DNA of 60,515 nucleotides, filler included. It is 4 parts of 4 records of this genome, joined end to end, with 100 filler letters (N's around TTAATTAATTAA, not from the genome) between each part and the next. Parts side by side here need not be neighbours in the genome. Positions count along the whole stretch, not along the records: positions 27,020 to 52,817 come from SRR2962707_4455; 3 more parts are not named here. The stretch is one strand, 5' to 3'. A program made the translations under genes and the position numbers. Of this stretch, positions 1-60,515 are shown one piece after another. How positions within the stretch are numbered: the stretch's first letter is position 1; the number at the start of each line of letters is the position of its first letter. The notes under the pieces were generated by a model. That model had not been told where the DNA came from, did not search any database, and saw only the letters and a program-made list of their open reading frames with translations.

Positions 1-1
1 C

Positions 2-520
2 ACCGGCACGATCAAGGCCAACTTCCCGACGCGCATCTCCTTCCAGGTCACCTCGAAGATCGATTCGCGCACTATTCTGGGTGAACAGGGCGCCGAGCAG
101 CTGCTGGGCATGGGCGATATGCTCTACATGGCAGGCGGCGGCCGGATACAGCGTGTTCACGGTCCCTTTGTCTCGGACAATGAAGTCGAGGACGTCGTCT
201 CGTTTCTCAAGACCCAGGGCGTGCCCGAATACCTTGATTCGATTACCGAGGACGATGAAGAGGCCGAAGGCGGTGGCAGCGGGCCTGCCGGTACCGGCAA
301 CCTGGCCGAGTCAGATGATCCCTACGATCAGGCCGTGGCCATCGTGCTGCGGGATGGCAAGGCGTCGACCTCCTATATCCAGCGCCGGCTTGGAATTGGC
401 TACAACCGCGCCGCATCGCTGATCGAGCGCATGGAAAACGAAGGTGTGATCAGCGCTGCCAATCACGCCGGCAAACGCGAAATCCTGGTGCCGACCGAAG
501 ACGAGATCGAACCGCGCTAG
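2..520 (+). CDS. ftsK: DNA translocase FtsK, C-terminal fragment (5' part outside window)
   Basis: Frame from nt 2 reads [41 protein letters not shown]...; ends in the gamma domain [25 protein letters not shown]. Confidence 0.97.
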
Positions 521-599
521 ACCTTTGTCGATGCGCTGGACGTCATACTGGCGCCGCAGTCTTGGGCGACACAGAGGGTGAATGAGAACGGAGATACAG

Positions 600-1280
600 A
601 TGCCGAAGCAGACCACTTCCACGACGATCAATCGGCACGACGCGGCCCGCCGGGCATTGCTTGGCGGAGGCCTTGGCCTCGGCTTGTCGCTGATGGCGGT
701 TGCCGCCGGGCTTGTTGCATTTCCCGGAACTGCCCGCTCGGCCGATACCGCCCAGAAAGTTGCCGATCACTTTGCCTCAGTGAAAAGCATGACCGGCGAG
801 TTCATCCAGTTCGGCCCCAATGGCGAGCAGACTGGCGGAAAGTTCTTCATCGAACGGCCCGGTAAACTGAGGTTCAACTATGAAGCCCCGTCGGCGATCC
901 GGGTGATCTCTGACGGCAAGGCGGTGGTGATCGGTAACCGCAAGCTGCGGACATGGGATCTGTACCCGCTCGACAAGACGCCGCTGAAGCTGCTCTTGTC
1001 TGACCGGATCGACCTTTCGGCCGATACGGTCAAATCGGTAACCGAGGATCCCGATCTGACGACGATTGTGCTGGGCAACAAGTCGATCTTTGGTGATTCG
1101 ACCATCAGCATGATGTTTGATCCGAAGAGCTTCGAGTTGAGGCAATGGACCATCCGCGATGCTCAGGGCAAGGACACGTCCGTCATGGTCTTCAATGTCC
1201 AGACCGGCGTGACATTTGCGAAAAATGTCTTCGACGTGCCTTACAAGGACGTGCACAAGGTGTCGCGCGGCGGCGGTTGA
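600..1280 (+). CDS. lolA: Outer-membrane lipoprotein carrier protein LolA family
   Basis: Signal peptide then GEFIQFGP..GKFFIERPGKLRFNY, ISDG, TPLKLLL motifs; ftsK-lolA-xth order is typical of Rhizobiales; start could be 582. Confidence 0.9.
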   Translation: MPKQTTSTTINRHDAARRALLGGGLGLGLSLMAVAAGLVAFPGTARSADTAQKVADHFASVKSMTGEFIQFGPNGEQTGGKFFIERPGKLRFNYEAPSAIRVISDGKAVVIGNRKLRTWDLYPLDKTPLKLLLSDRIDLSADTVKSVTEDPDLTTIVLGNKSIFGDSTISMMFDPKSFELRQWTIRDAQGKDTSVMVFNVQTGVTFAKNVFDVPYKDVHKVSRGGG

Positions 1281-1418
1281 GTCGGCTGCGTTAGCCTTGT
1301 CTGCGTCGAAAGACTGTGGATGATTGCTGATTTGGATCTGCGCCGCCGGATCGGCTTGCCCTTGGGTGCCTAATCGGCCACATACGGGCAGGCTCTCATC
1401 CTCGGAAGGCAATCTGAT

Positions 1419-2231
1419 TTGGCGTTCTCCCTTACCACCTGGAATATCAATTCCGTGCGGCTGCGGATGCCGCTGGTTCAGCACTTTCTCGAAACCGAAC
1501 AGCCCGATGTGTTGTGTCTGCAGGAGACCAAGTGTCCGAACGACGCGTTTCCGAGCGCCGCGTTTCGCAAGCTGGGGTATGAGCATATCGCGATCCATGG
1601 CCAGAAGGGTTATCACGGCGTTGCCATCATCTCTCGGCTGCCGCTGAGCGATGATCGCCGGCAGACCTATTGCGACATTGATCACACCCGGAACATTTCG
1701 GCGATTGTGGAAGCGCCCGGCTCCAGGCGGATCCGGATTCACAATTTCTACGTTCCGGCGGGTGGCGACGAGCCTGACCGCGAGATCAATCCGAAATTTG
1801 GACACAAGCTCGATTTCGTCGAGGAAATGAAGCTGCTTCACGCCGATGCTGAACAGGCTGAGGGTGTGTCTTCCATCCTCGTCGGGGATCTCAACATTGC
1901 GCCGTTGGAAACAGATGTCTGGTCGCACAAGCAGTTGTTGAAGGTGGTCAGCCACACGCCGGTGGAGACAGAGAGTTTTCTGGCGATGCAGAAGGCGGGC
2001 GCCTGGGTCGACCTGATCCGGACCCATATTCCCCCGGAAGAGAAGATCTTCACCTGGTGGAGCTACCGCGCCAAGGACTGGGAGGCTGCTGATCGTGGCC
2101 GGAGGCTTGACCACGTCTGGTCATCAGCAGATCTGGCGCCAGCGCTCAAACGCATCGATGTGCTGCGCGAAGCACGCGGCTGGGAACGGCCATCCGATCA
2201 TGTCCCGGTGACAGCGCATTTCGACTTCTAA
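1419..2231 (+). CDS. xth: Exodeoxyribonuclease III (AP endonuclease)
   Basis: TWNINSVR, DVLCLQETK, YHGVAI, GDLNIAP, FTWWSYR, RRLDH, PSDHVPV motifs; TTG start. Confidence 0.96.
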   Translation: MAFSLTTWNINSVRLRMPLVQHFLETEQPDVLCLQETKCPNDAFPSAAFRKLGYEHIAIHGQKGYHGVAIISRLPLSDDRRQTYCDIDHTRNISAIVEAPGSRRIRIHNFYVPAGGDEPDREINPKFGHKLDFVEEMKLLHADAEQAEGVSSILVGDLNIAPLETDVWSHKQLLKVVSHTPVETESFLAMQKAGAWVDLIRTHIPPEEKIFTWWSYRAKDWEAADRGRRLDHVWSSADLAPALKRIDVLREARGWERPSDHVPVTAHFDF

Positions 2232-2244
2232 AGCACAACAATAC

Positions 2245-2703
2245 TCAGCTGGCGAAACGTCCGGCTATCTTGCCGAGGCCGGCATTGAGCGCGGCGAGAT
2301 TTTCATCGATGCGCTGACGGACAATACCGGCGATTTCCGGATATTCTTCCAGCATGCGACGAAACAAAGGCCGGCTGATGCGGATCACTTCAGCGGTCTC
2401 GGGCGCAATTGCGGTCAGCGAACGGTTGACCGATGTCACCATCGCCAGTTCGCCGAGCAAGGTGCCGCGTTCGGCGAAACCCAGCTGAACAGCATGGCCA
2501 TCCTTGGCGGACCGGGTCAGCTCGAACCGGCCGCTGGCGACAACAAAAGCGCAATCCGCCGGTGTGCCTTCGCGAAACAGCATCTGGCCGGCCTGCATCC
2601 TTCTGCGTTCGGCGCCGAAGGCTATCAGGCGCAGTTTGTCCTCACCGATGTCGCGAAACAGCGGAACTATGGACAAAAGGGCGATGTCGTCGTTCAGAGC
2701 CAC
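2245..2703 (-). CDS. Stand-alone cyclic nucleotide-binding domain protein
   Basis: LFREGTPAD..FVVASG..GTLLGELAM..R cNMP-binding fold signature; no HTH. Confidence 0.85.
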   Translation of the reverse strand: MALNDDIALLSIVPLFRDIGEDKLRLIAFGAERRRMQAGQMLFREGTPADCAFVVASGRFELTRSAKDGHAVQLGFAERGTLLGELAMVTSVNRSLTAIAPETAEVIRISRPLFRRMLEEYPEIAGIVRQRIDENLAALNAGLGKIAGRFAS

Positions 2704-2764
2704 GGATGTAATCCTTGAAAGCCAGGCTCACGAAGAGCCGGAGTCATGGGTGAAATAAGCCGCA

Positions 2765-3448
2765 TCAGGGGATGATCTTGTAGCCGCCGCTTTCGGTGAC
2801 CAGAATTTCGGCGTTCGAGGGATCCGCCTCGATCTTCTGGCGCAGACGATAAACGTGGGTTTCGAGTGTATGGGTGGTGACGCCCGAATTGTAGCCCCAG
2901 ACTTCTTCGAGCAGCACGTCACGGGTCACGACCTTCTGATCGGCCCGGTAGAGGTAGCGGATGATGGCGGCTTCCTTCTCTGTCAGCCGGATCTTGGCGC
3001 CCTTGTCATCGAGCAGCAATTTCTGGCTCGGCTTGAAGGTGTAGGGGCCGACTGTGAAGGTGGCGTCTTCGCTCTGCTCGTGCTGGCGCAGTTGCGCCCT
3101 TATGCGGGCCAGCAGAACTGCAAAGCGGAACGGCTTGGTGACGTAGTCATTGGCGCCGGCCTCCAGTCCCAGGATGGTGTCGGAATCGGTGTCGTGTCCG
3201 GTGAGCATGATGATCGGCGACTTGAAGCCGCCCTTGCGCAGCAATTTGACCGCTTCCCGGCCATCCATGTCGGGCAGGCCGACATCCATGATCAAAAGGT
3301 CGACATGCTCGTTTCTGGCCGCCTGCACGCCCTTGGTCGCCGAGGATTCCTGGGAAATCGCAAACTCCTCGTAAAGAGAAAGTTGCTCGACCAGGGTTTC
3401 TCTGAGGTCATTGTCGTCATCTACCAGCAGGATCGAACGGGCGGTCAT
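2765..3448 (-). CDS. OmpR-family response regulator
   Basis: ILLVDDD, DLLIMDVGLPDMDG, IIMLT, GANDYVTKPF receiver plus winged-helix LETHVYRLRQKIE; start at MTARS (3448) behind an AGAGGGAAG RBS-like motif. Confidence 0.93.
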   Translation of the reverse strand: MTARSILLVDDDNDLRETLVEQLSLYEEFAISQESSATKGVQAARNEHVDLLIMDVGLPDMDGREAVKLLRKGGFKSPIIMLTGHDTDSDTILGLEAGANDYVTKPFRFAVLLARIRAQLRQHEQSEDATFTVGPYTFKPSQKLLLDDKGAKIRLTEKEAAIIRYLYRADQKVVTRDVLLEEVWGYNSGVTTHTLETHVYRLRQKIEADPSNAEILVTESGGYKIIP

Positions 3449-3608
3449 CGTGGCTTCCCTCTTCATATTTTGACATCGATACCGGTCCGGCAGGGACCCG
3501 TCGATGGTGTCATATGTCATTGTGTCCCTGTTTAGGCACTTTCGGCGCGAGGGCAAAGTGCTAAATATCTCTGCCAAGTCACAGCAGGAGCACTTGATCG
3601 TGAGGTCG

Positions 3609-4157
3609 ATGTTATACAAGCCGTTACTCAAACGGGGCAGAACAGGCACACTATTGGTGCGCGTATCGCCGAGCGACCCGTTGAAGGCGCTGATCAGGTT
3701 CGGCCCTGTAACGTTTCAGGCCGCGCTGGGCCGGGGTGGCGTGACCGCGTTCAAGCGTGAGGGTGATGGTGGCACCCCGCGGGCTGCAATGGCAGTTCTC
3801 TCGGGGTTTCGCAAAGGCGGCATGCTGACGCCGGACCGTTGCGGGCTCCGGCTCCAAAGGGTGGGCAGTAGAGATGGCTGGTGCGATGCGCCGGGCCATG
3901 GCTCATATAACCGGCATGTTCGGCTGCCGTTTCCTGTCAGCCATGAAACGCTGGTTCGCGACGATGTTCTGTATGACTTCGGCTTTGTTCTCGACTGGAA
4001 CATCCGGTCGCGACGGCGCGGTATGGGCAGCGCAATCTTTCTGCATGTGGCCAAACCGGGCTTTCCGCCGACACAGGGCTGCATCGCGCTTCATCGCCGT
4101 GACATGCTGAGGCTGATGCCGTTGCTCAGGCGCGGTACGATTGTGCGCGTCGCGTGA
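3609..4157 (+). CDS. L,D-transpeptidase (YkuD)-family protein
   Basis: ALGRGG..KREGDGGTP N-terminal motif and GSAIFLH..PTQGCIAL catalytic His/Cys motif; start uncertain. Confidence 0.82.
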   Translation: MLYKPLLKRGRTGTLLVRVSPSDPLKALIRFGPVTFQAALGRGGVTAFKREGDGGTPRAAMAVLSGFRKGGMLTPDRCGLRLQRVGSRDGWCDAPGHGSYNRHVRLPFPVSHETLVRDDVLYDFGFVLDWNIRSRRRGMGSAIFLHVAKPGFPPTQGCIALHRRDMLRLMPLLRRGTIVRVA

Positions 4158-4175
4158 TCGGTGATCTCGTCGAGA

Positions 4176-4586
4176 TCAGATCCCGAACCAGCCGATGGTA
4201 GCGCCGATGCCGATCATCACCAGCAACCAGTGCAGGCCGTCAATCAGGGTCAGATCCCAGCCAAAGCCCTGGTAGCGGTTGTTGATCGCCATGGTGGTGA
4301 AAATAATGCCGGCCCAGATGAACAGGCCCGAAATGACACCGTTGAGCAACGTGACCTGTCCGGCACCAAGATGGCCGATGATCCCGGCGGTGACGAAAGC
4401 CAGACCGAGCTCGAGGATGAAAGTCGTAATCATCAGCGGCGCCATGGCCGGTTTCGGCCCGTCCGGGTCCAGCCGTACCGCCTTCATCCAGGGTTTGCTC
4501 AGTGAGCCGTAGTAAATTGCGCCTATGATGAAGGCGACAATGGCGGCAACCAGGATCGCCAGATAGTTCATGCCCGCAAATTGCAT
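4176..4586 (-). CDS. DUF1761-family membrane protein
   Basis: 4 hydrophobic segments; NYLAILVAA..GAIYY..KPWM and LTLIDGLHW pattern. Confidence 0.8.
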   Translation of the reverse strand: MQFAGMNYLAILVAAIVAFIIGAIYYGSLSKPWMKAVRLDPDGPKPAMAPLMITTFILELGLAFVTAGIIGHLGAGQVTLLNGVISGLFIWAGIIFTTMAINNRYQGFGWDLTLIDGLHWLLVMIGIGATIGWFGI

Positions 4587-4661
4587 GTGCCTCTCCTTTA
4601 AAAGCGCAAATATACCATGAACTGCACATTCAACGAGAGCTCAAGAATGTCGTGATTTCAC

Positions 4662-5309
4662 TCACACGGCGAAGCGGAATACCGAGGTTCGCTTGATTTC
4701 GCTGTCTTCCAGCGCGCGGGTGACTGGCACCTGATAGGTGGCCAGCAACTCCATGCCCTCGCGCGGACAATAGGAGCGGCCGGGATCGCCGATCAGGACC
4801 ACGGCGCCTCGTCTGGCCAGATCAAGAAACCATGGAAGGATCAGGGAAGTCATGGCCTGATCGTAAAACACGTCACCGGCCAGCACGACGTCCCAGGCAA
4901 GGTCCGTGCCGACGATCTTTGCCTGGCTGATTTCAAACTCGACATCATTGGCCTGCGCGTTGAGCCGAGCTGCGGTGGCCGACCAGGGATCGATGTCGGC
5001 GGCTGTAACATGCGCGGCACCAGCGTGTTTTGCGGCGATGGCGACAAGCCCGGACCCGGAGGCGAAGTCGAGAACCGATTTGCCTTTGACCAGCTCCGGA
5101 TTGTCGATGATATGCCGCGCCAGTCCCTGACCGCCGGCCCAGGCAAAGGCCCAGAACGGCGGCGGCAGCCCGAGCGCGTCGAGTTCATCTTCGGTCTTGA
5201 GCCACAAATCATGGGCTTCATCGGCCAGATGCAGACGGATTTCGGGCACATGCGGTGGTGAGCCAAGTGCGGTGTTGGCGCGGATGAAGTCTTCCGGGTC
5301 TGTTTTCAT
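4662..5309 (-). CDS. Class I SAM-dependent methyltransferase (lysine/PrmA-like family)
   Basis: PPPFWAFAWAGGQGLAR, VLDFASGSGLVAIAA, LAGDVFYD, IGDPGRSY motifs. Confidence 0.9.
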   Translation of the reverse strand: MKTDPEDFIRANTALGSPPHVPEIRLHLADEAHDLWLKTEDELDALGLPPPFWAFAWAGGQGLARHIIDNPELVKGKSVLDFASGSGLVAIAAKHAGAAHVTAADIDPWSATAARLNAQANDVEFEISQAKIVGTDLAWDVVLAGDVFYDQAMTSLILPWFLDLARRGAVVLIGDPGRSYCPREGMELLATYQVPVTRALEDSEIKRTSVFRFAV

Positions 5310-5353
5310 CAACGTGCCCCGGAAGCAGACATCACGTCGCCCTCACTTGCCGA

Positions 5354-5791
5354 TCACTCGGGCGAGCGTGGCGGATTTTCGAGATTACCCATGCGGCAAA
5401 CCTCGAGATACTCGTCTTCCGTGACGGGCTGGACCGACAGTCGCATCGAGGTGACCAGGCTCATCTGGGAAAGCTTCGGGTTGGCTTTGACATCCTTGAG
5501 TGTCACCGGCTTGGGCATGTCGCACACCGCGCGGATATCGACACATTCCCAGCGCGGATCGTCGATGGTGGTGTCGGGATGAATGAGGTTGCAGACCTCG
5601 GCGATGCCGACAACTTCAAGCCCCTCATTCGAGTGGTAGAAGAAGGCCTTGTCGCCCAACTTCATGGCGCGCATGTTGTTGCGCGCCTGATAGTTACGGA
5701 TGCCGTCCCACTGCTCGCCAACATCGCCCTTGGCTTTCTGCATCTCCCAGGACCATTTGAAGGGCTCGGATTTGAACAACCAGTACGCCAT
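5354..5791 (-). CDS. EVE domain protein
   Basis: YWLFKSEP, WDGIRNYQARNNMRAMKLGD, FFYHS, RLSVQPV. Confidence 0.95.
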   Translation of the reverse strand: MAYWLFKSEPFKWSWEMQKAKGDVGEQWDGIRNYQARNNMRAMKLGDKAFFYHSNEGLEVVGIAEVCNLIHPDTTIDDPRWECVDIRAVCDMPKPVTLKDVKANPKLSQMSLVTSMRLSVQPVTEDEYLEVCRMGNLENPPRSPE

Positions 5792-5793
5792 TC

Positions 5794-6087
5794 TTAGGCC
5801 TCAGGATTCTTGAAGGTCCAGTTGAAGGCGCGAATCTCGACCGAGGCAAAGAGGTCGGCCTTGGCATAGGGATCGCCGGCGGCGAGCGCTTCGGCTTCCT
5901 GCTTGTCGCTGGCTTCCATAATCCACATGCTGCCGATCGGCTTTTCATCATCGCCCAGCAGCGGACCCGCAGTCTTCAGGATGCCCTTGGCTTCGAGGTC
6001 CTTGAGATATTCGACATGGGGCGGCCGAGTGGCCATCCGCACGTCGAGTGAGTCAGGCTTGTCTTTGCACATCAGGACGTAATACAT
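5794..6087 (-). CDS. YciI-family protein
   Basis: CKDKP..RMATRPPHVEYL..AGPLL..GSM..DPYAKADLF. Confidence 0.92.
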   Translation of the reverse strand: MYYVLMCKDKPDSLDVRMATRPPHVEYLKDLEAKGILKTAGPLLGDDEKPIGSMWIMEASDKQEAEALAAGDPYAKADLFASVEIRAFNWTFKNPEA

Positions 6088-6181
6088 GAAGTCTCCATCA
6101 GGTTGGGCAACCAGGGTGCAGGATGCCTGTCAGGTTCGGGCGCATTCTATGCCTTGCCCGGCGAATGGTTTCAATACCGGG

Positions 6182-7282
6182 TCAGGCTTTGGCGCCGCGT
6201 TTGCCATGGCCGATCACGGCCGTTGCGGTCTGATCCAGCGGCCATCGCGACCTCGGCGCCAGATCGAGATCATCAGCGGGCAATCCTGCTGCCAGGCGTT
6301 CGGCACCGGCCCAGGCAATCATGACGGCGTTGTCGGTGCACAGATGCAGCGGTGGCGCGATGAAGCGGAAACCGGCCTTTGCCGTTCGCGTTTCCAGCGT
6401 CGCGCGGATTGCCTTGTTGGCGGCAACTCCGCCGGCCACCACCAGCGCAGGCTTTGATTCAGCTCCGAAACGCTCTCTAAAACGGTCCAGCGCCATCGAG
6501 ATACGGTCATCCAGGCTTGCGGTCACCGATGTCTGGAAAGCGAGGCACAAATCCGCGATGGTTTGTTGTGACAGCGGCGCCTGTTCTTCTGCCATCTGCC
6601 GCACCGCGGTTTTCAGGCCGGAGAAGGAAAAGTCGAGCCGCGGATCCTTTCGCATCGGCACCGGCAGACGGAAGCGTTTTGGCTCGCCTTTCAAGGCCGC
6701 CTGTTCGACGGCGGGGCCGCCCGGATAGCCCAGACCCAGAAGTTTGGCAGTCTTGTCGAAGGCTTCACCCAACGCATCGTCTATTGTGGTGCCCCAGCGT
6801 TCATAATCGTTGACGCCCTTGACCAGAACGATCTGGGTGTGGCCGCCCGAGACCAGCAGCAGCAGATAGGGAAACGCCACATTGTCGGTCAGTCTCGCCG
6901 TCAGGGCGTGGCCTTCGAGATGATTGATGCCGATGAAGGGTTTGCGCGCTGCCATGGCAATGGCCTTGGCGGTCATCAACCCGACCATCAGCCCGCCGAT
7001 CAGGCCTGGCCCGGAGGTTACGGCAACAGCATCAATCTCGGAGAGCTTCACGGCGCTTTCGTCGAGCGCCTGTTTGACCAGACGATCGAGCGTGGTGACA
7101 TGCGAACGGGCGGCAAGTTCGGGCACGACGCCGCCAAAGGCTGCATGCAGATCAAGCTGGCTCAGCACAACATCGGAGAGGATTTCGCCTGATCCGTCCG
7201 GGTGGCGGCGCACCACCGAGGCGGCGGTCTCGTCGCAGCTTGTTTCAATTCCGAGAATGTCCATGCTGCTGATGCCTGTCAC
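6182..7282 (-). CDS. tsaD: tRNA N6-adenosine threonylcarbamoyltransferase TsaD
   Basis: [64 protein letters not shown]; start may be 7264. Confidence 0.97.
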
Positions 7283-7375
7283 GTGTCTTTTACGGGGAGT
7301 TCCGGCCCGAATGTTGCGCTCGGGAGATGATCCCGGTACCTGTCAGTCGGTAACAACGGATCGGATATCTTGCAA

Positions 7376-8299
7376 ATGAAACCTTACCGCATCGGCACCC
7401 GTGGCAGTCCGCTCGCACTGGCGCAGGCGTCTGAAACCCGCGCCCGGCTGATGGCTGCGCATGATTTGCCGGAAGAGGCTTTCGAGATCGTGGTGCTGTC
7501 GACCAAGGGTGACCGGGTGACCGACCGGCCGCTGTCGGAGATCGGCGGCAAGGGGCTGTTTACCGAGGAAATCGAGGAACAGCTGAGCGACGGACGGCTG
7601 GATCTGGCGGTGCATTCGTCCAAGGATATGCCGACGGTGCTGCCTGACGGGCTGGGTCTAGTAGCGTTTCTGGAGCGCGAAGATGTGCGCGACGCCTTTA
7701 TCGGGCGCACCGCGCCGCGGCTTGAGGATTTGCCGTTAGATGCCGTGGTCGGATCGTCGTCGCTGAGGCGTCAGGCGCTGATCCGCCGGTTGCGGCCGGA
7801 CATTTCAGTCATCACCTTCCGTGGCCAGGTGGAAACCCGGCTGCGCAAGCTCGGCGAAGGGCAGGCCGACGCCACGCTGCTGGCGCATGCGGGATTGAAG
7901 CGGCTCGGCAACACAGAGGTGATCACCGAATTGCTCGATCCCGAAAGCTTTCCGCCGGCGCCGGGTCAGGGCGCAATCTGCATCGAAGCCAGGATGAATG
8001 ACGAGCGGACCGCCGAATTGCTGGCGCCTATCAATCATCCCGCCACACAGGCAGCACTTTTGTGCGAACGGGCGTTTCTCGGTGCCCTTGACGGGTCTTG
8101 CCGGACACCGATTGCCGGGCACGCGACAATTGCCGGCAGTCAGCTGTCGTTTTACGGCATGATTCTGACGCCGGACGGAACCGTCTGGTACGACATCCGC
8201 ACCGAAGGTCCGGTTAGTGACGCTTCCGTGTTGGGTGCGGAAGCCGGTGCCGAGGTGCGCGGCCGAGCCGGCAGCAGCTTCTTCGACAGCTGGGCCTGA
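7376..8299 (+). CDS. hemC: Hydroxymethylbilane synthase (porphobilinogen deaminase)
   Basis: [46 protein letters not shown]. Confidence 0.97.
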
Positions 8300-8309
8300 G
8301 GCCGAGAGG

Positions 8310-9074
8310 GTGCGTGTTCTGGTGACACGGCCGCAACCCGGTGCTGCCCGGACCGCCGCACGGCTCTCACGACTGGGCCACGACGCGGTGCTGATGCCGC
8401 TGTTTGAGGCCGCGGTGACCGCACGCTTTGATGATCTTCCACCTGTTGCGGACATCAGCGGACTGATTGCGACCAGCGCACGCGCATTTGACATGTTCGA
8501 AGACATCGATGTGGCTGCTGCAGGCCTGGCGGATGTCCAGGTGTATGCAGTCGGAGCGGCCACAGCACAGGCGGCGCGCGATGCAGGATTTGAGCAAGTC
8601 CACGAAGCTGGTGGCACCGCCCAGGCCCTTGCTCAGGACCTCACGGGTGATCAGGCCGGGTCTTTGACCAGGTCCCGCGGGCCAAACCGTTGGGGCCAGC
8701 GAACAAGGCTTGTGTATCTCGCAGGGGTACCGCGCACCCCGTTGATTGAAGTAACTTTGAAAGCTCATGAAGCCGACCTGACGGTGGTCGAATGCTACAA
8801 AATGAGCGAAATAAGTTATTCAACTGACATTTTAAAATCAGACATTTTGTCGCCTGGGCTTGATGTGATCCTGCTCTATTCGGCCAACGCAGCGCGGCGT
8901 ATTTGGACGCTGGCTGATGTCAAAAACGTGGGCAATCCTCTCGAGTTTAGCCGCTTTCTCTGCCTTTCAGCGTCGATTGCAGCCGAATTGCCACAGGATT
9001 GGCAGTCCCGCGTGATTGTGGCCGGACGCCCTGACGAGGACAGCCTGCTCGCCTCACTCGCCAAGCTGGATTGA
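8310..9074 (+). CDS. hemD: Uroporphyrinogen-III synthase
   Basis: RVLVTRPQPGA, ATSARA, YAVGAATAQAA, ECY, LYSANAA; directly downstream of hemC; GTG start inferred. Confidence 0.88.
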   Translation: MRVLVTRPQPGAARTAARLSRLGHDAVLMPLFEAAVTARFDDLPPVADISGLIATSARAFDMFEDIDVAAAGLADVQVYAVGAATAQAARDAGFEQVHEAGGTAQALAQDLTGDQAGSLTRSRGPNRWGQRTRLVYLAGVPRTPLIEVTLKAHEADLTVVECYKMSEISYSTDILKSDILSPGLDVILLYSANAARRIWTLADVKNVGNPLEFSRFLCLSASIAAELPQDWQSRVIVAGRPDEDSLLASLAKLD

Positions 9075-9163
9075 TTTACCGGAACAATCACCATGGTTAG
9101 GGCGTATTGCGACATACTGTGCGTGAGATCAGCCACGCCACACCAGATCTAACAGGAGATGCC

Positions 9164-10678
9164 ATGAGCAAGGGCCCCACCCCGCGACACTCCAAATCGC
9201 CCAAACCGGTGACCATTGACCTCGACGCCACGGATGTGACGCCGAAGACCGAGGACCTGAAGGCGAAATCTTCGGCGACCGGACCTTCCGTTGCCAGAAC
9301 ACCCGATCCCGTGAAGCCGGAACAGCCGGCAAAGCCAGGCGAAGGTGCCGACAAGGCGAAGCAGGCAAGTGCAACTGCTGCAGACCCGAAAAGCGCGGCG
9401 TCCGCCAAACCGGCGTCTGACACAAAGCCGGGCTCGGCCGCGACTGATTCCAAAGCTCCGCTGGGAAAGACCCCGGACAGCAACACGTCAGCTCCCAAAG
9501 ACAGCAAAACCGAGAGCGCGCCGCCCAAGGCTGCAGCATCCGGTACAGCGGGTACGGCGAGCGCCAAACCCCAGGCTGCAGCCGGCAAAAAAAGCGGCGG
9601 TGGATTGGGCATGGTCATGTCCGGTGTCATCGGCGCGGTGATCGCGCTGGGTGGCGGCTATGCGCTGCAGGTCGGCGGTGTGCTTCCGGCCCCAGGCGGG
9701 AGTGGTGATCCGGTCGCCCCGGTGGTTTCCCGCGTGGATGCGCTGTCGTCTCAGGTCGAGACACTGTCGCAGCAACTCTCAAGTTCTACCGCGCAAGCCG
9801 GACCGGATGTTCCCGCCGAGCTTGCAGCGCGTCTCGACAGTCTTGAATCCGGGCTTGCCGATGTGGCTGCGCGGTCGGGCGAAGCCGGCAGTGAAACGGT
9901 CATGCTGGCTCCGATCGAGGAACGGATTGCCGGTCTCGAAGCCAAGATCGCCGCATTGGGTGAGGGCAGTTCGGCTGCCGACCCGGCAGTGGCGGCAGAA
10001 GTTGACGCGTTGCGCACCGCTCAGAGCGGGGTGCAGGCTTCGCTAAGCGAACTTCAGTCCGGATCAGAGGCGCTGTCTGACAAGCTTTCCAAGCTTGAAT
10101 CCGAGCAGGCGGCGCTCGCAGAGCAGGTTGATGCGCCCTCGCGGCAGATTGATGTGGCGCGCGCCATTGCCGCCGCCGGTCTCAAGTCTGCGATTGATCG
10201 GGGTGGTTCGTTCATGAGCGAGCTTGAGGCATTTGCCTCGGTTGCGCCGGATGATCCGGCTGTGAGCGAACTCAGGGATCTCGCGGCTCGGGGTGTTCCC
10301 AGCCGGTCCGATCTGGTTGCAGGGTTTTCCGATGCGGCGAGCAAGGCTATTGCCGCGGCTGATCCGGGCGATCCGGAGGCGGGACTGGTCGACAGGCTGA
10401 TGTCGAGTGCGATGTCGGTGGTCAAGGTGCGCAAGGTCGGGGATGTCGAAGGTGACAGCGCAGAGGCCATTACAGCGCGTGCCGAAGCGCGTCTGCTCAA
10501 TGGTGATCTCGATGCTGCGGTGACCGAATGGAATGCGCTTCCTGAAGCATCGCTGGCTGCAACAGCAGACTATGGCGATGCGCTGGCTGCCCGTGCCCGT
10601 GCAGAGAAGCTGATTGCCGCAGCGGTTGCACCATCAGGTGCACCAGCTGCTCCGTCTTCCGAAGCCCCGGCCAACTAG
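9164..10678 (+). CDS. COG4223 / mitofilin-domain inner-membrane protein (alphaMic60-like)
   Basis: PVTIDL N-terminus, long P/A/K/S low-complexity region, one TM helix, coiled coil, C-terminal AIDRGGSF..GV..ARAEARL..GDLDAAVTEW; sits between hemD and hemY. Confidence 0.85.
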   Translation: MSKGPTPRHSKSPKPVTIDLDATDVTPKTEDLKAKSSATGPSVARTPDPVKPEQPAKPGEGADKAKQASATAADPKSAASAKPASDTKPGSAATDSKAPLGKTPDSNTSAPKDSKTESAPPKAAASGTAGTASAKPQAAAGKKSGGGLGMVMSGVIGAVIALGGGYALQVGGVLPAPGGSGDPVAPVVSRVDALSSQVETLSQQLSSSTAQAGPDVPAELAARLDSLESGLADVAARSGEAGSETVMLAPIEERIAGLEAKIAALGEGSSAADPAVAAEVDALRTAQSGVQASLSELQSGSEALSDKLSKLESEQAALAEQVDAPSRQIDVARAIAAAGLKSAIDRGGSFMSELEAFASVAPDDPAVSELRDLAARGVPSRSDLVAGFSDAASKAIAAADPGDPEAGLVDRLMSSAMSVVKVRKVGDVEGDSAEAITARAEARLLNGDLDAAVTEWNALPEASLAATADYGDALAARARAEKLIAAAVAPSGAPAAPSSEAPAN

Positions 10679-10688
10679 GAGATCCGAT

Positions 10689-12560
10689 ATGATCCGGTTG
10701 TTATTCTTTGTTGTGCTGGTTCTGGCGCTCGGCTTTGGTTTTGCCTGGTTGGCTGACCGGCCCGGTGATCTGTCCATTGTCTGGCAGGATCGCAGAATTG
10801 AAATGTCGCTGATGACAGCGGTCACTGTCATTGTCTCGCTGATTGCGGCGATCATGATCGGCTGGTGGCTCATTCGCACCATCATCTTGTCGCCGCGCAC
10901 GGTGGCCCGCTATTTCCGGGCCAACAAGCGTGACCGCGGTTATCAGGCGCTGTCGACCGGACTACTGGCCGCAGGATCAGGTGACGCGGCGATGGCGCGC
11001 AAGATGAACAAGCGGACCAAGGGTCTGCTGAAGGCTGATCAGGAACCGTTGATTCATCTTCTCGATGTGCAGGCAGCGCTGATCGAGGGCCGTCATGAAG
11101 AAGCCCGCAAGCTGTTTGCAGCGATGGCTGAAGACCCGGAAACCAAGCTGCTTGGGCTTCGCGGGCTCTATCTCGAGGCACAGCGCCAGGGTGCCGACGA
11201 GGCGGCCCAGCATTATGCGGAAACCGCTGCGGAACAGGCGCCGCATCTGCCGTGGGCGGGTGCCGCCGCGCTGTCTTACCGGACCCGGGAAGGCAAATGG
11301 GACGAAGCGCTCAAGTTGCTTGACCGTCAGCGCCACGCAGGCACCATCGCGGCTGCGGAAGCTGACAGGACAAAGGCTGTGCTGCTGACGGCCCGGGCGC
11401 GTGATCATGTTGACGGCAACCCGTCCGCTGCCCGCGATGATGCGCTTGCAGCCCTGAAGCTGGTGCCGGGATTCCCGCCCGCTGCTGTCATTGCGACAAA
11501 AGCGCTTCTGCGTCAGGACAATTTGGCAAAGGCGGCCAAAATCCTGCAAGCGGCCTGGAAAATCAATCCGCATCCCGAAATCGCCGAGGCCTATGTCCAC
11601 GCGCGGATCGGCGACACATCTGCCGACCGGCTCAAGCGTGCGGAGCGACTCGAAAAGCTCAAGCCGCTTAATCCCCAATCTCTTGATGCGGTGGCGCGTG
11701 CTGCGCTGGAAGCTCACCGTTTTGACCTCGCCCGTGAAAAAGCCGAAGCATCGGCAAGACTGCAGCCGTGCGAAGGCATATTCCTGTTGCTTGCCGACAT
11801 CGAAGAGGCCGAGACCGATGATCAGGGCCGTGTGCGCCACTGGCTGAGCCAGGCTGTGCGTGCCCCGCGGGATCCGGCCTGGACCGCCGACGGCTACGTG
11901 TCGGAAACCTGGGAACCGGTTTCGCCGGTCAGCGGCAAGCTGGACGCGTTTGAATGGAAGGTACCGGTCGAGCAGCTGGCTGGCCCAAGCATCGACAACC
12001 AGCCGCCTGCCGAAGCCTTCGACAGGGCGATGGCCAGTCTGCCGCCAATCGCCAAGGTCGCCACGCCCGATACTGCGTCCGTGTCCAACGGCGCATCTGA
12101 AGACGTGGCAGCGATTGCCGACCCTCTGGTCGAGGCGACAGGGCCGGTAGAACAGCCGGCAGAGGTGCCTGCTTCGGCGCCTAAAGCCAAGCCGTCGCCG
12201 GTGATTGACGCTGACGCTGTGGCTGCCGACAGCCCGCAATCAGCACCGATAGCCGCAGCGGCTGGCAAGACTGCCGATCCCGGCAAGGCCGAGCCAGGGG
12301 TCAAAGTGGCCGCAGCAGCCAAAACGCCGGATGCACTGGAAGACAAGGCGACCGAGGGTGTGAAGCCGAAGGAGCCGGTCAAGCCGGTAGAGGCCGCCAA
12401 GTCTGACAAGCCGGTCGAAGCGCCAATGACAACCGTCGCAGATCCGGAGGCTGATGCGAAGGCCAAGGAAACGGCGTTCCTGACCCATCGTCCTGATGAT
12501 CCGGGTATCGATGTCAACGCAGATCCGGAAAAGCCCGGTGGCCGTTTCCGTCTGTTCTGA
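10689..12560 (+). CDS. hemY: HemY-family TPR membrane protein (heme biosynthesis-associated, not a protoporphyrinogen oxidase)
   Basis: Two N-terminal TM helices with WLADRPG, RGYQALSTG, TPR-like helices, DPAWTADG..WEPVSPVSGKLDAFEWKVP, A/P/K-rich tail ending PDDPG. Confidence 0.88.
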   Translation: MIRLLFFVVLVLALGFGFAWLADRPGDLSIVWQDRRIEMSLMTAVTVIVSLIAAIMIGWWLIRTIILSPRTVARYFRANKRDRGYQALSTGLLAAGSGDAAMARKMNKRTKGLLKADQEPLIHLLDVQAALIEGRHEEARKLFAAMAEDPETKLLGLRGLYLEAQRQGADEAAQHYAETAAEQAPHLPWAGAAALSYRTREGKWDEALKLLDRQRHAGTIAAAEADRTKAVLLTARARDHVDGNPSAARDDALAALKLVPGFPPAAVIATKALLRQDNLAKAAKILQAAWKINPHPEIAEAYVHARIGDTSADRLKRAERLEKLKPLNPQSLDAVARAALEAHRFDLAREKAEASARLQPCEGIFLLLADIEEAETDDQGRVRHWLSQAVRAPRDPAWTADGYVSETWEPVSPVSGKLDAFEWKVPVEQLAGPSIDNQPPAEAFDRAMASLPPIAKVATPDTASVSNGASEDVAAIADPLVEATGPVEQPAEVPASAPKAKPSPVIDADAVAADSPQSAPIAAAAGKTADPGKAEPGVKVAAAAKTPDALEDKATEGVKPKEPVKPVEAAKSDKPVEAPMTTVADPEADAKAKETAFLTHRPDDPGIDVNADPEKPGGRFRLF

Positions 12561-12600
12561 TCCGCTACTTGAAAAGGCCTGGGACTTGAAAGGGCAATGA

Positions 12601-13083
12601 ATGCTTGACCAGATACGTATGTTCCTGCGTGAGCTCAAAGGCGGCACGCCGGCGGAGCCGGGCAGCAACGATGCCGATGTGGCTGCGGTGGCGCTGTTCT
12701 TCCACGTCATCGGCGCCGATGGAGTGATAGACGCGGTTGAGTCTGAAAAACTCAAGGCGTTGATTGCCCAGGAGTATGACCTGAGCGGCACGGCCATGCA
12801 GAAACTCATTGAGGCCGGCGAGCAGGCTGACCGTGAGGCGGTCGACCTCTATCAGTTCACCAGTGTGCTCAATCGCTCGCTGGACCCGGACGCGAAAGTT
12901 CATTTCATCGAGCTTTTGTGGAACCTTGCCTATGCCGATGGCTACCGGCATGAGCTGGAAGATCACGTTGTCTGGCGCATTGCCGACCTGATGGGCGTGT
13001 CCAGCCGCGACCGGGTGCTGGCGCGGCAACGCGCGCTTGCAACAGCCGGTATCGAGGAAACCGACCCGGATGACGGCAACTGA
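12601..13083 (+). CDS. TerB-family protein
   Basis: ADGVIDAVE..DLYQFTSVL..LWNLAYADG..HELEDHVVWRIADLMGV. Confidence 0.85.
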   Translation: MLDQIRMFLRELKGGTPAEPGSNDADVAAVALFFHVIGADGVIDAVESEKLKALIAQEYDLSGTAMQKLIEAGEQADREAVDLYQFTSVLNRSLDPDAKVHFIELLWNLAYADGYRHELEDHVVWRIADLMGVSSRDRVLARQRALATAGIEETDPDDGN

Positions 13084-13102
13084 TATAGCGCCAGGTTTGC
13101 GC

Positions 13103-14404
13103 TCAAGCGGTCCCTGAACCGGATTTTCGCTGCTGATCCAATTCGGCTTTGAGTGCTGCGCGGCTTTCTTCGGCGTCGCGGTCGAGAGACTGGATCTGGC
13201 GTAATTGCGGAAAGCCCATACTCCAGGCAAGTGCCACAGCGAGGGTTCCGCCGCCGCCGATTACAACGGCTGCCACCGGACCGATCAGCGAGGCCATGAC
13301 GCCGGCGCGAAATTCGCCAAGCTCGTTGGAAGCGCCGATGAACACCATGTTGACGGCGCTGACCCGACCGCGCAACTCGTCCGGCGTCCACAATTGCACC
13401 AGGCTCTGGCGGACATAGACCGAAATCATGTCGGAGGCGCCCATTACAATCAGCGCCGCCATGGTCAGCGGCAGTGATTTCGACAGGCCGAAAACCACGG
13501 TTGCGGCTCCGAATACACCCACGGCAATGAACATTGCGCGTCCGGCATGTCTGCGAATCGGCCTTGAGGCGAGGTAGATCGCCATGCCTATGGCGCCGAT
13601 GCCCGGGCTGGCGCGCAGGAAACCAAGCCCCCAGGGGCCGAGGTCCAGAACATCGCGGGCAAAGACCGGCATCAGGGCCACGGCTCCACCAAGCAGCACG
13701 GCAAACATGTCGAGTGAAATGGCGCCGAGAACGATCTTCTGATTGCGGACATAGCTGAATCCGGCCACCAGCGCTTTCCAGCTCTGGCCTTGGCTGCGCG
13801 CGCGTTGCAGCGGCGGCGGCACCAGGGCAATGGCGATGATGGCGGCTACGAAGAACACGCAGGCAGTCAGATAGGGCACTGTTGCGCCGAGGCCGTAAAG
13901 CAGCCCGCCAGCCACCGGGCCGACGATGGTGGCGGTCTGCCAGGAGGTCGAGTTCCAGGCAATTGCGTTGGGCAGGTCACGGGCCGGGACCAGATTGGGC
14001 GCCAGGGACTGCGAGGCGGGTGCGAAAAAGGCCCGCGATATGCCGATAACCAGCAGCACACTGAAGATCGGCAATGGTGAGGTCAGGCCACGCCAGGCGA
14101 AATAGACCAGCGCTGACGCCGACAGGCCGATGATGATTTCGCTGATCAGCATGATGGTGCGGCGGCCATAGCGGTCAGCAGCGGCGCCAGTAAACAGGAT
14201 CAGCACCAGAGCCGGCAAGAACTGAATAAGGCCGACCAGTCCCAGATCGAAAGGATCCCGGGTCAGATCATAAATCTGCCAGCCGACCGCGACGCTGATG
14301 ATCTGCAGAGCGAAGGATGAAAGGAACCTGGCTGCAAAATATAAGGTGAAGGCGCGATGGCGAAACGCTGCGAAGCGGTCTTCTGCCGTGGCTGGGGCTT
14401 GCAT
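13103..14404 (-). CDS. MFS transporter (MFS_3 / H+ antiporter-like)
   Basis: ~12 TM segments, GAAADRYGRR motif A, TPDELRGRVSA. Confidence 0.92.
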   Translation of the reverse strand: MQAPATAEDRFAAFRHRAFTLYFAARFLSSFALQIISVAVGWQIYDLTRDPFDLGLVGLIQFLPALVLILFTGAAADRYGRRTIMLISEIIIGLSASALVYFAWRGLTSPLPIFSVLLVIGISRAFFAPASQSLAPNLVPARDLPNAIAWNSTSWQTATIVGPVAGGLLYGLGATVPYLTACVFFVAAIIAIALVPPPLQRARSQGQSWKALVAGFSYVRNQKIVLGAISLDMFAVLLGGAVALMPVFARDVLDLGPWGLGFLRASPGIGAIGMAIYLASRPIRRHAGRAMFIAVGVFGAATVVFGLSKSLPLTMAALIVMGASDMISVYVRQSLVQLWTPDELRGRVSAVNMVFIGASNELGEFRAGVMASLIGPVAAVVIGGGGTLAVALAWSMGFPQLRQIQSLDRDAEESRAALKAELDQQRKSGSGTA

Positions 14405-14576
14405 GATGTCTGTCCGGTTTGTGCTGACCGAGCTATACACGAGCAATGCTGCGGCGCCACCGTTTGCTGGCGCCGGGCAGCCTTAACCCTGCCGCCTTAT
14501 AGGCAGGCACGCGCTCTTGCCGCTTGGGCTTGGAGTGTCTACATGTCTGTCACGCGAAGAACAGCCGGAGAATCTT

Positions 14577-14879
14577 ATGATTGCAGTCTTTTCAACCATC
14601 GACATGATCCTTGGCCTGTACACCTGGATCATCATCGGCAGTGCCATTTTCTCCTGGCTTTACGCCTTCAACGTGGTCAATCCGAACAACCGGTTCGTCG
14701 GTATGATCGGCGAGTTCCTGTTCAAGGCAACCGAACCGGCGCTCAAGCCCATCCGCCGGATCATGCCGGATCTCGGCGGGCTCGATATTTCGCCGATCCT
14801 GCTTTTGTTCACGATTTACTTCGTTCGCATCTTCATAAAGACCTCCATTGCTCCGATGTTCGGTGTCATCATTCGCTAG
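14577..14879 (+). CDS. YggT-family membrane protein
   Basis: IFSWLYAFNVVN..TEPALKPIRRIMPDLGGLDISP. Confidence 0.92.
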   Translation: MIAVFSTIDMILGLYTWIIIGSAIFSWLYAFNVVNPNNRFVGMIGEFLFKATEPALKPIRRIMPDLGGLDISPILLLFTIYFVRIFIKTSIAPMFGVIIR

Positions 14880-15174
14880 ACAGCGCGAGGGCGGGATCGA
14901 ACTCGCAGTTCGCCTGACGCCGTCCGCTTCCCTCGACGGGATCGATGGTCCGGTCGAGGATGCAGCCGGAATGATCCGGCTGAAAGTGCGGGTCCGTGCA
15001 GTGGCCGAGAAGAACAAGGCCAACCGTGCACTTGAAAAGCTCATCGCCAAGAAGCTGAAGATCGGCAAAACCGCTGTCCGGGTGATCTCCGGGGAGACGA
15101 GCCGGTCGAAGACCGTTCGTGTCGAGGGTGAACCCTCGGAACTGGTTGATTCCATCAAGGCACTCGTCAGCTGA
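14848..15174 (+). CDS. DUF167 (YggU/UPF0235) protein
   Basis: VRLTP..LKVRVRA..KAN.AL..LIAK..ISGETSRSK; follows yggT; start uncertain. Confidence 0.85.
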   Translation: MLRCSVSSFARQREGGIELAVRLTPSASLDGIDGPVEDAAGMIRLKVRVRAVAEKNKANRALEKLIAKKLKIGKTAVRVISGETSRSKTVRVEGEPSELVDSIKALVS

Positions 15175-15274
15175 CTAAAGCGTCGCACGGTGCTCCAAAC
15201 AATCGCGCCACCGGATCGGCTGATCAAGTGGCGCGAAGAAATGCTATAACGGTCTTATTGATCAGAGCCTGCGG

Positions 15275-15808
15275 TCAGCCCTTGGTCTTGGCCCGTTCGA
15301 TCGCCTCGACGATCAGCTTGCGGGCGATTTCCACATTGCGCCAGCCACCGATCTTGACCCATTTGCCGGGCTCCAGATCCTTGTAGTGCTCGAAGAAGTG
15401 TTCGATCTGCTGCAGTGTGATCTCGGGCATGTCAGTGTAGTCGTTGACACCTTCATAGCGCTTGGTCAGATGCGTCGACGGGACGGCAATGATCTTCTCG
15501 TCCTGGCCGGCATTGTCTTCCATGATCAGCACGCCGATCGGGCGGACGTTGATCACGCAGCCTGGAATCAGCGGACGGGTGTTGCAGACCAGAACGTCAA
15601 TCGGATCGCCATCATCGGACAGTGTGTGCGGCACAAAGCCGTAATTGCCCGGATAGGTCATTGGTGTGTAGAGGAACCGGTCAACGACCAGAGTTCCTGC
15701 ATCCTTGTCCATCTCGTATTTGATCGGTTGTCCGCCAACCGGCACCTCGATGATCACGTTGACGTCGTGTGGCGGCTTTTCGCCGATGCTGATGGCGTCT
15801 ATGCGCAT
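15275..15808 (-). CDS. ppa: Inorganic pyrophosphatase (family I)
   Basis: [51 protein letters not shown]. Confidence 0.97.
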
Positions 15809-16006
15809 GGTCGCTCCAATCCGGATCTGTGGTGCATGCCGTACTCAAATGGGAGGATTGAGAAACACGTGCATGCGGCAATTCAGGGCGTTGATACATC
15901 GGCCAGCGCTTGCGCGGGCACGTGCTGTAACAGCCGGTTCCGGAATTAAAGCCAAAGCCGGTTCGGTGCAACAGGACTTTTGGCGAGGATAGCTACAACT
16001 GAGCGG

Positions 16007-16513
16007 TCAGGACCAGACGAAGGCAAGTTTCTTGAGCGTCTTGCCGTCAAATGTCTCGTGGCCCTCGGCGACGTCGCGACCGGCCTGGAAGCGATAGAAC
16101 TCGACGGCGGAATGATTGTCTTCGAGACACCAGACAACCACGCCCTTGCAGCCCAGCGAGTCGAGAAGCTGCCGGGCTTCGTTGAACAGGCGTTTGCCCA
16201 GTCCGACACCCTGGAATTCAGGCTTCAGATAGAGTTCGTATATCTCGCCTTCCTGCGGCAGCGAGCGAGCCCTGTTGAGGCCAAGCGTGGCGTAACCGGC
16301 AACAGTCCCGCCGACATCGAGCACGAGAATGGATGTCGAGCCCCGCACAGCGCGCTCCCACCAGCCGATATTGCGACGCTCAAGCATGTGCCGCAATGCC
16401 TTGTAGGGAAGGATCCCCGCATAGGCGTGGCTCCAGGCCGCGCGATGGGTGCAGGCAATAGCTTCTGCATCCTGCGGCTCGGCGTGCCGAATATCGATTG
16501 TTAACGTGCTCAT
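16007..16513 (-). CDS. GNAT-family N-acetyltransferase
   Basis: EIYELYLKPEFQGVGLGKRL acetyl-CoA motif, WCLEDN..A..FY. Confidence 0.9.
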   Translation of the reverse strand: MSTLTIDIRHAEPQDAEAIACTHRAAWSHAYAGILPYKALRHMLERRNIGWWERAVRGSTSILVLDVGGTVAGYATLGLNRARSLPQEGEIYELYLKPEFQGVGLGKRLFNEARQLLDSLGCKGVVVWCLEDNHSAVEFYRFQAGRDVAEGHETFDGKTLKKLAFVWS

Positions 16514-16609
16514 GCGCTCATACTACCGGTCATGGTAAGTCCGAAGAAGCCACGGTGGGCCTGCCACGGCATCTGCCCACAGTATTGTTTTGTGGACGGC
16601 GTGAGGTGA

Positions 16610-16625
16610 GTTAACCGTTTGTTAA
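16610..16625 (-). promoter_or_regulatory. Putative CtrA binding site
   Basis: Minus strand TTAA-CAAACGG-TTAAC is the full TTAA-N7-TTAAC consensus, ~100 bp upstream of the GNAT gene in an alphaproteobacterial contig. Confidence 0.6.
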
Positions 16626-16753
16626 GGAAATATGCAAGGGCGGCGTTGCCGCTGTTGACGGCTTACAGCGCCGCGGATCCGGCTGGATGCGCAAAGGACG
16701 ATGTAACACTTTGAAATGATGACGTCCCTGCATCAGGCCGCTAGGAACCGGGT

Positions 16754-17398
16754 TCAGGCTGCTGTGAACCGGTTGAGGGTTTTCTGCGCGGCCTCGAAGA
16801 ACTGGCCGACCTGCAGGCCATCGACCAGCGCATGGTGAACCTGTACCGCGACCGGGCAGCTCCAGCTGCCGTCAGCTGCCTGAACGAACTTGCCCCATGA
16901 AAAGCGCGGAATGCAGTCATCAGGCCCGGGCAGTGCATTGTCGAGCGAGGTGAAATCGATCCAGGGGAGACAGGAGAGATAGGCAAGATCGAAACGCTGG
17001 CCGGTGTTGGCGCCGAGGTCGGCACCCTTCGCGGTTTCCTCGATAATTGCCTTGCAGCTCTCGTCGAAACGGCTCCAGTCCTCGATATAAGGAATATAGG
17101 CGTAGCCGAAGGTGTCGCCGGGCCGCGGGACCGTGGCCGACAGCGAGATGTCGTCGTACTGAAGCACCCGATCGCCTTCGAACCGCATCTTCAGCGCCGG
17201 CACAGCGTTCACGCCGGCGCCAATGGCATGGATGAAGGCCCGGTAAGGCGACACGCCTTGCGGCTTGCCTTGGGTCATCAGGGCAGTGATGTCGACGCGC
17301 GCGGTGGTGGCGAAATGCGGCCGGTCATAGGTCCGGAACAGATTGAACTGTCCGGCCCGTGACCAGGTCGCAAGATCGATTTCGCGCGCGCCACTCAT
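16754..17398 (-). CDS. Chloramphenicol acetyltransferase (CatA)-like O-acetyltransferase
   Basis: IDLATWSR..F..F, SCLPWIDFTS, IPRFSWGKF, VQVHHALVDG catalytic motif. Confidence 0.88.
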   Translation of the reverse strand: MSGAREIDLATWSRAGQFNLFRTYDRPHFATTARVDITALMTQGKPQGVSPYRAFIHAIGAGVNAVPALKMRFEGDRVLQYDDISLSATVPRPGDTFGYAYIPYIEDWSRFDESCKAIIEETAKGADLGANTGQRFDLAYLSCLPWIDFTSLDNALPGPDDCIPRFSWGKFVQAADGSWSCPVAVQVHHALVDGLQVGQFFEAAQKTLNRFTAA

Positions 17399-18109
17399 CA
17401 GGCTGCGGTTGCGCCGGTTTTGCCCTGACGCTTGCGATCGGTGGCGTCGAGGAAACGCTTGCGCAGACGGATCGATTTTGGAGTTACTTCCATCAATTCG
17501 TCGTCCTGGATCCAGGACAGCGAGCGGTCCAGCGTCATGCGGATCGGCGTTGTCAGCTTGATTGCTTCGTCCTTGCCGGCAGCACGAATGTTGTTGAGCT
17601 GCTTGGCCTTGAGAACGTTGACCTCGAGGTCGTTGTCGCGGGTATGGATGCCGATGATCATGCCCATGTAGACCTTGTCGCCCGGCTCGATGATCATCGG
17701 TCCGCGGCTTTCGAGGTTGAACATGGCGTAGGCAACGGCTTCGCCGGACATGTTGGACAGCAACACGCCATTGGTACGGCCCGGGATATCGCCCTTGTAG
17801 GCCTGGTAGTCATGGAACAGGCGGTTCATCACGGCGGTGCCGCGGGTATCGGTCAGCAGTTCCGACTGGTAACCGATCAGGCCGCGTGTCGGAGCATGGA
17901 ACACCAGACGGACGCGATTGCCGCCGGATGGGCGAAGCTCGGTCATTTCAGCCTTGCGCTCGGACATCTTCTGAACGACGACGCCGGAATGCTCTTCATC
18001 AACGTCGATGACGACTTCCTCGATCGGCTCCAGCAGCTTGCCGTCTTCGTCCTTGTGCATGACGACGCGCGGACGTGACACGGCCAGCTCGAAGCCTTCG
18101 CGGCGCATG
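17398..18109 (-). CDS. typA: Translational GTPase TypA/BipA, C-terminal fragment (cut by contig end)
   Basis: MRREGFELAVSRPRV, LEPIEEVVIDV, PTRGLIGYQSELLTDTRG, KQLNNIRAAGKDE, ELMEVTPKSIRLRK. Confidence 0.97.
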
Positions 18110-18209
18110 NNNNNNNNNNNNNNNNNNNNNNNNNNNNNNNNNNNNNNNNNNNNTTAATTAATTAANNNNNNNNNNNNNNNNNNNNNNNNNNNNNNNNNNN
18201 NNNNNNNNN
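18110..18209. other. Artificial contig spacer (N44-TTAATTAATTAA-N44)
   Basis: N runs flanking a 12-mer with stops in all six frames; genes are cut on both sides. Confidence 0.98.
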
Positions 18210-18314
18210 CATCGCCAGCACATGCTGGATACCCAGCGGTACGGCCTTGGCGAGCGGCGGTGTGTAATTCGGATCCCGCAGCTGTTCTGCGGTACCGATT
18301 GAAGTGTCTGCCAT
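18210..18314 (-). CDS. NCS2-family nucleobase (xanthine/uracil) permease, N-terminal fragment
   Basis: My translation MADTSIGTAEQLRDPNYTPPLAKAVPLGIQHVLAM contains the NCS2 TM1 motif LGxQHxLAM; next to allantoicase. Confidence 0.8.
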
Positions 18315-18504
18315 TGGATAGTCCTTTGTTCCCCAGGGGTTTATGTCAAGCCGGTCCGCTGCCCCCGATTGCCGCGAACCGGCTGATTTGCCGGTTGGTT
18401 TAACCTCGCAATGATCAGGCGGTGCTCATTTCCACCGCCCCAACACTATCCCGGTCTTCTCTTCGAAAACGCAAGAACTATGCCATGAGTCCCCGTTTTG
18501 CAGC

Positions 18505-19518
18505 CTATGCGATCCGCCCGGTCAATTTCAGACGGCTCACCCCCCCATCGGGGAAAATGTTGAGCCGCACATGAGTGACAGGCCCGATATCGTGGATATG
18601 CGCGGAAAGATCATGCACATGATCGGCCTGCAGCTTCTGCTGGCCGATCAGTTCCGGCCAGAACATCGAGGCTGTGATGATCGCATCACCGGCATCGGTT
18701 CCAAATTCGCTCATGTCGGCGGCCTGTATCGAGCAGGTGTCCGGGAAATTGCCTTTGAAATAAGCAGTGTCGACCACAGCGCCTGACAGAACGCCGCGTG
18801 CGCCCAGAGCGATGACGATCCACTCGTTGCCTGGAACCCGCCGCCGGCTGGTCTCCCAGCCATCACCCATGTTCTCGCCGCGCCCTGGAGCAAGCAACCG
18901 GTGGTAGGAACCGTAATGGGCATCCGAGAAACCGATGATGCGGCCGCCATTCAATGCTGCCGACAGCTCGATGTCGCCGTCGCCCACCCGGGAGTGATCG
19001 AGGAACGGTTGCCCGAACACGCGCAGCCGGGCAACGCCGCCGTCTGGATAGATGTGCAGCCGGACATGGGTGAAGATCTCAGAGGAAAGCGATGCCAGAT
19101 AGTGATGTGCGTTCGGCCCCAGTGGAGATGTGCCGAGCACTTCGGTCCACTCAGTGCCATCATCGGGATCGCCAGCGACATTGCAGGCCTCAATCCGGGC
19201 TGCGGGTGGATAGTTGCCGGTAAAATGCGATGTGTCGACGTCGAAGCCATCGATCCGGCCCGCAGTTGCCAGCCGGATCACCGAAAAATCATGTCCGAGG
19301 ACGCGCTTGCGACGGCTCTCCCAGCCGTCCATCCATTTGCCGTGATCGTCAAACTTGTCTTCGATGAACACCGCAGGCTGATCTGCGAGCATGCGTTCCA
19401 GCGGAGCAAAGAACTCGTCGGTGACGTATATACCTTTCGCGCCAAGTCCTGCTGATGCAAGGTTGACGGAATTGCGTGCAAAACCCGGAAGCTGCGCCGG
19501 CACGTGGTCACTCATCAT
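18505..19518 (-). CDS. alc: Allantoicase
   Basis: Two repeats: GKWMDGWESRRKR / MGDGWETSRRR, DTSHFTGNYP / DTAYFKGNFP, IYPDGGVARLRV / IFPDGGVSRL. Confidence 0.95.
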   Translation of the reverse strand: MMSDHVPAQLPGFARNSVNLASAGLGAKGIYVTDEFFAPLERMLADQPAVFIEDKFDDHGKWMDGWESRRKRVLGHDFSVIRLATAGRIDGFDVDTSHFTGNYPPAARIEACNVAGDPDDGTEWTEVLGTSPLGPNAHHYLASLSSEIFTHVRLHIYPDGGVARLRVFGQPFLDHSRVGDGDIELSAALNGGRIIGFSDAHYGSYHRLLAPGRGENMGDGWETSRRRVPGNEWIVIALGARGVLSGAVVDTAYFKGNFPDTCSIQAADMSEFGTDAGDAIITASMFWPELIGQQKLQADHVHDLSAHIHDIGPVTHVRLNIFPDGGVSRLKLTGRIA

Positions 19519-19597
19519 GTCTCTCCTGGACGAATGGGGCCGGGTTGGACGACCCGGATTTCAACACCATAGTATGGAAGGAAAATGCAGTCCGGTT

Positions 19598-20533
19598 TCA
19601 AATTTTTCCTGAAGATGTTAAAGCCGCGGCGCGGTCTATCTCGGTGCGGATGCCCTTGATGACGTGATCGATGAACAGTTTGACCTTCGGATCCTGCAGC
19701 CGCTTGTGCGGATAAAGGCACGAGAAGGGCTGCTGCGTCTGTGGCGTCTCCATCGCCACTTGCACCAGATTTCCGGCATCAAGATGGGCGGCCACGTCGT
19801 AACGGGTCTTGCTGGCAATGCCGCAATCGGCAAGCGCCCACGCAGTGAGCACATCGCCATCATCGCTTTCCAGCGATCCTTCGGGGTGAAAGCCGCGAAC
19901 TTCGCCGTCGACCAGCAGGTTCCAGTAAAACTCCGTAGCCCCCGGATAGCGCAACAGCAGGCATTTATGCTTTTCCGAAATGATCTCGTCGCCATTTTTG
20001 GGCATGCCGTGCTTTTTGATATAGCCCGGTGAGGCCACAAGCACGCGCTCGAAATCGTGGATTGCCCGCACCCGAAGGTCGGAATCGGGTAACGGACCGA
20101 GCACGAAGGCTGCATCAAGACCTTCCTGGGCGATATCGACCTTGCGGTCCGACAGCCTGAGCCGGACATTGATGTCCGGATATTCCACCTTGAAGGCCGG
20201 GATCAGAGGCGCCACCAGCTTCTTGCCGAGTGCCAGCGGCGCCGAAATGAACAAAGTTCCTTTTGGCTGCGCTGTGATTTCGGCAATGCCGCCCTCAACC
20301 TCGCGGATCGTATCGAGGATCTTGATCGCGCCCTTGTAGAACAGTTCGCCGTGGGCAGTGGCACGCAAGCTGCGGGTGGTGCGGTTGAACAGCCGTACGC
20401 CGAGGCTTTTTTCAAGATCTGAAATGCGGCTTGAGGACACGGCAGCCGAAACCCGCAAATCCCGCGCGGCAGCCGACATGCTGCCCAGCTCGTAAACGCG
20501 CACAAAAGTCTTGAGCATGTCCACATAGGCCAT
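19598..20533 (-). CDS. LysR-family transcriptional regulator
   Basis: FVRVYELGSMSAAARDL..VSSSRISDLEKSLGVRLFNRTTR HTH plus substrate-binding domain. Confidence 0.95.
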   Translation of the reverse strand: MAYVDMLKTFVRVYELGSMSAAARDLRVSAAVSSSRISDLEKSLGVRLFNRTTRSLRATAHGELFYKGAIKILDTIREVEGGIAEITAQPKGTLFISAPLALGKKLVAPLIPAFKVEYPDINVRLRLSDRKVDIAQEGLDAAFVLGPLPDSDLRVRAIHDFERVLVASPGYIKKHGMPKNGDEIISEKHKCLLLRYPGATEFYWNLLVDGEVRGFHPEGSLESDDGDVLTAWALADCGIASKTRYDVAAHLDAGNLVQVAMETPQTQQPFSCLYPHKRLQDPKVKLFIDHVIKGIRTEIDRAAALTSSGKI

Positions 20534-20699
20534 GAATTTTATCCCCGGTAAGTCAAGGCATGCGGCGTCTCGCATTGAAATGCATTCGGGCGCTGCGTCC
20601 GCTCAATTGAACGCGTGCGCTGACGATTGTCCAGAAGAAATGGAAAACAAGGCTGATTGTCTTGCATCAGACGAAAATGAGGTGATCGAAAGCGCCGTC

Positions 20700-21182
20700 T
20701 CAACCGTGCCGCTTCAGCCGCACGATAGCCAGGTCCAGCGCCGAGAGAAAGCGAGACCGGTCCTGGCGGGAAAACGGCGCGGGCCCACCCATCTGCGCAC
20801 CCCCGGCCCTGAGGTCAGCCATGATCGAGCGTGTCGCCACTGCCATGCCGATGGAATCATGAGTGAAGGGCTTGCCGGTATGGCTCATGACGGCCGCCGC
20901 CTCGGCTTGCAGGCAGCGTTCGGCCAGCAAGATATCGGCAGTGACAACCACGGCCCGTTTCGTCACATGTTCGACGATACGGTCATCAGCCGCGTCGAAA
21001 TTGCCCGGCACGATTTCGCGCTCCACCAGCGGATCGCTCTCGATCCGGAAAAAGCTGTTGGACACAAACGTCACTTTGATGCCGTGGCGTAGCGCCACTT
21101 TGACTGCTTCCTCGCGCACCGGACAGGCGTCGGCATCAACGAGCAGGTGGATGGGAGCAGTTTCGGGGTCTGGACTGGTCAT
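20700..21182 (-). CDS. YaiI/YqxD (UPF0178) family protein
   Basis: LVDADACPV, DAADDRI, VVTADILLA, GGPAPFSRQDRSRFL. Confidence 0.93.
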   Translation of the reverse strand: MTSPDPETAPIHLLVDADACPVREEAVKVALRHGIKVTFVSNSFFRIESDPLVEREIVPGNFDAADDRIVEHVTKRAVVVTADILLAERCLQAEAAAVMSHTGKPFTHDSIGMAVATRSIMADLRAGGAQMGGPAPFSRQDRSRFLSALDLAIVRLKRHG

Positions 21183-21249
21183 GAAAGTCCAATACCCCGT
21201 GTCACCGGCTTCGCCAAGGCGGATGCGACCTTGTTTCCCGGATCTCTGC

Positions 21250-22302
21250 TCAGGCAGGTTCGGCAGCGCGCGCCAGCATGCCGAACAGGTCACGCGGATC
21301 GTCCGGATCGGCGATCATGTCGAGCTGCTGGAAATGCCCGGTCTTGAGCGCCCGTTCATAAACGTATTTCAGCGCCGAAAAATCCTCGATCGCGAAGCCG
21401 ACGCCGTCAAACAGGGTGATCTGCGAGGCTGATGTCCGCCCCTCCGCCTGGCCGGTAATCACCTGCCAGAGCTCTGTCACCGGATAGTCTTCGGGCATTT
21501 GCTGGATTTCGCCCTCAATCCGCGTCTGCGGCGGATACTCCACGAAAATGTCCGACCGCAGCAGGATATCCTTGTGCAGTTCGGTCTTGCCGGGGCAATC
21601 GCCGCCAATGGCGTTGATGTGGACACCATCGCCGATCATGTTGTCGGTCAGAATGGTGGCGTACTGCTTGTCGGCAGTGCAGGTGGTGACAATCTGCGCG
21701 CCTTCCATGGCTTGCTGTGATGATGTGCAGGAGGTCACTTTCAGGCCCGACCCGGAAAGGTTGCTCGCACACTTGGCGGTGGCGGCCGGGTCGATATCAA
21801 ACAGCCGCACCTCTTCGATGCCGACGACGGCCTTCAGCGCCAGCGCCTGGAATTCCGATTGAGCGCCATTGCCGATGATGGCCATCACCCTGGAGCCCTT
21901 CGGCGCCAGAAGTCGCGACACCATTGCAGAGGTTGCAGCCGTCCTCAGCGCCGTCAGCACGGTCATTTCCGACAACAACACCGGATAGCCGGACGAAACC
22001 TGCGCCAGCAGTCCGAAGGCAGTCACCGTCTGCAGGCCCTGTTTGGTGTTGGAGGGATGGCCGTTGACGTATTTGAAGCCGTAAAGATCACCGTCCGAGG
22101 TCGGCATCAGCTCGATCACGCCGACATCCGAATGGCTACCGACCCGCGGTGTCTTGTCAAACAGCGGCCAGCGGGTGAAATCATGCTCGATGGCGTCCGC
22201 CAGTTCCTTCAGCACGGTTTCGATGCCGATGCTGTGAACCAGCCGCATCATGTTCTCGACGCTGATAAACGGCACATAGGCCAGATGGGAAGGAGGTGTC
22301 AT
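21250..22302 (-). CDS. ocd: Ornithine cyclodeaminase
   Basis: GVIELMPTSDG, FKYVNGHP, LTALRTAATS, IGNGAQSEFQ, NAIGGDCPGKTEL, GFAIEDFSAL; downstream of arginase. Confidence 0.95.
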   Translation of the reverse strand: MTPPSHLAYVPFISVENMMRLVHSIGIETVLKELADAIEHDFTRWPLFDKTPRVGSHSDVGVIELMPTSDGDLYGFKYVNGHPSNTKQGLQTVTAFGLLAQVSSGYPVLLSEMTVLTALRTAATSAMVSRLLAPKGSRVMAIIGNGAQSEFQALALKAVVGIEEVRLFDIDPAATAKCASNLSGSGLKVTSCTSSQQAMEGAQIVTTCTADKQYATILTDNMIGDGVHINAIGGDCPGKTELHKDILLRSDIFVEYPPQTRIEGEIQQMPEDYPVTELWQVITGQAEGRTSASQITLFDGVGFAIEDFSALKYVYERALKTGHFQQLDMIADPDDPRDLFGMLARAAEPA

Positions 22303-22342
22303 GTGGTGTCTCCAGGAGTGAGGAATACTGACGTTTCGAAAA

Positions 22343-23266
22343 TCAATTGCTTCTGGTGACGCGGTCGAAAACCTTGCGCCCCATCAAGCTTGCGGTGAGG
22401 TCGACCATCAGCCGCGCGGTGCGGCCCCGCTCGTCAAGGAACGGATTGAGCTCGACCAGATCGAGCGAGCTGACCAGCCCGGATTCATGCAACATTTCCA
22501 TGACCAGATGGGCTTCGCGGAACGTCGCGCCGCCTGGAACCGTAGTGCCGACAGCCGGGGCGATGGAGGGATCGAGAAAATCGACATCAAGCGAGACATG
22601 CAGCAAGCCGTTGGCCGCCTCGACCTGATCCAGGAATGCCTTGAGCGGAGCAACAAATCCGCGTTCATCGAGTTCGCGCATGTCGACCGGTGTGATGCCA
22701 TGCTTGCGCAGTGCCTTGCGTTCATCAGTGTCGACCGAGCGGATGCCGAACAGACAGATACGGTCAGTCGCAACCGGGGCCGGGAACGGCGGAAAGGCAT
22801 CGAACTCGCCAAGTCCGGCAATGTAAGCCATCGGTGTGCCATGCAGATTGCCCGAGCGCGTCGTCATCGGCGTGTGAAAATCGCTGTGGGCGTCGAGCCA
22901 CAGCACAAACAACGGCCGTTGTTGTTGTTGGGCATGGGATGCCACACCCGCCACCGTGCCAAGCGAAAGGCTGTGATCGCCGCCAAGGAAAATCGGAAAT
23001 CCCGCCGCCATTGCCTCTTGCGCGGCTTTCGCAAGCGCCTGTGTCCAGGCAAGGGTTTCCGGCAGGTGATGCACCGCCGGGTTGGGACTGGTGGCAGCCT
23101 CCGGCGGCCGGGGTGCGACATCGCCGCGGTCATCGACCGTGCAGCCCAGCTCCTCAAGCGTGGAAGTCAGGCCTGCCACACGGTAAGACGCCGGTCCCAT
23201 CAGGCAGCCCGGATTGGATTGTCCGCTGTCGACGGGCGCGCCGACGAGAATGCAATGTTGGTTCAT
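22343..23266 (-). CDS. rocF: Arginase
   Basis: GGDHSL, WLDAHSDFHTP..SGNLHG, SLDVDFLDP, DLVELNP. Confidence 0.95.
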   Translation of the reverse strand: MNQHCILVGAPVDSGQSNPGCLMGPASYRVAGLTSTLEELGCTVDDRGDVAPRPPEAATSPNPAVHHLPETLAWTQALAKAAQEAMAAGFPIFLGGDHSLSLGTVAGVASHAQQQQRPLFVLWLDAHSDFHTPMTTRSGNLHGTPMAYIAGLGEFDAFPPFPAPVATDRICLFGIRSVDTDERKALRKHGITPVDMRELDERGFVAPLKAFLDQVEAANGLLHVSLDVDFLDPSIAPAVGTTVPGGATFREAHLVMEMLHESGLVSSLDLVELNPFLDERGRTARLMVDLTASLMGRKVFDRVTRSN

Positions 23267-23515
23267 CTGTTTCCCTCACTTCACCCGACCCGTCGCAGAG
23301 ACGGCTGGCGGTTTGAATGGGAAAATTCGTCGTTCTGGGCACCAAGACAGCGTTTGCGTCAGTTCCGGTTACCATTTTGGCAAGTGCTGCATGCCTGAAG
23401 TCCGCAAATCGACGTCGATCCGGTCTCATGAAGGCGAATGCTTTGCGCTTTGCGCAGAAGGGGTGTTTGATTATGGTCAAATCGGAAAATCAATCGACCA
23501 GATCGGAAAACGTAT

Positions 23516-23959
23516 ATGTCAGCCTTGGATGATATCGATATTCGTCTGATCGCGGCACTCAGGCGCGACGGTCGGGCTTCCATTTCCGATCTTGCCGTTA
23601 AACTGAAGCTGGCCCGCGCCACCGTGCGCAGCCGCATCGAGCGTCTGGTGGCAAGTGGTGAAATCGCCGGGTTCTCGGTTCTGACCCGGGCGGATGTCAC
23701 CGCAGCACCGGTCCGCGGACTGACCCTGGTCTGCATTGAGGGCAGGGGCACGGAACGGATCACCGCGCTATTGCAGGGTCTGCCCGCCGTGCAGGCCATC
23801 CACTCGACCAATGGGCGCTGGGATCTGATCATCGATCTGGCCACAGACACCCTGCAGCAACTCGATGACACGCTGGTTCGTATACGCAAGATCGACGGCA
23901 TCACCTCGAGCGAAACCAATCTGATCCTGTCGACCCGGCGTCCCTCGACCCGGCGATGA
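23516..23959 (+). CDS. Lrp/AsnC-family regulator, divergent from the arginase operon
   Basis: LDDIDIRLIAALRRDGRASISDLA..ARATVRSRIERL HTH; GRWDL. Confidence 0.93.
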   Translation: MSALDDIDIRLIAALRRDGRASISDLAVKLKLARATVRSRIERLVASGEIAGFSVLTRADVTAAPVRGLTLVCIEGRGTERITALLQGLPAVQAIHSTNGRWDLIIDLATDTLQQLDDTLVRIRKIDGITSSETNLILSTRRPSTRR

Positions 23960-24110
23960 GACCCGATTCTTGTGCAGGGAAAGCCAAAGCCGGGCGATGG
24001 AACCTTTGCACGGCTGCCGCATTGGATCTGACAACGGGCGCTTCACGCAGTGAGTAGGCGCGATGATGCCTGCATGTGTTTCATCTCAAGTTCCAGGAAG
24101 GGTAGCGGTC

Positions 24111-24359
24111 ATGGCTCATCAGGATGTAAAAGCCGATATTCAGAAAATTCTCGACAACACAGAGCTTGCCACACCCGAAAAGGTGTCGCAGCTTGAGTAT
24201 ATGCGCGAAGGCGCCCGTCAGGAGATGCGGGCAGCCACGGAAAGCGCAATGGTCAATGACAGTGACGTCGGAGACGATCTCAAGCTTCTCGACCAGGTGC
24301 TCGATGATCTGGCCGCGCAACCCGCATCTATCGAAGATGGCGGCGGCGCTACGTTATAA
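24111..24359 (+). CDS. Small acidic hypothetical protein (82 aa)
   Basis: ATG preceded by AGGAAGGG RBS-like motif; fills an intergenic gap; no recognised motif. Confidence 0.55.
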   Translation: MAHQDVKADIQKILDNTELATPEKVSQLEYMREGARQEMRAATESAMVNDSDVGDDLKLLDQVLDDLAAQPASIEDGGGATL

Positions 24360-24442
24360 AACGCGAACGCCCGGCCGCCATCGGCTGCAATTCCGATGTT
24401 TATTGAAGAGGCCTTGCTCCGCTGAGTGATTAAGGCCGCGCC

Positions 24443-25219
24443 TTAAAAGCCGATATCAAAGCGGCGCACGATGCCGAACGAGGCGCTGTACTGGTTCTTC
24501 GAACCCTGCGCAGTGATCGGGGAGTTGGCAGCATCACCGGTCAGCCGCGACCAGCCTGCTCCCGCCTCAACCGCCCAGTTCTTGTCGACCTGAAACCGCA
24601 CTCCGGCTTCCAGGCCGGCACTGTACAGTCCACCGGACGTCGTCGTTGTCGGGTACAGGATGGATGCTTCCGCCGCAGTGACGCCGAAATAGGTGTTGGT
24701 GAACTTGCTGCTGCCGAAGTTCAGCCGCGGACCGCCATGAAAGGTCCACTGCTCGTCGGGCTTGAAGATGGCATCCGCACCAAGCTCGGCACGAATACCC
24801 TTGTGGCCACCAAATCCCTGCCGTACGGCACCCATGACCCGGAAATTGCCCATCTGATATTTCGCTGCGACGCCCAGTTCGACGGCGGTATCAATGGTAT
24901 TGAGACCTGTCAGTTCAGGGGAGTCCGAGACCGACCGCTTACCGATCACGTCAATCGACGGGCTGAGCGAGAAGCCTTCATCCGATCCGCCACCGATGGT
25001 GAAGCCGTTGGGAAATTCCAGGCGCTTCAGCCTGATCAGGGGAACAGGTGACAGAACCAGCTTGCTGGCGCCGAAATAGCGCGGTGTCACCTTGCCGGCG
25101 ACGCCCAGCTCAAACGAGATCCCCGGACCGCTTGCATCCTGCGCGTAAGCCTGCGGCACGAAAGCAGCGAAGCTGGCGGCTACGAGCGGTGCAACGGTGA
25201 AACGAAGGGCTTTGATCAT
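24443..25219 (-). CDS. MipA/OmpV-family outer-membrane protein
   Basis: Signal peptide ending AYA, PRYFGAS, GPRL..S..F..TYFGVT, RLTGDAANSPIT, C-terminal Phe. Confidence 0.9.
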   Translation of the reverse strand: MIKALRFTVAPLVAASFAAFVPQAYAQDASGPGISFELGVAGKVTPRYFGASKLVLSPVPLIRLKRLEFPNGFTIGGGSDEGFSLSPSIDVIGKRSVSDSPELTGLNTIDTAVELGVAAKYQMGNFRVMGAVRQGFGGHKGIRAELGADAIFKPDEQWTFHGGPRLNFGSSKFTNTYFGVTAAEASILYPTTTTSGGLYSAGLEAGVRFQVDKNWAVEAGAGWSRLTGDAANSPITAQGSKNQYSASFGIVRRFDIGF

Positions 25220-25470
25220 CGGTAGGGTCCAAGTGACGGAGTACAATTTGATGCCAGTCATCATAATTTGCCGGAGTTAACAACCCTGCACCCGGGAACA
25301 AATACAGGCGGATCTGGCCGGTATCCCCTGAAAAACATCCCGTGATGCAATTTTGTACCGCACATCCCATCATGACTGGATTGATGTGTAAGTGCTTTAC
25401 GCACGTGCACCTCGATCAGATCAGCAAAACCGGGTTCAAGTTTCTGCCTCTTGCCACCATAATCCATATG

Positions 25471-25485
25471 TGAATATATTATTCA
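25471..25485. promoter_or_regulatory. Palindromic operator candidate (IclR-like), probably for the CoA-transferase gene
   Basis: TGAATA-TAT-TATTCA perfect inverted repeat in an AT-rich patch of the divergent intergenic region. Confidence 0.45.
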
Positions 25486-25731
25486 AATAGGAATTCAGGG
25501 AGGAGTTCTGGCGATATTGGAGGAGCCACGTTCGCGGCAACAGCAGCGCGTTACTTGCCTGCAGGGGCCGCCAATCGGTTTTGCAAGGCGCCATCAATCT
25601 CGAATTCGAAAAACCAATCCGGCTTGCAAGTCGTCCAGAGTGAGCCGGGTCCGTCCCGCCGCTGCGGACACATCCAGGCCGCGCAACACGAAATCCCCGG
25701 CAGATCCAGCCGGCAAGACCGAAAAGAACCC

Positions 25732-26892
25732 ATGACTACAGATACCGACCTGCCACTCGCCGGCCTTGTCATACTCGATATGAGCCAGTTTCTGTCCGGG
25801 CCCTATGCGACATTGCGGCTTCAGGATTTAGGCGCGCGCGTCATCAAGATCGAACGTCCGGGGGCAGGGGATCTTTCACGCACTCTTTATCTCAGTGATA
25901 CCGAAATCGGCGGTGATTCAACCATCTTTCACGCCATCAATCGTGGCAAGGAAAGTCTCGCCATCGATCTCAAGAATGAGGCAGATCTCGAGATGCTGCG
26001 CAGCCTGCTTGGCAAGGTCGATGTGCTGGTGCAGAATTTCCGTCCCGGCGTGATTGAACGCCTTGGCCTCGACTACGAGACTGTTCGCGCCATCAACCCG
26101 AAACTGGTCTACGCATCAATCAGCGGCTATGGCGATGAAGGGCCGTGGGTCAAGCGGCCGGGGCAGGATCTGCTCGCCCAGGCCCGCTCAGGCGTGATGT
26201 GGCTCAGTGGCAATGACGGCGACGGCCCCGTGCCCATGGGATTGGCAGTCGGCGACATGCTGGCCGGTGCTGCTACCGCGCAGGGAATTCTGGCAGCGCT
26301 GGTCAAGCGCGGCATTTCCGGACGCGGCAGTCACGTCGAGACCAGTCTGCTTGAAGTGCTGGTCGACTTCCAGTTCGAGGTCCTCACCACCTATCTCAAT
26401 GATGGGAAACGGATGCCCAAGCGCTCGGGTTTCCGCAGTGCGCACGCCTATCTGTCTGCTCCTTACGGTGTCTATGAGGCGAGTGATGGCTTTCTCGCCA
26501 TCGCCATGACCCCGATCCCGCGCCTGCAGCAGCTCTTGCAGATCGAAGAACTGGCACAATACAGCGACGATCCCAAATCCTGGTTCAGCTCTCGTGACGA
26601 GATCAAGCGTCTGATTGCCAACAGGATCAAGACGGGAACCGTGGATGAATGGCTGGCGATCCTGGAGCCGGCGGACATCTGGTGTTCGCGTGTCCTCGAC
26701 TGGGACGACCTGATGGCAAGTGAAGGCTTCGAAGTGCTCGATATGCTGCAGCGGGTTGAACGCGACGACGACGTGTCGATCATGACGACCCGCTCCCCGA
26801 TCCGCGTCAACGGCAAGCGGCCGACAACAAGCCGGGCAGCGCCACGCGTTGGAGAGCACACTGCCGCGATCAGGGCCGAGTTCAAGGTTTAA
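25732..26892 (+). CDS. CaiB/BaiF family III CoA-transferase
   Basis: PLAGLVILD..LSGPYA..LGARVIKIERP, NRGKESLAIDLK, DVLVQNFRPG, SISGYG..GP..RPGQDLLAQ, APRVGEHT. Confidence 0.95.
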   Translation: MTTDTDLPLAGLVILDMSQFLSGPYATLRLQDLGARVIKIERPGAGDLSRTLYLSDTEIGGDSTIFHAINRGKESLAIDLKNEADLEMLRSLLGKVDVLVQNFRPGVIERLGLDYETVRAINPKLVYASISGYGDEGPWVKRPGQDLLAQARSGVMWLSGNDGDGPVPMGLAVGDMLAGAATAQGILAALVKRGISGRGSHVETSLLEVLVDFQFEVLTTYLNDGKRMPKRSGFRSAHAYLSAPYGVYEASDGFLAIAMTPIPRLQQLLQIEELAQYSDDPKSWFSSRDEIKRLIANRIKTGTVDEWLAILEPADIWCSRVLDWDDLMASEGFEVLDMLQRVERDDDVSIMTTRSPIRVNGKRPTTSRAAPRVGEHTAAIRAEFKV

Positions 26893-26919
26893 AGCGTGTT
26901 CCGAAAAGTGGGAACCGGT
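26893..26919 (+). repeat. Start of a Rhizobiales-type palindromic intergenic repeat (Bru-RS/RIME-like), cut by contig end
   Basis: AGCGTGTTCCGAAAAGTGGGAACCGGT right after a stop codon resembles the widespread ..AAAAGTGG..CCGGTTTT.. rhizobial repeat; recalled, not searched. Confidence 0.5.
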
Positions 26920-27019
26920 NNNNNNNNNNNNNNNNNNNNNNNNNNNNNNNNNNNNNNNNNNNNTTAATTAATTAANNNNNNNNNNNNNNNNNNNNNNNNN
27001 NNNNNNNNNNNNNNNNNNN
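26920..27019. other. Artificial contig spacer (N44-TTAATTAATTAA-N44)
   Basis: Same linker as at 18110. Confidence 0.98.
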
Positions 27020-27651
27020 TCCAGCGCCACTCCGGTGAGCCACTCATCCGATAGCGTAGTGCGCAACACGATGCGATGGTCATCCAGCAGAGCCGCGTCC
27101 TGGAAATAAAAGCGTTGGCCGGTGAGCGGATAAAGTGCTTTGAACAGCGCCTCCTTCACCGAGAAAGTGAGAGAAACGCGGCGCGCCTGTTGTTCCTGAT
27201 CCAGATCCGACAGCGCCTCGATCTCCGCCTCCGTCAGCAATTGCTCGCGCAGTTTCAGCGCCCGTTGCGGGGCGATCCACGCTTCCGCGTCCAGGCCGAC
27301 GCCACGCCAACGCCTTCGATCGGCCACTAATGCCGCCGCCCGGCCCTGGGCGTGGGTGATGGCCCCGCATACCGCCTGTGGCCAAACCGGTGCCCGGTCC
27401 TCCCCGTAGCCGGGCAAGGCGGGTTCTCGGGTGATGGCCTCGATGGCGGCTCTGGCGCAGCATCGCCCCGCCAGATATTCGGCCAGACGCTTCTCCACCG
27501 CGCCTTGCAAGGACGCCGGCAGCGGCACTGCCTGATGTTCAAAATCTTCCAGCCGGGTCCGTTCCGGATAATAGCCGCCGCTGGCCAGACACAGGCCCTC
27601 TTCCCAGTGCTCTAGTTGAATAGGGTCCAGGCTGGACACGGATTCGGGCAT
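27020..27651 (-). CDS. 4'-phosphopantetheinyl transferase (EntD/Sfp type), 3' end cut by contig end
   Basis: AVEKRLAEYLAGR, APVWP..GAITH, GVGLDAE, FSVKEALFKA. Confidence 0.92.
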
Positions 27652-27714
27652 AACGCGGTGCTCGCTGACGGGGTCTTTATACTGGCGTCTGCCCGCGATG
27701 TCGGCAAGTCCGGC

Positions 27715-28041
27715 TCAACGCGGCGGGCGTTGCGGCTTGACGCCACTTCCCAGCGCGTTACCCATACGATTGCGCAATGCCGACTGATTGAACTGTCCGG
27801 TCCGGTTGGGCGGCAGGCGGGTGACGTCAGCGGAGTCCAGCGCCGGATTATCCCGTTTGGCCGCCTCGGGAACGGCCGCCGGCATCATCTTCCGCTGCAG
27901 GCAGTCGTAGGGCAGGGCGCGATGGCCGTTCACCTCCACTTCCACACAGGAAGGCTCATCGGCCTCGGACGCGGGCGCTTCCGCCGCGTGTAGCGCTGGC
28001 GCCATCAGTACCAGCCATCCCATGCCTATCCAGTGCTTCAT
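27715..28041 (-). CDS. Small exported conserved hypothetical protein (resembles P. aeruginosa PA0700-type proteins)
   Basis: Signal peptide ending LHA; CVEVEVNG..YDCL Cys pair; FNQSA..NRMGN..PQRP C-terminus; family link recalled from this gene cluster type. Confidence 0.7.
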   Translation of the reverse strand: MKHWIGMGWLVLMAPALHAAEAPASEADEPSCVEVEVNGHRALPYDCLQRKMMPAAVPEAAKRDNPALDSADVTRLPPNRTGQFNQSALRNRMGNALGSGVKPQRPPR

Positions 28042-28085
28042 GTCGTTTCCGTTTTTGATCGGTGAGAGTACCCGCTGCCAGGAGA

Positions 28086-28123
28086 ATGAAAACGCGGTGG
28101 TTTTTCAGTGAATTTTTCATGAC
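28086..28123 (-). promoter_or_regulatory. pho-box-like 11-bp-period direct-repeat array
   Basis: Minus strand GTCAT-gaaaaa-TTCAC-tgaaaa-ACCAC-cgcgtt-TTCAT: four half-site-like units at exact 11-bp spacing, 45-80 bp upstream of the 28041 start. Confidence 0.6.
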
Positions 28124-28233
28124 GAGCCACTCTGGCCCTCGCTATTTCCCTCCAGCCCTGTTCTGACGCTGTCCCGGCATCGGTCAAGCACCTTCGACTA
28201 GCCACCTTTTTGCTGTAGCAACGCGGTCTTTCC

Positions 28234-28281
28234 GTGAATTTTTGGTGACAACGGTTCGGTTCCGACGGACTCCCGCCATCT
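28234..28281 (+). promoter_or_regulatory. Putative PhoB + ECF-sigma promoter of the tpsB-exbBD operon
   Basis: GTGAA(28234)-N6-GTGAC(28245)-N7-CGGT(28257)-N16-CATCT(28277); identical spacing upstream of the TpsA gene. Confidence 0.6.
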
Positions 28282-28405
28282 AGAGAGTGTTAACTGGATC
28301 ACCGTATTTGCCGCGGTGTGTTTCGGGGTTGTGGTTCGTGGTTACCAGAGTTGTCCACGGTGATGCTGGCCACCGGTCCATGTATGTGTTTGCAGAGTCG
28401 AGTCA

Positions 28406-30037
28406 ATGCGTGACGCCAACAGAATGAGTGGAATGGCCTGGTTTTTGGGGGGAATGTTCGTGGCAGCCATGACTTTGACATCGTCACTTCATGCTCAACA
28501 AGACGCCACCGGCCATGAGGATCGTACAGAGGCGCCGGCGGAGGCGCCGGGAACGGTGACCATCAATGAGTACATCGTGCGTGGTAACACGGTTTTGGAA
28601 GCGCGTGACATCGAGAAGGCGGTGTACCCCTTTCTCGGGCCGGAACGAAGCCTGGAAGACATCCAGAGCGCGCAAAAAGCTCTGCAAAAAGTATATCAGG
28701 ACAAAGGGTATCAATCCGTTTATGTGGAGTTGCCGGAGCAGCGGGTCAGTGGCGGCGTGGTCTATCTCCAGGTGATCGAAGTCACCGTGGGGCGGGTGCG
28801 CGTGGTCGGCGCCGAGTACCACTCCCCGCTGAAAATCCGCGAGGAAGTGACGGCACTGCGGGAAGGCGTGGTGCCCAATTTCGAACTGGTGCAGGAAGAT
28901 TTGACCAAGGTGAACCGCACCGGCAAGCGGCAGGTAATGCCGGTGGTCAAGGAAGGCGCCATTCCCGGCACCATGGATGTGGACCTGGCCGTGGAGGATC
29001 AGACGCCTTGGAACGGCAGCCTGACCTTGAACAACGATTACAGCGCCGACACCGAAAAACTGCGTACCATCGCCACCCTCGGGCATTCCAACTTGTGGCA
29101 ACGGGGACACAGCATGTCCCTGACCCTGTTCACCGCGCCGGAGAATACCGATAACGCCGAGGTTTGGTCGTTGAGTTACGGCATGCCGCTGTCCGAGCGC
29201 TGGTCCCTGCGCTTCTCCGGTTATACCTCCGACAGTGACGTCAATACCGTGGGCGGCACCAGCGTGTTGGGGCAAGGACTATCCTACGGTGTTTCCGCCA
29301 CCTACAACATTCCGTTCGACGGCACCTGGGGGCATTCCCTCTCCCTCGGCGTTGATTTCAAGGACTTCGATGAGTCGCTGGAATTCGGCGACGCCGAGGA
29401 CACCATCCCCCTGAAATACGCGCCTTTTACCTTTGGCTATAACGGCTACTACTACACCGAAAAAAATCAGGGCTCGATCAATCTGACCCTGGTTACCGCC
29501 ACCAATGAGTTCCCCGGCAACAGCAGCGGCTGGGAAGAGTTCGATTACAAACGGTACCGGGCCAAACCGGATTTCGCCGTGATCAGGGCCGAGGCCAGCA
29601 ACGAGAGGCTGCTGGGCGAGTGGGGGCTGGCGACAAAACTAAGCGCGCAGATGGCGTCCGGCTCCCTGGTTTCCAACGAGCAGTTCGCGGTGGGGGGCGC
29701 CGGCACGGTTCGGGGTTATCTGTCCGCGGAGCAATCCGCCGACGACGGTGTGCTGGCCAGTATTGAGCTGCGCACACCTTCCATCGCCGAGTGGCTGGGG
29801 TCGCCCTGGAGTCTGGTGCGCGCCCATGTCTTCGGTGAAGGCGCCCATCTGACACTGCAAAACCCATTGCCGGAGCAGGACGATGAATTCGACCTGGCCA
29901 GTGTCGGCGTTGGGCTGCGGGCGGAGATCGGTGCCTGGTTGAGCGGACGGCTGGATCTGGGGTACCCGCTTACCGACGCGGAAAACACGGAAAAACACGA
30001 CCCCAGATTGCATTTCAGTATTACCGCCAGTTTCTGA
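28406..30037 (+). CDS. ShlB/FhaC/HecB-family two-partner secretion pore (TpsB; PdtB-like)
   Basis: Signal peptide, POTRA (YIVRGNTVL..AVYPFLG..YQDKGY), NLWQRGH, EQFAVGGAGTVRGY loop-6 motif, C-terminal ..ITASF. Confidence 0.93.
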   Translation: MRDANRMSGMAWFLGGMFVAAMTLTSSLHAQQDATGHEDRTEAPAEAPGTVTINEYIVRGNTVLEARDIEKAVYPFLGPERSLEDIQSAQKALQKVYQDKGYQSVYVELPEQRVSGGVVYLQVIEVTVGRVRVVGAEYHSPLKIREEVTALREGVVPNFELVQEDLTKVNRTGKRQVMPVVKEGAIPGTMDVDLAVEDQTPWNGSLTLNNDYSADTEKLRTIATLGHSNLWQRGHSMSLTLFTAPENTDNAEVWSLSYGMPLSERWSLRFSGYTSDSDVNTVGGTSVLGQGLSYGVSATYNIPFDGTWGHSLSLGVDFKDFDESLEFGDAEDTIPLKYAPFTFGYNGYYYTEKNQGSINLTLVTATNEFPGNSSGWEEFDYKRYRAKPDFAVIRAEASNERLLGEWGLATKLSAQMASGSLVSNEQFAVGGAGTVRGYLSAEQSADDGVLASIELRTPSIAEWLGSPWSLVRAHVFGEGAHLTLQNPLPEQDDEFDLASVGVGLRAEIGAWLSGRLDLGYPLTDAENTEKHDPRLHFSITASF

Positions 30038-30096
30038 ACAGAACCAAGGACGTCCCCAAGGGCGACCAAACAGCTTGTTTTTCGGAGTGTCTGATC

Positions 30097-31989
30097 ATGC
30101 AACAACGCCTGCTGATTTTTCTCATATCCTGCCTGGGTGCGCTGTTGCCCACCCTGGCCCATGCCTGGTGGCAAGACGATTGGAGTTACCGCAAGCAAAT
30201 CACCATCGATACCTCGCCCCAGGGCGCGGCCATCGATCAGCGGGTCGGCCGGGTGCCGCTGCTGGTACGTCTGCATACCGGCAATTTCAGTTTTCAGGAC
30301 GTCCAGGAAAACGGCTCGGATCTGCGCTTTGTGGCGGCGGACGATCAGACCGTTCTCAATCACCAGATTGAAAGCTTCGACGCGCTGTTGGGCGTGGCCT
30401 ACATCTGGGTGGATGTGCCGGCGCTGGAAGCCGGGTCCAGCCAGGATATCTGGATGTACTACGGCAATCCCGACGCGCCGGCCACCAGCAACGGTCAGGC
30501 GGTGTTCGACGCCGATTACACCCTGGTCTATCACTTTGACCAGGCGCCCGGCGCACCCGCCCGTGACGCCACCGCCTACGGCAACAATTCCAGTAACACC
30601 GTGGCGCAAAGCGTCACCGGGGTGATCGGCCAGGCCGCCGCCTTTGCCGGTGGCGAACCGCTGATGGTGGAAGCCGCGCCGTCCCTGGCGACGCCCGCCG
30701 CCGGTCAGTTTTCCTTCAGCGCCTGGGTGCGTGCCGATCAGAATGCCAATGAACAGTTGATCTATGCCCGCCGTGACGCCGGTAATTCGCTGTTGATCGG
30801 TATCAGCGCCGGCCAGCCCTTCGTTGAGGTCAATGGTCAGAGAACGGCGCCAGCGCAACCGCTGGCATCCGGTCAGTGGCAGCATCTGGCGGTGACCGCC
30901 GATGGGCAGCAAGTGGCGTTGTACGTGAATGGCCGCCAGATCAGCAGCTTGCCGGTGGCACTGCCGCCGCTGGCCACCGCCATCGCCTTGGGGGGCGATA
31001 TTCCGGGTTACGCGCCCGCCGAGCCCGTTGCGGAAGAAACCGCGAGTGAAGGGGAGGATGTCGCTACCACCACACCGGCAGCGGTGCCGTCCCGCCACTT
31101 CAATGGCGCTCTGGATGAAGTGCGGATTTCCAAGCAGGCCCGGCCGGCGTCTCTGTTGATGGCGGATTACCAGGCCCAGGGCTCCGAGTCGCGGTTGGTG
31201 GTGTTCGGCGTCGACGAAGAACAGTCCGGCTTCGGCTTCGGCGCGCTCGGCTTCTTGCTGAGCGCGGTACCTATCGACGCCTGGGTCATCATTGGGATTC
31301 TGGTGATCATGATGATCCAGACCTGGTTCGTCATGTACCGGAAGTTCCGCCATACCCGCCGGGTGGACGAGGCCAATGGCCGTTTCCGCGACGAGTTCGC
31401 CCAGGTCGGCACGCAACTGGAAAAACTCGCGGACAGCCCGGAGCTGGAACAGGAACTGGAACACTCATCGCTATGGCAGCTGTACCAAGTGGCGGTGCAT
31501 GAGCTGCGTTTGCGCCGTGCCCAGGGCGCCGATACTTCCAGCATTTCCTCGGAAACCCTGGAAGCGATCCGCGCTTCCATGGACGCCGTTCGTACCCAGC
31601 AGAATCGCGAGCTGAGTTCCCGTCTCGGTGTGCTCTCCAACGCCATCGCCGGCGGCCCCTACATCGGCCTGCTGGGTACGGTGATGGGCATCATGGTGGT
31701 GTTTCTCGGTACCGCCATGGCCGGGGACGTGAACATCAACGCGGTGGCGCCGGGTATGGCCGCCGCCCTGTTGGCCACCGCCATGGGGTTGTTCGTGGCG
31801 ATCCCGGCGCTGTTTGCCTACAACCGCATCAACGGCCGTAACCGCGATATCAGCTCCGATATGCGCGTGTTCCTGGACGAATTCGTCACCCGCCTGGCCG
31901 AGATTCATGGCGCCGGGCAGCGGCCGCCGCAGCCGGCGCAGGCCGGTCATGCCGTGCGCCATGGCATCTCTCAAAGCCCGGTGGTGTAA
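30097..31989 (+). CDS. exbB: DUF2341 + LamG/ConA-like domains fused to a MotA/TolQ/ExbB proton channel
   Basis: Signal ending AHA, WW..DWSYRK, NGSDLRFV, IWVDVP..IWMYYGNP (DUF2341); FSAWVR, WQHLAVT, LYVNG, GALDEVRIS (LamG); GPYIGLLGTVMGIM, ALLATAMGLFVAIPA (ExbB). Confidence 0.92.
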   Translation: MQQRLLIFLISCLGALLPTLAHAWWQDDWSYRKQITIDTSPQGAAIDQRVGRVPLLVRLHTGNFSFQDVQENGSDLRFVAADDQTVLNHQIESFDALLGVAYIWVDVPALEAGSSQDIWMYYGNPDAPATSNGQAVFDADYTLVYHFDQAPGAPARDATAYGNNSSNTVAQSVTGVIGQAAAFAGGEPLMVEAAPSLATPAAGQFSFSAWVRADQNANEQLIYARRDAGNSLLIGISAGQPFVEVNGQRTAPAQPLASGQWQHLAVTADGQQVALYVNGRQISSLPVALPPLATAIALGGDIPGYAPAEPVAEETASEGEDVATTTPAAVPSRHFNGALDEVRISKQARPASLLMADYQAQGSESRLVVFGVDEEQSGFGFGALGFLLSAVPIDAWVIIGILVIMMIQTWFVMYRKFRHTRRVDEANGRFRDEFAQVGTQLEKLADSPELEQELEHSSLWQLYQVAVHELRLRRAQGADTSSISSETLEAIRASMDAVRTQQNRELSSRLGVLSNAIAGGPYIGLLGTVMGIMVVFLGTAMAGDVNINAVAPGMAAALLATAMGLFVAIPALFAYNRINGRNRDISSDMRVFLDEFVTRLAEIHGAGQRPPQPAQAGHAVRHGISQSPVV

Positions 31990-32000
31990 GGAGAACAACG

Positions 32001-32426
32001 ATGGCTTCGGTAAGAACCTCGATGGACGACGATGAAATGGACGGACCGGTGGACGGCATCAATATCACGCCGCTGGTGGATGTGCTCATGGTGGTACTGG
32101 TGATGTTCATCCTCACCGCCACGGCGCAGATCGCGGGCATCAAGGTGGATCTGCCCAAGGCCAGCTCCTCGGTGTCGCTGTCCGAATCCAAGACCAAGGC
32201 TATTTCGGTGAACAACGACGGACAGGTGTTTCTCGATGCCTACCCGGTGACGCTCGCTGAACTGGAGGATCGGTTGCGTACCGAGAAAGCCATGAACCCC
32301 GGCTTTCCGGTGATCGTGCGCGGGGACGCCGCGGTGCAATACCAAAAAGTGGTGCAAGTGCTGGATGTGCTGCGGCGTCTGGATCTCAACCAGGTCGGTC
32401 TGGTGACCGGCAAGCCGCCACAGTGA
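32001..32426 (+). CDS. exbD: Biopolymer transport protein ExbD
   Basis: INITPLVDVLMVVLVMFIL with the conserved TM Asp, KVDLP, VRGD..V.Y..VV.VLD. Confidence 0.95.
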   Translation: MASVRTSMDDDEMDGPVDGINITPLVDVLMVVLVMFILTATAQIAGIKVDLPKASSSVSLSESKTKAISVNNDGQVFLDAYPVTLAELEDRLRTEKAMNPGFPVIVRGDAAVQYQKVVQVLDVLRRLDLNQVGLVTGKPPQ

Positions 32427-33214
32427 TCGATGATAACCGGATAACAGGAAAGACCATGTCGCTGCAGTCACCTCAATCACGGGATTCCGGAACGGCCTCG
32501 GGCAAGCGGCATTCCCTTTCCGCGAGCAAGACATCCCGAACGCGGCGCGGGCCGATGACCTATGTGCGCCTGGCCGTCGGCGCGGTGGTGTTGATTGTTC
32601 TGGGCTGGCTGATCTGGCAATGGGCCAACGATATGAGCGGCGTGCGCCGCCAGGTGCCGCAGGAGCCGATGCTGGTACCGCTGCCTCCGCCGCCGCCGGA
32701 GCCGGAACCAGAGGAAATGAAGGAGCCGGAACCGGAACCCGAACCGGAGGAGATCGTTGAGCCAGAGCCGGAACCCACGCCGGTGGAAGAACCGACGCCG
32801 GAAGAACCGCCTTCACCGTCGGATGATTTGTCCGAGGCCATGCAGATCGATGGTGAAGCTCAGGCCGGTACCGATGCTTTCAATATCGGCGCCGGCAGTG
32901 GTGGCGGCATGGCCGGTTCCGGCACCGGCCGGGTCGGCAACGCCACCTACGGCCAGTACCTCTCCTACGCCTTTCAGCGGGCGCTGCGCGAGGAGCCGTC
33001 GATCCGTCATCTGAGTTACCGGATACAGATCAATCTCTGGCTTAACGAGGCCGGTCAGATCACCCGGGTGCAATTACTCAAGTCCAGTGGTGACCCGGAT
33101 ACGGACGACAAAGTGATCGCCGCCGTGCGTGCCATCCCGGCGCTGGATCAAAAGCCGCCGAAGTCGATGACATTGCCGGTGAAAGTGGCTTTGCAAGGGC
33201 GGCGTCCGGGCTGA
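32423..33214 (+). CDS. TonB-like energy transducer (TM + Glu/Pro-rich linker + TonB C-terminal domain)
   Basis: Single TM, PPPPP-(EP)n linker, C-domain LWLNEAGQITRVQLLKSSGD; follows exbB-exbD; true start may be 32456 or 32556. Confidence 0.88.
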   Translation: MIDDNRITGKTMSLQSPQSRDSGTASGKRHSLSASKTSRTRRGPMTYVRLAVGAVVLIVLGWLIWQWANDMSGVRRQVPQEPMLVPLPPPPPEPEPEEMKEPEPEPEPEEIVEPEPEPTPVEEPTPEEPPSPSDDLSEAMQIDGEAQAGTDAFNIGAGSGGGMAGSGTGRVGNATYGQYLSYAFQRALREEPSIRHLSYRIQINLWLNEAGQITRVQLLKSSGDPDTDDKVIAAVRAIPALDQKPPKSMTLPVKVALQGRRPG

Positions 33215-33275
33215 CCGGGACCGAAACCAACCAGACCCAAGAATCGAGACGAACCGTTTCAGGAGCAATAAAGCA

Positions 33276-34973
33276 ATGAACATGAAGCGCAATCAGTGGC
33301 TGCTGATGCTGGCCGTGGCGGCGACCTTGAGCGGCCCGGCCGTGGCGCAGGCACCCGCCGAATCCACCGCGCCGGAGGGCAACAGCACCACCGTGCACCT
33401 GATCCGGCTGCTGGTGGAACAGGGGGTAATCACCGATGCCCAGGCCAACGCCTTGCTACAGCAGGCGCGACAGGAGGCCCAGACCGCCAGTCAGCGCCGC
33501 CCCGAACCCGAAGTGCGGGAAGGGGACGTGCGTGTGCCCTACATCCCGGAGGTGGTTCGTGACGAGATTCGCGAGGAAGTCAAACAGGAAGTGATGGCCC
33601 AGGCCAAGGCGGAAAACTGGGCGGCGCCGAATACCTTCCCGGACTGGGTATCGCGGGTGAAGCTGTTTGGTGACGTGCGGGTACGTAATGAGAGCCGGTT
33701 CTTTTCCGGGGATAACATTGATCAACTCGTGGATGGCCAAAAATATAATGAAGATGGCCCGTTTGAAACCAATCTGGGGCCTATCGCTAGTGACTTTCCC
33801 CCCCTGATGAACACCCGTGAAGACCGCACCAACCTGTTGCGGCTCCGTGCCCGTTTCGGTTTGGAAGCGGATCTGGGGGGCAACTGGAGCACCGGTGTCA
33901 GATTGGCCACGGGCAGCAGCAATGGCCCGGTTTCCACTACCCAGACGCTCGGTGGCGGGCTCAGCAAAAAAGACATTTGGCTGGATCAGGGGTGGGTGAA
34001 ATGGGCTCCGGGGATTTGGCGCTTCACCGCTGGGCGCGCGGAGAACCCCTTCGTCTCCACCGACATTCTGTTCTCCGGTGATCTGAGTTTCGATGGTGTG
34101 TCCGCCGGTTTCAAGGACCTTCGGGTCGGTGATCGCGTCGCGATGTTCGGCACCATTGGCGCCTTTCCCCTGGAATACAGCTCCGACTCATGGCCTTCCA
34201 GCAGCCCGGACAAAAGTGATAGTGAGGACAAATGGCTGTTCGGCGCGCAGGTCGGCGCCAACTGGGTGTTCAATCAGGAAGAGCGCCTGACCGCGGCCAT
34301 CGGCTACTACCACTTTGATAACATTCAAGGGCAGCGGTCTTCCGAATGTGAATTGTACAGTGACCCATACCAGTTCTGCGATACGGATTGGTCGCGGCCG
34401 ACCTTCATGCAGAAGGGGAATACCCTGTTCTGGCTGCGCGATATCCAACCCAATCCGGATGCCGACGTCACTTCAATGCCCCAATACCTGGGGTTGGCCT
34501 CGGAATTTCAGCTGTTCGATCTGAACCTGATCTGGGATACACGGGTTTTCAGTGATTACAAACTCAGGTTGGCGGGCAACATCATTTATAACGACGCCTA
34601 TTCCGAACAGGCCATGTGGCGCAATGCCGCCGGCATGATCGTCAACAACTTCGATGAAGACGGCGAATTCGAAAGTGGGCGAACCGCCTGGATGGTTCAT
34701 GCTGCTTTCGGTTCCTCCCTGAAGCTGGACCGGAGGGGGGACTGGCTGACCTTCCTGGGCTACAAACACATTGAGCCGGATGCTTTACCGGATGCCTACA
34801 ACGATTCTTCCTTCCACCTCGGCGGCACCAATGCCAAGGGCTACTACCTGGGCGCGGCTTACGCCTTGAACGAGCGGCTGTACTTCCAGGGCCGCTGGAT
34901 GAGTTCGGAAGAGGTGTATGGGCCGCCGTTGTCCATCGACATCCTGCAACTCGAACTGAATGCCCGGTTCTGA
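33276..34973 (+). CDS. Putative porin (Porin_5-type outer-membrane beta-barrel; PA0696-like)
   Basis: Signal peptide, LIRLLVEQGVIT helical N-terminus, VRVPYIPE, GDVRVR, RLRARFG, FHLGGTNAKGY, C-terminal beta-signal LELNARF. Confidence 0.85.
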   Translation: MNMKRNQWLLMLAVAATLSGPAVAQAPAESTAPEGNSTTVHLIRLLVEQGVITDAQANALLQQARQEAQTASQRRPEPEVREGDVRVPYIPEVVRDEIREEVKQEVMAQAKAENWAAPNTFPDWVSRVKLFGDVRVRNESRFFSGDNIDQLVDGQKYNEDGPFETNLGPIASDFPPLMNTREDRTNLLRLRARFGLEADLGGNWSTGVRLATGSSNGPVSTTQTLGGGLSKKDIWLDQGWVKWAPGIWRFTAGRAENPFVSTDILFSGDLSFDGVSAGFKDLRVGDRVAMFGTIGAFPLEYSSDSWPSSSPDKSDSEDKWLFGAQVGANWVFNQEERLTAAIGYYHFDNIQGQRSSECELYSDPYQFCDTDWSRPTFMQKGNTLFWLRDIQPNPDADVTSMPQYLGLASEFQLFDLNLIWDTRVFSDYKLRLAGNIIYNDAYSEQAMWRNAAGMIVNNFDEDGEFESGRTAWMVHAAFGSSLKLDRRGDWLTFLGYKHIEPDALPDAYNDSSFHLGGTNAKGYYLGAAYALNERLYFQGRWMSSEEVYGPPLSIDILQLELNARF

Positions 34974-35002
34974 TCGACCAGGCGATGAAGGGAGGTAATA
35001 CC

Positions 35003-35671
35003 ATGAAGAAGGCGGATAACGTCAAAACAAAGTGGTTTCCCGCGACGCTGACATTGCTGGTTCTGGCCTTGCCGGCCTGGGCACAGGCCCAGCAGTCCAG
35101 CCTGGAAGAACGTCTGCGTACCGAGCTGCGCAACACCACCCAGCAATTGCGGGACCTGCAATCCCGGCAAGCGGGCCTGGAGGCGGCCCGTTCCAACGCG
35201 GAAGTGCAACGTGATGCAGCCAGGGCCCAGGTGGCCAAATTGCAGGCCCGGCTCGATGCGGTGGAAGGGAATCTGGCCTCCCAGCAACGCAGCAGTCAAG
35301 CACGCATCGCCGCCAGCCAGGAACGCGCCCAGCAGATGCGCGACGCCTACGATGAGTTGTTGACCCTGGCCAAAGGCAAGGAAACGGAACGGCTGACGCT
35401 GCAGAAAGCGTTGCAACAACGTACCGCCGAATTGCAGACCTGCGTCAGCCGCAACGAGGAGATGTATATGGCGGGCAAGGAGATTCTGTCCGCTTATGAA
35501 AGCCTCGGTGCCGGCAGCCTGTTCAAGATGCGTCAGCCGCTGGCGACCTCGTCGCGGGTGGAGTTCGAGAACAGGGCCCAGGAAATGGGAGACCGGCTGT
35601 ATAACGCCCAGGTCGGCGTGGTGCGGTCGGACCAGGACGGTAACGCCGGTGCGGCGGAAAACGACGGCTGA
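35003..35671 (+). CDS. Exported coiled-coil protein (PA0697-like)
   Basis: GGAGG RBS, signal peptide ending AQA, long Q/A/L heptad helix (SLEERLRTELR..C..RN..Y..EIL..Y). Confidence 0.75.
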   Translation: MKKADNVKTKWFPATLTLLVLALPAWAQAQQSSLEERLRTELRNTTQQLRDLQSRQAGLEAARSNAEVQRDAARAQVAKLQARLDAVEGNLASQQRSSQARIAASQERAQQMRDAYDELLTLAKGKETERLTLQKALQQRTAELQTCVSRNEEMYMAGKEILSAYESLGAGSLFKMRQPLATSSRVEFENRAQEMGDRLYNAQVGVVRSDQDGNAGAAENDG

Positions 35672-35712
35672 CCATCATTGAAACGTCACAACGGCTTGTT
35701 AAGGACATCACC

Positions 35713-36204
35713 ATGAGCGAAGAAAACCACATCATCGACACTCTGCCTCTTGAGGAACTCAGTGCTCTGTTGCAGGAAGCCGGTTATCGCACCAATGAAA
35801 CCGAGCATAACGGCAGCAAGCAACTGCTCAGCGCCAGTCAGGGCATCGGCTTTGCCGTGCGCCCCGGTAATATGCTGGGGGAAGGGCTTCTGGACTTCAC
35901 CATCAGCTGCGCTTTGCGCATCCAGGGCGAGTTGCCGGAAGGGCTGATCCCGGCCTGGAATCGCGGCAAGCGTTTCTCGAGATTGAGCCGGCATGGTGAT
36001 TTTCTGGTACTGGAAATGGATGTGATCGTGGCTGGCGGTGTGCGCCGCGCCCATGTGCGCGCCAACCTGGAAATCTGGGACCGCTTGTTGCAGGAGTTCC
36101 TGCTCTATCTGCGCAATTACCGTGACGAGAACCGTAATGAGAGCCACGATAACGACGATGCCTCGGAACATGAGCAGGCGATAAGCACGGAAGCGGCGGA
36201 GTGA
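35713..36204 (+). CDS. YbjN-domain (T3SS-chaperone-like fold) protein
   Basis: LLQEAGYR..LLSASQGIGFAVR..WNRGKRFSRL..LEMDVIVAGGV..W pattern; position matches PA0698 in the cluster. Confidence 0.75.
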   Translation: MSEENHIIDTLPLEELSALLQEAGYRTNETEHNGSKQLLSASQGIGFAVRPGNMLGEGLLDFTISCALRIQGELPEGLIPAWNRGKRFSRLSRHGDFLVLEMDVIVAGGVRRAHVRANLEIWDRLLQEFLLYLRNYRDENRNESHDNDDASEHEQAISTEAAE

Positions 36205-36261
36205 CGGGTAGAGAAGTGAATTGCCGGCGTGCCGGCGATGGTTTCAACCTGGGAGTGAACA

Positions 36262-37227
36262 ATGAAAAGCGCACAGGTTTTACTCAGCGCGGTGTTGGCT
36301 GGTTTGGCGGGCGTCATTGGCACCGTTTGGGTGATGCAACCGTCCGAGGCGGTGGCCGTTTCGGAACCGGCATCGGTTTCGTCACCGGCGGCCTCATCGC
36401 CCACCTCCACAGGGCAAGGGGATGCGGTCGCGGCCCTGGGCGCGGTCAGTCTGCGCGATCAGGAAGTGGCGGACTGGCTGGCGGCGTTGTCGCCACAGGC
36501 CCGCTCGGCGATCCAGCGGGATCGTGCGCTGTTTGATGATTGGGCGCGTCAGCGTCTGGCGGAAAAGGCACTGATCCGGGAGGCCCGGCAACAGGGCTGG
36601 GAGAAGCGGGAGGAAGTGACACAGGCCATCGATCAAGCGCGCGATCAGATCCTGCTGCGCAGCTATCTGGGCGCGGTGAGCCAGGTTCCGGAGGACTTTC
36701 CCGATGACGCCACGCTGCGGCAGCTTTATGACAGCAGAAAGCAGGAACTGGCGGTACCGGAACGTTATCACCTCAGGCAGATTTTTCTTGCCGTGGACGG
36801 CACCAATGCCGACCAGGTGAAAGCCCGCGCCGGGCAATTGGTGAAGGAAGCCCGCGCTAAGAAAGGGGACTTCGCCGAACTGGCCCGCCGTCATTCCGAT
36901 GACGCGGCTTCCGCCGCCCGGGGTGGTGATATCGGCGTGCAGTCACTGGCCCAGCTTACTCCGGAGGCGCGCCCGGTGGTGACGGCGTTGAAGGACGGGG
37001 AAGTCTCCGCGCCGTTTCGCACCGCGTCGGGTTGGCATGTGCTCAAGCTGGAGAAGACCGAGGCGGCGAGAACCGCCACCTTCGATGAGGTGCGCGATCA
37101 ACTGCGCGCCACGGTCAGGGAACAGCGCCGGCGGCAAAATGCCGAGGCTTACCTGAATCGACTGGTGGGTGAGGCCTCTCTCAGCATCAATGGCGCCGCG
37201 GTGACGGCGCTGTTGGAAAACCAATAG
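36262..37227 (+). CDS. PpiC/parvulin-type peptidyl-prolyl isomerase with N-terminal anchor
   Basis: YHLRQIFL, DFAELARRHSDD..SAARGGDIG, GEVSAPFRTASGWHVLKL. Confidence 0.92.
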   Translation: MKSAQVLLSAVLAGLAGVIGTVWVMQPSEAVAVSEPASVSSPAASSPTSTGQGDAVAALGAVSLRDQEVADWLAALSPQARSAIQRDRALFDDWARQRLAEKALIREARQQGWEKREEVTQAIDQARDQILLRSYLGAVSQVPEDFPDDATLRQLYDSRKQELAVPERYHLRQIFLAVDGTNADQVKARAGQLVKEARAKKGDFAELARRHSDDAASAARGGDIGVQSLAQLTPEARPVVTALKDGEVSAPFRTASGWHVLKLEKTEAARTATFDEVRDQLRATVREQRRRQNAEAYLNRLVGEASLSINGAAVTALLENQ

Positions 37228-37253
37228 CAGCCTTGGCCGAAAAAGGAACCCGT

Positions 37254-37550
37254 ATGCCAATCCGGATGGTAATTACAACGGCGCTGGTCGCCGCTTTTCT
37301 GGCGGCCTGTACTGCGCCAGGCTCCGATTCAGCCGTCGATGGGTACCGGCGTTCGGTGATCGTGCAATGCTCACCGACCCAGGATGTGGAAGCCAATCCC
37401 TGTATCGCCAAGGCGCGCCAGGCTTGTGGCACGGACAGCGTTCGCTTGAAGAACGTGGATTCCCGACAAGCGGTGAGCGCCCCGGTGGCGCGGGGGGCTC
37501 CAGTAACGCTGGTGTATAACTACTCAGTGGTCTACTACTGCCTGGATTAG
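37254..37550 (+). CDS. Small putative lipoprotein
   Basis: Hydrophobic signal with lipobox FLAAC; four further Cys; last gene on the strand before convergent fecR. Confidence 0.65.
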   Translation: MPIRMVITTALVAAFLAACTAPGSDSAVDGYRRSVIVQCSPTQDVEANPCIAKARQACGTDSVRLKNVDSRQAVSAPVARGAPVTLVYNYSVVYYCLD

Positions 37551-37596
37551 CGGCGGGGTGCGGGGCATGGCCGCGAATCAGCAGGAGTCCGCTCTC

Positions 37597-38580
37597 TCAG
37601 CTGATAATCAAAATACCGCCCGGCAGTGACCGCACCTCCGCGCCGCGCACCTCTTTGACCAGCGCGGCGAAGTCCTCCAGTTTATCCAGGGACAGATAAG
37701 CCTGTACCGGAACCCGGCCAAGCTGATCGTTCACCAGCACGATCTGTCCCGGGCGGTAGCGATTAACTTCGTCCACCACCTGGGCCAAAGGCGTGCCGTT
37801 GAACACCAGCATGCGCTGACGCCAGGCCGTCACCCGGTCCGGGTCCACGTGTTGGACCGAGGACAGGCGAGCGGTGTTGTATACCACTTGCTGGGCAGGC
37901 TGGAGTTGAACACTCTGGTGCCGATGACGGACCGCCACCTGCCCATCCAGGCAGGTCACCCGGACGCGGTCGTCGGTGAAGCGCACATTGAAGCGAGCAC
38001 GGCGCGCTTCGATGAGGCCGTTCTGAGCGGCTACCGTGAAGGGAAGGCGATTGCCATCGGCGATGGTGATCTCGGTTTCGCCGCTGTTCAACACCAGTCC
38101 GGTGATTTGTTCCGCCTGCCTATTCACGTCGATACTGGTGCGGGTGTTGAGCTGCACGGTGGCGGCGTTGGGCAGCACTACTTCGCGTTGCTCCCCGGTG
38201 CCAGTCCAAAGATCGGCGGACTGCATGCCCATGCGCGTCCACAAATCCAGCGGCGAGCGTAACGCCAGCCAGCCCGCCGCCGAAGCCGCCACGGCGCCGC
38301 CGAGAAAGGCCCGGCGAGTGAAACGGGAAGAACGGCGCCGGGGCAGCGGATGAGCGCCGGCTTCGATGCTCTCGCTGGTAGCGGCCTGTTCCATGCCCTG
38401 CCAGACCTGGCGGCAATGGACGAATGCCCGGGCGTGCTCCGGGCTCCGCGCGCACCAGCGGCGGAAAGCTTCACCGTCGGCGGCGCTGGCGCGTCCCGAG
38501 GAGAGGTGCACCACCCATTCTCTTGCCTCCCGTGTGATCCGGTCGGAAGAGGGGGCGGGGGCGTTTCGATAATCGGTCAT
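37597..38580 (-). CDS. FecR-family anti-sigma factor (VreR-like)
   Basis: EAREWVVHL..F.RW..SPEH.RAF (DUF4880), TM after RRAFL, TGTGEQR..LNTRTS, AWRQRMLVF..PL..VVDEVNRY; ATGA overlap with the sigma gene. Confidence 0.93.
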   Translation of the reverse strand: MTDYRNAPAPSSDRITREAREWVVHLSSGRASAADGEAFRRWCARSPEHARAFVHCRQVWQGMEQAATSESIEAGAHPLPRRRSSRFTRRAFLGGAVAASAAGWLALRSPLDLWTRMGMQSADLWTGTGEQREVVLPNAATVQLNTRTSIDVNRQAEQITGLVLNSGETEITIADGNRLPFTVAAQNGLIEARRARFNVRFTDDRVRVTCLDGQVAVRHRHQSVQLQPAQQVVYNTARLSSVQHVDPDRVTAWRQRMLVFNGTPLAQVVDEVNRYRPGQIVLVNDQLGRVPVQAYLSLDKLEDFAALVKEVRGAEVRSLPGGILIIS

Positions 38581-39134
38581 GATTGCGTCGGCCTTTTTTG
38601 TCTGGGCCCGTAACGTGGGGCGTAATCCCGCTCCAGCCTTTCGCAACAATGCTGTAATCCGGCGCGCAGTTCTTTTTCCACGGTGCGCAGGGACACACCG
38701 AAACGTTCGGCGATTTCCGCGTGGGGAGTGTCCTCGATACGCGCGGCGGTAACGATGGCGCGTCGGCGGCGTGGCAGTTCCGCCAGGGCTCTGCGAAATA
38801 TCCGGATCTCCTGTTCACCCAGTGCCTCACGGGCGGGATCGGCCAGTTCATCCGCCATCTGATAGAGATCGTCCACTTCGTCCAGTGTCATCACTCTGGC
38901 GTGTTTACGGCGTTGTTCCTCCGCCACGTTCATGGCGATGCGGAAAAGGTAGGCGGCGGGATGGTGAACACGGGTGCCCTCCTGCATACGTTCAATTCGC
39001 AACCAGGTTTCCTGCAAGGCGTCCTCCGCCAGTTGGTGGGAACCCAGACGGCTGTACAGACGCTGACGGAATTCGTCATAGCGTTGCACCAGCAGATCGC
39101 GCAGCGAATGGTGCGAAGTCTCGGCGGTACTCAT
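38577..39134 (-). CDS. FecI-like ECF sigma factor (VreI-like)
   Basis: LAEDALQETWLR, AYLFRIAMN, LAELPRRRR, HAEIAERFGVSLRTVEKEL; ATGA overlaps on both sides give start 39134. Confidence 0.94.
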   Translation of the reverse strand: MSTAETSHHSLRDLLVQRYDEFRQRLYSRLGSHQLAEDALQETWLRIERMQEGTRVHHPAAYLFRIAMNVAEEQRRKHARVMTLDEVDDLYQMADELADPAREALGEQEIRIFRRALAELPRRRRAIVTAARIEDTPHAEIAERFGVSLRTVEKELRAGLQHCCERLERDYAPRYGPRQKRPTQS

Positions 39135-39886
39135 TCCCTGGATTCTCCTTGGCAGGATGGCGTGCCCGGATGGAGTAGCAGTGTGATCGGTTGCGGCATG
39201 CCGGGCGGCGGTGGCGGCAGGATCAGATCCTTGAAGCTGGCGCGGACGCTTGCTCCCCACCGTGCCTCGGCGTCGCCGTCCGGAAAGTGCACCCGGGTTA
39301 CCCGGCCTTGAGGGTCGGCCCACAATTGCACCACCAGGCGAAACTGTCCCAGTTGTTCCGGTTGATGGCGACACAGGCCGGTCAGCACCGATTGTTGCAG
39401 TGAGCGGGCATAAGCGGGCGGCACCACGGATCGAGTCTTGGATGCGACGGTTTTGGCGTCGTCGTGCTGGGCAGGTACCAGCGTCAGGGCGGAATCGGTC
39501 AACCGGCGGCTGGTCAGCCCGGTACCGTTCAGCAATATCGTCAACGCCTGATCCGGAGGGAAATGGCCCCGTACGGCGCTGGCGGTTTTGTCCTGGATGC
39601 GATCACTGGTAACCAAGATCGATATCCCCGTTTGCTCACTGAAAGTCTCCAACGACAGCGGTAAAGGCTGCGCGGGAAGATCAAAAAAGGGGGCGCCGTC
39701 ATTGGCGTAACCGGCCAGGGTCGATGCCAGCATCAATCCCGTCCCCACCAGCCGCAACAAACGGAGAAAGAGGCTCCGGTCGGCGAAAGAGGCGGTGATC
39801 GTCACGGGAAAGACGGCACTGGCATGGTCACCTGTAGACACTGCATCCGGGTCTTGAACCGGTGGATTCAATCCGTGCTCCACCAT
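39131..39886 (-). CDS. STN-domain + TonB-C-like periplasmic protein without a beta-barrel (VreA-like)
   Basis: Signal-like LLRLVGTGLMLASTLAGYA, STN FDLPAQPL..F..QTGISIL..VRG..AL..LL.GTGL, C-domain LWADPQGRVTRV..PP.GMPQP; start 39886 or 39805. Confidence 0.85.
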   Translation of the reverse strand: MVEHGLNPPVQDPDAVSTGDHASAVFPVTITASFADRSLFLRLLRLVGTGLMLASTLAGYANDGAPFFDLPAQPLPLSLETFSEQTGISILVTSDRIQDKTASAVRGHFPPDQALTILLNGTGLTSRRLTDSALTLVPAQHDDAKTVASKTRSVVPPAYARSLQQSVLTGLCRHQPEQLGQFRLVVQLWADPQGRVTRVHFPDGDAEARWGASVRASFKDLILPPPPPGMPQPITLLLHPGTPSCQGESRE

Positions 39887-39954
39887 GCAGGCTCTGTATG
39901 TCAAATCCGTGTCGTGCACTGTAGAACCCGACACTGCCTGGATTGTGCCCCTTG

Positions 39955-40002
39955 ATGAACTTTCCGTGAAAAAACGGCGGTCGTGGGGCGGGCCGATCAT
40001 CT
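39955..40002 (+). promoter_or_regulatory. Putative PhoB + ECF-sigma promoter of the TpsA gene (repeat pair also faces the sigma operon)
   Basis: ATGAA(39955)-N6-GTGAA(39966)-N7-CGGT(39978)-N16-CATCT(39998); same spacing as 28234-28281. Confidence 0.6.
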
Positions 40003-40165
40003 TTCTCACAAAGACCGTTCACGCTGGAGCCGATGCCGCGCCGGGGGCCGTTGGGGTTGTGCCGTGGCCGCCGTCGCTAGCGTGTAGGGATGCGGGGCGC
40101 GCCCGTCGCGTGCACCGCCATCGCCTTGGTGGTCGTCCACAGTCGTTGTTGAGAGCGCCTATTTC

Positions 40166-43100
40166 ATGCTGACCAAAAACACCAGACCGGCCCGCCGCAC
40201 TCCGGTACGTTCCGTGATTTCCCGCAAGCCTCTGGCCCTGGCCGTGGCCTCGATTCTGGCGGTGGGTGCCGGGCAGGCCGAGGCCAGCAGCCCGCGCCCG
40301 TTCAGCCCGGAGTGGTTCGCCGCCGCCCGTGGCGCCGCGGCGCAGAACCGCGCCAATACCGCCCCCACCGCCCGGCCTCTGGCCCAGCAACGGCAAGCTC
40401 GCGAGCGCTTGCAGCACTCGATCAACAATGTTGGCCGCACCGCCGCTGCCGTGGCCGCCCAGAGAGCGGCGCAGGAAGCGGCCCGCAAGGCCGCCCAGCA
40501 GGCCGCGTCGAACATTCCCAACGGCCTCGGAGAAGGCGGCCTCAAGGTCGATGTGAACCCGGACACCGCCGGTTGGCTGGGCGCCAAGGATCCGACCCAG
40601 ACCACCAAGGACGGCCACACCACCGTCCGCATCGAACAAACCGCCGACAAGGCCATCCTCAACTGGGAGACCTTCAACGTCGGCCGTGACACCACCGTGG
40701 ACTTCGATCAGCAGGCCAACTGGGCGGCGCTGAACCGGGTCAACGACCCCAACGCCCGCCCCAGTCAGATCCAGGGGCGGATCCAGGGCGACGGCACGGT
40801 GATGATCGTCAACCGCAACGGCGTGGTGTTCAGCGGCTCAAGCCAGGTCAACGTGCGCAACCTGGTGGCCGCCGCCGCCGACATCAGCGACCAGCAGTTC
40901 ACCGAACGCGGATTGTACGTGGACACCAACGGCTCCCAGCCCACCTTCACCACCGCCGCCGGCAACGTGACGGTGGACGCTGGCGCCCGCATCACCACCC
41001 ACGAACCGGAATCGGTGACCCAGGGCGGCGGCTATGTGCTGCTGATGGGCCGGGAGGTGAACAACGCCGGGGAAATCACCACCCGCCGGGGCCAGACCAC
41101 CCTGGCCGCCGGTGAGGACTTCTACATCCGCAAGGGAGCGGGCACCGAAGCCAACCAGGCCTCCACCACCCGTGGCAACGAAGTGGCCAGCACCTGGGAA
41201 GCCGGCAGCGACGCCGGCACCGCCACCAATGAAGGCCTGATCGTGGCGCGGGAAGGGGACATCACCCTTACCGGTCACGACGTGCGCCAACAGGGCGTGG
41301 CCATGGCCACCACCACGGTGAACACCCGCGGCACCGTCCATCTGCTCAACTCGGCCAGCGACACCGAAGGCAAGGTGACCCTGGGCGAGGGGGCGGTGAC
41401 CACGGTGGTGATCGAGGACGATGGCGAGACCGCCCTGGACAATCAGCGTGACGCCTTGATCGAGTCGTCGGCGGAACTGGATGGCCTGCGCGATGACATG
41501 ATCACCGGCGCCTTCGACAACATCGGCCTGATGGCCGACCGCCGCGACCAGTCCCGGGTGGAAATCGTCTCCGGCGGCGACGTGGTGTTCGAGAAGGATT
41601 CCCTGACCCTGGCCACCGGCGGCCAGATCGCCGTGGACGCTGGCCGCCGCACCCAGCTGAACGCGGGCTCGGAACTGGACGTGTCCGGCTCCGTGGGTGT
41701 GAAGGTGGCGATGGAATCCAACAACGTCCTGATCAACGTGCAGGGTAATGAGCAGCGGGATTCTCCGGACAACCGCGATAACGGCGGACTCAACAATGGC
41801 GATGTCTGGGTCGATCGCCGCAACCTGATCTTCGTGCCCGCCGGCACCGGCGGCTACGAAACGGATCGGTGGTATACCGCCGGCGGTCTGTTGGAAGTGA
41901 GCGGCTACCTGGATACCCAGGGCCACGGCATCGGGGAATGGTCGGCGGCGGGCGGCACCGTGCTGCTCGGCGGCAGTGAAGTGGTGACCCAGACCGGCTC
42001 GTCGGTGAACCTGTCCGGCGGTACCCTTGATGTGCAGACCGGCTATATCGCCAAAACCTGGCTCAAAGGCGCCGACGGCAGACTGTACGACGCCGCCACC
42101 GCCCCGGCGAGCATGCTTTACACGGGTATCTATCAGGGCTATGAACGGGTCAGCGAACGCTGGGGGCAAACCGACGCCTGGCGTAATCCGCTGATCGCGC
42201 CGGAGCGTCAACTGGAGAACGGCTACACCGTGGGCCGCGACGCCGGCACCCTGATCATCAACGCCCCCACCGCCGTGCTGGAGGGCGACATCGTCGCCGA
42301 AGTATTCCAGGGCGAGCGCCAGAACCAGGCCCAGGACGCCGGCCGGGACAGCTACCAGCAAGCGCAGAACCGGGTGGCCCGCCGTGGCCGCCTGGCGGTG
42401 GGGCAGTATGGCCAGTACGGCCTGGAAAACGCCTACGGCAGCGATATCCGCATCGGTGAGTTCGACGACATCAGCGAACAGCTCACCCTGGAATCCGACC
42501 TCAGCGAACGGCTCAACACCGTCTGGCTGGACGCCGGCCGCTTGAATGAACAGCGCCTCGGTGGCCTGGATTTGGTGTCCGGCGGCAGCATTTCGGTGGA
42601 GAGCGATCTGACTCTGGCAGAGGGCGGGCAGTTGCGTCTGGTGTCCGGGCAGGTGGCGGTGGATGCCGCTGTCACCGCCCGGGGCGGGGATACTGCGCTG
42701 ACCAATATATTGATGCCTGCCGGCACCAGTCTCACTCCGATAGCGTTCACCGATGAGGACGGAAACAGCGAATTGCATCTGACCGAAAACGGCCAGTTGG
42801 ACGCCCGTGGCCTGTGGCGCAACGGCCTGTTGGAAAGCGGTGAGAACTGGAAGCAGGCCTATGTGGATGGCGGCGATGTCACCATCGAAGGCACCCAGGA
42901 TGTGACTTTGGCGGAAGGGAGCCAGGTCGATGTGTCCTCCGGGGCCGCCTTGAAGGCGGACGGAGAACTGCTGGGAGGGCGTGGCGGGGACATCACCTTG
43001 AGTGCCAGCGTGGCATTGAACGGCAGTATCGCCCCGGATGCCGCTTTGAGCACAAACGGTACCCTCAGAGGTTATGGCGTGGACGGCGGCGGCGTGCTGA

Positions 43101-46100
43101 CCATTGAATCCGGGCAGGGTCAGGCCATTGTCCTCGGTGGCACGCCCGGGAATAGCGAAGAGGCTTCCGGCGAGGAACCGGCGTCGATGTTGAGGCTGGA
43201 TGAGGCGTTGCTGCAAAGCGGCTTCAGTGCCTATGACATCAACGGCCGTGGAGGCTTGACGGTGTCCGGAGGCGCTGATCTGGCGGTGATGATGCCGGTT
43301 TTGCGTCGTACGGATCAGGCCGCGCGGGCCAATAGCCTTAACCAGGCTTTGGCACTCTGGCTGCCACCGCTCTATCTGGAGGACCCCCTGGCCGGCACCG
43401 CGCAACAGCGCCGAGGAGCCAGCCTGACCTTGACCTCGGAACGGCGTGGTGTTTTCGGCGACATTCAGGTTCAGAGTGGGGCTGAAATCAGCGTCGATCC
43501 GGGGCAGTCCATAGTGATTTCCGGTGGCAACACCGTTGCCGTGGAAGGCACCCTGAGAGCGCCTGGCGGAGAAATCGCCATTCTGTCGAGCTTTCGCTAC
43601 GAAGGGACCCTGGTGATCGGTGAGACGGCGGTGCTGGACGCGGCGGGCCGGGCCTATGTGATGACCGGGCCGGCCGGGCGCCGTTATGGTGAAGTCTGGG
43701 ATGGCGGCACCGTGACTCTCGGCGCGTACCGCCCCGAGGAGATGAACAGTGGCACGGGTTTTCTTGAGTTGAGCGATGCGTTCGTGGTGGTACGCGAAGG
43801 CGCTTTGATCGACGTATCCGGTACCCGTGCGGATCTGGATCTGGGAACGTCCGGATCGACCTCCGTGGCAAGCTCGGGAGGCGGTCTGGCGATGCGTTCC
43901 ACATCGGGTATCTATTTCGACGGTACGCTCCGTGCCGATGCCGGTGGCGATGACGCAGACGGTGGTCGCCTTGATCTGATGCTCGAGGGCAACGCCATCT
44001 ATACCTCGGATCCCGACGATCCGCGTGCGGTTCTACGTAATATCACCATCAGTCAGAACGGTGATTCCGGTTACGGCGAGGAACTGACTTTTGGCCAGGC
44101 TCGCATCGCGGTGAATGATCTTGAGAGCATGGGGATCGACCATCTCGCCCTCTGGGCCCGGGACGGCATTCTGTTCGATGGGGACACCGAGTTGGCGCTG
44201 GGCGGCAGTTTATCCCTGTCCGCGGCTACACTGGCGGCGGCTTCGGACACGCCAGCGATCAGTGTGGCATTGGATGCCCCCTATGTGACCCTGGCGGGCC
44301 GGACCACTTTGCCTTCCAGTGCTGATGGCGGCGGTATTTTTCCCCGTCTCGATTACGATAACTGGGCGCCGTTATCGGCAGCGACGTCTGATTCCAGCCG
44401 TTTCACGGTGACCGCGGATCTTATTGATCTGGGGGAAGGCGCTCTGACATTCGGGGCCCAGGGGCGTTATGAAACGCCCGCCGGGTATGCCGAGGTGGAT
44501 TTGCCGGGTTTCGCCTCCGTGACGTTACACAGCCGCGGTGATATCCGCCTTACCAACGCGGACGTTATGACCGGCAAAGAACTGCGTTTTATCTCCGAGC
44601 GATTGTACCCCACCACGCACAGCTCGAACCTGATCCGTGTGGGGCTCAGCGGTGAAGGGCGTGATGCTGATCCGATCGAAGATGCGGTGTTGCGTTTCGA
44701 GCGGGAAGGGGAAGGGGACGTGGCGGCGCCGCTGTCCGTGTTCGGCTTCCTTACCCTGCAGGCGCCGCGAATCGAGCAGGCCGGCGTGCTACTGGCACCG
44801 TTGGGAAGGATCGACTTCTCCCGGGATGGGACGGAACGGAATCTGAAGTACAACACGTCTCCCCGGTATTTCAGCAATCTGGACATGGACGTACAGCTCG
44901 AGGCCGGCAGTATCACCTCGATCAGCGCCGCCGGTTTAGTGTTGCCCTACGGTTATACCACCGATGGATTGAAATACTTCTATAACGGTTCGGAGGTGGT
45001 TTACGACAGGTCCGGTGGCGCTGGCAGCCAAGGTGATGAACAGTCTCAGAGGGCCTGGGGCGGCATCTACTTCGATTCCCGAACCTTCGCGGCCAGCGAG
45101 GGCGCCGTGGTCGACGTCAGTGCCGGCGGAGAGCTGAGAGGCGTGGGGTTCACCTCCGGACGGGGCGGTTCCGTGGACATCCTCAATACCGCTCTGGTCA
45201 ATGCGTCCCCCTGGCACGCTGGTGACAGCAATGCCCGGGTTTACGCTATCGTCCCCGGTCTGGCCGAGGGCCAGGCCCCTCTCGACCCGGCCCTGGATAC
45301 GGGTTCCAAGGTGGGTCAGCAGATCGCCATTGGCGACGGTGTGCCCGGCCTGGCGGCGGGCACCTATACCCTGCTTCCAGCGGAATACGCCTTGATGCCC
45401 GGCGGGTTCCGGGTGGAACTGGGGAGTGACGCCGCCCAATACGCCGTACCCGGTATTGCCACGGCGGCCTCGGGTGTGTATCGGACCGTGGTGGAAACCA
45501 CCAATGCCCTTACCGGGGCAGCCGGAAAACTGCCGTTATGGGCTTCGGTGATGTCCGGCGATACGGTGCGCCGTTACGCCAGCTATAACGAAACCACCTT
45601 GTCCCAATGGATGGCCACGCAGTTGGCGCGTTTCGGCGATACCTCGATCATGCAGCCTTTGCTTCCGGAACAGGCTCGCCCGCTGGTGTTCGATTTCACC
45701 AATGCGGAGCTGACCGGGAAGGCGGCCTTCCAATTCGCGGGAACCCTGGTGAACGAACGGGTGGAGGGCGGCCGTGGTGGATTGATCTCGTTCCATGGCA
45801 ACCACCTGGAAGTACTGGGTGAGGGCAGTGACGGCACGGATGACCGTGTTTCCCTCGATGCCGGCCAATTGAACGATCTGGACGCCAGCGTGCTGGCCTT
45901 GGGTTTGACACCACCCGGGGCCACTGGAACTGCGCGCTCATCGGGTAGCACGACAGTGCGCTCCGGGGCCACTTTGCGCGCCGGGACTCTGTTGCTGGCC
46001 GGTAATGGCGCGGACGCGGTGGTGGTGGAATCCGGCGCGGTCCTGGACAGCCGGGAACGGGGTGCGGCCGGCTGGACCGCGGAAAATGGTTTTCTGATCG

Positions 46101-49100
46101 ACACTGATAGTGGTACCGGTCTGCTGGTGATCAGTAACGATCTGATGCAGCTCGGCGCGGCCGAAGGTCCTGGCAGTGTGCGCATCGAGGATGGGGCGGC
46201 GCTGCACGGCGAAGGCACCGTGGCGCTGGCGGCGCCCGGCGGTATCACCGTCGGCGATATCGATCTGAGCGCAAGGGATCTGCTGCTCTCGCTGGAAGAC
46301 ATTAATATTGGCACTGACGACGCCTTGGCCGAGGCGGAGGCGAGGGGTGTGCTGTCCGACGGCTGGCGGCTGAACCAAGGTATCCTGGATGGTTTGCTCG
46401 CTTTGGGGGAACTGGAGAGCTTCAGTCTGCAGGCGGCCGGCGCCATTAATTTCTTCGGTCCCGTGACTTTGGATACCTACGACCCCGCCACCGGCGAATC
46501 CCGCGCCGCCCTGCGTTTTATCTCCCCGGCCATTTACGGTCTGGGCGGTGAAGGCGACACCGTGACGATCCGTACCGACCGCTTCAACTGGAGCGGGCTG
46601 GGTGAAAATCGGGGGACCCCTTTCGTTCCGGATTATGTCTCGGTGACGCCGGGCGAGGTTATCGATGGCGGCGCGGGGACCGGCAGCGGCGGCTTCCTGG
46701 TGGACGCCAATGAAGTGGTGTTTGGCTTCAATGGTCTGGTGGGCGATCAAACCGCCAACGCCACCCTGGAGCGTCTGATGTTGGGCTTCGGTGAGGTCAC
46801 TTTCCAGGCTCGGGAAAGGATCACCAGCGACCTGTACGGTGCTTTGTCCGTTTACCGGCAGGATAGCGATGGCACACGCAGCGGCGGTAATCTGACCCTG
46901 AGCTCCCCGGTGCTCACCGGCCAGGCCGGTTCCGAAATGACCTACCGGACCGGCGGCAACCTGCTGGTTACCCGGCCTGCCGATGCAGCCGCCGTGGACC
47001 CGGCGGACCTGGATCTGGGCGCTCAACTGACCTTGGAAGGCAACAGTGTCCGTGTCGAGGGCAGCATCATCGCCCCCAGCGGCAAGGTGGCCATCGAAGC
47101 CACCGAGGATCTGCTGCTGGCCGACGGCAGCCTGATCAACGTGGCCGGCCGGGCGGTGGAGTTCTTCGATGTCACCCGGTACAGCTTCGGTGGCGCGGTC
47201 AGCCTGGAAAGCGTTGAAGGCAATGTCCAGCAGGTCGCGGGCTCCCGTATCGATGTGTCCGCGCCATACAGCGACGCGGGCAAACTGGAAGCCACCGCCG
47301 TCAACGGCACCGTGGACCTGGCTGGTGAGCTGGTTGCCCGTAATCCAGGGGAGGACCCGGAAGGGGAGGGCGAAGGCGGCACCCTACGTATCAAGGCCAA
47401 TACCTTGCCCGGTTTCGTGGCGCTCAATCAACGCCTCACCGACGGCGGCTTTGATTACCTGCGCGGCTTCGAAACCAACGAAGGCGACCTGACTCTGGGC
47501 GAGGAAGTCCGCGCCCGTCATATCGAGGCCACCGCCAACGGCGGTGACCTGATCGTCAACGGCAATCTGCGCGCTGGTGGCGACTACGCTGGCAGTATTT
47601 ACCTGGCCGCCGCCAATGATCTGAGGGTGGAGAACGGCGCTACCCTGGACGCCAGCGGCGATCAACTCAAGCTGGACAGCTACGGCGACCCCATCGAAGG
47701 CAGCAACCGGGCCGTTATCAATCTGACCAGCCGGGATGGCCGTCTGGTGCTGGGTGATAACGTGACGTTGGATGTGAGCGCGGGCGGTGAAGCCCGTGGC
47801 ACCGTCGATCTGAATGCCCGCCGCCTGGGTGCACCTTCTGAAACATCGGCAACCGGCAACGATGTGGCGGTGGAGGCCGGTGACAACCTGACGGTCTCCG
47901 GCGCCAAGCGGGTGTCGGTGAACGGATTCTGGAGCTACGACGATGCTCCGGATGACACCGATCCGGAGCACGGCAACACCCAGGTGGTCAACCAGGAGTA
48001 TCTGGATCGGATCCATGATGACAGTAAGGACTTTATCAACGCGGCGTTGGCCAATGACGAGTTGCAACAGCGCTTGGCGAGCCTGAAAGACGCCGCCGGC
48101 GAGGCCTTCTCTCTGCGCCCGGGCGTGGAGATCGTCTCCGCCACCGAGGACGGCAATCTGCGTATCGATGGTGATCTGGATTTTGCCGGATACCGCTACG
48201 GACCGGACGCCGATGACGTTGTGTACGGTAGCGGCACCGCCGGGGTGTTCGTGATGCGCGCCGGGGGTGACCTTGATGTGAATGGCAATGTCACCGATGG
48301 TTTCTATCGGCCACCGACCACTCCGGATGACAATTACAATCCAGTTGTTGATATAGATCCCTCCCTGGTGGATGGGAATAACCGCCTATTGGCACCATAT
48401 GTAGTCGATGAAGAAATGACGTTAAAGGCAGGCTGGGACCTGGCTATGGTCTACACCTATGGTGGGTCCTTGCCGTTTGATCTTAATGTTAATACAAGAA
48501 TCATAGTCAGAAGCGGAGGGGTGTTACCTGTTGACGTAATCACAACTAGAGCTCAGCTGCGTGATACGACCCTCACGGCTCCGATCTTGCTTCCTGAAGG
48601 CGCAACAGTAACAGACCGAAACGGGACTGCTTATGTCGGCCGGATTGATTCTGGAACCTACATAGAAAATATTCTGTTACCGGCCGGTTCTGTTTTTTCA
48701 GCCGGTAGCGAAATATCTGGCATGGCTCAGATCTTTATTGATTCACTCACGCTTCCTGCTGGAAGCGACCTATTCGGCCTGCAGATTCAGAGGGCGGATG
48801 AGTTTAACGAGTCGAAAACGCTGCTTCCGCAGGATCTGTTGCCTCGAGGAATGACGATAAATGGATTCGAAGGAAGCCTCCAGACCCAGAGAATTGTTGC
48901 TGTTGCGTCCTTGTTGCCGGAAGGAATGCAAAGCTGGGATCTGAAGCTGGTCGCCGGAGCGGACCTGGCCGCGGCGGACCGCCGTTCAACACTCGAGGGC
49001 AGCGAGGGTGACCTGACGCTGAGTAACCCTTTCCAGGTGAGACATCATTCGGGGAGCGCCGATACCCTGGAGGGAATCAGTGTGATCCGTACCGGCAGCG

Positions 49101-51886
49101 GTGACCTGGAGTTGATCGCTGCCCGGGATTATCAGCAGGAGACCCCCTTCGGGGTCTATACCGCCGGAACCGCCGCCGAGGCAAGTGGCGCTCCTGAACG
49201 CCAGAGAGATCCTGATACCTTGCCCAGTGATACCTACGTTCCCGAGGAACCCGGGGAAGAAGATGATCCTGAGGCAGAGGACAAGCCCACCTATCTGAGT
49301 GTTGCCGAAGCCACACCCGGCTCTTTCGCCACGGGTGGTGGCAACGTGCTGGTGCGCGTGGGCCGGGATATGAGGGGCAACGCTTACAACAGCGAAGACT
49401 TGCAGAAGGGAGAGATTTCCGACTGGTTGTGGACCTGGAGTGATCCGGAGAGCGGCGCCCAGGCCTGGTGGCTCAATACCGGCAGTTATGGTGCCGCTGC
49501 CGAACTGATTACCTTTGACGGTATCGGTACTCTCGGTGGCGGTAATCTCTCTGTATCGGTGGGACGGGATTACGGGATTCATGATGATCAGACCGGCGCA
49601 TTGACGCTGACAGTGGGCTCATCGGGGTGGGTGGACTCGACCGGAAATCGCCGGCAATACGGTGGCGGTGATCTGCGCCTGGATGTGAGTGAGAGCATCA
49701 ATCAGGTTGACGCCGCGACCGTTACCGCGAAAGACGGGACCGTAAGTAATCTGCGCGGTGATGTCGTTTTGAAAGCTGGTGAAATCGGACAAGTTTGGAA
49801 AACCTACCAACTTGGCTCAGCTCTGATAACCGATCCGAGGCCGGATGAGGCACTGCTGAACGTCGACAAGCAGGTTCAAGGCGGACTCAACGTGGTCTTG
49901 GGCGATGCCCAGGCCCGGGTACATACCTACGGTGACCAGATTGTCAACGCGGAGAACCTGAACAGCGGCGATGTGAAGCTGTGGACCGAACTGACCGAGG
50001 CTATGCTGTTCAGTGCCGGCGGGAATATGGGGGTAGGAGCAGTATCAAATGACGCCATACTTCTTCCCGCCCGTTTCAGTGTGGTCGCCGCGGAGGGCAC
50101 GATTTATGGCAATGCTTACACTCCTAATGGTTCCCCTTTGGGATGGGTGGCCGACACGTCCGCGGATGGGTGGCTGGAATTTCTGGCCGGAGACGCCATC
50201 TACAACCTGGGGCTGTCTTCAGCCTATGACCCGGATTTGCTCGGTACAGAGGTATCCCCCGCACGGTTCTATGCCCGTGATGGCGATATCTACCAGCTCT
50301 ACTATGGCTACTATGGCATCCGGAGTGAGCGTCTTATCAATCAGGCCGGGCGTCCGGCTCATGTTCGCGCCGGCCGGGATATCGTTGAATATGGGGGCGC
50401 AACCGCGGGGGGCCAGCCATCGGCGCTGGGGCACTATGGACCGACGGACGTTTCGATCATCGAGGCGGGGCGCGATCTGATTCACATCAACACCAAGGTA
50501 ATGGGCGAAGGCACGCTGGAACTGACCGCGGGACGCGGCTTCTATCAGGCAGATCGGGGGCAGATTCGTACTCTCGGGGCTTTTGGTGATGTCGTCGGCG
50601 GTGATCAGAACGGCGGCGCTGACATCGTCATCAATGTCGGCATGGGCGCGTCCGGCCCGGATTATCAGGCGCTCATCGATCGCTATCTGGATCCGGCCAA
50701 TCTGGCCGAGGCCGGAAGGCCTCTGGCCGAGCAACCGGACAAGGTCGTCAAGGTGTACGACGAAGAACTGAGGGCCTGGCTGGAACAGCGTTTCGGGCTA
50801 ACGGGTCTGGACCTCACCGATGCCCTGGCCTATTTCCAGAATCTGGCACCGGAGCAGCAGCGTATCTTCTTGCGCGAGCTCTATTACGCGGAACTGCGGG
50901 AAGGGGGACGGGAGTACACGGATTCCGAAGGACCCCGTTTCGGCAGCTACCTGCGTGGCCGCCGCGTGATCGAGACCCTGCTGCCGGAGATGGACAGCGA
51001 GGCCGGCACCTCGGGCTATGACGGTGACTTCACCATGTTCACGACTCAGGATGGGAATACCGAGCGCTCCGGTCTGATCCGCACCGAAGGCGGCGGCGAC
51101 ATCCAGATGCTGGTGCCCGGCGGTGATTTGATCATCGGCCTGGAATCAGTGCGCCCGGAGAGGGGCGACAATGGCATCCTCACTCAGGGCAGCGGCGATA
51201 TTCAGCTGTTCAGCCAGGGCGATATCGCGCTCGGTCTCTCGCGCATCATGACCACCTACGGCGGCGACATCTTCGCCTGGTCCAACGCTGGTGACATCAA
51301 CGCCGGCCGCGGCGCCAAGACCACCCTGGTGTACACGCCGCCGCGCCGCACCTACGACAGTCTGGGTAATGTCACCCTGTCACCATCCGTGCCGAGTACC
51401 GGCGCGGGCATAGCCACCCTGGCACCGATCCCGGAAGTGCCGCCAGGAGACATCGATCTGATCGCGCCGCTGGGCGTGATCGATGCTGGCGAGGCGGGTA
51501 TCCGTGTCTCCGGCAGCATCAATGTGGCGGCGTTGCAGGTAGTGAACGCGGAAAATATCCAGGTGCAAGGGGATTCCACCGGCCTGCCGGCAGTGGCGGC
51601 GGTGAATGTTGGGGCTCTGACCAGTGCCAGCAACGCCGCCTCCAGTGCGGTACAGGCGGCGGAGCAGGTCGGCCGGCGCTATCAGCAACAACAACCCTCA
51701 ATCATCAACGTGGAGATTCTCGGCTACGGCGAGGAACGTCTGGAAGCGGGAGGCGGTCGGACCAGCGCCGCCCCGGCCTCTCGTCCTGGGGAGGGGATGG
51801 TACAGGTGTTGGGGGCGGGGCCGTTGTCGGCGAACCAGACGGGCATGTTGACGCCCGCTGAGCGCCGGGGACTCGAGTCGCGCTGA
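40166..51886 (+). CDS. Giant filamentous-haemagglutinin-family TpsA exoprotein with C-terminal DUF3739 (PdtA-like), 3906 aa
   Basis: Signal peptide ending QAEA; TPS domain (AILNWETFNVG, LNRVND..PSQIQG, VNRNGVVF); long G/S/T/D-rich beta-helix repeats; C-terminal SRIMTTYGGDI..DINAGRGAKT..GAGIATL..DLIAPLGVIDAGEAGIRVSG..AALQVVNAENI. Confidence 0.93.
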   Translation: MLTKNTRPARRTPVRSVISRKPLALAVASILAVGAGQAEASSPRPFSPEWFAAARGAAAQNRANTAPTARPLAQQRQARERLQHSINNVGRTAAAVAAQRAAQEAARKAAQQAASNIPNGLGEGGLKVDVNPDTAGWLGAKDPTQTTKDGHTTVRIEQTADKAILNWETFNVGRDTTVDFDQQANWAALNRVNDPNARPSQIQGRIQGDGTVMIVNRNGVVFSGSSQVNVRNLVAAAADISDQQFTERGLYVDTNGSQPTFTTAAGNVTVDAGARITTHEPESVTQGGGYVLLMGREVNNAGEITTRRGQTTLAAGEDFYIRKGAGTEANQASTTRGNEVASTWEAGSDAGTATNEGLIVAREGDITLTGHDVRQQGVAMATTTVNTRGTVHLLNSASDTEGKVTLGEGAVTTVVIEDDGETALDNQRDALIESSAELDGLRDDMITGAFDNIGLMADRRDQSRVEIVSGGDVVFEKDSLTLATGGQIAVDAGRRTQLNAGSELDVSGSVGVKVAMESNNVLINVQGNEQRDSPDNRDNGGLNNGDVWVDRRNLIFVPAGTGGYETDRWYTAGGLLEVSGYLDTQGHGIGEWSAAGGTVLLGGSEVVTQTGSSVNLSGGTLDVQTGYIAKTWLKGADGRLYDAATAPASMLYTGIYQGYERVSERWGQTDAWRNPLIAPERQLENGYTVGRDAGTLIINAPTAVLEGDIVAEVFQGERQNQAQDAGRDSYQQAQNRVARRGRLAVGQYGQYGLENAYGSDIRIGEFDDISEQLTLESDLSERLNTVWLDAGRLNEQRLGGLDLVSGGSISVESDLTLAEGGQLRLVSGQVAVDAAVTARGGDTALTNILMPAGTSLTPIAFTDEDGNSELHLTENGQLDARGLWRNGLLESGENWKQAYVDGGDVTIEGTQDVTLAEGSQVDVSSGAALKADGELLGGRGGDITLSASVALNGSIAPDAALSTNGTLRGYGVDGGGVLTIESGQGQAIVLGGTPGNSEEASGEEPASMLRLDEALLQSGFSAYDINGRGGLTVSGGADLAVMMPVLRRTDQAARANSLNQALALWLPPLYLEDPLAGTAQQRRGASLTLTSERRGVFGDIQVQSGAEISVDPGQSIVISGGNTVAVEGTLRAPGGEIAILSSFRYEGTLVIGETAVLDAAGRAYVMTGPAGRRYGEVWDGGTVTLGAYRPEEMNSGTGFLELSDAFVVVREGALIDVSGTRADLDLGTSGSTSVASSGGGLAMRSTSGIYFDGTLRADAGGDDADGGRLDLMLEGNAIYTSDPDDPRAVLRNITISQNGDSGYGEELTFGQARIAVNDLESMGIDHLALWARDGILFDGDTELALGGSLSLSAATLAAASDTPAISVALDAPYVTLAGRTTLPSSADGGGIFPRLDYDNWAPLSAATSDSSRFTVTADLIDLGEGALTFGAQGRYETPAGYAEVDLPGFASVTLHSRGDIRLTNADVMTGKELRFISERLYPTTHSSNLIRVGLSGEGRDADPIEDAVLRFEREGEGDVAAPLSVFGFLTLQAPRIEQAGVLLAPLGRIDFSRDGTERNLKYNTSPRYFSNLDMDVQLEAGSITSISAAGLVLPYGYTTDGLKYFYNGSEVVYDRSGGAGSQGDEQSQRAWGGIYFDSRTFAASEGAVVDVSAGGELRGVGFTSGRGGSVDILNTALVNASPWHAGDSNARVYAIVPGLAEGQAPLDPALDTGSKVGQQIAIGDGVPGLAAGTYTLLPAEYALMPGGFRVELGSDAAQYAVPGIATAASGVYRTVVETTNALTGAAGKLPLWASVMSGDTVRRYASYNETTLSQWMATQLARFGDTSIMQPLLPEQARPLVFDFTNAELTGKAAFQFAGTLVNERVEGGRGGLISFHGNHLEVLGEGSDGTDDRVSLDAGQLNDLDASVLALGLTPPGATGTARSSGSTTVRSGATLRAGTLLLAGNGADAVVVESGAVLDSRERGAAGWTAENGFLIDTDSGTGLLVISNDLMQLGAAEGPGSVRIEDGAALHGEGTVALAAPGGITVGDIDLSARDLLLSLEDINIGTDDALAEAEARGVLSDGWRLNQGILDGLLALGELESFSLQAAGAINFFGPVTLDTYDPATGESRAALRFISPAIYGLGGEGDTVTIRTDRFNWSGLGENRGTPFVPDYVSVTPGEVIDGGAGTGSGGFLVDANEVVFGFNGLVGDQTANATLERLMLGFGEVTFQARERITSDLYGALSVYRQDSDGTRSGGNLTLSSPVLTGQAGSEMTYRTGGNLLVTRPADAAAVDPADLDLGAQLTLEGNSVRVEGSIIAPSGKVAIEATEDLLLADGSLINVAGRAVEFFDVTRYSFGGAVSLESVEGNVQQVAGSRIDVSAPYSDAGKLEATAVNGTVDLAGELVARNPGEDPEGEGEGGTLRIKANTLPGFVALNQRLTDGGFDYLRGFETNEGDLTLGEEVRARHIEATANGGDLIVNGNLRAGGDYAGSIYLAAANDLRVENGATLDASGDQLKLDSYGDPIEGSNRAVINLTSRDGRLVLGDNVTLDVSAGGEARGTVDLNARRLGAPSETSATGNDVAVEAGDNLTVSGAKRVSVNGFWSYDDAPDDTDPEHGNTQVVNQEYLDRIHDDSKDFINAALANDELQQRLASLKDAAGEAFSLRPGVEIVSATEDGNLRIDGDLDFAGYRYGPDADDVVYGSGTAGVFVMRAGGDLDVNGNVTDGFYRPPTTPDDNYNPVVDIDPSLVDGNNRLLAPYVVDEEMTLKAGWDLAMVYTYGGSLPFDLNVNTRIIVRSGGVLPVDVITTRAQLRDTTLTAPILLPEGATVTDRNGTAYVGRIDSGTYIENILLPAGSVFSAGSEISGMAQIFIDSLTLPAGSDLFGLQIQRADEFNESKTLLPQDLLPRGMTINGFEGSLQTQRIVAVASLLPEGMQSWDLKLVAGADLAAADRRSTLEGSEGDLTLSNPFQVRHHSGSADTLEGISVIRTGSGDLELIAARDYQQETPFGVYTAGTAAEASGAPERQRDPDTLPSDTYVPEEPGEEDDPEAEDKPTYLSVAEATPGSFATGGGNVLVRVGRDMRGNAYNSEDLQKGEISDWLWTWSDPESGAQAWWLNTGSYGAAAELITFDGIGTLGGGNLSVSVGRDYGIHDDQTGALTLTVGSSGWVDSTGNRRQYGGGDLRLDVSESINQVDAATVTAKDGTVSNLRGDVVLKAGEIGQVWKTYQLGSALITDPRPDEALLNVDKQVQGGLNVVLGDAQARVHTYGDQIVNAENLNSGDVKLWTELTEAMLFSAGGNMGVGAVSNDAILLPARFSVVAAEGTIYGNAYTPNGSPLGWVADTSADGWLEFLAGDAIYNLGLSSAYDPDLLGTEVSPARFYARDGDIYQLYYGYYGIRSERLINQAGRPAHVRAGRDIVEYGGATAGGQPSALGHYGPTDVSIIEAGRDLIHINTKVMGEGTLELTAGRGFYQADRGQIRTLGAFGDVVGGDQNGGADIVINVGMGASGPDYQALIDRYLDPANLAEAGRPLAEQPDKVVKVYDEELRAWLEQRFGLTGLDLTDALAYFQNLAPEQQRIFLRELYYAELREGGREYTDSEGPRFGSYLRGRRVIETLLPEMDSEAGTSGYDGDFTMFTTQDGNTERSGLIRTEGGGDIQMLVPGGDLIIGLESVRPERGDNGILTQGSGDIQLFSQGDIALGLSRIMTTYGGDIFAWSNAGDINAGRGAKTTLVYTPPRRTYDSLGNVTLSPSVPSTGAGIATLAPIPEVPPGDIDLIAPLGVIDAGEAGIRVSGSINVAALQVVNAENIQVQGDSTGLPAVAAVNVGALTSASNAASSAVQAAEQVGRRYQQQQPSIINVEILGYGEERLEAGGGRTSAAPASRPGEGMVQVLGAGPLSANQTGMLTPAERRGLESR

Positions 51887-51945
51887 TCATCTCGGTTGAA
51901 CCTCGGAGCAAGCCCGCTCCGGGGACATTGCCAGGAGGCACAAGG

Positions 51946-52737
51946 ATGTTCTACGACCGTGACGCGGCCAGTCAGATATTGGCGATGACCCGGGTGACCA
52001 CGCTGGCGCGCCTGCATGCCGCCACCACGTATCTGATTCAGATGCACGGGTTTCGCTTTTACTATTTTTCGCTGCGCGGGCAGCATGCGCTGACAGGCCG
52101 CGACCCGGTCACCTTGCACAATTTGCCGGTCAATGGCCGCCGGCCTGAAATGGATAGAGAGTCGGATCAGGATCCCCTTGTTCATTACGCCGCTACTCGT
52201 ACCCTGCCCATGGATTGGAAGCAGATCATGGCGCTGCCCGGTTACCAGCACCGGGGTTATCTGCGCGTCATGGCGGCGCGGGCCCAACACGGACTATTAA
52301 GTGGTTGCACCGTGCCCTTGAGTCAGGCCAGTGGCGTTTTGGCGCGGCTGGATTTGATCTGTGATCATGATGACGAGGAAGCGGATCTCTGTATTCGCCG
52401 CTACCTGCCATACGCTTCTTTGCTGGGACAGGTCCTGTTGGATAAAACCCGGGGTCTGACCCGGCAAGAAGACGACGACCTGATGGAGCCCGATGGCGGC
52501 ACACCGCTCACTCAACGGGAACGGGAGTGTTTGCTTTGGGCCAGTGAAGGCAAGACCAACGCGGAAATCGGTGCTCTGCTCGGCATCAGCGAACGTACCG
52601 TGGTGTATCACGTTCACCATGCCTGTGAAAAACTCCATGCCCGCAATCGCCAACACGCGGTCACCAAGGCCATCCTGTCTCGAAGGCTGTTTGGTCCCAC
52701 CAGTGATAGTTCCCGGCTGGTTGGTAACATGGTTTAG
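51946..52737 (+). CDS. LuxR-family regulator with an autoinducer-binding-like domain (LuxR solo)
   Basis: GGAGG RBS; GF.FY, DPLV, P..W, HGL.SG.TVPL N-domain; LTQRERECLLWASEGKT..EI..LLGISERTV HTH; no luxI beside it. Confidence 0.9.
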   Translation: MFYDRDAASQILAMTRVTTLARLHAATTYLIQMHGFRFYYFSLRGQHALTGRDPVTLHNLPVNGRRPEMDRESDQDPLVHYAATRTLPMDWKQIMALPGYQHRGYLRVMAARAQHGLLSGCTVPLSQASGVLARLDLICDHDDEEADLCIRRYLPYASLLGQVLLDKTRGLTRQEDDDLMEPDGGTPLTQRERECLLWASEGKTNAEIGALLGISERTVVYHVHHACEKLHARNRQHAVTKAILSRRLFGPTSDSSRLVGNMV

Positions 52738-52746
52738 CGCTTGCCG

Positions 52747-52764
52747 GTGATCGAAGGCGATCAC
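52747..52764 (+). terminator. Hairpin, possible weak terminator after luxR
   Basis: GTGATCG-AAGG-CGATCAC perfect stem 10 nt after the stop; poor U-tract. Confidence 0.35.
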
Positions 52765-52799
52765 ATCTCTGTTGTTCCCCGCTCGACCTACGAAGCCGC

Positions 52800-52817
52800 T
52801 GTAGGAGCTTGCCCTGC
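52800..52817 (+). repeat. Start of a GTAG-family REP element, cut by contig end
   Basis: TGTAGGAGCTTGCCCTGC begins with the GTAGGAGC REP signature; an inverted CCTAC lies just upstream. Confidence 0.55.
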
Positions 52818-52917
52818 NNNNNNNNNNNNNNNNNNNNNNNNNNNNNNNNNNNNNNNNNNNNTTAATTAATTAANNNNNNNNNNNNNNNNNNNNNNNNNNN
52901 NNNNNNNNNNNNNNNNN
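52818..52917. other. Artificial contig spacer (N44-TTAATTAATTAA-N44)
   Basis: Same linker as the other two. Confidence 0.98.
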
Positions 52918-53697
52918 GACAACGCCATGGTGCTGGACGACAGCTTCATTCCGGAAGAGCACGACGAATACTTCCTGGCCCTGGCCAAATTTGTCTCAGA
53001 CGGCCTGGCTGAATGCGGCTACACCTACTGCACCGGTGACATCATGGCCACCAATCCGAAATGGCGACAACCGCTGAGCGTGTGGAAGGATTACTTCACC
53101 GACTGGATCGACAACCCCAAAGCCGAAGCCCTGCTCAACAGCAACATCTTCTTCGACCTGGACGGCATCTACGGCGAAACTGACTATGCCGAACAGCTGA
53201 AAACCCTGATCGTGAACAAGGCCAGCAACAGCCAGCGCTTCCTTACCTTCCTGGCCCGCAATGCCCTGAACCGCACGCCGCCCCTGGGCTTCTTCCGCAC
53301 CTTCGTCCTGGAAGAGGACGGCAAGCACCAGAAAACCTTCAACCTCAAACGCCGCGGCACCGCACCGGTTTCTGACCTCATTCGGGTGCACGCCCTGGCC
53401 TGCGGTTCCCGCTCCCAGAACTCCTTCGAACGCCTGCGCGACATCGCCAAAACCAAACTCATGCTGGACGACGACGCCGGCAACCTGCGGGATGCCCTGG
53501 AATTCATCTCCATCGTCCGCATTCGCCATCAGGCACTGGCCATCGAAGAGGGCCGCGACCCGGACAACAACGTGCGCCCGGAGGACCTGTCGCCATTTGA
53601 ACGCAGCCACCTGAAAGACGCCTTCCAGATCGTCAGCAACGCCCAGAAATTCCTGCGCTTCCGCTATAACGCCGGGGGAGCCACCCGGAATGTCTAG
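52918..53697 (+). CDS. DUF294 nucleotidyltransferase-like protein, C-terminal part (5' cut)
   Basis: DNAMVL, CGYTYCTGDIMATNPKWRQPL..W, IFFD, TPPLGFFRTFVLE, NLKRRG, ERSHLKDAF. Confidence 0.9.
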   Translation, partial: DNAMVLDDSFIPEEHDEYFLALAKFVSDGLAECGYTYCTGDIMATNPKWRQPLSVWKDYFTDWIDNPKAEALLNSNIFFDLDGIYGETDYAEQLKTLIVNKASNSQRFLTFLARNALNRTPPLGFFRTFVLEEDGKHQKTFNLKRRGTAPVSDLIRVHALACGSRSQNSFERLRDIAKTKLMLDDDAGNLRDALEFISIVRIRHQALAIEEGRDPDNNVRPEDLSPFERSHLKDAFQIVSNAQKFLRFRYNAGGATRNV

Positions 53698-54412
53698 CGT
53701 GATCAAAAGCGGCAACAGCAAGCAGAATTGGCCAGAGAACTACCGCAAAGGCGCCGAACAGGCGAAAGACATCAGAATCCGCGCCTTCTACGAAGCCGGC
53801 TGCCCCAGTCCGGACACGCCTGTCCGGGATGTCCCCTTAGTGGCCCTGGACTTCGAAACCACTGGCCTGGAAGCCGACCAGCATTCCATCGTCAGCATCG
53901 GCCTGGTGCCCTTTACCCTGACAGGCATCCAGCTCGGCCAATGCTGGCACCAGGTGGTTCGCCCCAGACTGCCCCTGCACAAAACCTCTGTGACCATCCA
54001 CGGCATTACCCACAGCGAAATCGAAAACGCCCCGGACCTGGAAGACGTACTCGACCCGCTGTTCGAACACCTCAACGGCCGAATCCCCGTGGTGCACTAC
54101 CGCAACATCGAACGCCCGTTCCTGAACACCGCCCTGCAGTGGCGCCTGAACGAACAACTCCGCTTCCCGGTCATCGACACCATGGCCATCGAAGCGCACC
54201 TGCACCCAAACCGCAACCCCAGCCGCTGGCAGCAACTGATGGGCAAAAAGCCGATCTCCATCCGCCTGGCCGACAGCCGGCTCCGCTACGGCTTGCCCCA
54301 CTATGCCTCCCACAACGCCCTGATCGACGCCATCGCCACCGCGGAACTGCTACAGGCCCAGATCCTGCACCACTTCAGCCCGGAGACCCCCATTGGCGAT
54401 CTGTGGGTGTGA
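53690..54412 (+). CDS. DEDDh 3'-5' exonuclease (DNA pol III epsilon-like)
   Basis: ALDFETTGL, IVSIG, SVTIHGIT, IDTM, HNALIDAIATAEL; overlaps the DUF294 stop. Confidence 0.92.
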   Translation: MSSVIKSGNSKQNWPENYRKGAEQAKDIRIRAFYEAGCPSPDTPVRDVPLVALDFETTGLEADQHSIVSIGLVPFTLTGIQLGQCWHQVVRPRLPLHKTSVTIHGITHSEIENAPDLEDVLDPLFEHLNGRIPVVHYRNIERPFLNTALQWRLNEQLRFPVIDTMAIEAHLHPNRNPSRWQQLMGKKPISIRLADSRLRYGLPHYASHNALIDAIATAELLQAQILHHFSPETPIGDLWV

Positions 54413-54473
54413 TGCCATAGCCCCAAGCCCCGGCAACCGATAGAATGTCCCCAAACCAGCCAAAGGGACCGAA

Positions 54474-55052
54474 GTGACCACACCAACCGCCAAAACCACC
54501 CCCCTGGACGCCTTCCGCCGCGCCAGAAGAATGTGGCTAAAAGGGGAAAAAATCAGCCTGGCCGCCCTCGCCGACGACCTCCACATCGGCCGCGCCACCC
54601 TGTTCCGCTGGGTTGGTAACCGCGACCTGCTGATTGGTGAAATCCTGTGGTCCCTGTACGAGCCCCTGTACAAAGAAGCCCGCGCCGTTACCCCCGGCCA
54701 TGGCGTCGACTACGTGGTGGGCGTGTTCCGCCACATCAACATGACTATCCTGCACTTCGCGCCGCTGCGAAAGTTCCTGCATCAGGACCCGGAATACGCC
54801 CTGAAAATGCTCACTTCCTCCCACTCCACGCTGCACGCCCGCACCGTGGAAGTGAACACCCGCCTGCTCAAAGACGAAGTGCGCGCAGGCCATCTGAGCC
54901 CACCCATGAACATCCAGAGCTTGTCCTACTTCATGGTACGAATTGCCGAATCCTGCCTGTACAGCGACATCATTGGCGGCCGCGAACCCCGCGATGAAGA
55001 GCTTGAGGATGCCTGCACTGCCGTGCGCATATTGCTGGGCGGAAAGGTCTGA
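54474..55052 (+). CDS. TetR-family regulator (QsdR-like)
   Basis: ALADDLHIGRATLFRWVGNRDLLIGEILW HTH; FL..DPEYAL..LT. Confidence 0.85.
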   Translation: MTTPTAKTTPLDAFRRARRMWLKGEKISLAALADDLHIGRATLFRWVGNRDLLIGEILWSLYEPLYKEARAVTPGHGVDYVVGVFRHINMTILHFAPLRKFLHQDPEYALKMLTSSHSTLHARTVEVNTRLLKDEVRAGHLSPPMNIQSLSYFMVRIAESCLYSDIIGGREPRDEELEDACTAVRILLGGKV

Positions 55053-55135
55053 GCTCCTGATACCGCTGGAAACCTGGCCAGCCTGGGATTACTCTTTGCT
55101 GACAGTCACAGGAAATCACCAGCAAGGAGTGCACC

Positions 55136-55759
55136 ATGAACCCCCGAACCACCCAACCTCGCCTCAGCGTACTGCACGCCAGCCTGCTACTGCTCAGCCT
55201 GGCCCTGGCACCGTTAGCCCACAGTGAAAACCTCACCGAAGACGATGTCACTTCCTTCATCGCCAGCATGGAAGCCATGCAGCCCCTGATCGACAAGCAT
55301 CAGGACTTCATCGAGTCCATCGAAGATCCAGCCGACGATGAGCGGGAAGTGGATTTCGCCCGGATGATGTCCTCGATGGTGGACGAAGTGAAAGGCCACG
55401 AAATGTATGACGACCTGGACGACCTGGTCGATGACTTCGGCTTCTCCAGCCCGGAAGCCTGGGCCCGCAAAGGCGACCGCATCGTCAGCGCCTGGTTTGC
55501 CATTGAAATGGAAGCCCAGCCCGACATGGCACCGGATATCGCGGAGATGGAGCGCGCCATTGCCGAGATGGAAAACAATCCCGACATGCCCGAAGCCGCC
55601 AAAGCCCAGATGCGCGAAATGATGGAACAGATGATGGTGACCGTCAAAAGCGCATCCAGTGCGGCGAAGCAAGTGAGCGATGCCGACAAACGTGCTGTCC
55701 GCCCCCACGTAGAACGCCTCAAGGCTGTGATGGAGCAGGACGAGAGCGACTACGAATAA
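55136..55759 (+). CDS. Exported Met/Glu/Asp-rich helical hypothetical protein
   Basis: AAGGAG RBS, signal peptide ending LAHS, followed by a terminator. Confidence 0.75.
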   Translation: MNPRTTQPRLSVLHASLLLLSLALAPLAHSENLTEDDVTSFIASMEAMQPLIDKHQDFIESIEDPADDEREVDFARMMSSMVDEVKGHEMYDDLDDLVDDFGFSSPEAWARKGDRIVSAWFAIEMEAQPDMAPDIAEMERAIAEMENNPDMPEAAKAQMREMMEQMMVTVKSASSAAKQVSDADKRAVRPHVERLKAVMEQDESDYE

Positions 55760-55774
55760 AACGCTCCCCAAAAA

Positions 55775-55814
55775 CAAAACCCCGGTACTGTCGCCAGCAC
55801 CGGGGTTTCTTTTT
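55775..55814. terminator. Bidirectional rho-independent terminator
   Basis: AAACCCCGGTACTG-TCGC-CAGCACCGGGGTTT stem, T-tract after and A-tract before, between convergent genes. Confidence 0.85.
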
Positions 55815-55835
55815 GCTGCCTGAGCAGCGAGGCGA

Positions 55836-57230
55836 TCAGGCCGTCAGGTTGTAAACAAACACGATCGCCACGGCAATCGGGGTCACAAACCGGATCAGGT
55901 TGTACCACAGGCTGAACGCGCCACCCTGCAGGGCCAGGTCGCTCTTCAGCGATTCCTTGGCCACAAACCAGCCCACAAAAATGGCGGTCAGCAGGCCAGA
56001 CAGTGGCAGCATGATGTTGGCGGTGAAGTAGTCCAGCAGGTCGAACACCGTCTTGCCTTCAAAGGCGGCGAACATGCCCAGCGGCGTCACATCAGACCAG
56101 ACGTTCAGGGACAGAATGGAAACAATGCCCAGCGCCCAGCACAGTACGCCCACCAGAATAGCGCTGCCGGTGCGGGCCAGGCTGGTTTTCTCTTCAACCC
56201 ACTCAACCACCGGCTCCAGCAGGGAAATGCCAGAGGTCCAGGCAGCAAACAGCAACAGAACGAAGAACAGGGTGCCGAACAGGCTGCCCATGGGCATGTT
56301 ACCGAACGCCAACGGCAGGGTCTGGAAGATCAGACCGGGGCCGGCACCGGCTTCCAGGCCGTTGGCAAACACCACCGGGAAAATGGCCAGGCCCGCCAGC
56401 AGTGCCACCACAGTATCCATGATCGCCACACTGACGGCAGTTCGGCCGATGGAGACATCACGGCCCAGGTAGGAACCGTAAGCCATCATGATGGCCATAC
56501 CCAGGCTCAGTGTGAAGAAGGCGTGCCCCAGGGCAACCAGTACGCCTTTGACCGTCAATGCCTCAAAATTCGGGGTGAACAGGAAACTAACCGCCTCGCC
56601 GAAATGGCCGGTCGTCGTCGCATAACCAACCACCAGCAACAGCAACAGGAACAGCGCCGGCATCAGGATGGTGACTGCGCGCTCCAGGCCGCCTTTCAAG
56701 CCCCGGGAAACCACCAGCACCACCAGCGCCATGAACACCGTGTGCCAGGCCAACAGCTGAATCGGGCTGCCCAGCAGACCACCGAACAGCTCGCCCACAG
56801 ATTCTGCAGTACCACCGGTGAAATCGCCCATGGCCGCGTGGCCAATGTAGGAGGCCGCCCAGCCACCGATGACCGAGTAGAACGACAGAATGATAAATGC
56901 AGCCAGCATGCCGACAATGGCCGAGACTCGCCAGGCCGGCGACGCCAGGTTGCGCTCCGCCACCAGCCGAAAACTGGTAATGGGGTTATGACGACCATTC
57001 CGGCCGATAAACACTTCCGCCATCATGATAGGAATACCGATGATGGCAATACAGAGCAGGTACACCAGAACGAAGGCACCACCGCCGTTCTCGCCGGTGA
57101 CATAGGGGAACTTCCAGATATTACCGAGACCAACCGCGGAACCGGTGGCTGCCAGAATAAACGCGAACTTGGAAGACCAGAGTCCGCGAGCCCCGTTCCC
57201 GCTGTCTGCTGCGGAGTTGGACTGAGTCAT
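55836..57230 (-). CDS. Sodium-dependent transporter, NSS/SNF family
   Basis: FILAATGSAVGLGNIWKFPY..NGGGAF, AFFTLSLG..YGSY, GPGLIFQTLP. Confidence 0.96.
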   Translation of the reverse strand: MTQSNSAADSGNGARGLWSSKFAFILAATGSAVGLGNIWKFPYVTGENGGGAFVLVYLLCIAIIGIPIMMAEVFIGRNGRHNPITSFRLVAERNLASPAWRVSAIVGMLAAFIILSFYSVIGGWAASYIGHAAMGDFTGGTAESVGELFGGLLGSPIQLLAWHTVFMALVVLVVSRGLKGGLERAVTILMPALFLLLLLVVGYATTTGHFGEAVSFLFTPNFEALTVKGVLVALGHAFFTLSLGMAIMMAYGSYLGRDVSIGRTAVSVAIMDTVVALLAGLAIFPVVFANGLEAGAGPGLIFQTLPLAFGNMPMGSLFGTLFFVLLLFAAWTSGISLLEPVVEWVEEKTSLARTGSAILVGVLCWALGIVSILSLNVWSDVTPLGMFAAFEGKTVFDLLDYFTANIMLPLSGLLTAIFVGWFVAKESLKSDLALQGGAFSLWYNLIRFVTPIAVAIVFVYNLTA

Positions 57231-57401
57231 GTGTTTGCTTCCTGTGCTTTTGGCTGAGGAAAATACGAATTGTCAGATCGCCCGGCACACGGCGTGCGGG
57301 CTATTGGGGCGGGATTCTGCCAGCACTGGCGGCATGATGCCAGTGCTGAGGGGCGAGCGCCGGGACAATTCATTGTTCCCGGCGCGGCCCGGGAATGCTA
57401 A

Positions 57402-58736
57402 TCAGCGGGTTTTACTAACAAATCGGGCAATCAGGTCTTTCAGACCGCCTGCCATCTGGCTCAGGAGATCGCTACTTTGTTTCGCCGCATCTGCCTGCTC
57501 ATCACTCTGGTCAGCCAGGCTGGCAATATTCACCACCTGGCGATTGATCTCATCAGAGACCTGACTCTGCTCTTCGAACGCGGCCGACATGGTGATAAAG
57601 CTTTCGGAAATGCGATCCACGGAACTGACGATGGCATTAAGTGCATCGGCAGCTCCCTGCACCCGGTTGAGGCCATCACCGGCAATCTGTTCCCCGGCGC
57701 GCACCGCGTTTACAGTTTGATCCACCTGGATACGAAAATCTTCAACCACCTCGTGGATGCGTACCGTCGACTGCCGGGTCCGCTGCGCCAATGAGCGCAC
57801 TTCATCAGCGACCACCGCAAAGCCCCGGGCGTTGTGATTAACAGATTCGACCACCTCCTGGATGGAGACGGTCATTTGGTTGATGGCCGAAGCAGTCTGG
57901 TCCGTTTCAGCCCGCTGCCGCGCAATGGCTGCTGCGCCCTCGGTAATGTAACCATGGGAAGCGTGAACCTGTTCAAGCAATTGTTCGGCCTGATCATCTA
58001 CGCGGGCCAATGCGGTTCGGATTCTCGCCTCTTCACTCACCAGCATCAGTGCCAGCCGGGACATCAGTCCGCGCTCATCGCTGTAGGTTCGTGCAACGAT
58101 AGGGTCCTGGAAGGCATCCGGACGCAGTTCCAGCAAGCTCCTGAGCCGGTTGGAAAGCGAGGTAAACACCAGACCAAAACCCAGAACGTGGCCAACCACT
58201 ACCAGAAGCACGGCCAAAGCCGGAGACTCGAACGCAAGGGCGCCCAGACTCAAGCCCAGGGACACCATAAAGGGCCAGCCTGAACGGACCATGGTCAGGA
58301 CCCGGTTGCGCCAACCGGAACTCAACCGACCCTCGGAGATCTCCTTATACAGCCGTTCAGCGCGGGCAATCTGCTCCCGGGTAGCGGCGACACGCACGGA
58401 TTCATAGCCCACCATCTGGCCATTCTCCCAGATTGGCGTGGCGTAAGCGCTCACCCAGTAATGGTCACCGGACTTGGCCCGGTTCTTCACAACCCCCATC
58501 CAGGCCTTGCCGGCTTTCAGGTATTCCCACATGTCAGCAAAAACCGCCGGGGGCATATCCGGGTGCCGGATCAGGTTATGGGCCTGGCCGATCAGTTCGT
58601 CCCGGCTGTAACCGCTGATGGTGACGAAGTCATCATCACAGTAAGTAATCACCCCCTTGAGAGTGGTCGTACTGATCAACCGCATTCCTTCAGGGATGTG
58701 GATCTCGCGCTGAGTGACAGGCAGGTTCTTGCGCAT
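57402..58736 (-). CDS. aer: Aer-like PAS-domain chemoreceptor with an in-frame deletion in the signalling domain (possibly non-functional)
   Basis: PAS-FAD HNLIRHPDMP..FADMW..W.GVVKNR..GDHYWV; MCP tail RGFAVVADEVRSLAQRT present, but QTNLLALNAAIEAARAG missing. Confidence 0.8.
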   Translation of the reverse strand: MRKNLPVTQREIHIPEGMRLISTTTLKGVITYCDDDFVTISGYSRDELIGQAHNLIRHPDMPPAVFADMWEYLKAGKAWMGVVKNRAKSGDHYWVSAYATPIWENGQMVGYESVRVAATREQIARAERLYKEISEGRLSSGWRNRVLTMVRSGWPFMVSLGLSLGALAFESPALAVLLVVVGHVLGFGLVFTSLSNRLRSLLELRPDAFQDPIVARTYSDERGLMSRLALMLVSEEARIRTALARVDDQAEQLLEQVHASHGYITEGAAAIARQRAETDQTASAINQMTVSIQEVVESVNHNARGFAVVADEVRSLAQRTRQSTVRIHEVVEDFRIQVDQTVNAVRAGEQIAGDGLNRVQGAADALNAIVSSVDRISESFITMSAAFEEQSQVSDEINRQVVNIASLADQSDEQADAAKQSSDLLSQMAGGLKDLIARFVSKTR

Positions 58737-58789
58737 GGGGAACTGTTCGTCCGTTAGCTCGATAAAATTTAACGGCGACAGCTTAGTTA

Positions 58790-58803
58790 TAGATATATAT
58801 CAA
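58790..58803. promoter_or_regulatory. FNR/Anr box upstream of the aer-like gene
   Basis: TAGAT-ATAT-ATCAA is 9/10 to TTGAT-N4-ATCAA, 54 bp upstream of the ATG. Confidence 0.65.
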
Positions 58804-58883
58804 TGAAATAGCGAATGGGTTACGCCGTGTCCTATTCGTGTAACGACAACAGGCCACGGCGCTTTAGAAAAAATTCAGGGAAC

Positions 58884-59756
58884 TCAGGAGGATGCAACCA
58901 GCTTTGCCCTGGGGTGATAGCGAGCATTCACCCACAAAGAGAATCCGATCACCACACCACCAACGGCCAGGCGCAGCAGATCTGCATCACGATTCCAGAT
59001 CAGCAGATTGACCAGCAAGCCAGCCGGTACCAGGGCATTGTTCATCACCGCCAGGGTGCCTGCATCGACCTTGCAGGCACCGCGATTCCACAGGTACAGC
59101 CCCAGACCGGACGCCGCCAGGCCCAGCCAGCCAAGAATACCCCACTGCAACGGTGTTGACGGCAACTTGTCCGGGTTACCAAAAATCAGGAACGAGGGTA
59201 GCGCGATAACCAGTGCGCCCATGAAGAAGTAACCGAAAGTGCGATACCCAGGCAGCGCCAGAGGGTAACGTTGCATCACGTGCTTGTAGCCAACCTGGCC
59301 GGCAGCGAAGGTAAAGTTGGCCACCTGCAGCAGCAGGAACCCGGTGATGAAATCCTCACTGAGGCCATCGTACCGGATGATGCCGGCACCGAGTGTGGCA
59401 ATGGCCGCAGCCAGCAACGCCACCGGTGAAAACCGGCGGGCCAGGGCATCATCCACCAGAGTCACGTACAGAGGCGTAAAAATGGTGAACAGCAGAACTT
59501 CCGGTACCGTCAGGTAACTGAACGAGCGATACAGGCACAGATAGGTGATGCCGAACTGCAGCATACCAGTCACCAGGATGCCCAGCTTCATACCGGAGGG
59601 AACACCCCGCCAGCGGGTAAACGGCAGGAACACCAGGGCTGCCAGCAAGACCCGGCTCAACACCGCGAAGTCGCTGTCTACACGGCCAGCCAGGAACTCG
59701 CCGATCAGACTGAACGAAAAGGCCCAGAGTACGGTTACCAGAACCAGTAAGACCAT
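58884..59756 (-). CDS. EamA/DMT-family transporter (YigM-like)
   Basis: LWAFSFSLIGEFLAGRVDS.FAVL.RV.LAALVFLPF; ~10 TM; WNRGACKVDAGTLAVMNN. Confidence 0.9.
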   Translation of the reverse strand: MVLLVLVTVLWAFSFSLIGEFLAGRVDSDFAVLSRVLLAALVFLPFTRWRGVPSGMKLGILVTGMLQFGITYLCLYRSFSYLTVPEVLLFTIFTPLYVTLVDDALARRFSPVALLAAAIATLGAGIIRYDGLSEDFITGFLLLQVANFTFAAGQVGYKHVMQRYPLALPGYRTFGYFFMGALVIALPSFLIFGNPDKLPSTPLQWGILGWLGLAASGLGLYLWNRGACKVDAGTLAVMNNALVPAGLLVNLLIWNRDADLLRLAVGGVVIGFSLWVNARYHPRAKLVASS

Positions 59757-59924
59757 CGATTGCACCACCCCTGTTGTATGCCGGGCGCCTACTTTACTGC
59801 TTTACGGTGGGTTTTGCAGCGGCGGCAGACGGGGAAACCCCTATAAGCATGAGCCTGCAGGCTGAGGTACCATGGCCGGTCCTCTACCAGTGCCACGCTA
59901 CAATTCCGGAAAGACCAGAGCGCC

Positions 59925-60515
59925 ATGGACGAAACCCATCAGCCACTACCCGAAGCCCGCCAGCCGCTGATTCAGCGCACGCTCGCCGAGTGGAAAACAC
60001 TGGCCATTCTGGGCGGCCCGATTCTGATTGCCCAGGTGGCACAGATGGCCAATGGTGTGATCGATACCGTGATGGCCGGCCACGCCAGTGCCGAAGATCT
60101 CGCAGCCGTGGGTATCGGCAGCAGCCTGTGGATGCCGCTTTTCCTGTTTTTCATGGGCATGCTCGGCGCCTTGCAACCGATCATTTCCGGCTACAACGGC
60201 GCTCGGACAACCCATAAGATCATGCCCGCAACCTGGCAGGGCATCTACATTGCGGCGGGCGGCACCGTAGTGATGGCGCTGTTGCTGACCAATGTCCATC
60301 CCGTCCTGGCCCTGCTGAAACTCGACCCGCACACCGCCGGCATCACCCAGGGTTATCTGGACGCATTTGCCTGGGGCATTCCCGCGCTGCTGCTGATCAA
60401 CGCCCTTCGGGGCCTGACCGATGGTCTGGGGCATACCCGGGTGATCATGGCGTTTTCCGTGCTTAGCACGGTGATCAACCTGCCCCTGAACTACATCTTC
60501 ATTTACGGCAAACTC
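59925..60515 (+). CDS. MATE-family efflux transporter (NorM-like), 5' part, runs off the window
   Basis: My translation MDETHQP..LGGPILIAQVAQMANGVIDTVMAGHASAEDLAAVGIGSSLWMP..; open to the window end. Confidence 0.92.
   Translation, partial: MDETHQPLPEARQPLIQRTLAEWKTLAILGGPILIAQVAQMANGVIDTVMAGHASAEDLAAVGIGSSLWMPLFLFFMGMLGALQPIISGYNGARTTHKIMPATWQGIYIAAGGTVVMALLLTNVHPVLALLKLDPHTAGITQGYLDAFAWGIPALLLINALRGLTDGLGHTRVIMAFSVLSTVINLPLNYIFIYGKL

Follow-up and report, generated by a model that had tools for sequence, protein, structure and literature searches.

A PUMA3-like two-partner secretion locus with its own Ton motor in an Alloalcanivorax-like host, and a possible transducer role for its TpsA

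Gene content and host of the locus

The window, by which we mean the whole stretch of DNA analysed (60,515 nucleotides, linkers included), consists of four contigs joined by N44-12mer-N44 linkers, and a PUMA3-like gene block occupies nearly all of one of them, a 25.8-kb contig at positions 27020–52817. Artificial linkers bound this contig on the left (26920–27019) and on the right (52818–52917), where the locus is cut just 5′ of a lapA-like gene. The block's host is an Alloalcanivorax-like, marine, non-Pseudomonas gammaproteobacterium, in agreement with the earlier note, which had thought a host outside Pseudomonas probable. Genome G001 (100% complete) is a near-identical relative, with 95–97% DNA identity. 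The similarity of G001 to the window's first and last contigs is confined to short patches at 65–78% identity, and both contigs derive from other organisms than the block's host.

The open reading frames and domains that the earlier note listed were each recovered with Pfam and NCBIfam profiles and by ORF reading. TpsB/PdtB (28406–30037, + strand) is an Omp85-family transporter with Pfam POTRA_2 and ShlB matches; it matches CdiB at E 5e-10 and apparently has no N-terminal H1 plug helix, there being only a short linker 5′ of POTRA1 in the homologues aligned. ExbB2 (30097–31989, +; Pfam), with a MotA/ExbB domain and a periplasmic DUF2341-LamG head, and ExbD2 (32001–32426, +; Pfam) keep the proton-motor residues, namely the channel Thr motifs of ExbB and the transmembrane Asp of ExbD (19 of 19 aligned), and ExbB matches TolQ/ExbB structures at E 3e-25 to 1e-15. 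TonB4 (32423–33214, +) has a membrane anchor, a Pro-rich linker and a TolA-like C-domain (Pfam TonB_2). HasB was the sole match of the TonB4 profile (E 0.0015), and TonB4 lacks the His of the canonical TonB membrane helix. A plasmid search gave three distant TonB matches. Then come the porin, Porin_5/PA0696 (33276–34973, +; Pfam Porin_5 E 3e-198), a semi-conserved exported coiled-coil protein (PA0697-like; 34985–35671, +), an accessory YbjN-family protein (PA0698-like; 35713–36204, +; Pfam), an accessory PpiC-type PPIase (PA0699-like; 36262–37227, +; Pfam), and a small lipoprotein-like ORF of 105 aa (37233–37550, +), which is found only in the closest relatives (loci L070–L072), is absent from L073–L079 and has no P. 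aeruginosa match.

On the other strand lies the vreAIR operon. It encodes VreR, a FecR-type anti-sigma factor (37597–38649, −; Pfam FecR and DUF4880; start probably near 38580), VreI, an ECF sigma factor (38577–39374, −; Pfam and NCBIfam; start probably near 39134), and VreA (39131–40009, −; start at or after 39886). VreA has a signal peptide, an STN domain (Pfam) and a TolA-like C-domain with a Cys pair, and no barrel; its C-domain is homologous to that of TonB4 (hhalign 97.5%). TpsA/PdtA (40166–51886, +; 3906 aa) comprises a TPS domain (PF05860 E 1e-29; TIGR01901), a long beta-helical body, DUF3739, a linker and a tail, as delimited by Pfam, a C-terminal model and composition; a signal peptide was read off the sequence, and the protein contains no Cys. 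The accessory LuxR solo that follows (51928–52737, +; Pfam), with its autoinducer domain, corresponds to the first of a pair of LuxR solos found on either side of the lapA-like gene in relatives. As had been described, TpsA stands about 10 kb from TpsB and is transcribed divergently from vreAIR, a layout shared by 8 of 10 named-genome loci, which are all eight of the Alcanivorax/Alloalcanivorax records. The locus in the window is an ordinary family member, and its value lies in comparison across genomes.

Relation to P. aeruginosa PUMA3, promoters and neighbouring genes

The identification of the gene set with the P. aeruginosa PUMA3/PdtAB cluster is confirmed by orthologues at 40–79% identity. 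Compared with a P. aeruginosa-like locus that runs from the 3′ part of pdtA to the PA0701 region, identity is 60% for TpsB, 65% for ExbB, 79% for ExbD, 55% each for TonB and the porin, 48% for the coiled-coil protein, 61% for YbjN, 46% for the PPIase and 40% for the C-terminal part of TpsA. Operon order, gene set and promoter architecture are common to the window and the P. aeruginosa PUMA3 regulon (PMC2729926, PMC4971064, PMC7035377), and the PdtA-like P. aeruginosa tail has both of the tail elements described below. The locus differs in having no adjoining hxc cluster and no phdA, in the inverted position of vreAIR between the operon and tpsA, and in a lapA-like gene 3′ of tpsA and two LuxR solos. 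Occurrence outside Pseudomonas is not in itself novel, since Burkholderia, Rhodopseudomonas and Janthinobacterium were already noted by Llamas 2009 (PMC2729926). In P. aeruginosa the Ton system has been called "still uncharacterized" and the function of VreA "unknown" (PMC7035377).

A PhoB box with a sigma-VreI-type promoter precedes both the tpsB operon (28234–28281, +; conserved in relatives and laid out as in the PAO1 PphdA probe) and tpsA (39955–40002, +; conserved, with motif and spacing matching the PAO1 PpdtA probe), suggesting that the block is induced in low phosphate. The motif was obtained by alignment and the search pattern was drawn from the window's own two sites; reversed as a control, the pattern gave 0 sites in five genomes, and scoring the window with a plain Pho box of E. 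coli type yielded no site. A relaxed pattern gave only 5 sites in 1.13 Mb (the loci of 19 genomes), so the promoter is unrecognisable in the majority of distant hosts. A third site, about 500 bp 5′ of gspN-gspC-gspD in G001 and G438, was considered as evidence for T2SS co-regulation in trans and rejected: in G426 this site stands at the start of a second vreAIR-tpsA cassette, located between ssb and gspN, and all that G001 and G438 retain of the cassette is a 230-bp stub.

That the contig carries no T2SS or phosphatase genes says little, because the window is stitched from separate contigs and the block leaves almost no room on its own. The T2SS half of this claim is upheld in G001, where neither an Hxc type II cluster nor phdA adjoins the locus and the three secretins are PilQ, one GspD (on a different contig, unlinked to the locus) and one of RcpA type. 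The absence of a phosphatase is an artefact of the contig break; G001 continues directly 3′ of luxR with a LapA/DING-like gene of PBP_like_2 type, then another luxR, then the gene for a phosphodiester-glycosidase/purple-acid-phosphatase of 1519 aa. Among 19 genomes, T2SS genes adjoin the locus in 8, and a LapA/DING-like gene lies within the locus stretch examined in 12.

At the left end of the block, an accessory gene whose 108-aa product is exported and carries a Cys pair (27715–28041, −) had been read as a PA0700-like gene, moved and flipped. A PA0700 identity is not supported for this or the 105-aa ORF, neither of which has a match in the P. aeruginosa-like locus. The 108-aa gene is more likely PigB, as its 90% cluster includes a "putative PigB"; PigB is presumably PA0673, the gene preceding vreA in P. 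aeruginosa. PigB-like homologues are present in 14 of the 19 genomes, and since their position varies and they are divergent from tpsB in 5 of 19, there is nothing special about the arrangement.

The conserved module, the TpsA tail and the STN domain

In co-occurrence profiling of 401 genomes, DUF3739-TpsA, the porin (E<1e-60) and the DUF2341 head of ExbB (E<=2e-36) were found in the same 19, with weak matches only in 4 and 15 further genomes. Of the 58 genomes in the host family, 16 have DUF3739 and 15 have the porin, and in the single genome that makes the difference a contig breaks off within exbB. Porin and ExbB accompany DUF3739 in 23 of 24 further genomes; rows with sub-cut-off DUF3739 matches (G532, G723) were dropped from these counts, and G028, G208 and G298 were not recounted as new. 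In G298 the locus is split and the motor trio is intact elsewhere in the genome. The module's sole loss outside an assembly gap is in G618, which has a truncated tpsA frame of 794–819 aa. DUF3739 TpsAs commonly lacking the Ton and porin genes, which the earlier note had named as grounds for abandoning its idea of one envelope machine independent of Hxc, were looked for across genomes, and this is not the case: in the genomes compared, this passenger family is almost never found without the proton motor. The idea itself survives in part. TpsA, TpsB, ExbB/ExbD/TonB and the porin behave as a unit; the chaperones that it included are not core (coiled-coil protein in 13, YbjN in 8 and PPIase in 8 of 18 assessable genomes). 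Judged by gene content, the module can do without Hxc, LapA, vreAIR or the chaperones, and signalling is not core to the module, which is present without a full-length VreA match in 25 genomes. Where tpsA is multiplied, one porin operon accompanies two to four copies, each beside a vreAIR (G242, G400, G319); in G426, also with one porin operon, three of the four copies are beside a vreAIR.

The TpsA tail contains two elements. Element 1 (residues 3844–3855; 51695–51730, +), a conserved, TonB-box-like beta-strand motif, follows an Ala-rich linker in all 56 tails compared. This set omits 11 of the 20 tails from the host family, namely near-duplicates and the repeat of G001, and the element-1 regex was written after the tails had been viewed. 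The tail extraction missed G554, which has a short tail. Many tails end 2–8 residues past element 1, and the element is kept in genomes without VreA/VreR. It is disordered in a model of the TpsA C-terminus alone, and a fold search with the C-terminal model gave no match at E<=0.001. Element 2 (about residues 3873–3906; 51782–51883, +) tracks the Cys-pair type of VreA, and an STN domain occupies its place in fusion proteins. Its regex caught 23 of 27 long tails, and tail length past element 1 was used in its place: the 17 long tails checked are all in genomes with a Cys-pair VreA, against 0 of 26 short tails, with 10 of the 27 long tails untyped, G226 and G208 typed from loci alone, and one new positive only (G490) among 24 new genomes.

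The STN domain of the window is on the separate VreA, and in relatives it is covalently joined to TpsA. In G653, G708 and G618 an STN lies 3′ of element 1 within TpsA (hhalign to VreA 98.6%), and a search of these three genomes for full-length VreA gave no match; G653 and G708 keep vreI-vreR 5′ of tpsB. In some Alphaproteobacteria the STN is, from the sequences, fused to the TpsA C-terminus and VreA is missing. These three genome-derived fusions form one clade and so may represent one event. The fused tail is matched end to end by ten 50%-clusters, nine of them with a Pfam STN match, and five of these nine are full-length TPS+DUF3739+STN proteins; named members of the fusion clusters are Pelagerythrobacter marensis and Hyphococcus, the tail of the latter matching the profile, not Pfam STN. 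STN domains act on anti-sigma factors in the periplasm (PMC11637429).

A predicted complex of the TonB4 C-domain with TpsA residues 3821–3864 scored 0.60, 0.60 and 0.61, compared with 0.02 for the best of three controls. This is a weak pass, with contacts agreeing to at least 91%, partner pLDDT of at least 56 and no interface obtained. In the benchmark 51 of 78 solved pairs attained the pass mark, as did 2 of 108 mismatched ones, and scores of 0.60 or under comprise 5 of the 78 solved pairs and all four passing mismatches (of 180). The disordered peptide belongs to a class outside this benchmark, and the score may echo solved TonB/TolA-peptide complexes and cannot distinguish TonB4 from VreA as partner. 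The tail motif, the weak predicted docking of the tail on TonB4 and the TpsA-STN fusion are new here; a literature search that covered few subscription papers found no TpsA-TonB4 link, tail motif or TpsA-STN fusion.

The AF2 model of the porin (pLDDT 75.7) is a 16-stranded barrel with no plug and with a periplasmic helical stalk that carries a conserved strand-like motif. Its best match is OmpM1 (8bym; Foldseek E 5e-14; Z 25.8, rmsd 3.4, 309 aligned), and its Z against OprP is 20.3. A barrel with N-terminal periplasmic helices is the fold that the model shares with Veillonella OmpM1 and with other stalked porins of the trimeric kind (DcaP, OprP), at about 15% identity. A 22-stranded plugged barrel is seen neither in this model nor, by Pfam, among the genes of the block. 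In TpsA, a hypervariable block at about residues 2600–3200 (47966–49765, +) has 58–68% identity to the G001 allele, against 86–100% in the other bins, and is a candidate ligand-binding region; a sequence search against the PDB gave no convincing match for it (best E 0.46).

A proposed transducer and its alternatives

We give an even chance to a reading in which TpsA is a surface transducer, tethered by its tail and coupled to the Ton motor, with VreA as its detached adaptor, in a phosphate-starvation two-partner system. PhoB and sigma-VreI would turn on tpsA and the tpsB-exbB-exbD-tonB-porin operon, with promoters matched here and regulation shown in PAO1. TpsB would export TpsA with the N-terminus leading (export of PdtA by PdtB is reported for PAO1; PMC7035377), and the C-terminal tail would stay periplasmic, perhaps with its Ala-rich helix in the TpsB pore. 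Element 1 would be the TonB-box equivalent, bound, as the weak docking model suggests, by the TolA-like domain of TonB4 and pulled by the ExbB2/ExbD2 proton motor. An STN may then relay the state of TpsA to VreR, freeing sigma-VreI; it would be supplied either by the tail itself, as in the alphaproteobacterial fusions, or by VreA, whose paralogue of the TonB4 C-domain could grip the tail. TpsA and VreA together would then mirror a TonB-dependent transducer at the C-terminal end, split over two proteins. A single motor/TpsB/porin set could serve several TpsAs, to each of which a vreAIR of its own belongs. The porin would be an indispensable partner, acting as a stalked anchor or letting through what TpsA has captured. 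Counting against a transducer are the lack of phenotype of vreA deletions in PAO1 (PMC4971064, PMC7035377), the wild-type virulence of tpsA, tpsB, tonB4 and PA0696 mutants under vreI overexpression (PMC2729926), the 25 module-bearing genomes that gave no full-length VreA match, the weakness of the predicted complex and the missing His of TonB4.

With the TonB-dependent transducers (FecA-FecR-FecI, FoxA-FoxR-FoxI) this system shares a FecR-type anti-sigma factor, ExbB/ExbD/TonB, an ECF sigma factor that would raise the expression of its own proposed receptor and, in the fused TpsAs, an STN next to a TonB-box-like strand. Unlike FecA and FoxA, it has no 22-stranded plugged barrel and is under PhoB, not Fur, control, and the proposed receptor would be a TPS passenger whose C-terminus, or else a separate protein, carries the box and the STN. 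Classical TPS systems (FHA/FhaC, HMW1/HMW1B, CdrA/CdrB, HxuA/HxuB+HxuC) have the TPS domain, the beta-helical passenger and the Omp85 protein with POTRA in common with it; they differ from it in its obligatory proton motor and porin, its TpsB without H1 helix and its lack of a Cys hook. HMW1 and CdrA are known cases of C-terminal retention. Salmonella SiiAB (SPI4 type I system), GldLM (type IX) and Agl-Glt are likewise 5:2 proton motors (PMC12204202), tied to large surface adhesins or to the secretion of these; the three use other secretion routes, without a TPS passenger or STN/FecR relay. ExbB does not occur in the searched passages of a 2017 TPS review (PMC5422565).

The motor might instead serve energised export or release only, with a grip on the tail by which a 400-kDa adhesin is threaded, held or let go, while vreAIR answers another cue. 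We regard this as unlikely, though deserving of real weight. Classical TPS requires no proton motive force, and export alone leaves unexplained why an STN is fused to TpsA where vreA is missing, why there is one vreAIR per tpsA copy and why tail length is linked to VreA type. It fits the universality of the motor and element 1, which vreAIR does not share, and the weak predicted TonB4-tail complex, as well as the lack of phenotype in PAO1 vreA mutants, where deletion leaves regulon expression in low phosphate and zebrafish virulence unchanged and the authors conclude that VreA may be dispensable (PMC4971064, PMC7035377); SiiAB, beside the SiiE type I system, is moreover listed as a secretion-serving 5:2 motor (PMC12204202). 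Slightly less probable again is HxuABC-like capture and import, in which TpsA would bind or strip a phosphorus substrate and TonB4 would energise the porin through its stalk rather than TpsA. The Pho-box promoters, the LapA/DING-like gene in 12 of 19 genomes, the hypervariable TpsA block, the precedent of HxuA/B/C (PMC5422565) and an obligatory porin that resembles OprP among others and has a conserved stalk motif are in keeping with it. The modelled 16-strand barrel offers TonB no plug to remove, the fold it resembles most is that of OmpM1, a tethering porin, and element 1 and the STN fusion would be left unexplained. Capture and import can coexist with a tethered transducer.

An ordinary TPS adhesin with a co-regulated, physically separate Ton/porin operon, the two kept together by shared regulation or transfer, seems to us improbable. 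PdtA/PdtB are described as a functional TPS pair (PMC7035377), and the patchy spread of the locus suggests block transfer; single mutants are also without phenotype, tpsA, tpsB, tonB4 and PA0696 mutants retaining wild-type virulence under vreI overexpression (PMC2729926). Against this, co-occurrence outlasts rearrangement, split loci and regulator loss while the co-regulated Hxc, LapA, PPIase, YbjN and phdA come and go, and the one module loss outside an assembly gap (G618) goes with a truncated tpsA frame.

Returning to the tethered transducer, we put forward more tentatively, as somewhat short of an even chance, that DUF3739 TpsAs form an undescribed class of trans-envelope machine, in which a passenger threaded in its transporter would be pulled via a C-terminal box by a dedicated ExbB/ExbD/TonB and signal contact or ligand to an ECF sigma factor; the missing outer receptor of PUMA3 would then be PdtA, with VreA as its detached signalling half. 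TPS is taught as a two-protein, energy-free system, and TonB-dependent barrels are taught as the agents of cell-surface signalling; a passenger with a motor and an STN tail would join both. It would also give testable answers to questions that have stood in P. aeruginosa since 2009, namely the ligand of the VreA TolA-like domain, the role of TonB4 and the point at which the sigma-VreI signal enters. Also in favour of the tethered transducer, pdtA of PAO1 is up 3–40-fold in co-culture with human cells (PMC7035377).

An invariant core with optional parts

The family to which this locus belongs is known but still without explanation, and the locus is an unremarkable example of it. The gene set, and the fact that its genes go together outside Pseudomonas as well, were reported in 2009 (PMC2729926). 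The block nearly fills the third contig (27020-52817), is 95-97% identical in DNA to G001, the nearest genome, and its contig matches three Alcanivorax/Alloalcanivorax records at 90-97%; a record of Alcanivorax xiamenensis carries an identical (100%) porin. Pfam and NCBIfam bore out every domain listed in the earlier note, and orthologues in the P. aeruginosa-like comparison locus (which contains the PAO1 phdA promoter probe exactly) are 40-79% identical.

In a survey of 401 genomes spread over the phylum, DUF3739 is present in 19, and the same 19 give strong matches to the porin and to the DUF2341-LamG head of ExbB; weak matches occur in 4 others (porin, ~1e-13) and 15 others (ExbB head). The order tpsB-exbB-exbD-tonB-porin is complete in 14 of the 19. 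In G028 and G173 tpsA breaks into this order behind tpsB, in G319 a contig end cuts the operon, and in G298 the motor trio lies elsewhere; it is intact, on either strand, in G365 and the remaining genomes. The host family gives DUF3739 in 16/58 genomes and the porin in 15/58, the single miss being a contig end within exbB. Two further families supplied 24 new DUF3739 genomes; 23 of these have both porin and ExbB head, and the exception, G618, has a tpsA frame of only 794-819 aa. Because the genomes share ancestry, the counts cannot be read as independent trials; the porin-without-TpsA direction is covered by the 401 and 58 sets only.

Among the 19, adjacent T2SS genes (8), LapA-like genes (12) and full vreAIR (14, with a VreR match besides in G060 and none in 4) are optional, as are the coiled-coil (13/18), YbjN (8/18) and PPIase (8/18) genes. 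The proposal that TpsA, TpsB, Ton proteins, porin and chaperones form one machine holds for the core (the same 19/401; 23/24) and is not supported for the chaperones (8-13/18). The core linkage survives both rearrangement and loss of regulators. In most genomes with multiple tpsA copies, a single porin operon is accompanied by a vreAIR next to every copy (G208 has two operons). The machine is retained, with no full-length VreA match, in at least 25 genomes, so signalling is an add-on to it.

The TpsA tail, the STN fusion and VreA

All 56 tails compared (56/56) carry, after a poorly conserved linker, a hydrophobic strand whose last residues are (L/I/T/F)G, a pattern fitted after looking at the tails. 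The number of residues that follow defines three classes: 26 tails have 2-32, 27 have 40-66 and carry a second motif, and 3 have 117-128. The three longest tails end in an STN domain; their genomes have no full-length VreA match, and in two of them vreI-vreR lies immediately ahead of tpsB. In a search of 1.84 billion representatives the fused tail was matched end to end by 10 clusters, one of them from Pelagerythrobacter marensis; 6 are 4000-4500-aa proteins, 9 have a Pfam STN match, and 5 are complete TPS+DUF3739+STN proteins. This box-then-STN order is the mirror of the STN-then-box of FoxA or FecA. Because STN domains act in the periplasm upon FecR-type anti-sigma factors (PMC11637429), the fusion implies that TpsA feeds a signalling relay and that its C-terminus is likely periplasmic.

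VreA (39131-40009 in the window, and homologues) is of two types: those encoded next to tpsA contain a Cys pair, those encoded next to the tpsB operon lack it, and some genomes carry one of each. Long tails go with Cys-pair VreA in 17/17 checked (10 more unchecked), and short tails with no VreA (21) or Cys-less VreA (5). This link, predicted beforehand, held in 24/24 new genomes, among which G490 was the sole positive. In a quick tree the three fusions group as one clade, and three short tails are interspersed with long tails.

That TpsA is a receptor with VreA as its adaptor is a tentative reading, to which we give a little less than an even chance. Work by Faure from 2014 reportedly found that PdtA is processed and that its C-terminal portion remains at the outer membrane, a result that would agree with a tethered tail. 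Against the receptor reading, deletion of vreA in PAO1 changed neither regulon expression in low phosphate nor zebrafish killing (PMC4971064, PMC7035377), and tpsA, tpsB, tonB4 and PA0696 mutants kept virulence under vreI overexpression (PMC2729926). The low-phosphate expression test was made without the inducing signal and vreI overexpression bypassed the relay; the in vivo finding with the vreA mutant nevertheless poses a genuine problem for the receptor reading. In 2020 the Ton genes were called 'still uncharacterized' and the role of VreA unknown (PMC7035377). In the text available, one 2025 motor survey makes no mention of the system (PMC12204202) and another lists DUF2341 among appendages whose function is unknown (PMC12505986). 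The literature searched gave no account of the tail motif, a TpsA-STN fusion or a TonB4-PdtA link, which subscription papers or supplements may hold.

Motor, TonB4, porin and secretion partners

The motor retains the ExbD Asp and ExbB Thr motifs. We note that one clade has two ExbD paralogues per operon (G535:C131:14928-15779; G613:C24:88800-89615; G568:C1:497134-497956), which suggests a heterodimeric axle. The C-terminus of TonB4 is a TolA-like domain homologous to the VreA C-domain (hhalign 97.5%), and Llamas 2009 proposed that the VreA domain binds an outer-membrane partner (PMC2729926). A TonB4-like gene (53% across the C-domain) is also present on two Klebsiella plasmids.

Predicted with TpsA 3821-3864, the TonB4 C-domain (97 aa) gave scores of 0.60, 0.60 and 0.61, while the best control reached 0.02; contact agreement was 91% or more and partner pLDDT 56 or higher, and no interface was obtained. 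The run did not draw on the alignments of this analysis, and similar complexes are already solved. In the benchmark the mark was reached by 51/78 solved and 2/108 mismatched pairs, yet scores of 0.60 or less held only 5/78 solved pairs and all 4 passing mismatches (of 180). The prediction tool grades such a result as weak and, where the pairing had no good prior case, as wrong more often than right. That TonB4 grips the TpsA tail has roughly an even chance.

The porin (33276-34973) is modelled as a 16-stranded barrel with no plug and with periplasmic helices, its nearest fold being OmpM1. Its N-terminus (33348-33650) combines a hairpin of helices with a conserved V-x-Y-x-P motif and a long helix, and could serve as a trimer stalk or as another docking site for TonB4. 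The porin matches that of the relative G438 (record L070) at 100% identity and those of G001, G425 and G426 at only 79%, though the block DNA is so close to G001; this points to allele exchange at a surface protein, as in the variable block of TpsA. The latter (residues ~2600-3200) is strongly divergent between near-identical strains. TpsA has no Cys, and its C-terminal model shows a beta-rich region to about residue 3806, then an Ala-rich helix and a disordered tail. In homologue alignments TpsB has only a short linker ahead of POTRA1, which leaves no room for an H1 plug helix, a feature of FhaC/CdiB.

Promoters, surroundings and the joined contigs

Both transcription units have a promoter (at 28234 and 39955) of two repeats at 11-bp spacing, a CGGT box and a CATCT box. 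Motif and spacing equal those of the PAO1 pdtA and phdA probes (PMC4971064 supplement), and control by low phosphate through PhoB and sigma-VreI is therefore likely, judging from sequence. G426 has a second vreAIR-tpsA cassette between ssb and gspN-gspC-gspD (G426:C1:4164229-4177907); G001 and G438 have lost it but retain a sigma-VreI promoter ahead of the T2SS secretin genes (G001:C2:66032-66079, locus L104).

The earlier note saw neither T2SS nor phosphatase genes on the contig. For phosphatase this reflects the contig break, past which the G001 locus continues, first a LapA/DING-like gene, next a second luxR, then a phosphatase gene of 1519 aa; for Hxc it stands, as no cluster lies beside the locus in G001, whose sole GspD is unlinked. 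A lapA-like gene also lies 3' of the locus in G426 and G430. In G001 the LapA/DING-like gene sits between two LuxR solos (L005:8945-16381, on G001:C22), and the 1519-aa exported protein that follows has phosphodiester glycosidase, Ig-like and purple acid phosphatase domains. The gene taken for a relocated PA0700 homologue is a 108-aa PigB-like gene; the P. aeruginosa-like locus has no counterpart at the PA0700 position.

The contigs are joined by linkers at 18110-18209, 26920-27019 and 52818-52917 (N44-12mer-N44), and the first and last match G001 in short patches only, at 65-78% identity. Contigs of different organisms are joined here, the left ones alphaproteobacterial in look (hemC-hemD-mitofilin-like-hemY), and claims of neighbourhood spanning contigs are unsafe. 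On the first contig, a chloramphenicol-acetyltransferase-family gene (16754-17398), with no relation to the block, lies 3' of a TypA/BipA fragment.

What the first reader, a model, noticed from the sequence alone, without database searches (positions are those of the whole stretch)
30097..35671. Ton motor with a lectin-like periplasmic cap and a plug-less porin instead of a TonB-dependent receptor
Seen: ExbB carries a cleavable signal peptide plus ~350 aa of DUF2341 and LamG domains ahead of an intact channel (GPYIGLLGTV; ExbD TM Asp present). The gene after the TonB-like ORF is a 565-aa barrel with a helical N-terminal extension (LIRLLVEQGVIT..VRVPYIPE..). I see no plug/TonB-dependent-receptor pattern anywhere on the contig. 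An exported coiled-coil protein follows. Inference: the motor energises a non-canonical outer-membrane partner (the porin, TpsB or the TpsA tail), with VRVPY a candidate TonB-box-like strand and the coiled coil a periplasm-spanning strut.
Basis: partly seen in the sequence, partly recalled or inferred. Interest (0 to 1): 0.75.

Follow-up and report, generated by a model that had tools for sequence, protein, structure and literature searches.

The report
Private Ton-like motor with stalked porin
This is a marine bacterium's copy of a gene cluster already known, but never functionally explained, in Pseudomonas aeruginosa: a private proton-driven motor encoded together with a plug-less outer-membrane barrel and a giant secreted fibre.

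Summary
ExbB at 30097-31989 has a signal peptide, DUF2341 and LamG domains and an intact TolQ/ExbB channel. ExbD and a TonB-like gene follow, then a 565-aa Porin_5 barrel and an exported coiled-coil protein.

The barrel models as 16 strands with no plug, behind a helical N-terminal extension.

The cluster is not new. It matches P. aeruginosa pdtB-exbB2-exbD2-tonB4-PA0696-PA0697-PA0698-PA0699. Here it sits beside vreA/vreI/vreR-like genes and a 3906-aa TpsA. A 2020 paper still calls that motor uncharacterised. This scan had already met the module on other DNA.

Coupling of motor and barrel is strongly supported:
- Gene order is kept in 66 of 66 related loci with enough flank.
- It is kept in 11 of 12 distant loci.
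- All 12 of 401 sampled genomes with a full-length Porin_5 also carry DUF2341.

New here:
- A family-wide N-terminal motif, (V/I)x(V/I)PY(I/V)P followed by a helix.
- A recombining barrel cassette.
- Homology between the VreA-like and TonB-like C-domains.

No test shows that the TonB-like arm touches the porin, TpsB or the TpsA tail.

Verdict: a new member of a known, unexplained kind.

The parts
28103..28250 (.). Two copies of a 15-nt motif (28103-28117 and 28229-28243) upstream of tpsB. Their reverse complements read TCGTCAT-GAAA-AATTCAC and TTGTCAC-CAAA-AATTCAC, which is pho-box-like.
   Evidence: The pattern has 3 matches in the window against 0.06 expected. The third match is at 39961, upstream of tpsA. 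The half-site TTGTCAC also stands in a 7+4 repeat array upstream of a pstS-like gene in same-genus genome G001. The pho-box consensus itself is recalled, not retrieved.
28406..30037 (+). tpsB: the Omp85-type transporter of a two-partner secretion system (PdtB-like).
   Evidence: POTRA_2 E 4e-18 and ShlB E 2e-17. It stands first in the conserved gene order in 66 of 66 loci.
30097..31989 (+). exbB-long (ExbB2-like): signal peptide, DUF2341 beta domain, LamG jelly roll, then a three-TM TolQ/ExbB channel subunit.
   Evidence: Domains and sequence. In the model the LamG part has pLDDT about 90. Foldseek matches ConA-like lectin folds for the head and TolQ for the membrane part.
32001..32426 (+). 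exbD/tolR-like stator subunit with a TM Asp (D27).
   Evidence: PF02472 E 1.5e-29. The tolR model scores 95 bits and the ExbD models 56-69 bits, all below their equivalog cut-offs.
32423..33214 (+). TonB-like arm (TonB4-like): TM segment without His, Pro/Glu-rich spacer, a conserved Gly-rich segment and a TonB/TolA-type C-domain. The real start is probably M12, at 32456.
   Evidence: Weak PDB sequence matches to TolA and TonB C-domains.
33276..34973 (+). Porin_5 barrel (PA0696-like). Signal peptide 1-25. A periplasmic extension of about 100 aa follows (head helices, the VRVPYIPE strand motif, helix 92-112). Then a 16-strand barrel with long, very conserved loops.
   Evidence: PF16930 E 3e-198. 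Model. Foldseek and VIA top hits are 16-strand porins: OmpM1 Z 25.2 and OprP Z 21.3. The motifs are kept in distant members.
33568..34761 (+). Barrel cassette within the porin gene that differs between otherwise near-identical relatives.
   Evidence: Over these windows identity to L002 drops from 94-100% to 60-86%, while L001 stays at 99-100%. At the protein level the N-terminal extension and the last strands are identical.
34985..35671 (+). Exported coiled-coil protein (PA0697-like) with a conserved C-terminal segment.
   Evidence: Signal peptide. Only weak coiled-coil matches. Present downstream in 75 of 75 loci. The Atlas search gave only unnamed relatives.
35713..36204 (+). YbjN-family protein (PA0698-like) with no signal peptide.
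   Evidence: PF10722 E 7e-10. Sequence. Present in 75 of 75 loci.
36262..37227 (+). PpiC-type peptidyl-prolyl isomerase (PA0699-like) with an N-terminal signal or anchor segment.
   Evidence: Rotamase E 4e-21. Sequence. Present in 68 of 75 loci.
37597..38649 (-). vreR-like FecR-type anti-sigma factor.
   Evidence: FecR E 8e-17 and DUF4880 E 4e-13.
38577..39374 (-). vreI-like ECF sigma factor. Coordinates are the ORF as listed. Sigma region 2 begins at residue 100, so the real start probably lies near 39150.
   Evidence: Sigma70_r2 and Sigma70_r4_2.
39131..39805 (-). vreA-like periplasmic protein: signal peptide, STN signalling domain, and a C-domain homologous to that of the TonB-like protein.
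   Evidence: STN E 1.5e-9. HHalign of the VreA-like profile against the TonB-like profile gives probability 92.4%, E 5e-7, over 82 columns.
40166..51886 (+). tpsA: 3906-aa exoprotein (PdtA-like) with an N-terminal TPS domain and a C-terminal DUF3739 domain.
   Evidence: TPS E 1e-29 and DUF3739 E 6.5e-41. Its last 500 aa are 47-57% identical to the tail of the gene upstream of tpsB in Achromobacter and Pseudomonas loci.

Best explanation
The region is the Alcanivorax-lineage orthologue of the P. aeruginosa PhoB/sigma-VreI (PUMA3) module pdtB-exbB2-exbD2-tonB4-PA0696-PA0697-PA0698-PA0699. Here its vreA/vreI/vreR-like regulators and a PdtA-like giant TpsA lie directly beside it.

It encodes a private proton-driven Tol/Ton-type stator. 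ExbB-long carries a lectin-fold periplasmic head and works with ExbD. The stator's TonB-like arm works on the module's own outer-membrane proteins, not on plugged TonB-dependent receptors.

The most likely target is the Porin_5 protein. It is a 16-strand porin-type barrel that carries a conserved periplasmic extension of about 100 aa: a head, an (V/I)x(V/I)PY(I/V)P strand, and a helix leading into the barrel.

By analogy with HxuA/HxuB/HxuC, the giant TpsA fibre would capture something at the cell surface under phosphate starvation, and the energised barrel would take it in, or would handle the fibre.

Shown: the gene identities, the fold class of the barrel, the conserved synteny, the phyletic co-occurrence and the conserved motifs.
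Inferred: every physical contact, the direction of transport, the substrate and the phosphate control in this organism.
For: Identity.
- The domain content and order match the PAO1 genes as listed in PMC2729926 and PMC7035377 (passages read).
- A locus from a record titled Pseudomonas paraeruginosa (L073) has all of these genes in the same order, at 42-79% identity.

Dedicated coupling.
- 66 of 66 close loci with at least 5.7 kb upstream have tpsB, exbB N-part, exbB C-part, exbD and tonB-like in order before the porin.
- 75 of 75 have the coiled-coil and YbjN genes downstream, and 68 of 75 have ppiC.
- 11 of 12 distant loci, where the porin is 29-53% identical, keep exbB(N+C)-exbD next to the porin. 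Nine of these also keep tpsB; L112 and L113 gave no tpsB hit.
- In one 401-genome sample, 12 genomes have a full-length Porin_5 and all 12 have DUF2341. Only 2 other genomes have DUF2341.

Not a general Ton system.
- Same-genus genome G001 has 33 TonB_dep_Rec matches and 6 MotA_ExbB matches, one of which is the long form.

Barrel.
- The model has 16 strands and no plug.
- VIA gives OmpM1 Z 25.2 and OprP Z 21.3; the best TonB-dependent transporter reaches only Z 12.2, at rank 35.

Candidate docking element.
- G83, V85-Y89 and P91 are invariant in 27 homologues.
- The hPY(I/V)P...V(R/K)(D/N)QI(R/K) motif recurs in 10 of 11 distant porins with a readable N-terminus. L105 has TYVP...VKRQLR instead.
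- The region is poorly ordered in the model.

Phosphate link.
- In P. aeruginosa one PhoB- and sigma-VreI-dependent promoter transcribes phdA-pdtB-exbB2D2-tonB4-PA0696-PA0701 (PMC4971064).
- PA0696 and PA0698 are among the proteins most enriched under phosphate limitation (PMC9769906).
- This window has pho-box-like repeats upstream of tpsB and tpsA.

Precedent.
- HxuABC combines a TPS pair with a TonB-dependent importer (PMC5422565).
Against: - No contact between any two of these proteins has been shown, here or in the papers read.
- Transposon mutants of PA0695 and PA0696 were as virulent as wild type in VreI-overproducing P. aeruginosa in zebrafish embryos (PMC2729926), so no phenotype is yet linked to these genes.
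- The motor's best sequence and fold matches are TolQ/TolR rather than ExbB/ExbD. The TonB-like TM segment has no His. The coupling rules of the canonical Ton system may therefore not apply.
- The pho-box-like repeats point away from tpsB. They occur only in the three closest loci, and they are not enriched genome-wide in G001: 5 matches against 3 for the control pattern.
- One distant locus (L114) has the porin, tpsB and the coiled-coil gene but no motor genes within 10 kb. Its genome has a DUF2341 gene on another contig.
- The porin model is of only moderate confidence, and its long conserved loops are unresolved.
Confidence: 0.6

Rival explanations
1. The motor serves the two-partner secretion pair itself. 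The TonB-like arm would act on TpsB or on the periplasmic C-terminal DUF3739 tail of TpsA, to drive, hold back or release the giant fibre. Porin_5 would be a passive channel or an anchor.
For: - tpsB is the first gene of the conserved order in 66 of 66 loci.
- The TpsA tail is conserved as strongly as the other module proteins: 47-57% identity between Alcanivorax and Achromobacter or Pseudomonas.
- A periplasmic PpiC-type chaperone-like gene belongs to the operon.
- The mature TpsB has only about 20 residues before POTRA1. It probably lacks the N-terminal plug helix of FhaC-type transporters (recalled), so it might need another gate.
Against: - TPS secretion is described as needing no energy source beyond folding (established knowledge, recalled).
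- Earlier notes of this scan report the same motor-porin cassette beside cargo other than a TpsA (unchecked).
- tonB-like and the porin are always adjacent, and the porin has its own conserved periplasmic extension.
Confidence: 0.2
2. The module is a split cell-surface-signalling receptor. Porin_5 would supply the barrel. VreA would supply the STN signalling domain, docked through its TonB-type C-domain. TonB4 would supply energy. Together they would report a surface event to VreR and sigma-VreI.
For: - vreA/vreI/vreR-like genes abut the operon here.
- They lie within 10 kb in 6 of 12 distant loci.
- The VreA-like and TonB-like C-domains are homologous over the whole domain: HHalign probability 92.4%, E 5e-7.
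- Llamas et al. proposed that the VreA C-domain contacts an unknown outer-membrane receptor (PMC2729926).
Against: - In P. aeruginosa VreA is not needed for sigma-VreI activation in vitro, nor for virulence (PMC7035377).
- Only 7 of 50 close loci with full 10-kb flanks have vre-like genes nearby. In PAO1, though, they lie further away than that.
- This reading does not explain the lectin-like head or the giant fibre.
Confidence: 0.12
3. The three motor genes are just a spare Ton or Tol system that feeds ordinary TonB-dependent receptors, or keeps the envelope intact. They would sit beside the porin and the TPS genes only because they share phosphate regulation.
For: - Same-genus genome G001 has 33 TonB_dep_Rec matches that need energising.
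- The motor parts have all the channel residues expected of a working stator.
Against: - DUF2341 and Porin_5 co-occur almost perfectly, and the synteny is strict across orders of Pseudomonadota.
- G001 has five other MotA_ExbB paralogues.
- The TonB-like TM segment has no His.
- No tolB or pal genes are in the operon.
Confidence: 0.06

Closest known systems
P. aeruginosa PAO1 PA0692-PA0699 (pdtB, exbB2, exbD2, tonB4, PA0696, PA0697, PA0698, PA0699) with pdtA (PA0690) and vreAIR (PA0674-PA0676)
   Same: - The domain content and gene order are the same.
- The orthologous locus in a P. paraeruginosa record is 42-79% identical gene by gene (L073).
- Both have a giant TpsA, and a VreA-type STN protein with ECF sigma and anti-sigma factors.
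   Different: - Here tpsA lies downstream of the operon, divergent from vreA, instead of upstream of pdtB.
- No phdA-like gene, Hxc secretion system or LapA phosphatase was seen among the window ORFs scanned.
- Regulation by phosphate is untested here.
- The function is unknown in both.
Haemophilus influenzae HxuA-HxuB-HxuC (a TPS pair plus a TonB-dependent importer)
   Same: One operon joins a secreted TpsA, its TpsB and an energised outer-membrane uptake step for a scarce nutrient (PMC5422565, passages).
   Different: - HxuC is a plugged 22-strand receptor fed by the cell's general Ton system.
- Here the barrel has 16 strands and no plug, and the motor is private and carries a lectin-fold head.
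- Uptake is not shown here.
Canonical ExbB-ExbD-TonB and TolQ-TolR-TolA motors
   Same: - MotA_ExbB and ExbD domains, a TM Asp in ExbD, and conserved TM Thr residues in ExbB.
- The arm protein has a TM segment, a Pro-rich spacer and a TonB/TolA-type C-domain.
   Different: - An exported head of about 350 aa sits on the A subunit.
- All NCBIfam equivalog scores are below their cut-offs, with TolQ/TolR scoring best.
- The arm's TM segment has no His.
- There is no TonB-dependent receptor, TolB or Pal in the operon.
OmpM1 of Veillonella parvula (PDB 8bym): outer-membrane attachment porin with a periplasmic stalk
   Same: It is the best structural match: Foldseek E 6e-15, and VIA Z 25.2 over 304 residues. 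The match starts in the helix before the barrel. Both have a 16-strand barrel preceded by a helical periplasmic extension.
   Different: - 15% identity.
- OmpM1 carries an SLH peptidoglycan-binding head, while Porin_5 has its own small helical head and the PY(I/V)P motif.
- Trimer formation by Porin_5 is untested.
Myxococcus Agl-Glt gliding machinery and Vibrio TonB2 systems with TtpB/TtpC (recalled, not retrieved)
   Same: These are Tol/Ton-type motors with extra subunits that act on outer-membrane proteins other than, or besides, plugged receptors. The TonB-like protein here gave a weak GltJ match (E 2.7e-4, far below cut-off).
   Different: - No shared accessory families were found.
- The coiled-coil protein did not match DUF3450.
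- The resemblance is of kind only.

Membership tests
PUMA3/sigma-VreI-regulated pdtB-exbB2-exbD2-tonB4-PA0696-PA0699 module | Gene content and order: TpsB, long ExbB, ExbD, TonB-like, Porin_5, exported coiled-coil protein, YbjN, PpiC. | tested here: met
   for the domains. The order is the same in 66 of 66 and 75 of 75 related loci, including a P. paraeruginosa record. The PAO1 gene list comes from PMC2729926 and PMC7035377.
PUMA3/sigma-VreI-regulated pdtB-exbB2-exbD2-tonB4-PA0696-PA0699 module | Associated VreA (STN domain plus TonB/TolA-like C-domain, no barrel), an ECF sigma factor and a FecR-type anti-sigma factor. | tested here: met
   STN, Sigma70_r2/r4 and FecR hits. C-domain homology to the TonB-like protein.
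PUMA3/sigma-VreI-regulated pdtB-exbB2-exbD2-tonB4-PA0696-PA0699 module | Induction by phosphate starvation through PhoB together with the ECF sigma factor. | tested here: inconclusive
   There are pho-box-like repeats upstream of tpsB and tpsA. They have the opposite orientation, are not conserved beyond 3 loci and are not enriched in G001. RNA-library contigs cover the region but cannot show regulation.
Canonical Ton system | ExbB and ExbD proton-channel subunits with a TM Asp in ExbD. | tested here: met
   PF01618 and PF02472 score above their cut-offs. D27 in ExbD. T528 and T561 are invariant. The NCBIfam exbB and exbD equivalogs score below their cut-offs.
Canonical Ton system | TonB TM segment with the Ser/His (SxxxH) motif. 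The motif is recalled. | tested here: not met
   There is no His in the TM segment. There is no invariant Ser or His there in 22 homologues; W67, G73 and R76 are conserved instead.
Canonical Ton system | The partner is a TonB-dependent transporter: 22 strands, a plug and a TonB box. | tested here: not met
   No Plug or TonB_dep_Rec hit in the operon proteins or in the other window ORFs scanned. The operon's barrel models with 16 strands.
Tol-Pal system | TolQ-TolR-TolA together with TolB and Pal. | tested here: not met
   The tolQ and tolR models are the best NCBIfam hits but score below their cut-offs: 147.9 against 221, and 95.1 against 127.3. The neighbours are Porin_5, a coiled-coil protein, YbjN and PpiC, with no TolB or Pal.
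Pfam Porin_5 (PF16930) | Full-length match to the family model, including the N-terminal extension. | tested here: met
   E 3.3e-198, residues 37-565 on model positions 2-535. The extension alone scores E 2e-33.
TonB-dependent transporters | An N-terminal plug inside a 22-strand barrel. | tested here: not met
   The model has 16 strands. Only about 440 residues follow the extension. Foldseek and VIA top hits are 16-18-strand porins; the best TonB-dependent transporter has Z 12.2 at rank 35. Model confidence is moderate.
General trimeric 16-strand porins | A 16-strand barrel. | tested here: met
General trimeric 16-strand porins | A trimer with an inward-folded constriction loop and an open diffusion channel. 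| not tested
   No oligomer was modelled. The long loops L2, L3, L5 and L7 are the most conserved parts (78-90%) but are poorly modelled.
Two-partner secretion (type Vb) | A TpsB with POTRA domains and an Omp85 barrel, and a TpsA with an N-terminal TPS domain. | tested here: met

The most novel reading that the evidence does not exclude
A receptor-independent energised gate.

- The lectin-crowned Tol-like stator drives the TonB4-like arm.
- The arm docks by strand addition onto the invariant (V/I)x(V/I)PY(I/V)P strand in the periplasmic stalk of a trimeric Porin_5 barrel.
- Pulling on that strand opens a channel that is otherwise closed by the barrel's own conserved loops.
- Phosphorus-bearing cargo caught by the giant TpsA fibre is then imported.
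- VreA is a soluble protein with the same type of C-domain fused to an STN domain. It reads the same strand and reports its state to the anti-sigma factor.

Probability: 0.15. Interest if true: 0.85.

Novelty: new member of a known kind. Interest (0 to 1): 0.4.

Why it matters
Why the module matters:
- It is widespread in Pseudomonadota.
- In P. aeruginosa it is strongly induced under phosphate starvation and during infection.
- It still has no function 17 years after it was first listed.

If its motor really works on a plug-less barrel or on a TPS system, that would widen the known uses of Ton/Tol-type motors beyond plugged receptors and envelope maintenance.

What this window adds is a set of testable handles, not a discovery:
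- a family-wide candidate docking motif;
- a clear boundary between a conserved periplasmic extension and a recombining barrel;
- a second TonB-type head, on VreA.

It also offers a non-pathogenic host, an Alcanivorax-type marine bacterium, in which the module and its regulators lie within 24 kb.

Tried and rejected
- Complex prediction. I paired TonB-like residues 130-263 with porin residues 26-130. Score 0.00; verdict 'no answer'. The alignments were not used and the partner folded poorly. This counts neither for nor against binding.
- PDB sequence searches. The Porin_5 profile gave nothing below E 0.09. The TonB-like protein gave only weak TolA and TonB hits at E 0.16-1.6.
- Megablast of the finding region against plasmids: no match.
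- Pfam scan of the porin extension alone: besides Porin_5, only chance-level DUF hits. My idea that the LIRLLVEQGV helix is a T2SSE_N/MshEN-type motif found no support.
- Coiled-coil protein: no Pfam family. The Atlas search gave only unnamed relatives.
- Representative search with the 102-aa extension. 560 clusters had E <= 0.001. Among the 150 listed, the match always lies near the N-terminus, either of proteins about 520-690 aa long or of shorter proteins that may be fragments. No other architecture was evident. I did not check the short ones.
- Pho-box pattern in G001: 5 matches against 3 for the control, so no genome-wide enrichment.
- RNA-library contigs. Runs X1-X3 come from one study and X5 from another. 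They cover 27600-40300, and single contigs bridge tonB-like to the porin and the porin to ppiC. The tool warns that such contigs prove neither transcription nor a single transcript. Both strands' genes are covered alike, so I draw no conclusion on expression.
- The window's own genome is not held, so receptor and paralogue counts come from same-genus genome G001.
Figure S5 of PMC2729926 (conserved neighbourhoods) was not seen. Faure et al. 2013 and 2014 were not read; I know them only as cited in the papers read.

Full report
**What is there.** ORF listing and Pfam/NCBIfam scans give the following map; genes are on the plus strand unless marked.

| Gene | Coordinates | Main evidence |
|---|---|---|
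| tpsB | 28406-30037 | POTRA_2, ShlB |
| exbB-long | 30097-31989 | DUF2341 72-155, Laminin_G_3 200-301, MotA_ExbB 483-589 |
| exbD | 32001-32426 | ExbD family |
| TonB-like | 32423-33214 | weak TonB C-domain |
| Porin_5 | 33276-34973 | E 3e-198 |
| exported coiled-coil protein | 34985-35671 | signal peptide, weak coiled-coil hits |
| YbjN-family protein | 35713-36204 | PF10722 |
| PpiC-type isomerase | 36262-37227 | Rotamase |
| anti-sigma factor (minus) | 37597-38649 | FecR |
| ECF sigma factor (minus) | 38577-39374 | Sigma70_r2/r4 |
| STN-domain protein (minus) | 39131-39805 | STN |
| tpsA, 3906 aa | 40166-51886 | TPS domain, C-terminal DUF3739 |

- The rest of the window holds ordinary chromosomal genes: hemC, hemD and hemY-type genes, tsaD, allantoicase, arginase and ornithine cyclodeaminase.
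- No TonB-dependent receptor was found among the 36 ORFs scanned.
- The closest public records carry Alcanivorax or Alloalcanivorax titles.

**It is a known cluster.**
- The gene list matches the P. aeruginosa PUMA3/sigma-VreI regulon (Llamas et al. 2009, PMC2729926, passages read). That regulon holds tpsA/pdtA (PA0690), tpsB/pdtB (PA0692), exbB2, exbD2, a tonB homologue (PA0695), PA0696, PA0697, PA0698 and the PpiC-type PA0699, with vreA, vreI and vreR upstream.
- The same paper noted that PUMA3 is found with TPS, ExbBD and PA0696 homologues in other bacteria. It also noted that VreA has an STN domain plus a TolA/TonB-like C-domain and no barrel.
- Quesada et al. 2016 (PMC4971064) showed that one PhoB- and sigma-VreI-dependent promoter transcribes phdA, pdtB, exbB2D2, tonB4 and PA0696-PA0701.
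- Otero-Asman et al. [quoted passage not shown] They list PA0696 as a putative porin of unknown function.
- A 2022 proteome study places PA0696 and PA0698 among the proteins most enriched under phosphate limitation, with function unknown (PMC9769906).
- A 2025 survey of MotAB relatives lists DUF2341 as an unexplained N-terminal appendage (PMC12505986).
- My searches for exbB2, tonB4, PA0693-PA0697, PdtA and DUF2341 found no functional study in the held library.
- Orthology was tested directly. A locus from a P. paraeruginosa record (L073) has every gene in the same order at 42-79% identity.
- Earlier notes of this scan describe the same module in at least 11 other genomes. I reached the identification before reading them.

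**The barrel.**
- An AlphaFold2 model built from 27 homologues has mean pLDDT 62, with strands mostly at 85-92. It shows helices 38-48, 54-73 and 92-112, then 16 strands, and no plug.
- Foldseek ranks OmpM1 of Veillonella first (E 6e-15), followed by OprB, OmpC/OmpF and AlgE.
- An independent VIA search of 48,161 chains gives OmpM1 Z 25.2, the phosphate porin OprP Z 21.3, and further 16-strand porins. The first TonB-dependent transporter has Z 12.2, at rank 35.
The protein is a porin-type barrel with a periplasmic extension.
- The long loops L2, L3, L5 and L7 are the most conserved parts of the family (78-90% column conservation). The short turns are the least conserved (35-54%). This is the reverse of what is usual for surface loops. 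It suggests that the loops fold inward or bind a conserved partner; that is inference.
- Invariant arginines alternate on strands 1-3: R135, R137, R189, R193 and R209. A basic lumen wall is likely; that is also inference.

**The extension.**
- In 27 homologues of 56-81% identity, T39, L42-R44, G83, V85-Y89, P91, V94-D96, I98 and R99 are invariant.
- In 10 of 11 distant Porin_5 proteins with a readable start (29-53% identical overall), both elements recur. One is a helix of the type L(I/V)xxL(V/I)xxG. The other is a strand-helix motif, (V/I)x(V/I)PY(I/V)P..V(R/K)(D/N)QI(R/K)(D/E)E. L105 has a variant, and the start of L112 could not be read.
- The extension alone finds 560 representative clusters. 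In the 150 listed it always lies near an N-terminus.
- The VRVPY strand is thus a family-defining, poorly ordered element. That is what a docking strand should look like, but it is not evidence of docking.

**The motor.**
- The ExbB-long model (mean pLDDT 67.6) has a beta domain at 30-145 and a LamG jelly roll at 170-350 (pLDDT about 90). A disordered linker follows, then the TolQ/ExbB helices.
- Foldseek matches the head to ConA-like lectin folds: the carbohydrate-binding domain 4 of the arabinanase AbnA, the PAPP-A LamG module, pentraxin PTX3 and toxin receptor-binding domains. It matches the membrane part to TolQ (TM-score by target 0.64-0.74, 26-28% identity).
- 'Lectin-like' is therefore correct as a fold. 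Sugar binding is untested.
- NCBIfam scores favour tolQ (147.9 bits) over exbB (91.9), and tolR (95.1) over the ExbD models (56-69). All are below their cut-offs.
- The TonB-like protein keeps a Pro-rich spacer and a well conserved C-domain. Its TM segment has no His and carries a conserved WxWAND motif instead.

**Coupling.** The close set is the 80 loci kept by the search for related loci (which reported 513 relatives among 600 candidates).

| Test | Result |
|---|---|
| tpsB, exbB N-part, exbB C-part, exbD and tonB-like in order before the porin | 66 of 66 loci with enough upstream flank |
| Coiled-coil and YbjN genes after the porin | 75 of 75 |
| ppiC after the porin | 68 of 75 |
| exbB(N+C)-exbD beside the porin in distant loci | 11 of 12; 9 of these also keep tpsB |
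| Genomes with any Porin_5 match in a 401-genome sample | 19, of which 12 are full length |
| Genomes with DUF2341 in the same sample | 14, including all 12 with a full-length Porin_5 |

- The exception among the distant loci is L114. Its genome has a DUF2341 gene on another contig.
- Kin are not independent, so these counts overstate the number of separate events. The pattern nevertheless spans several orders.
- Same-genus genome G001 has 33 TonB_dep_Rec matches and 6 MotA_ExbB matches, so general Ton and Tol systems exist elsewhere.

**Two further observations.**

First, the porin gene is mosaic.
- L002 is 94-100% identical to the window across the operon, except at 33568-34761, where identity falls to 60-86%. 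L001 is 99-100% identical there.
- The breakpoints fall just after the extension (about residue 125) and before the last strands (about residue 500).
- Two deeply diverged barrel cassettes therefore move between close relatives, while the periplasmic extension stays with the motor. This fits a surface-exposed barrel under diversifying selection and an extension matched to its partners; that is inference.

Second, the VreA-like C-domain is homologous to the TonB-like C-domain over the whole domain.
- HHalign gives probability 92.4%, E 5e-7, over 82 columns. Pairwise BLASTP gives E 0.001.
- The locus therefore encodes two heads of one type, one on the motor arm and one fused to an STN signalling domain.

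**Regulation and expression.**
- A 15-nt motif occurs three times in the window against 0.06 expected: twice upstream of tpsB and once upstream of tpsA.
- Read on the other strand it has the 7+4+7 form of a pho box (consensus recalled). Its half-site TTGVCAC-type repeat matches one upstream of a pstS-like gene in G001.
- It is kept only in the three closest loci and is not enriched in G001.
- Contigs from RNA libraries of two studies cover the region and bridge gene junctions, but they cannot prove transcription.

**How it most likely works.**
- Shown: the gene identities, the fold classes, the synteny, the co-occurrence and the motifs.
- Inferred: a private Tol/Ton-type stator uses its TonB-like arm on the module's own outer-membrane parts. 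The most likely target is the Porin_5 extension. The whole serves the giant TpsA fibre under phosphate starvation, by analogy with HxuABC.
- Rivals: the arm acts on TpsB or on the TpsA tail; the module is a split signalling receptor with VreA; or the motor is merely a spare.

**Verdict.**
The non-canonical partner is well supported; the contact and the roles of VRVPY and the coiled coil are open.
- The finding is a new member of a known, functionally unexplained kind that this scan has met before. Interest is moderate.

Noticed in passing
window 33568-34761: The barrel part of the porin gene is a recombination cassette. One close relative (L002) is 94-100% identical everywhere else but only 60-86% identical here. 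Another (L001) is 99-100% identical here and less similar elsewhere.
   Followed up: yes
window 27715-28041 (-): A small ORF of 108 aa with a signal-peptide-like start and no Pfam family. It is divergent from tpsB, and a pho-box-like site lies 62-83 bp upstream of its ATG, in its own orientation.
   Followed up: partly
window 28406-28560: The mature TpsB has only about 20 residues between the signal peptide and POTRA1. It probably lacks the N-terminal plug helix and linker known from FhaC; that comparison is recalled.
   Followed up: no
window 51928-52737 (+): A LuxR-family regulator with an autoinducer-binding domain lies 40 bp after the tpsA stop. No synthase gene was seen among the ORFs scanned.
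   Followed up: no
L118 14901-16421 (G001 contig C22): In the same-genus genome a 506-aa ORF with a PstS-type PBP_like_2 match (E 1.5e-17) follows tpsA and the luxR-like gene. The window has DUF294 and RNase_T genes at that place instead.
   Followed up: partly
window 16754-18108 (-): A 236-aa ORF holds only the EFG_C and BipA_C domains of a BipA/TypA GTPase, so it is a truncated copy or fragment. Its start overlaps by one base the stop of a chloramphenicol-acetyltransferase-family ORF.
   Followed up: no
window 38577-39374 and 39131-40009 (-): The longest ORFs of the sigma factor and the VreA-like gene overlap by about 240 bp, and both run far upstream of their domains. The real starts are probably near 39150 and 39805. 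The stretch 39806-40165 would then be a shared divergent promoter region with tpsA.
   Followed up: partly
window 32800-32960 (TonB-like residues about 130-175): A strongly conserved segment, MQIDG(D/E)AQAGxDAFNIGAGxGGGMxGSGxG, lies between the Pro-rich spacer and the C-domain. It has no counterpart that I know of in TonB or TolA.
   Followed up: no
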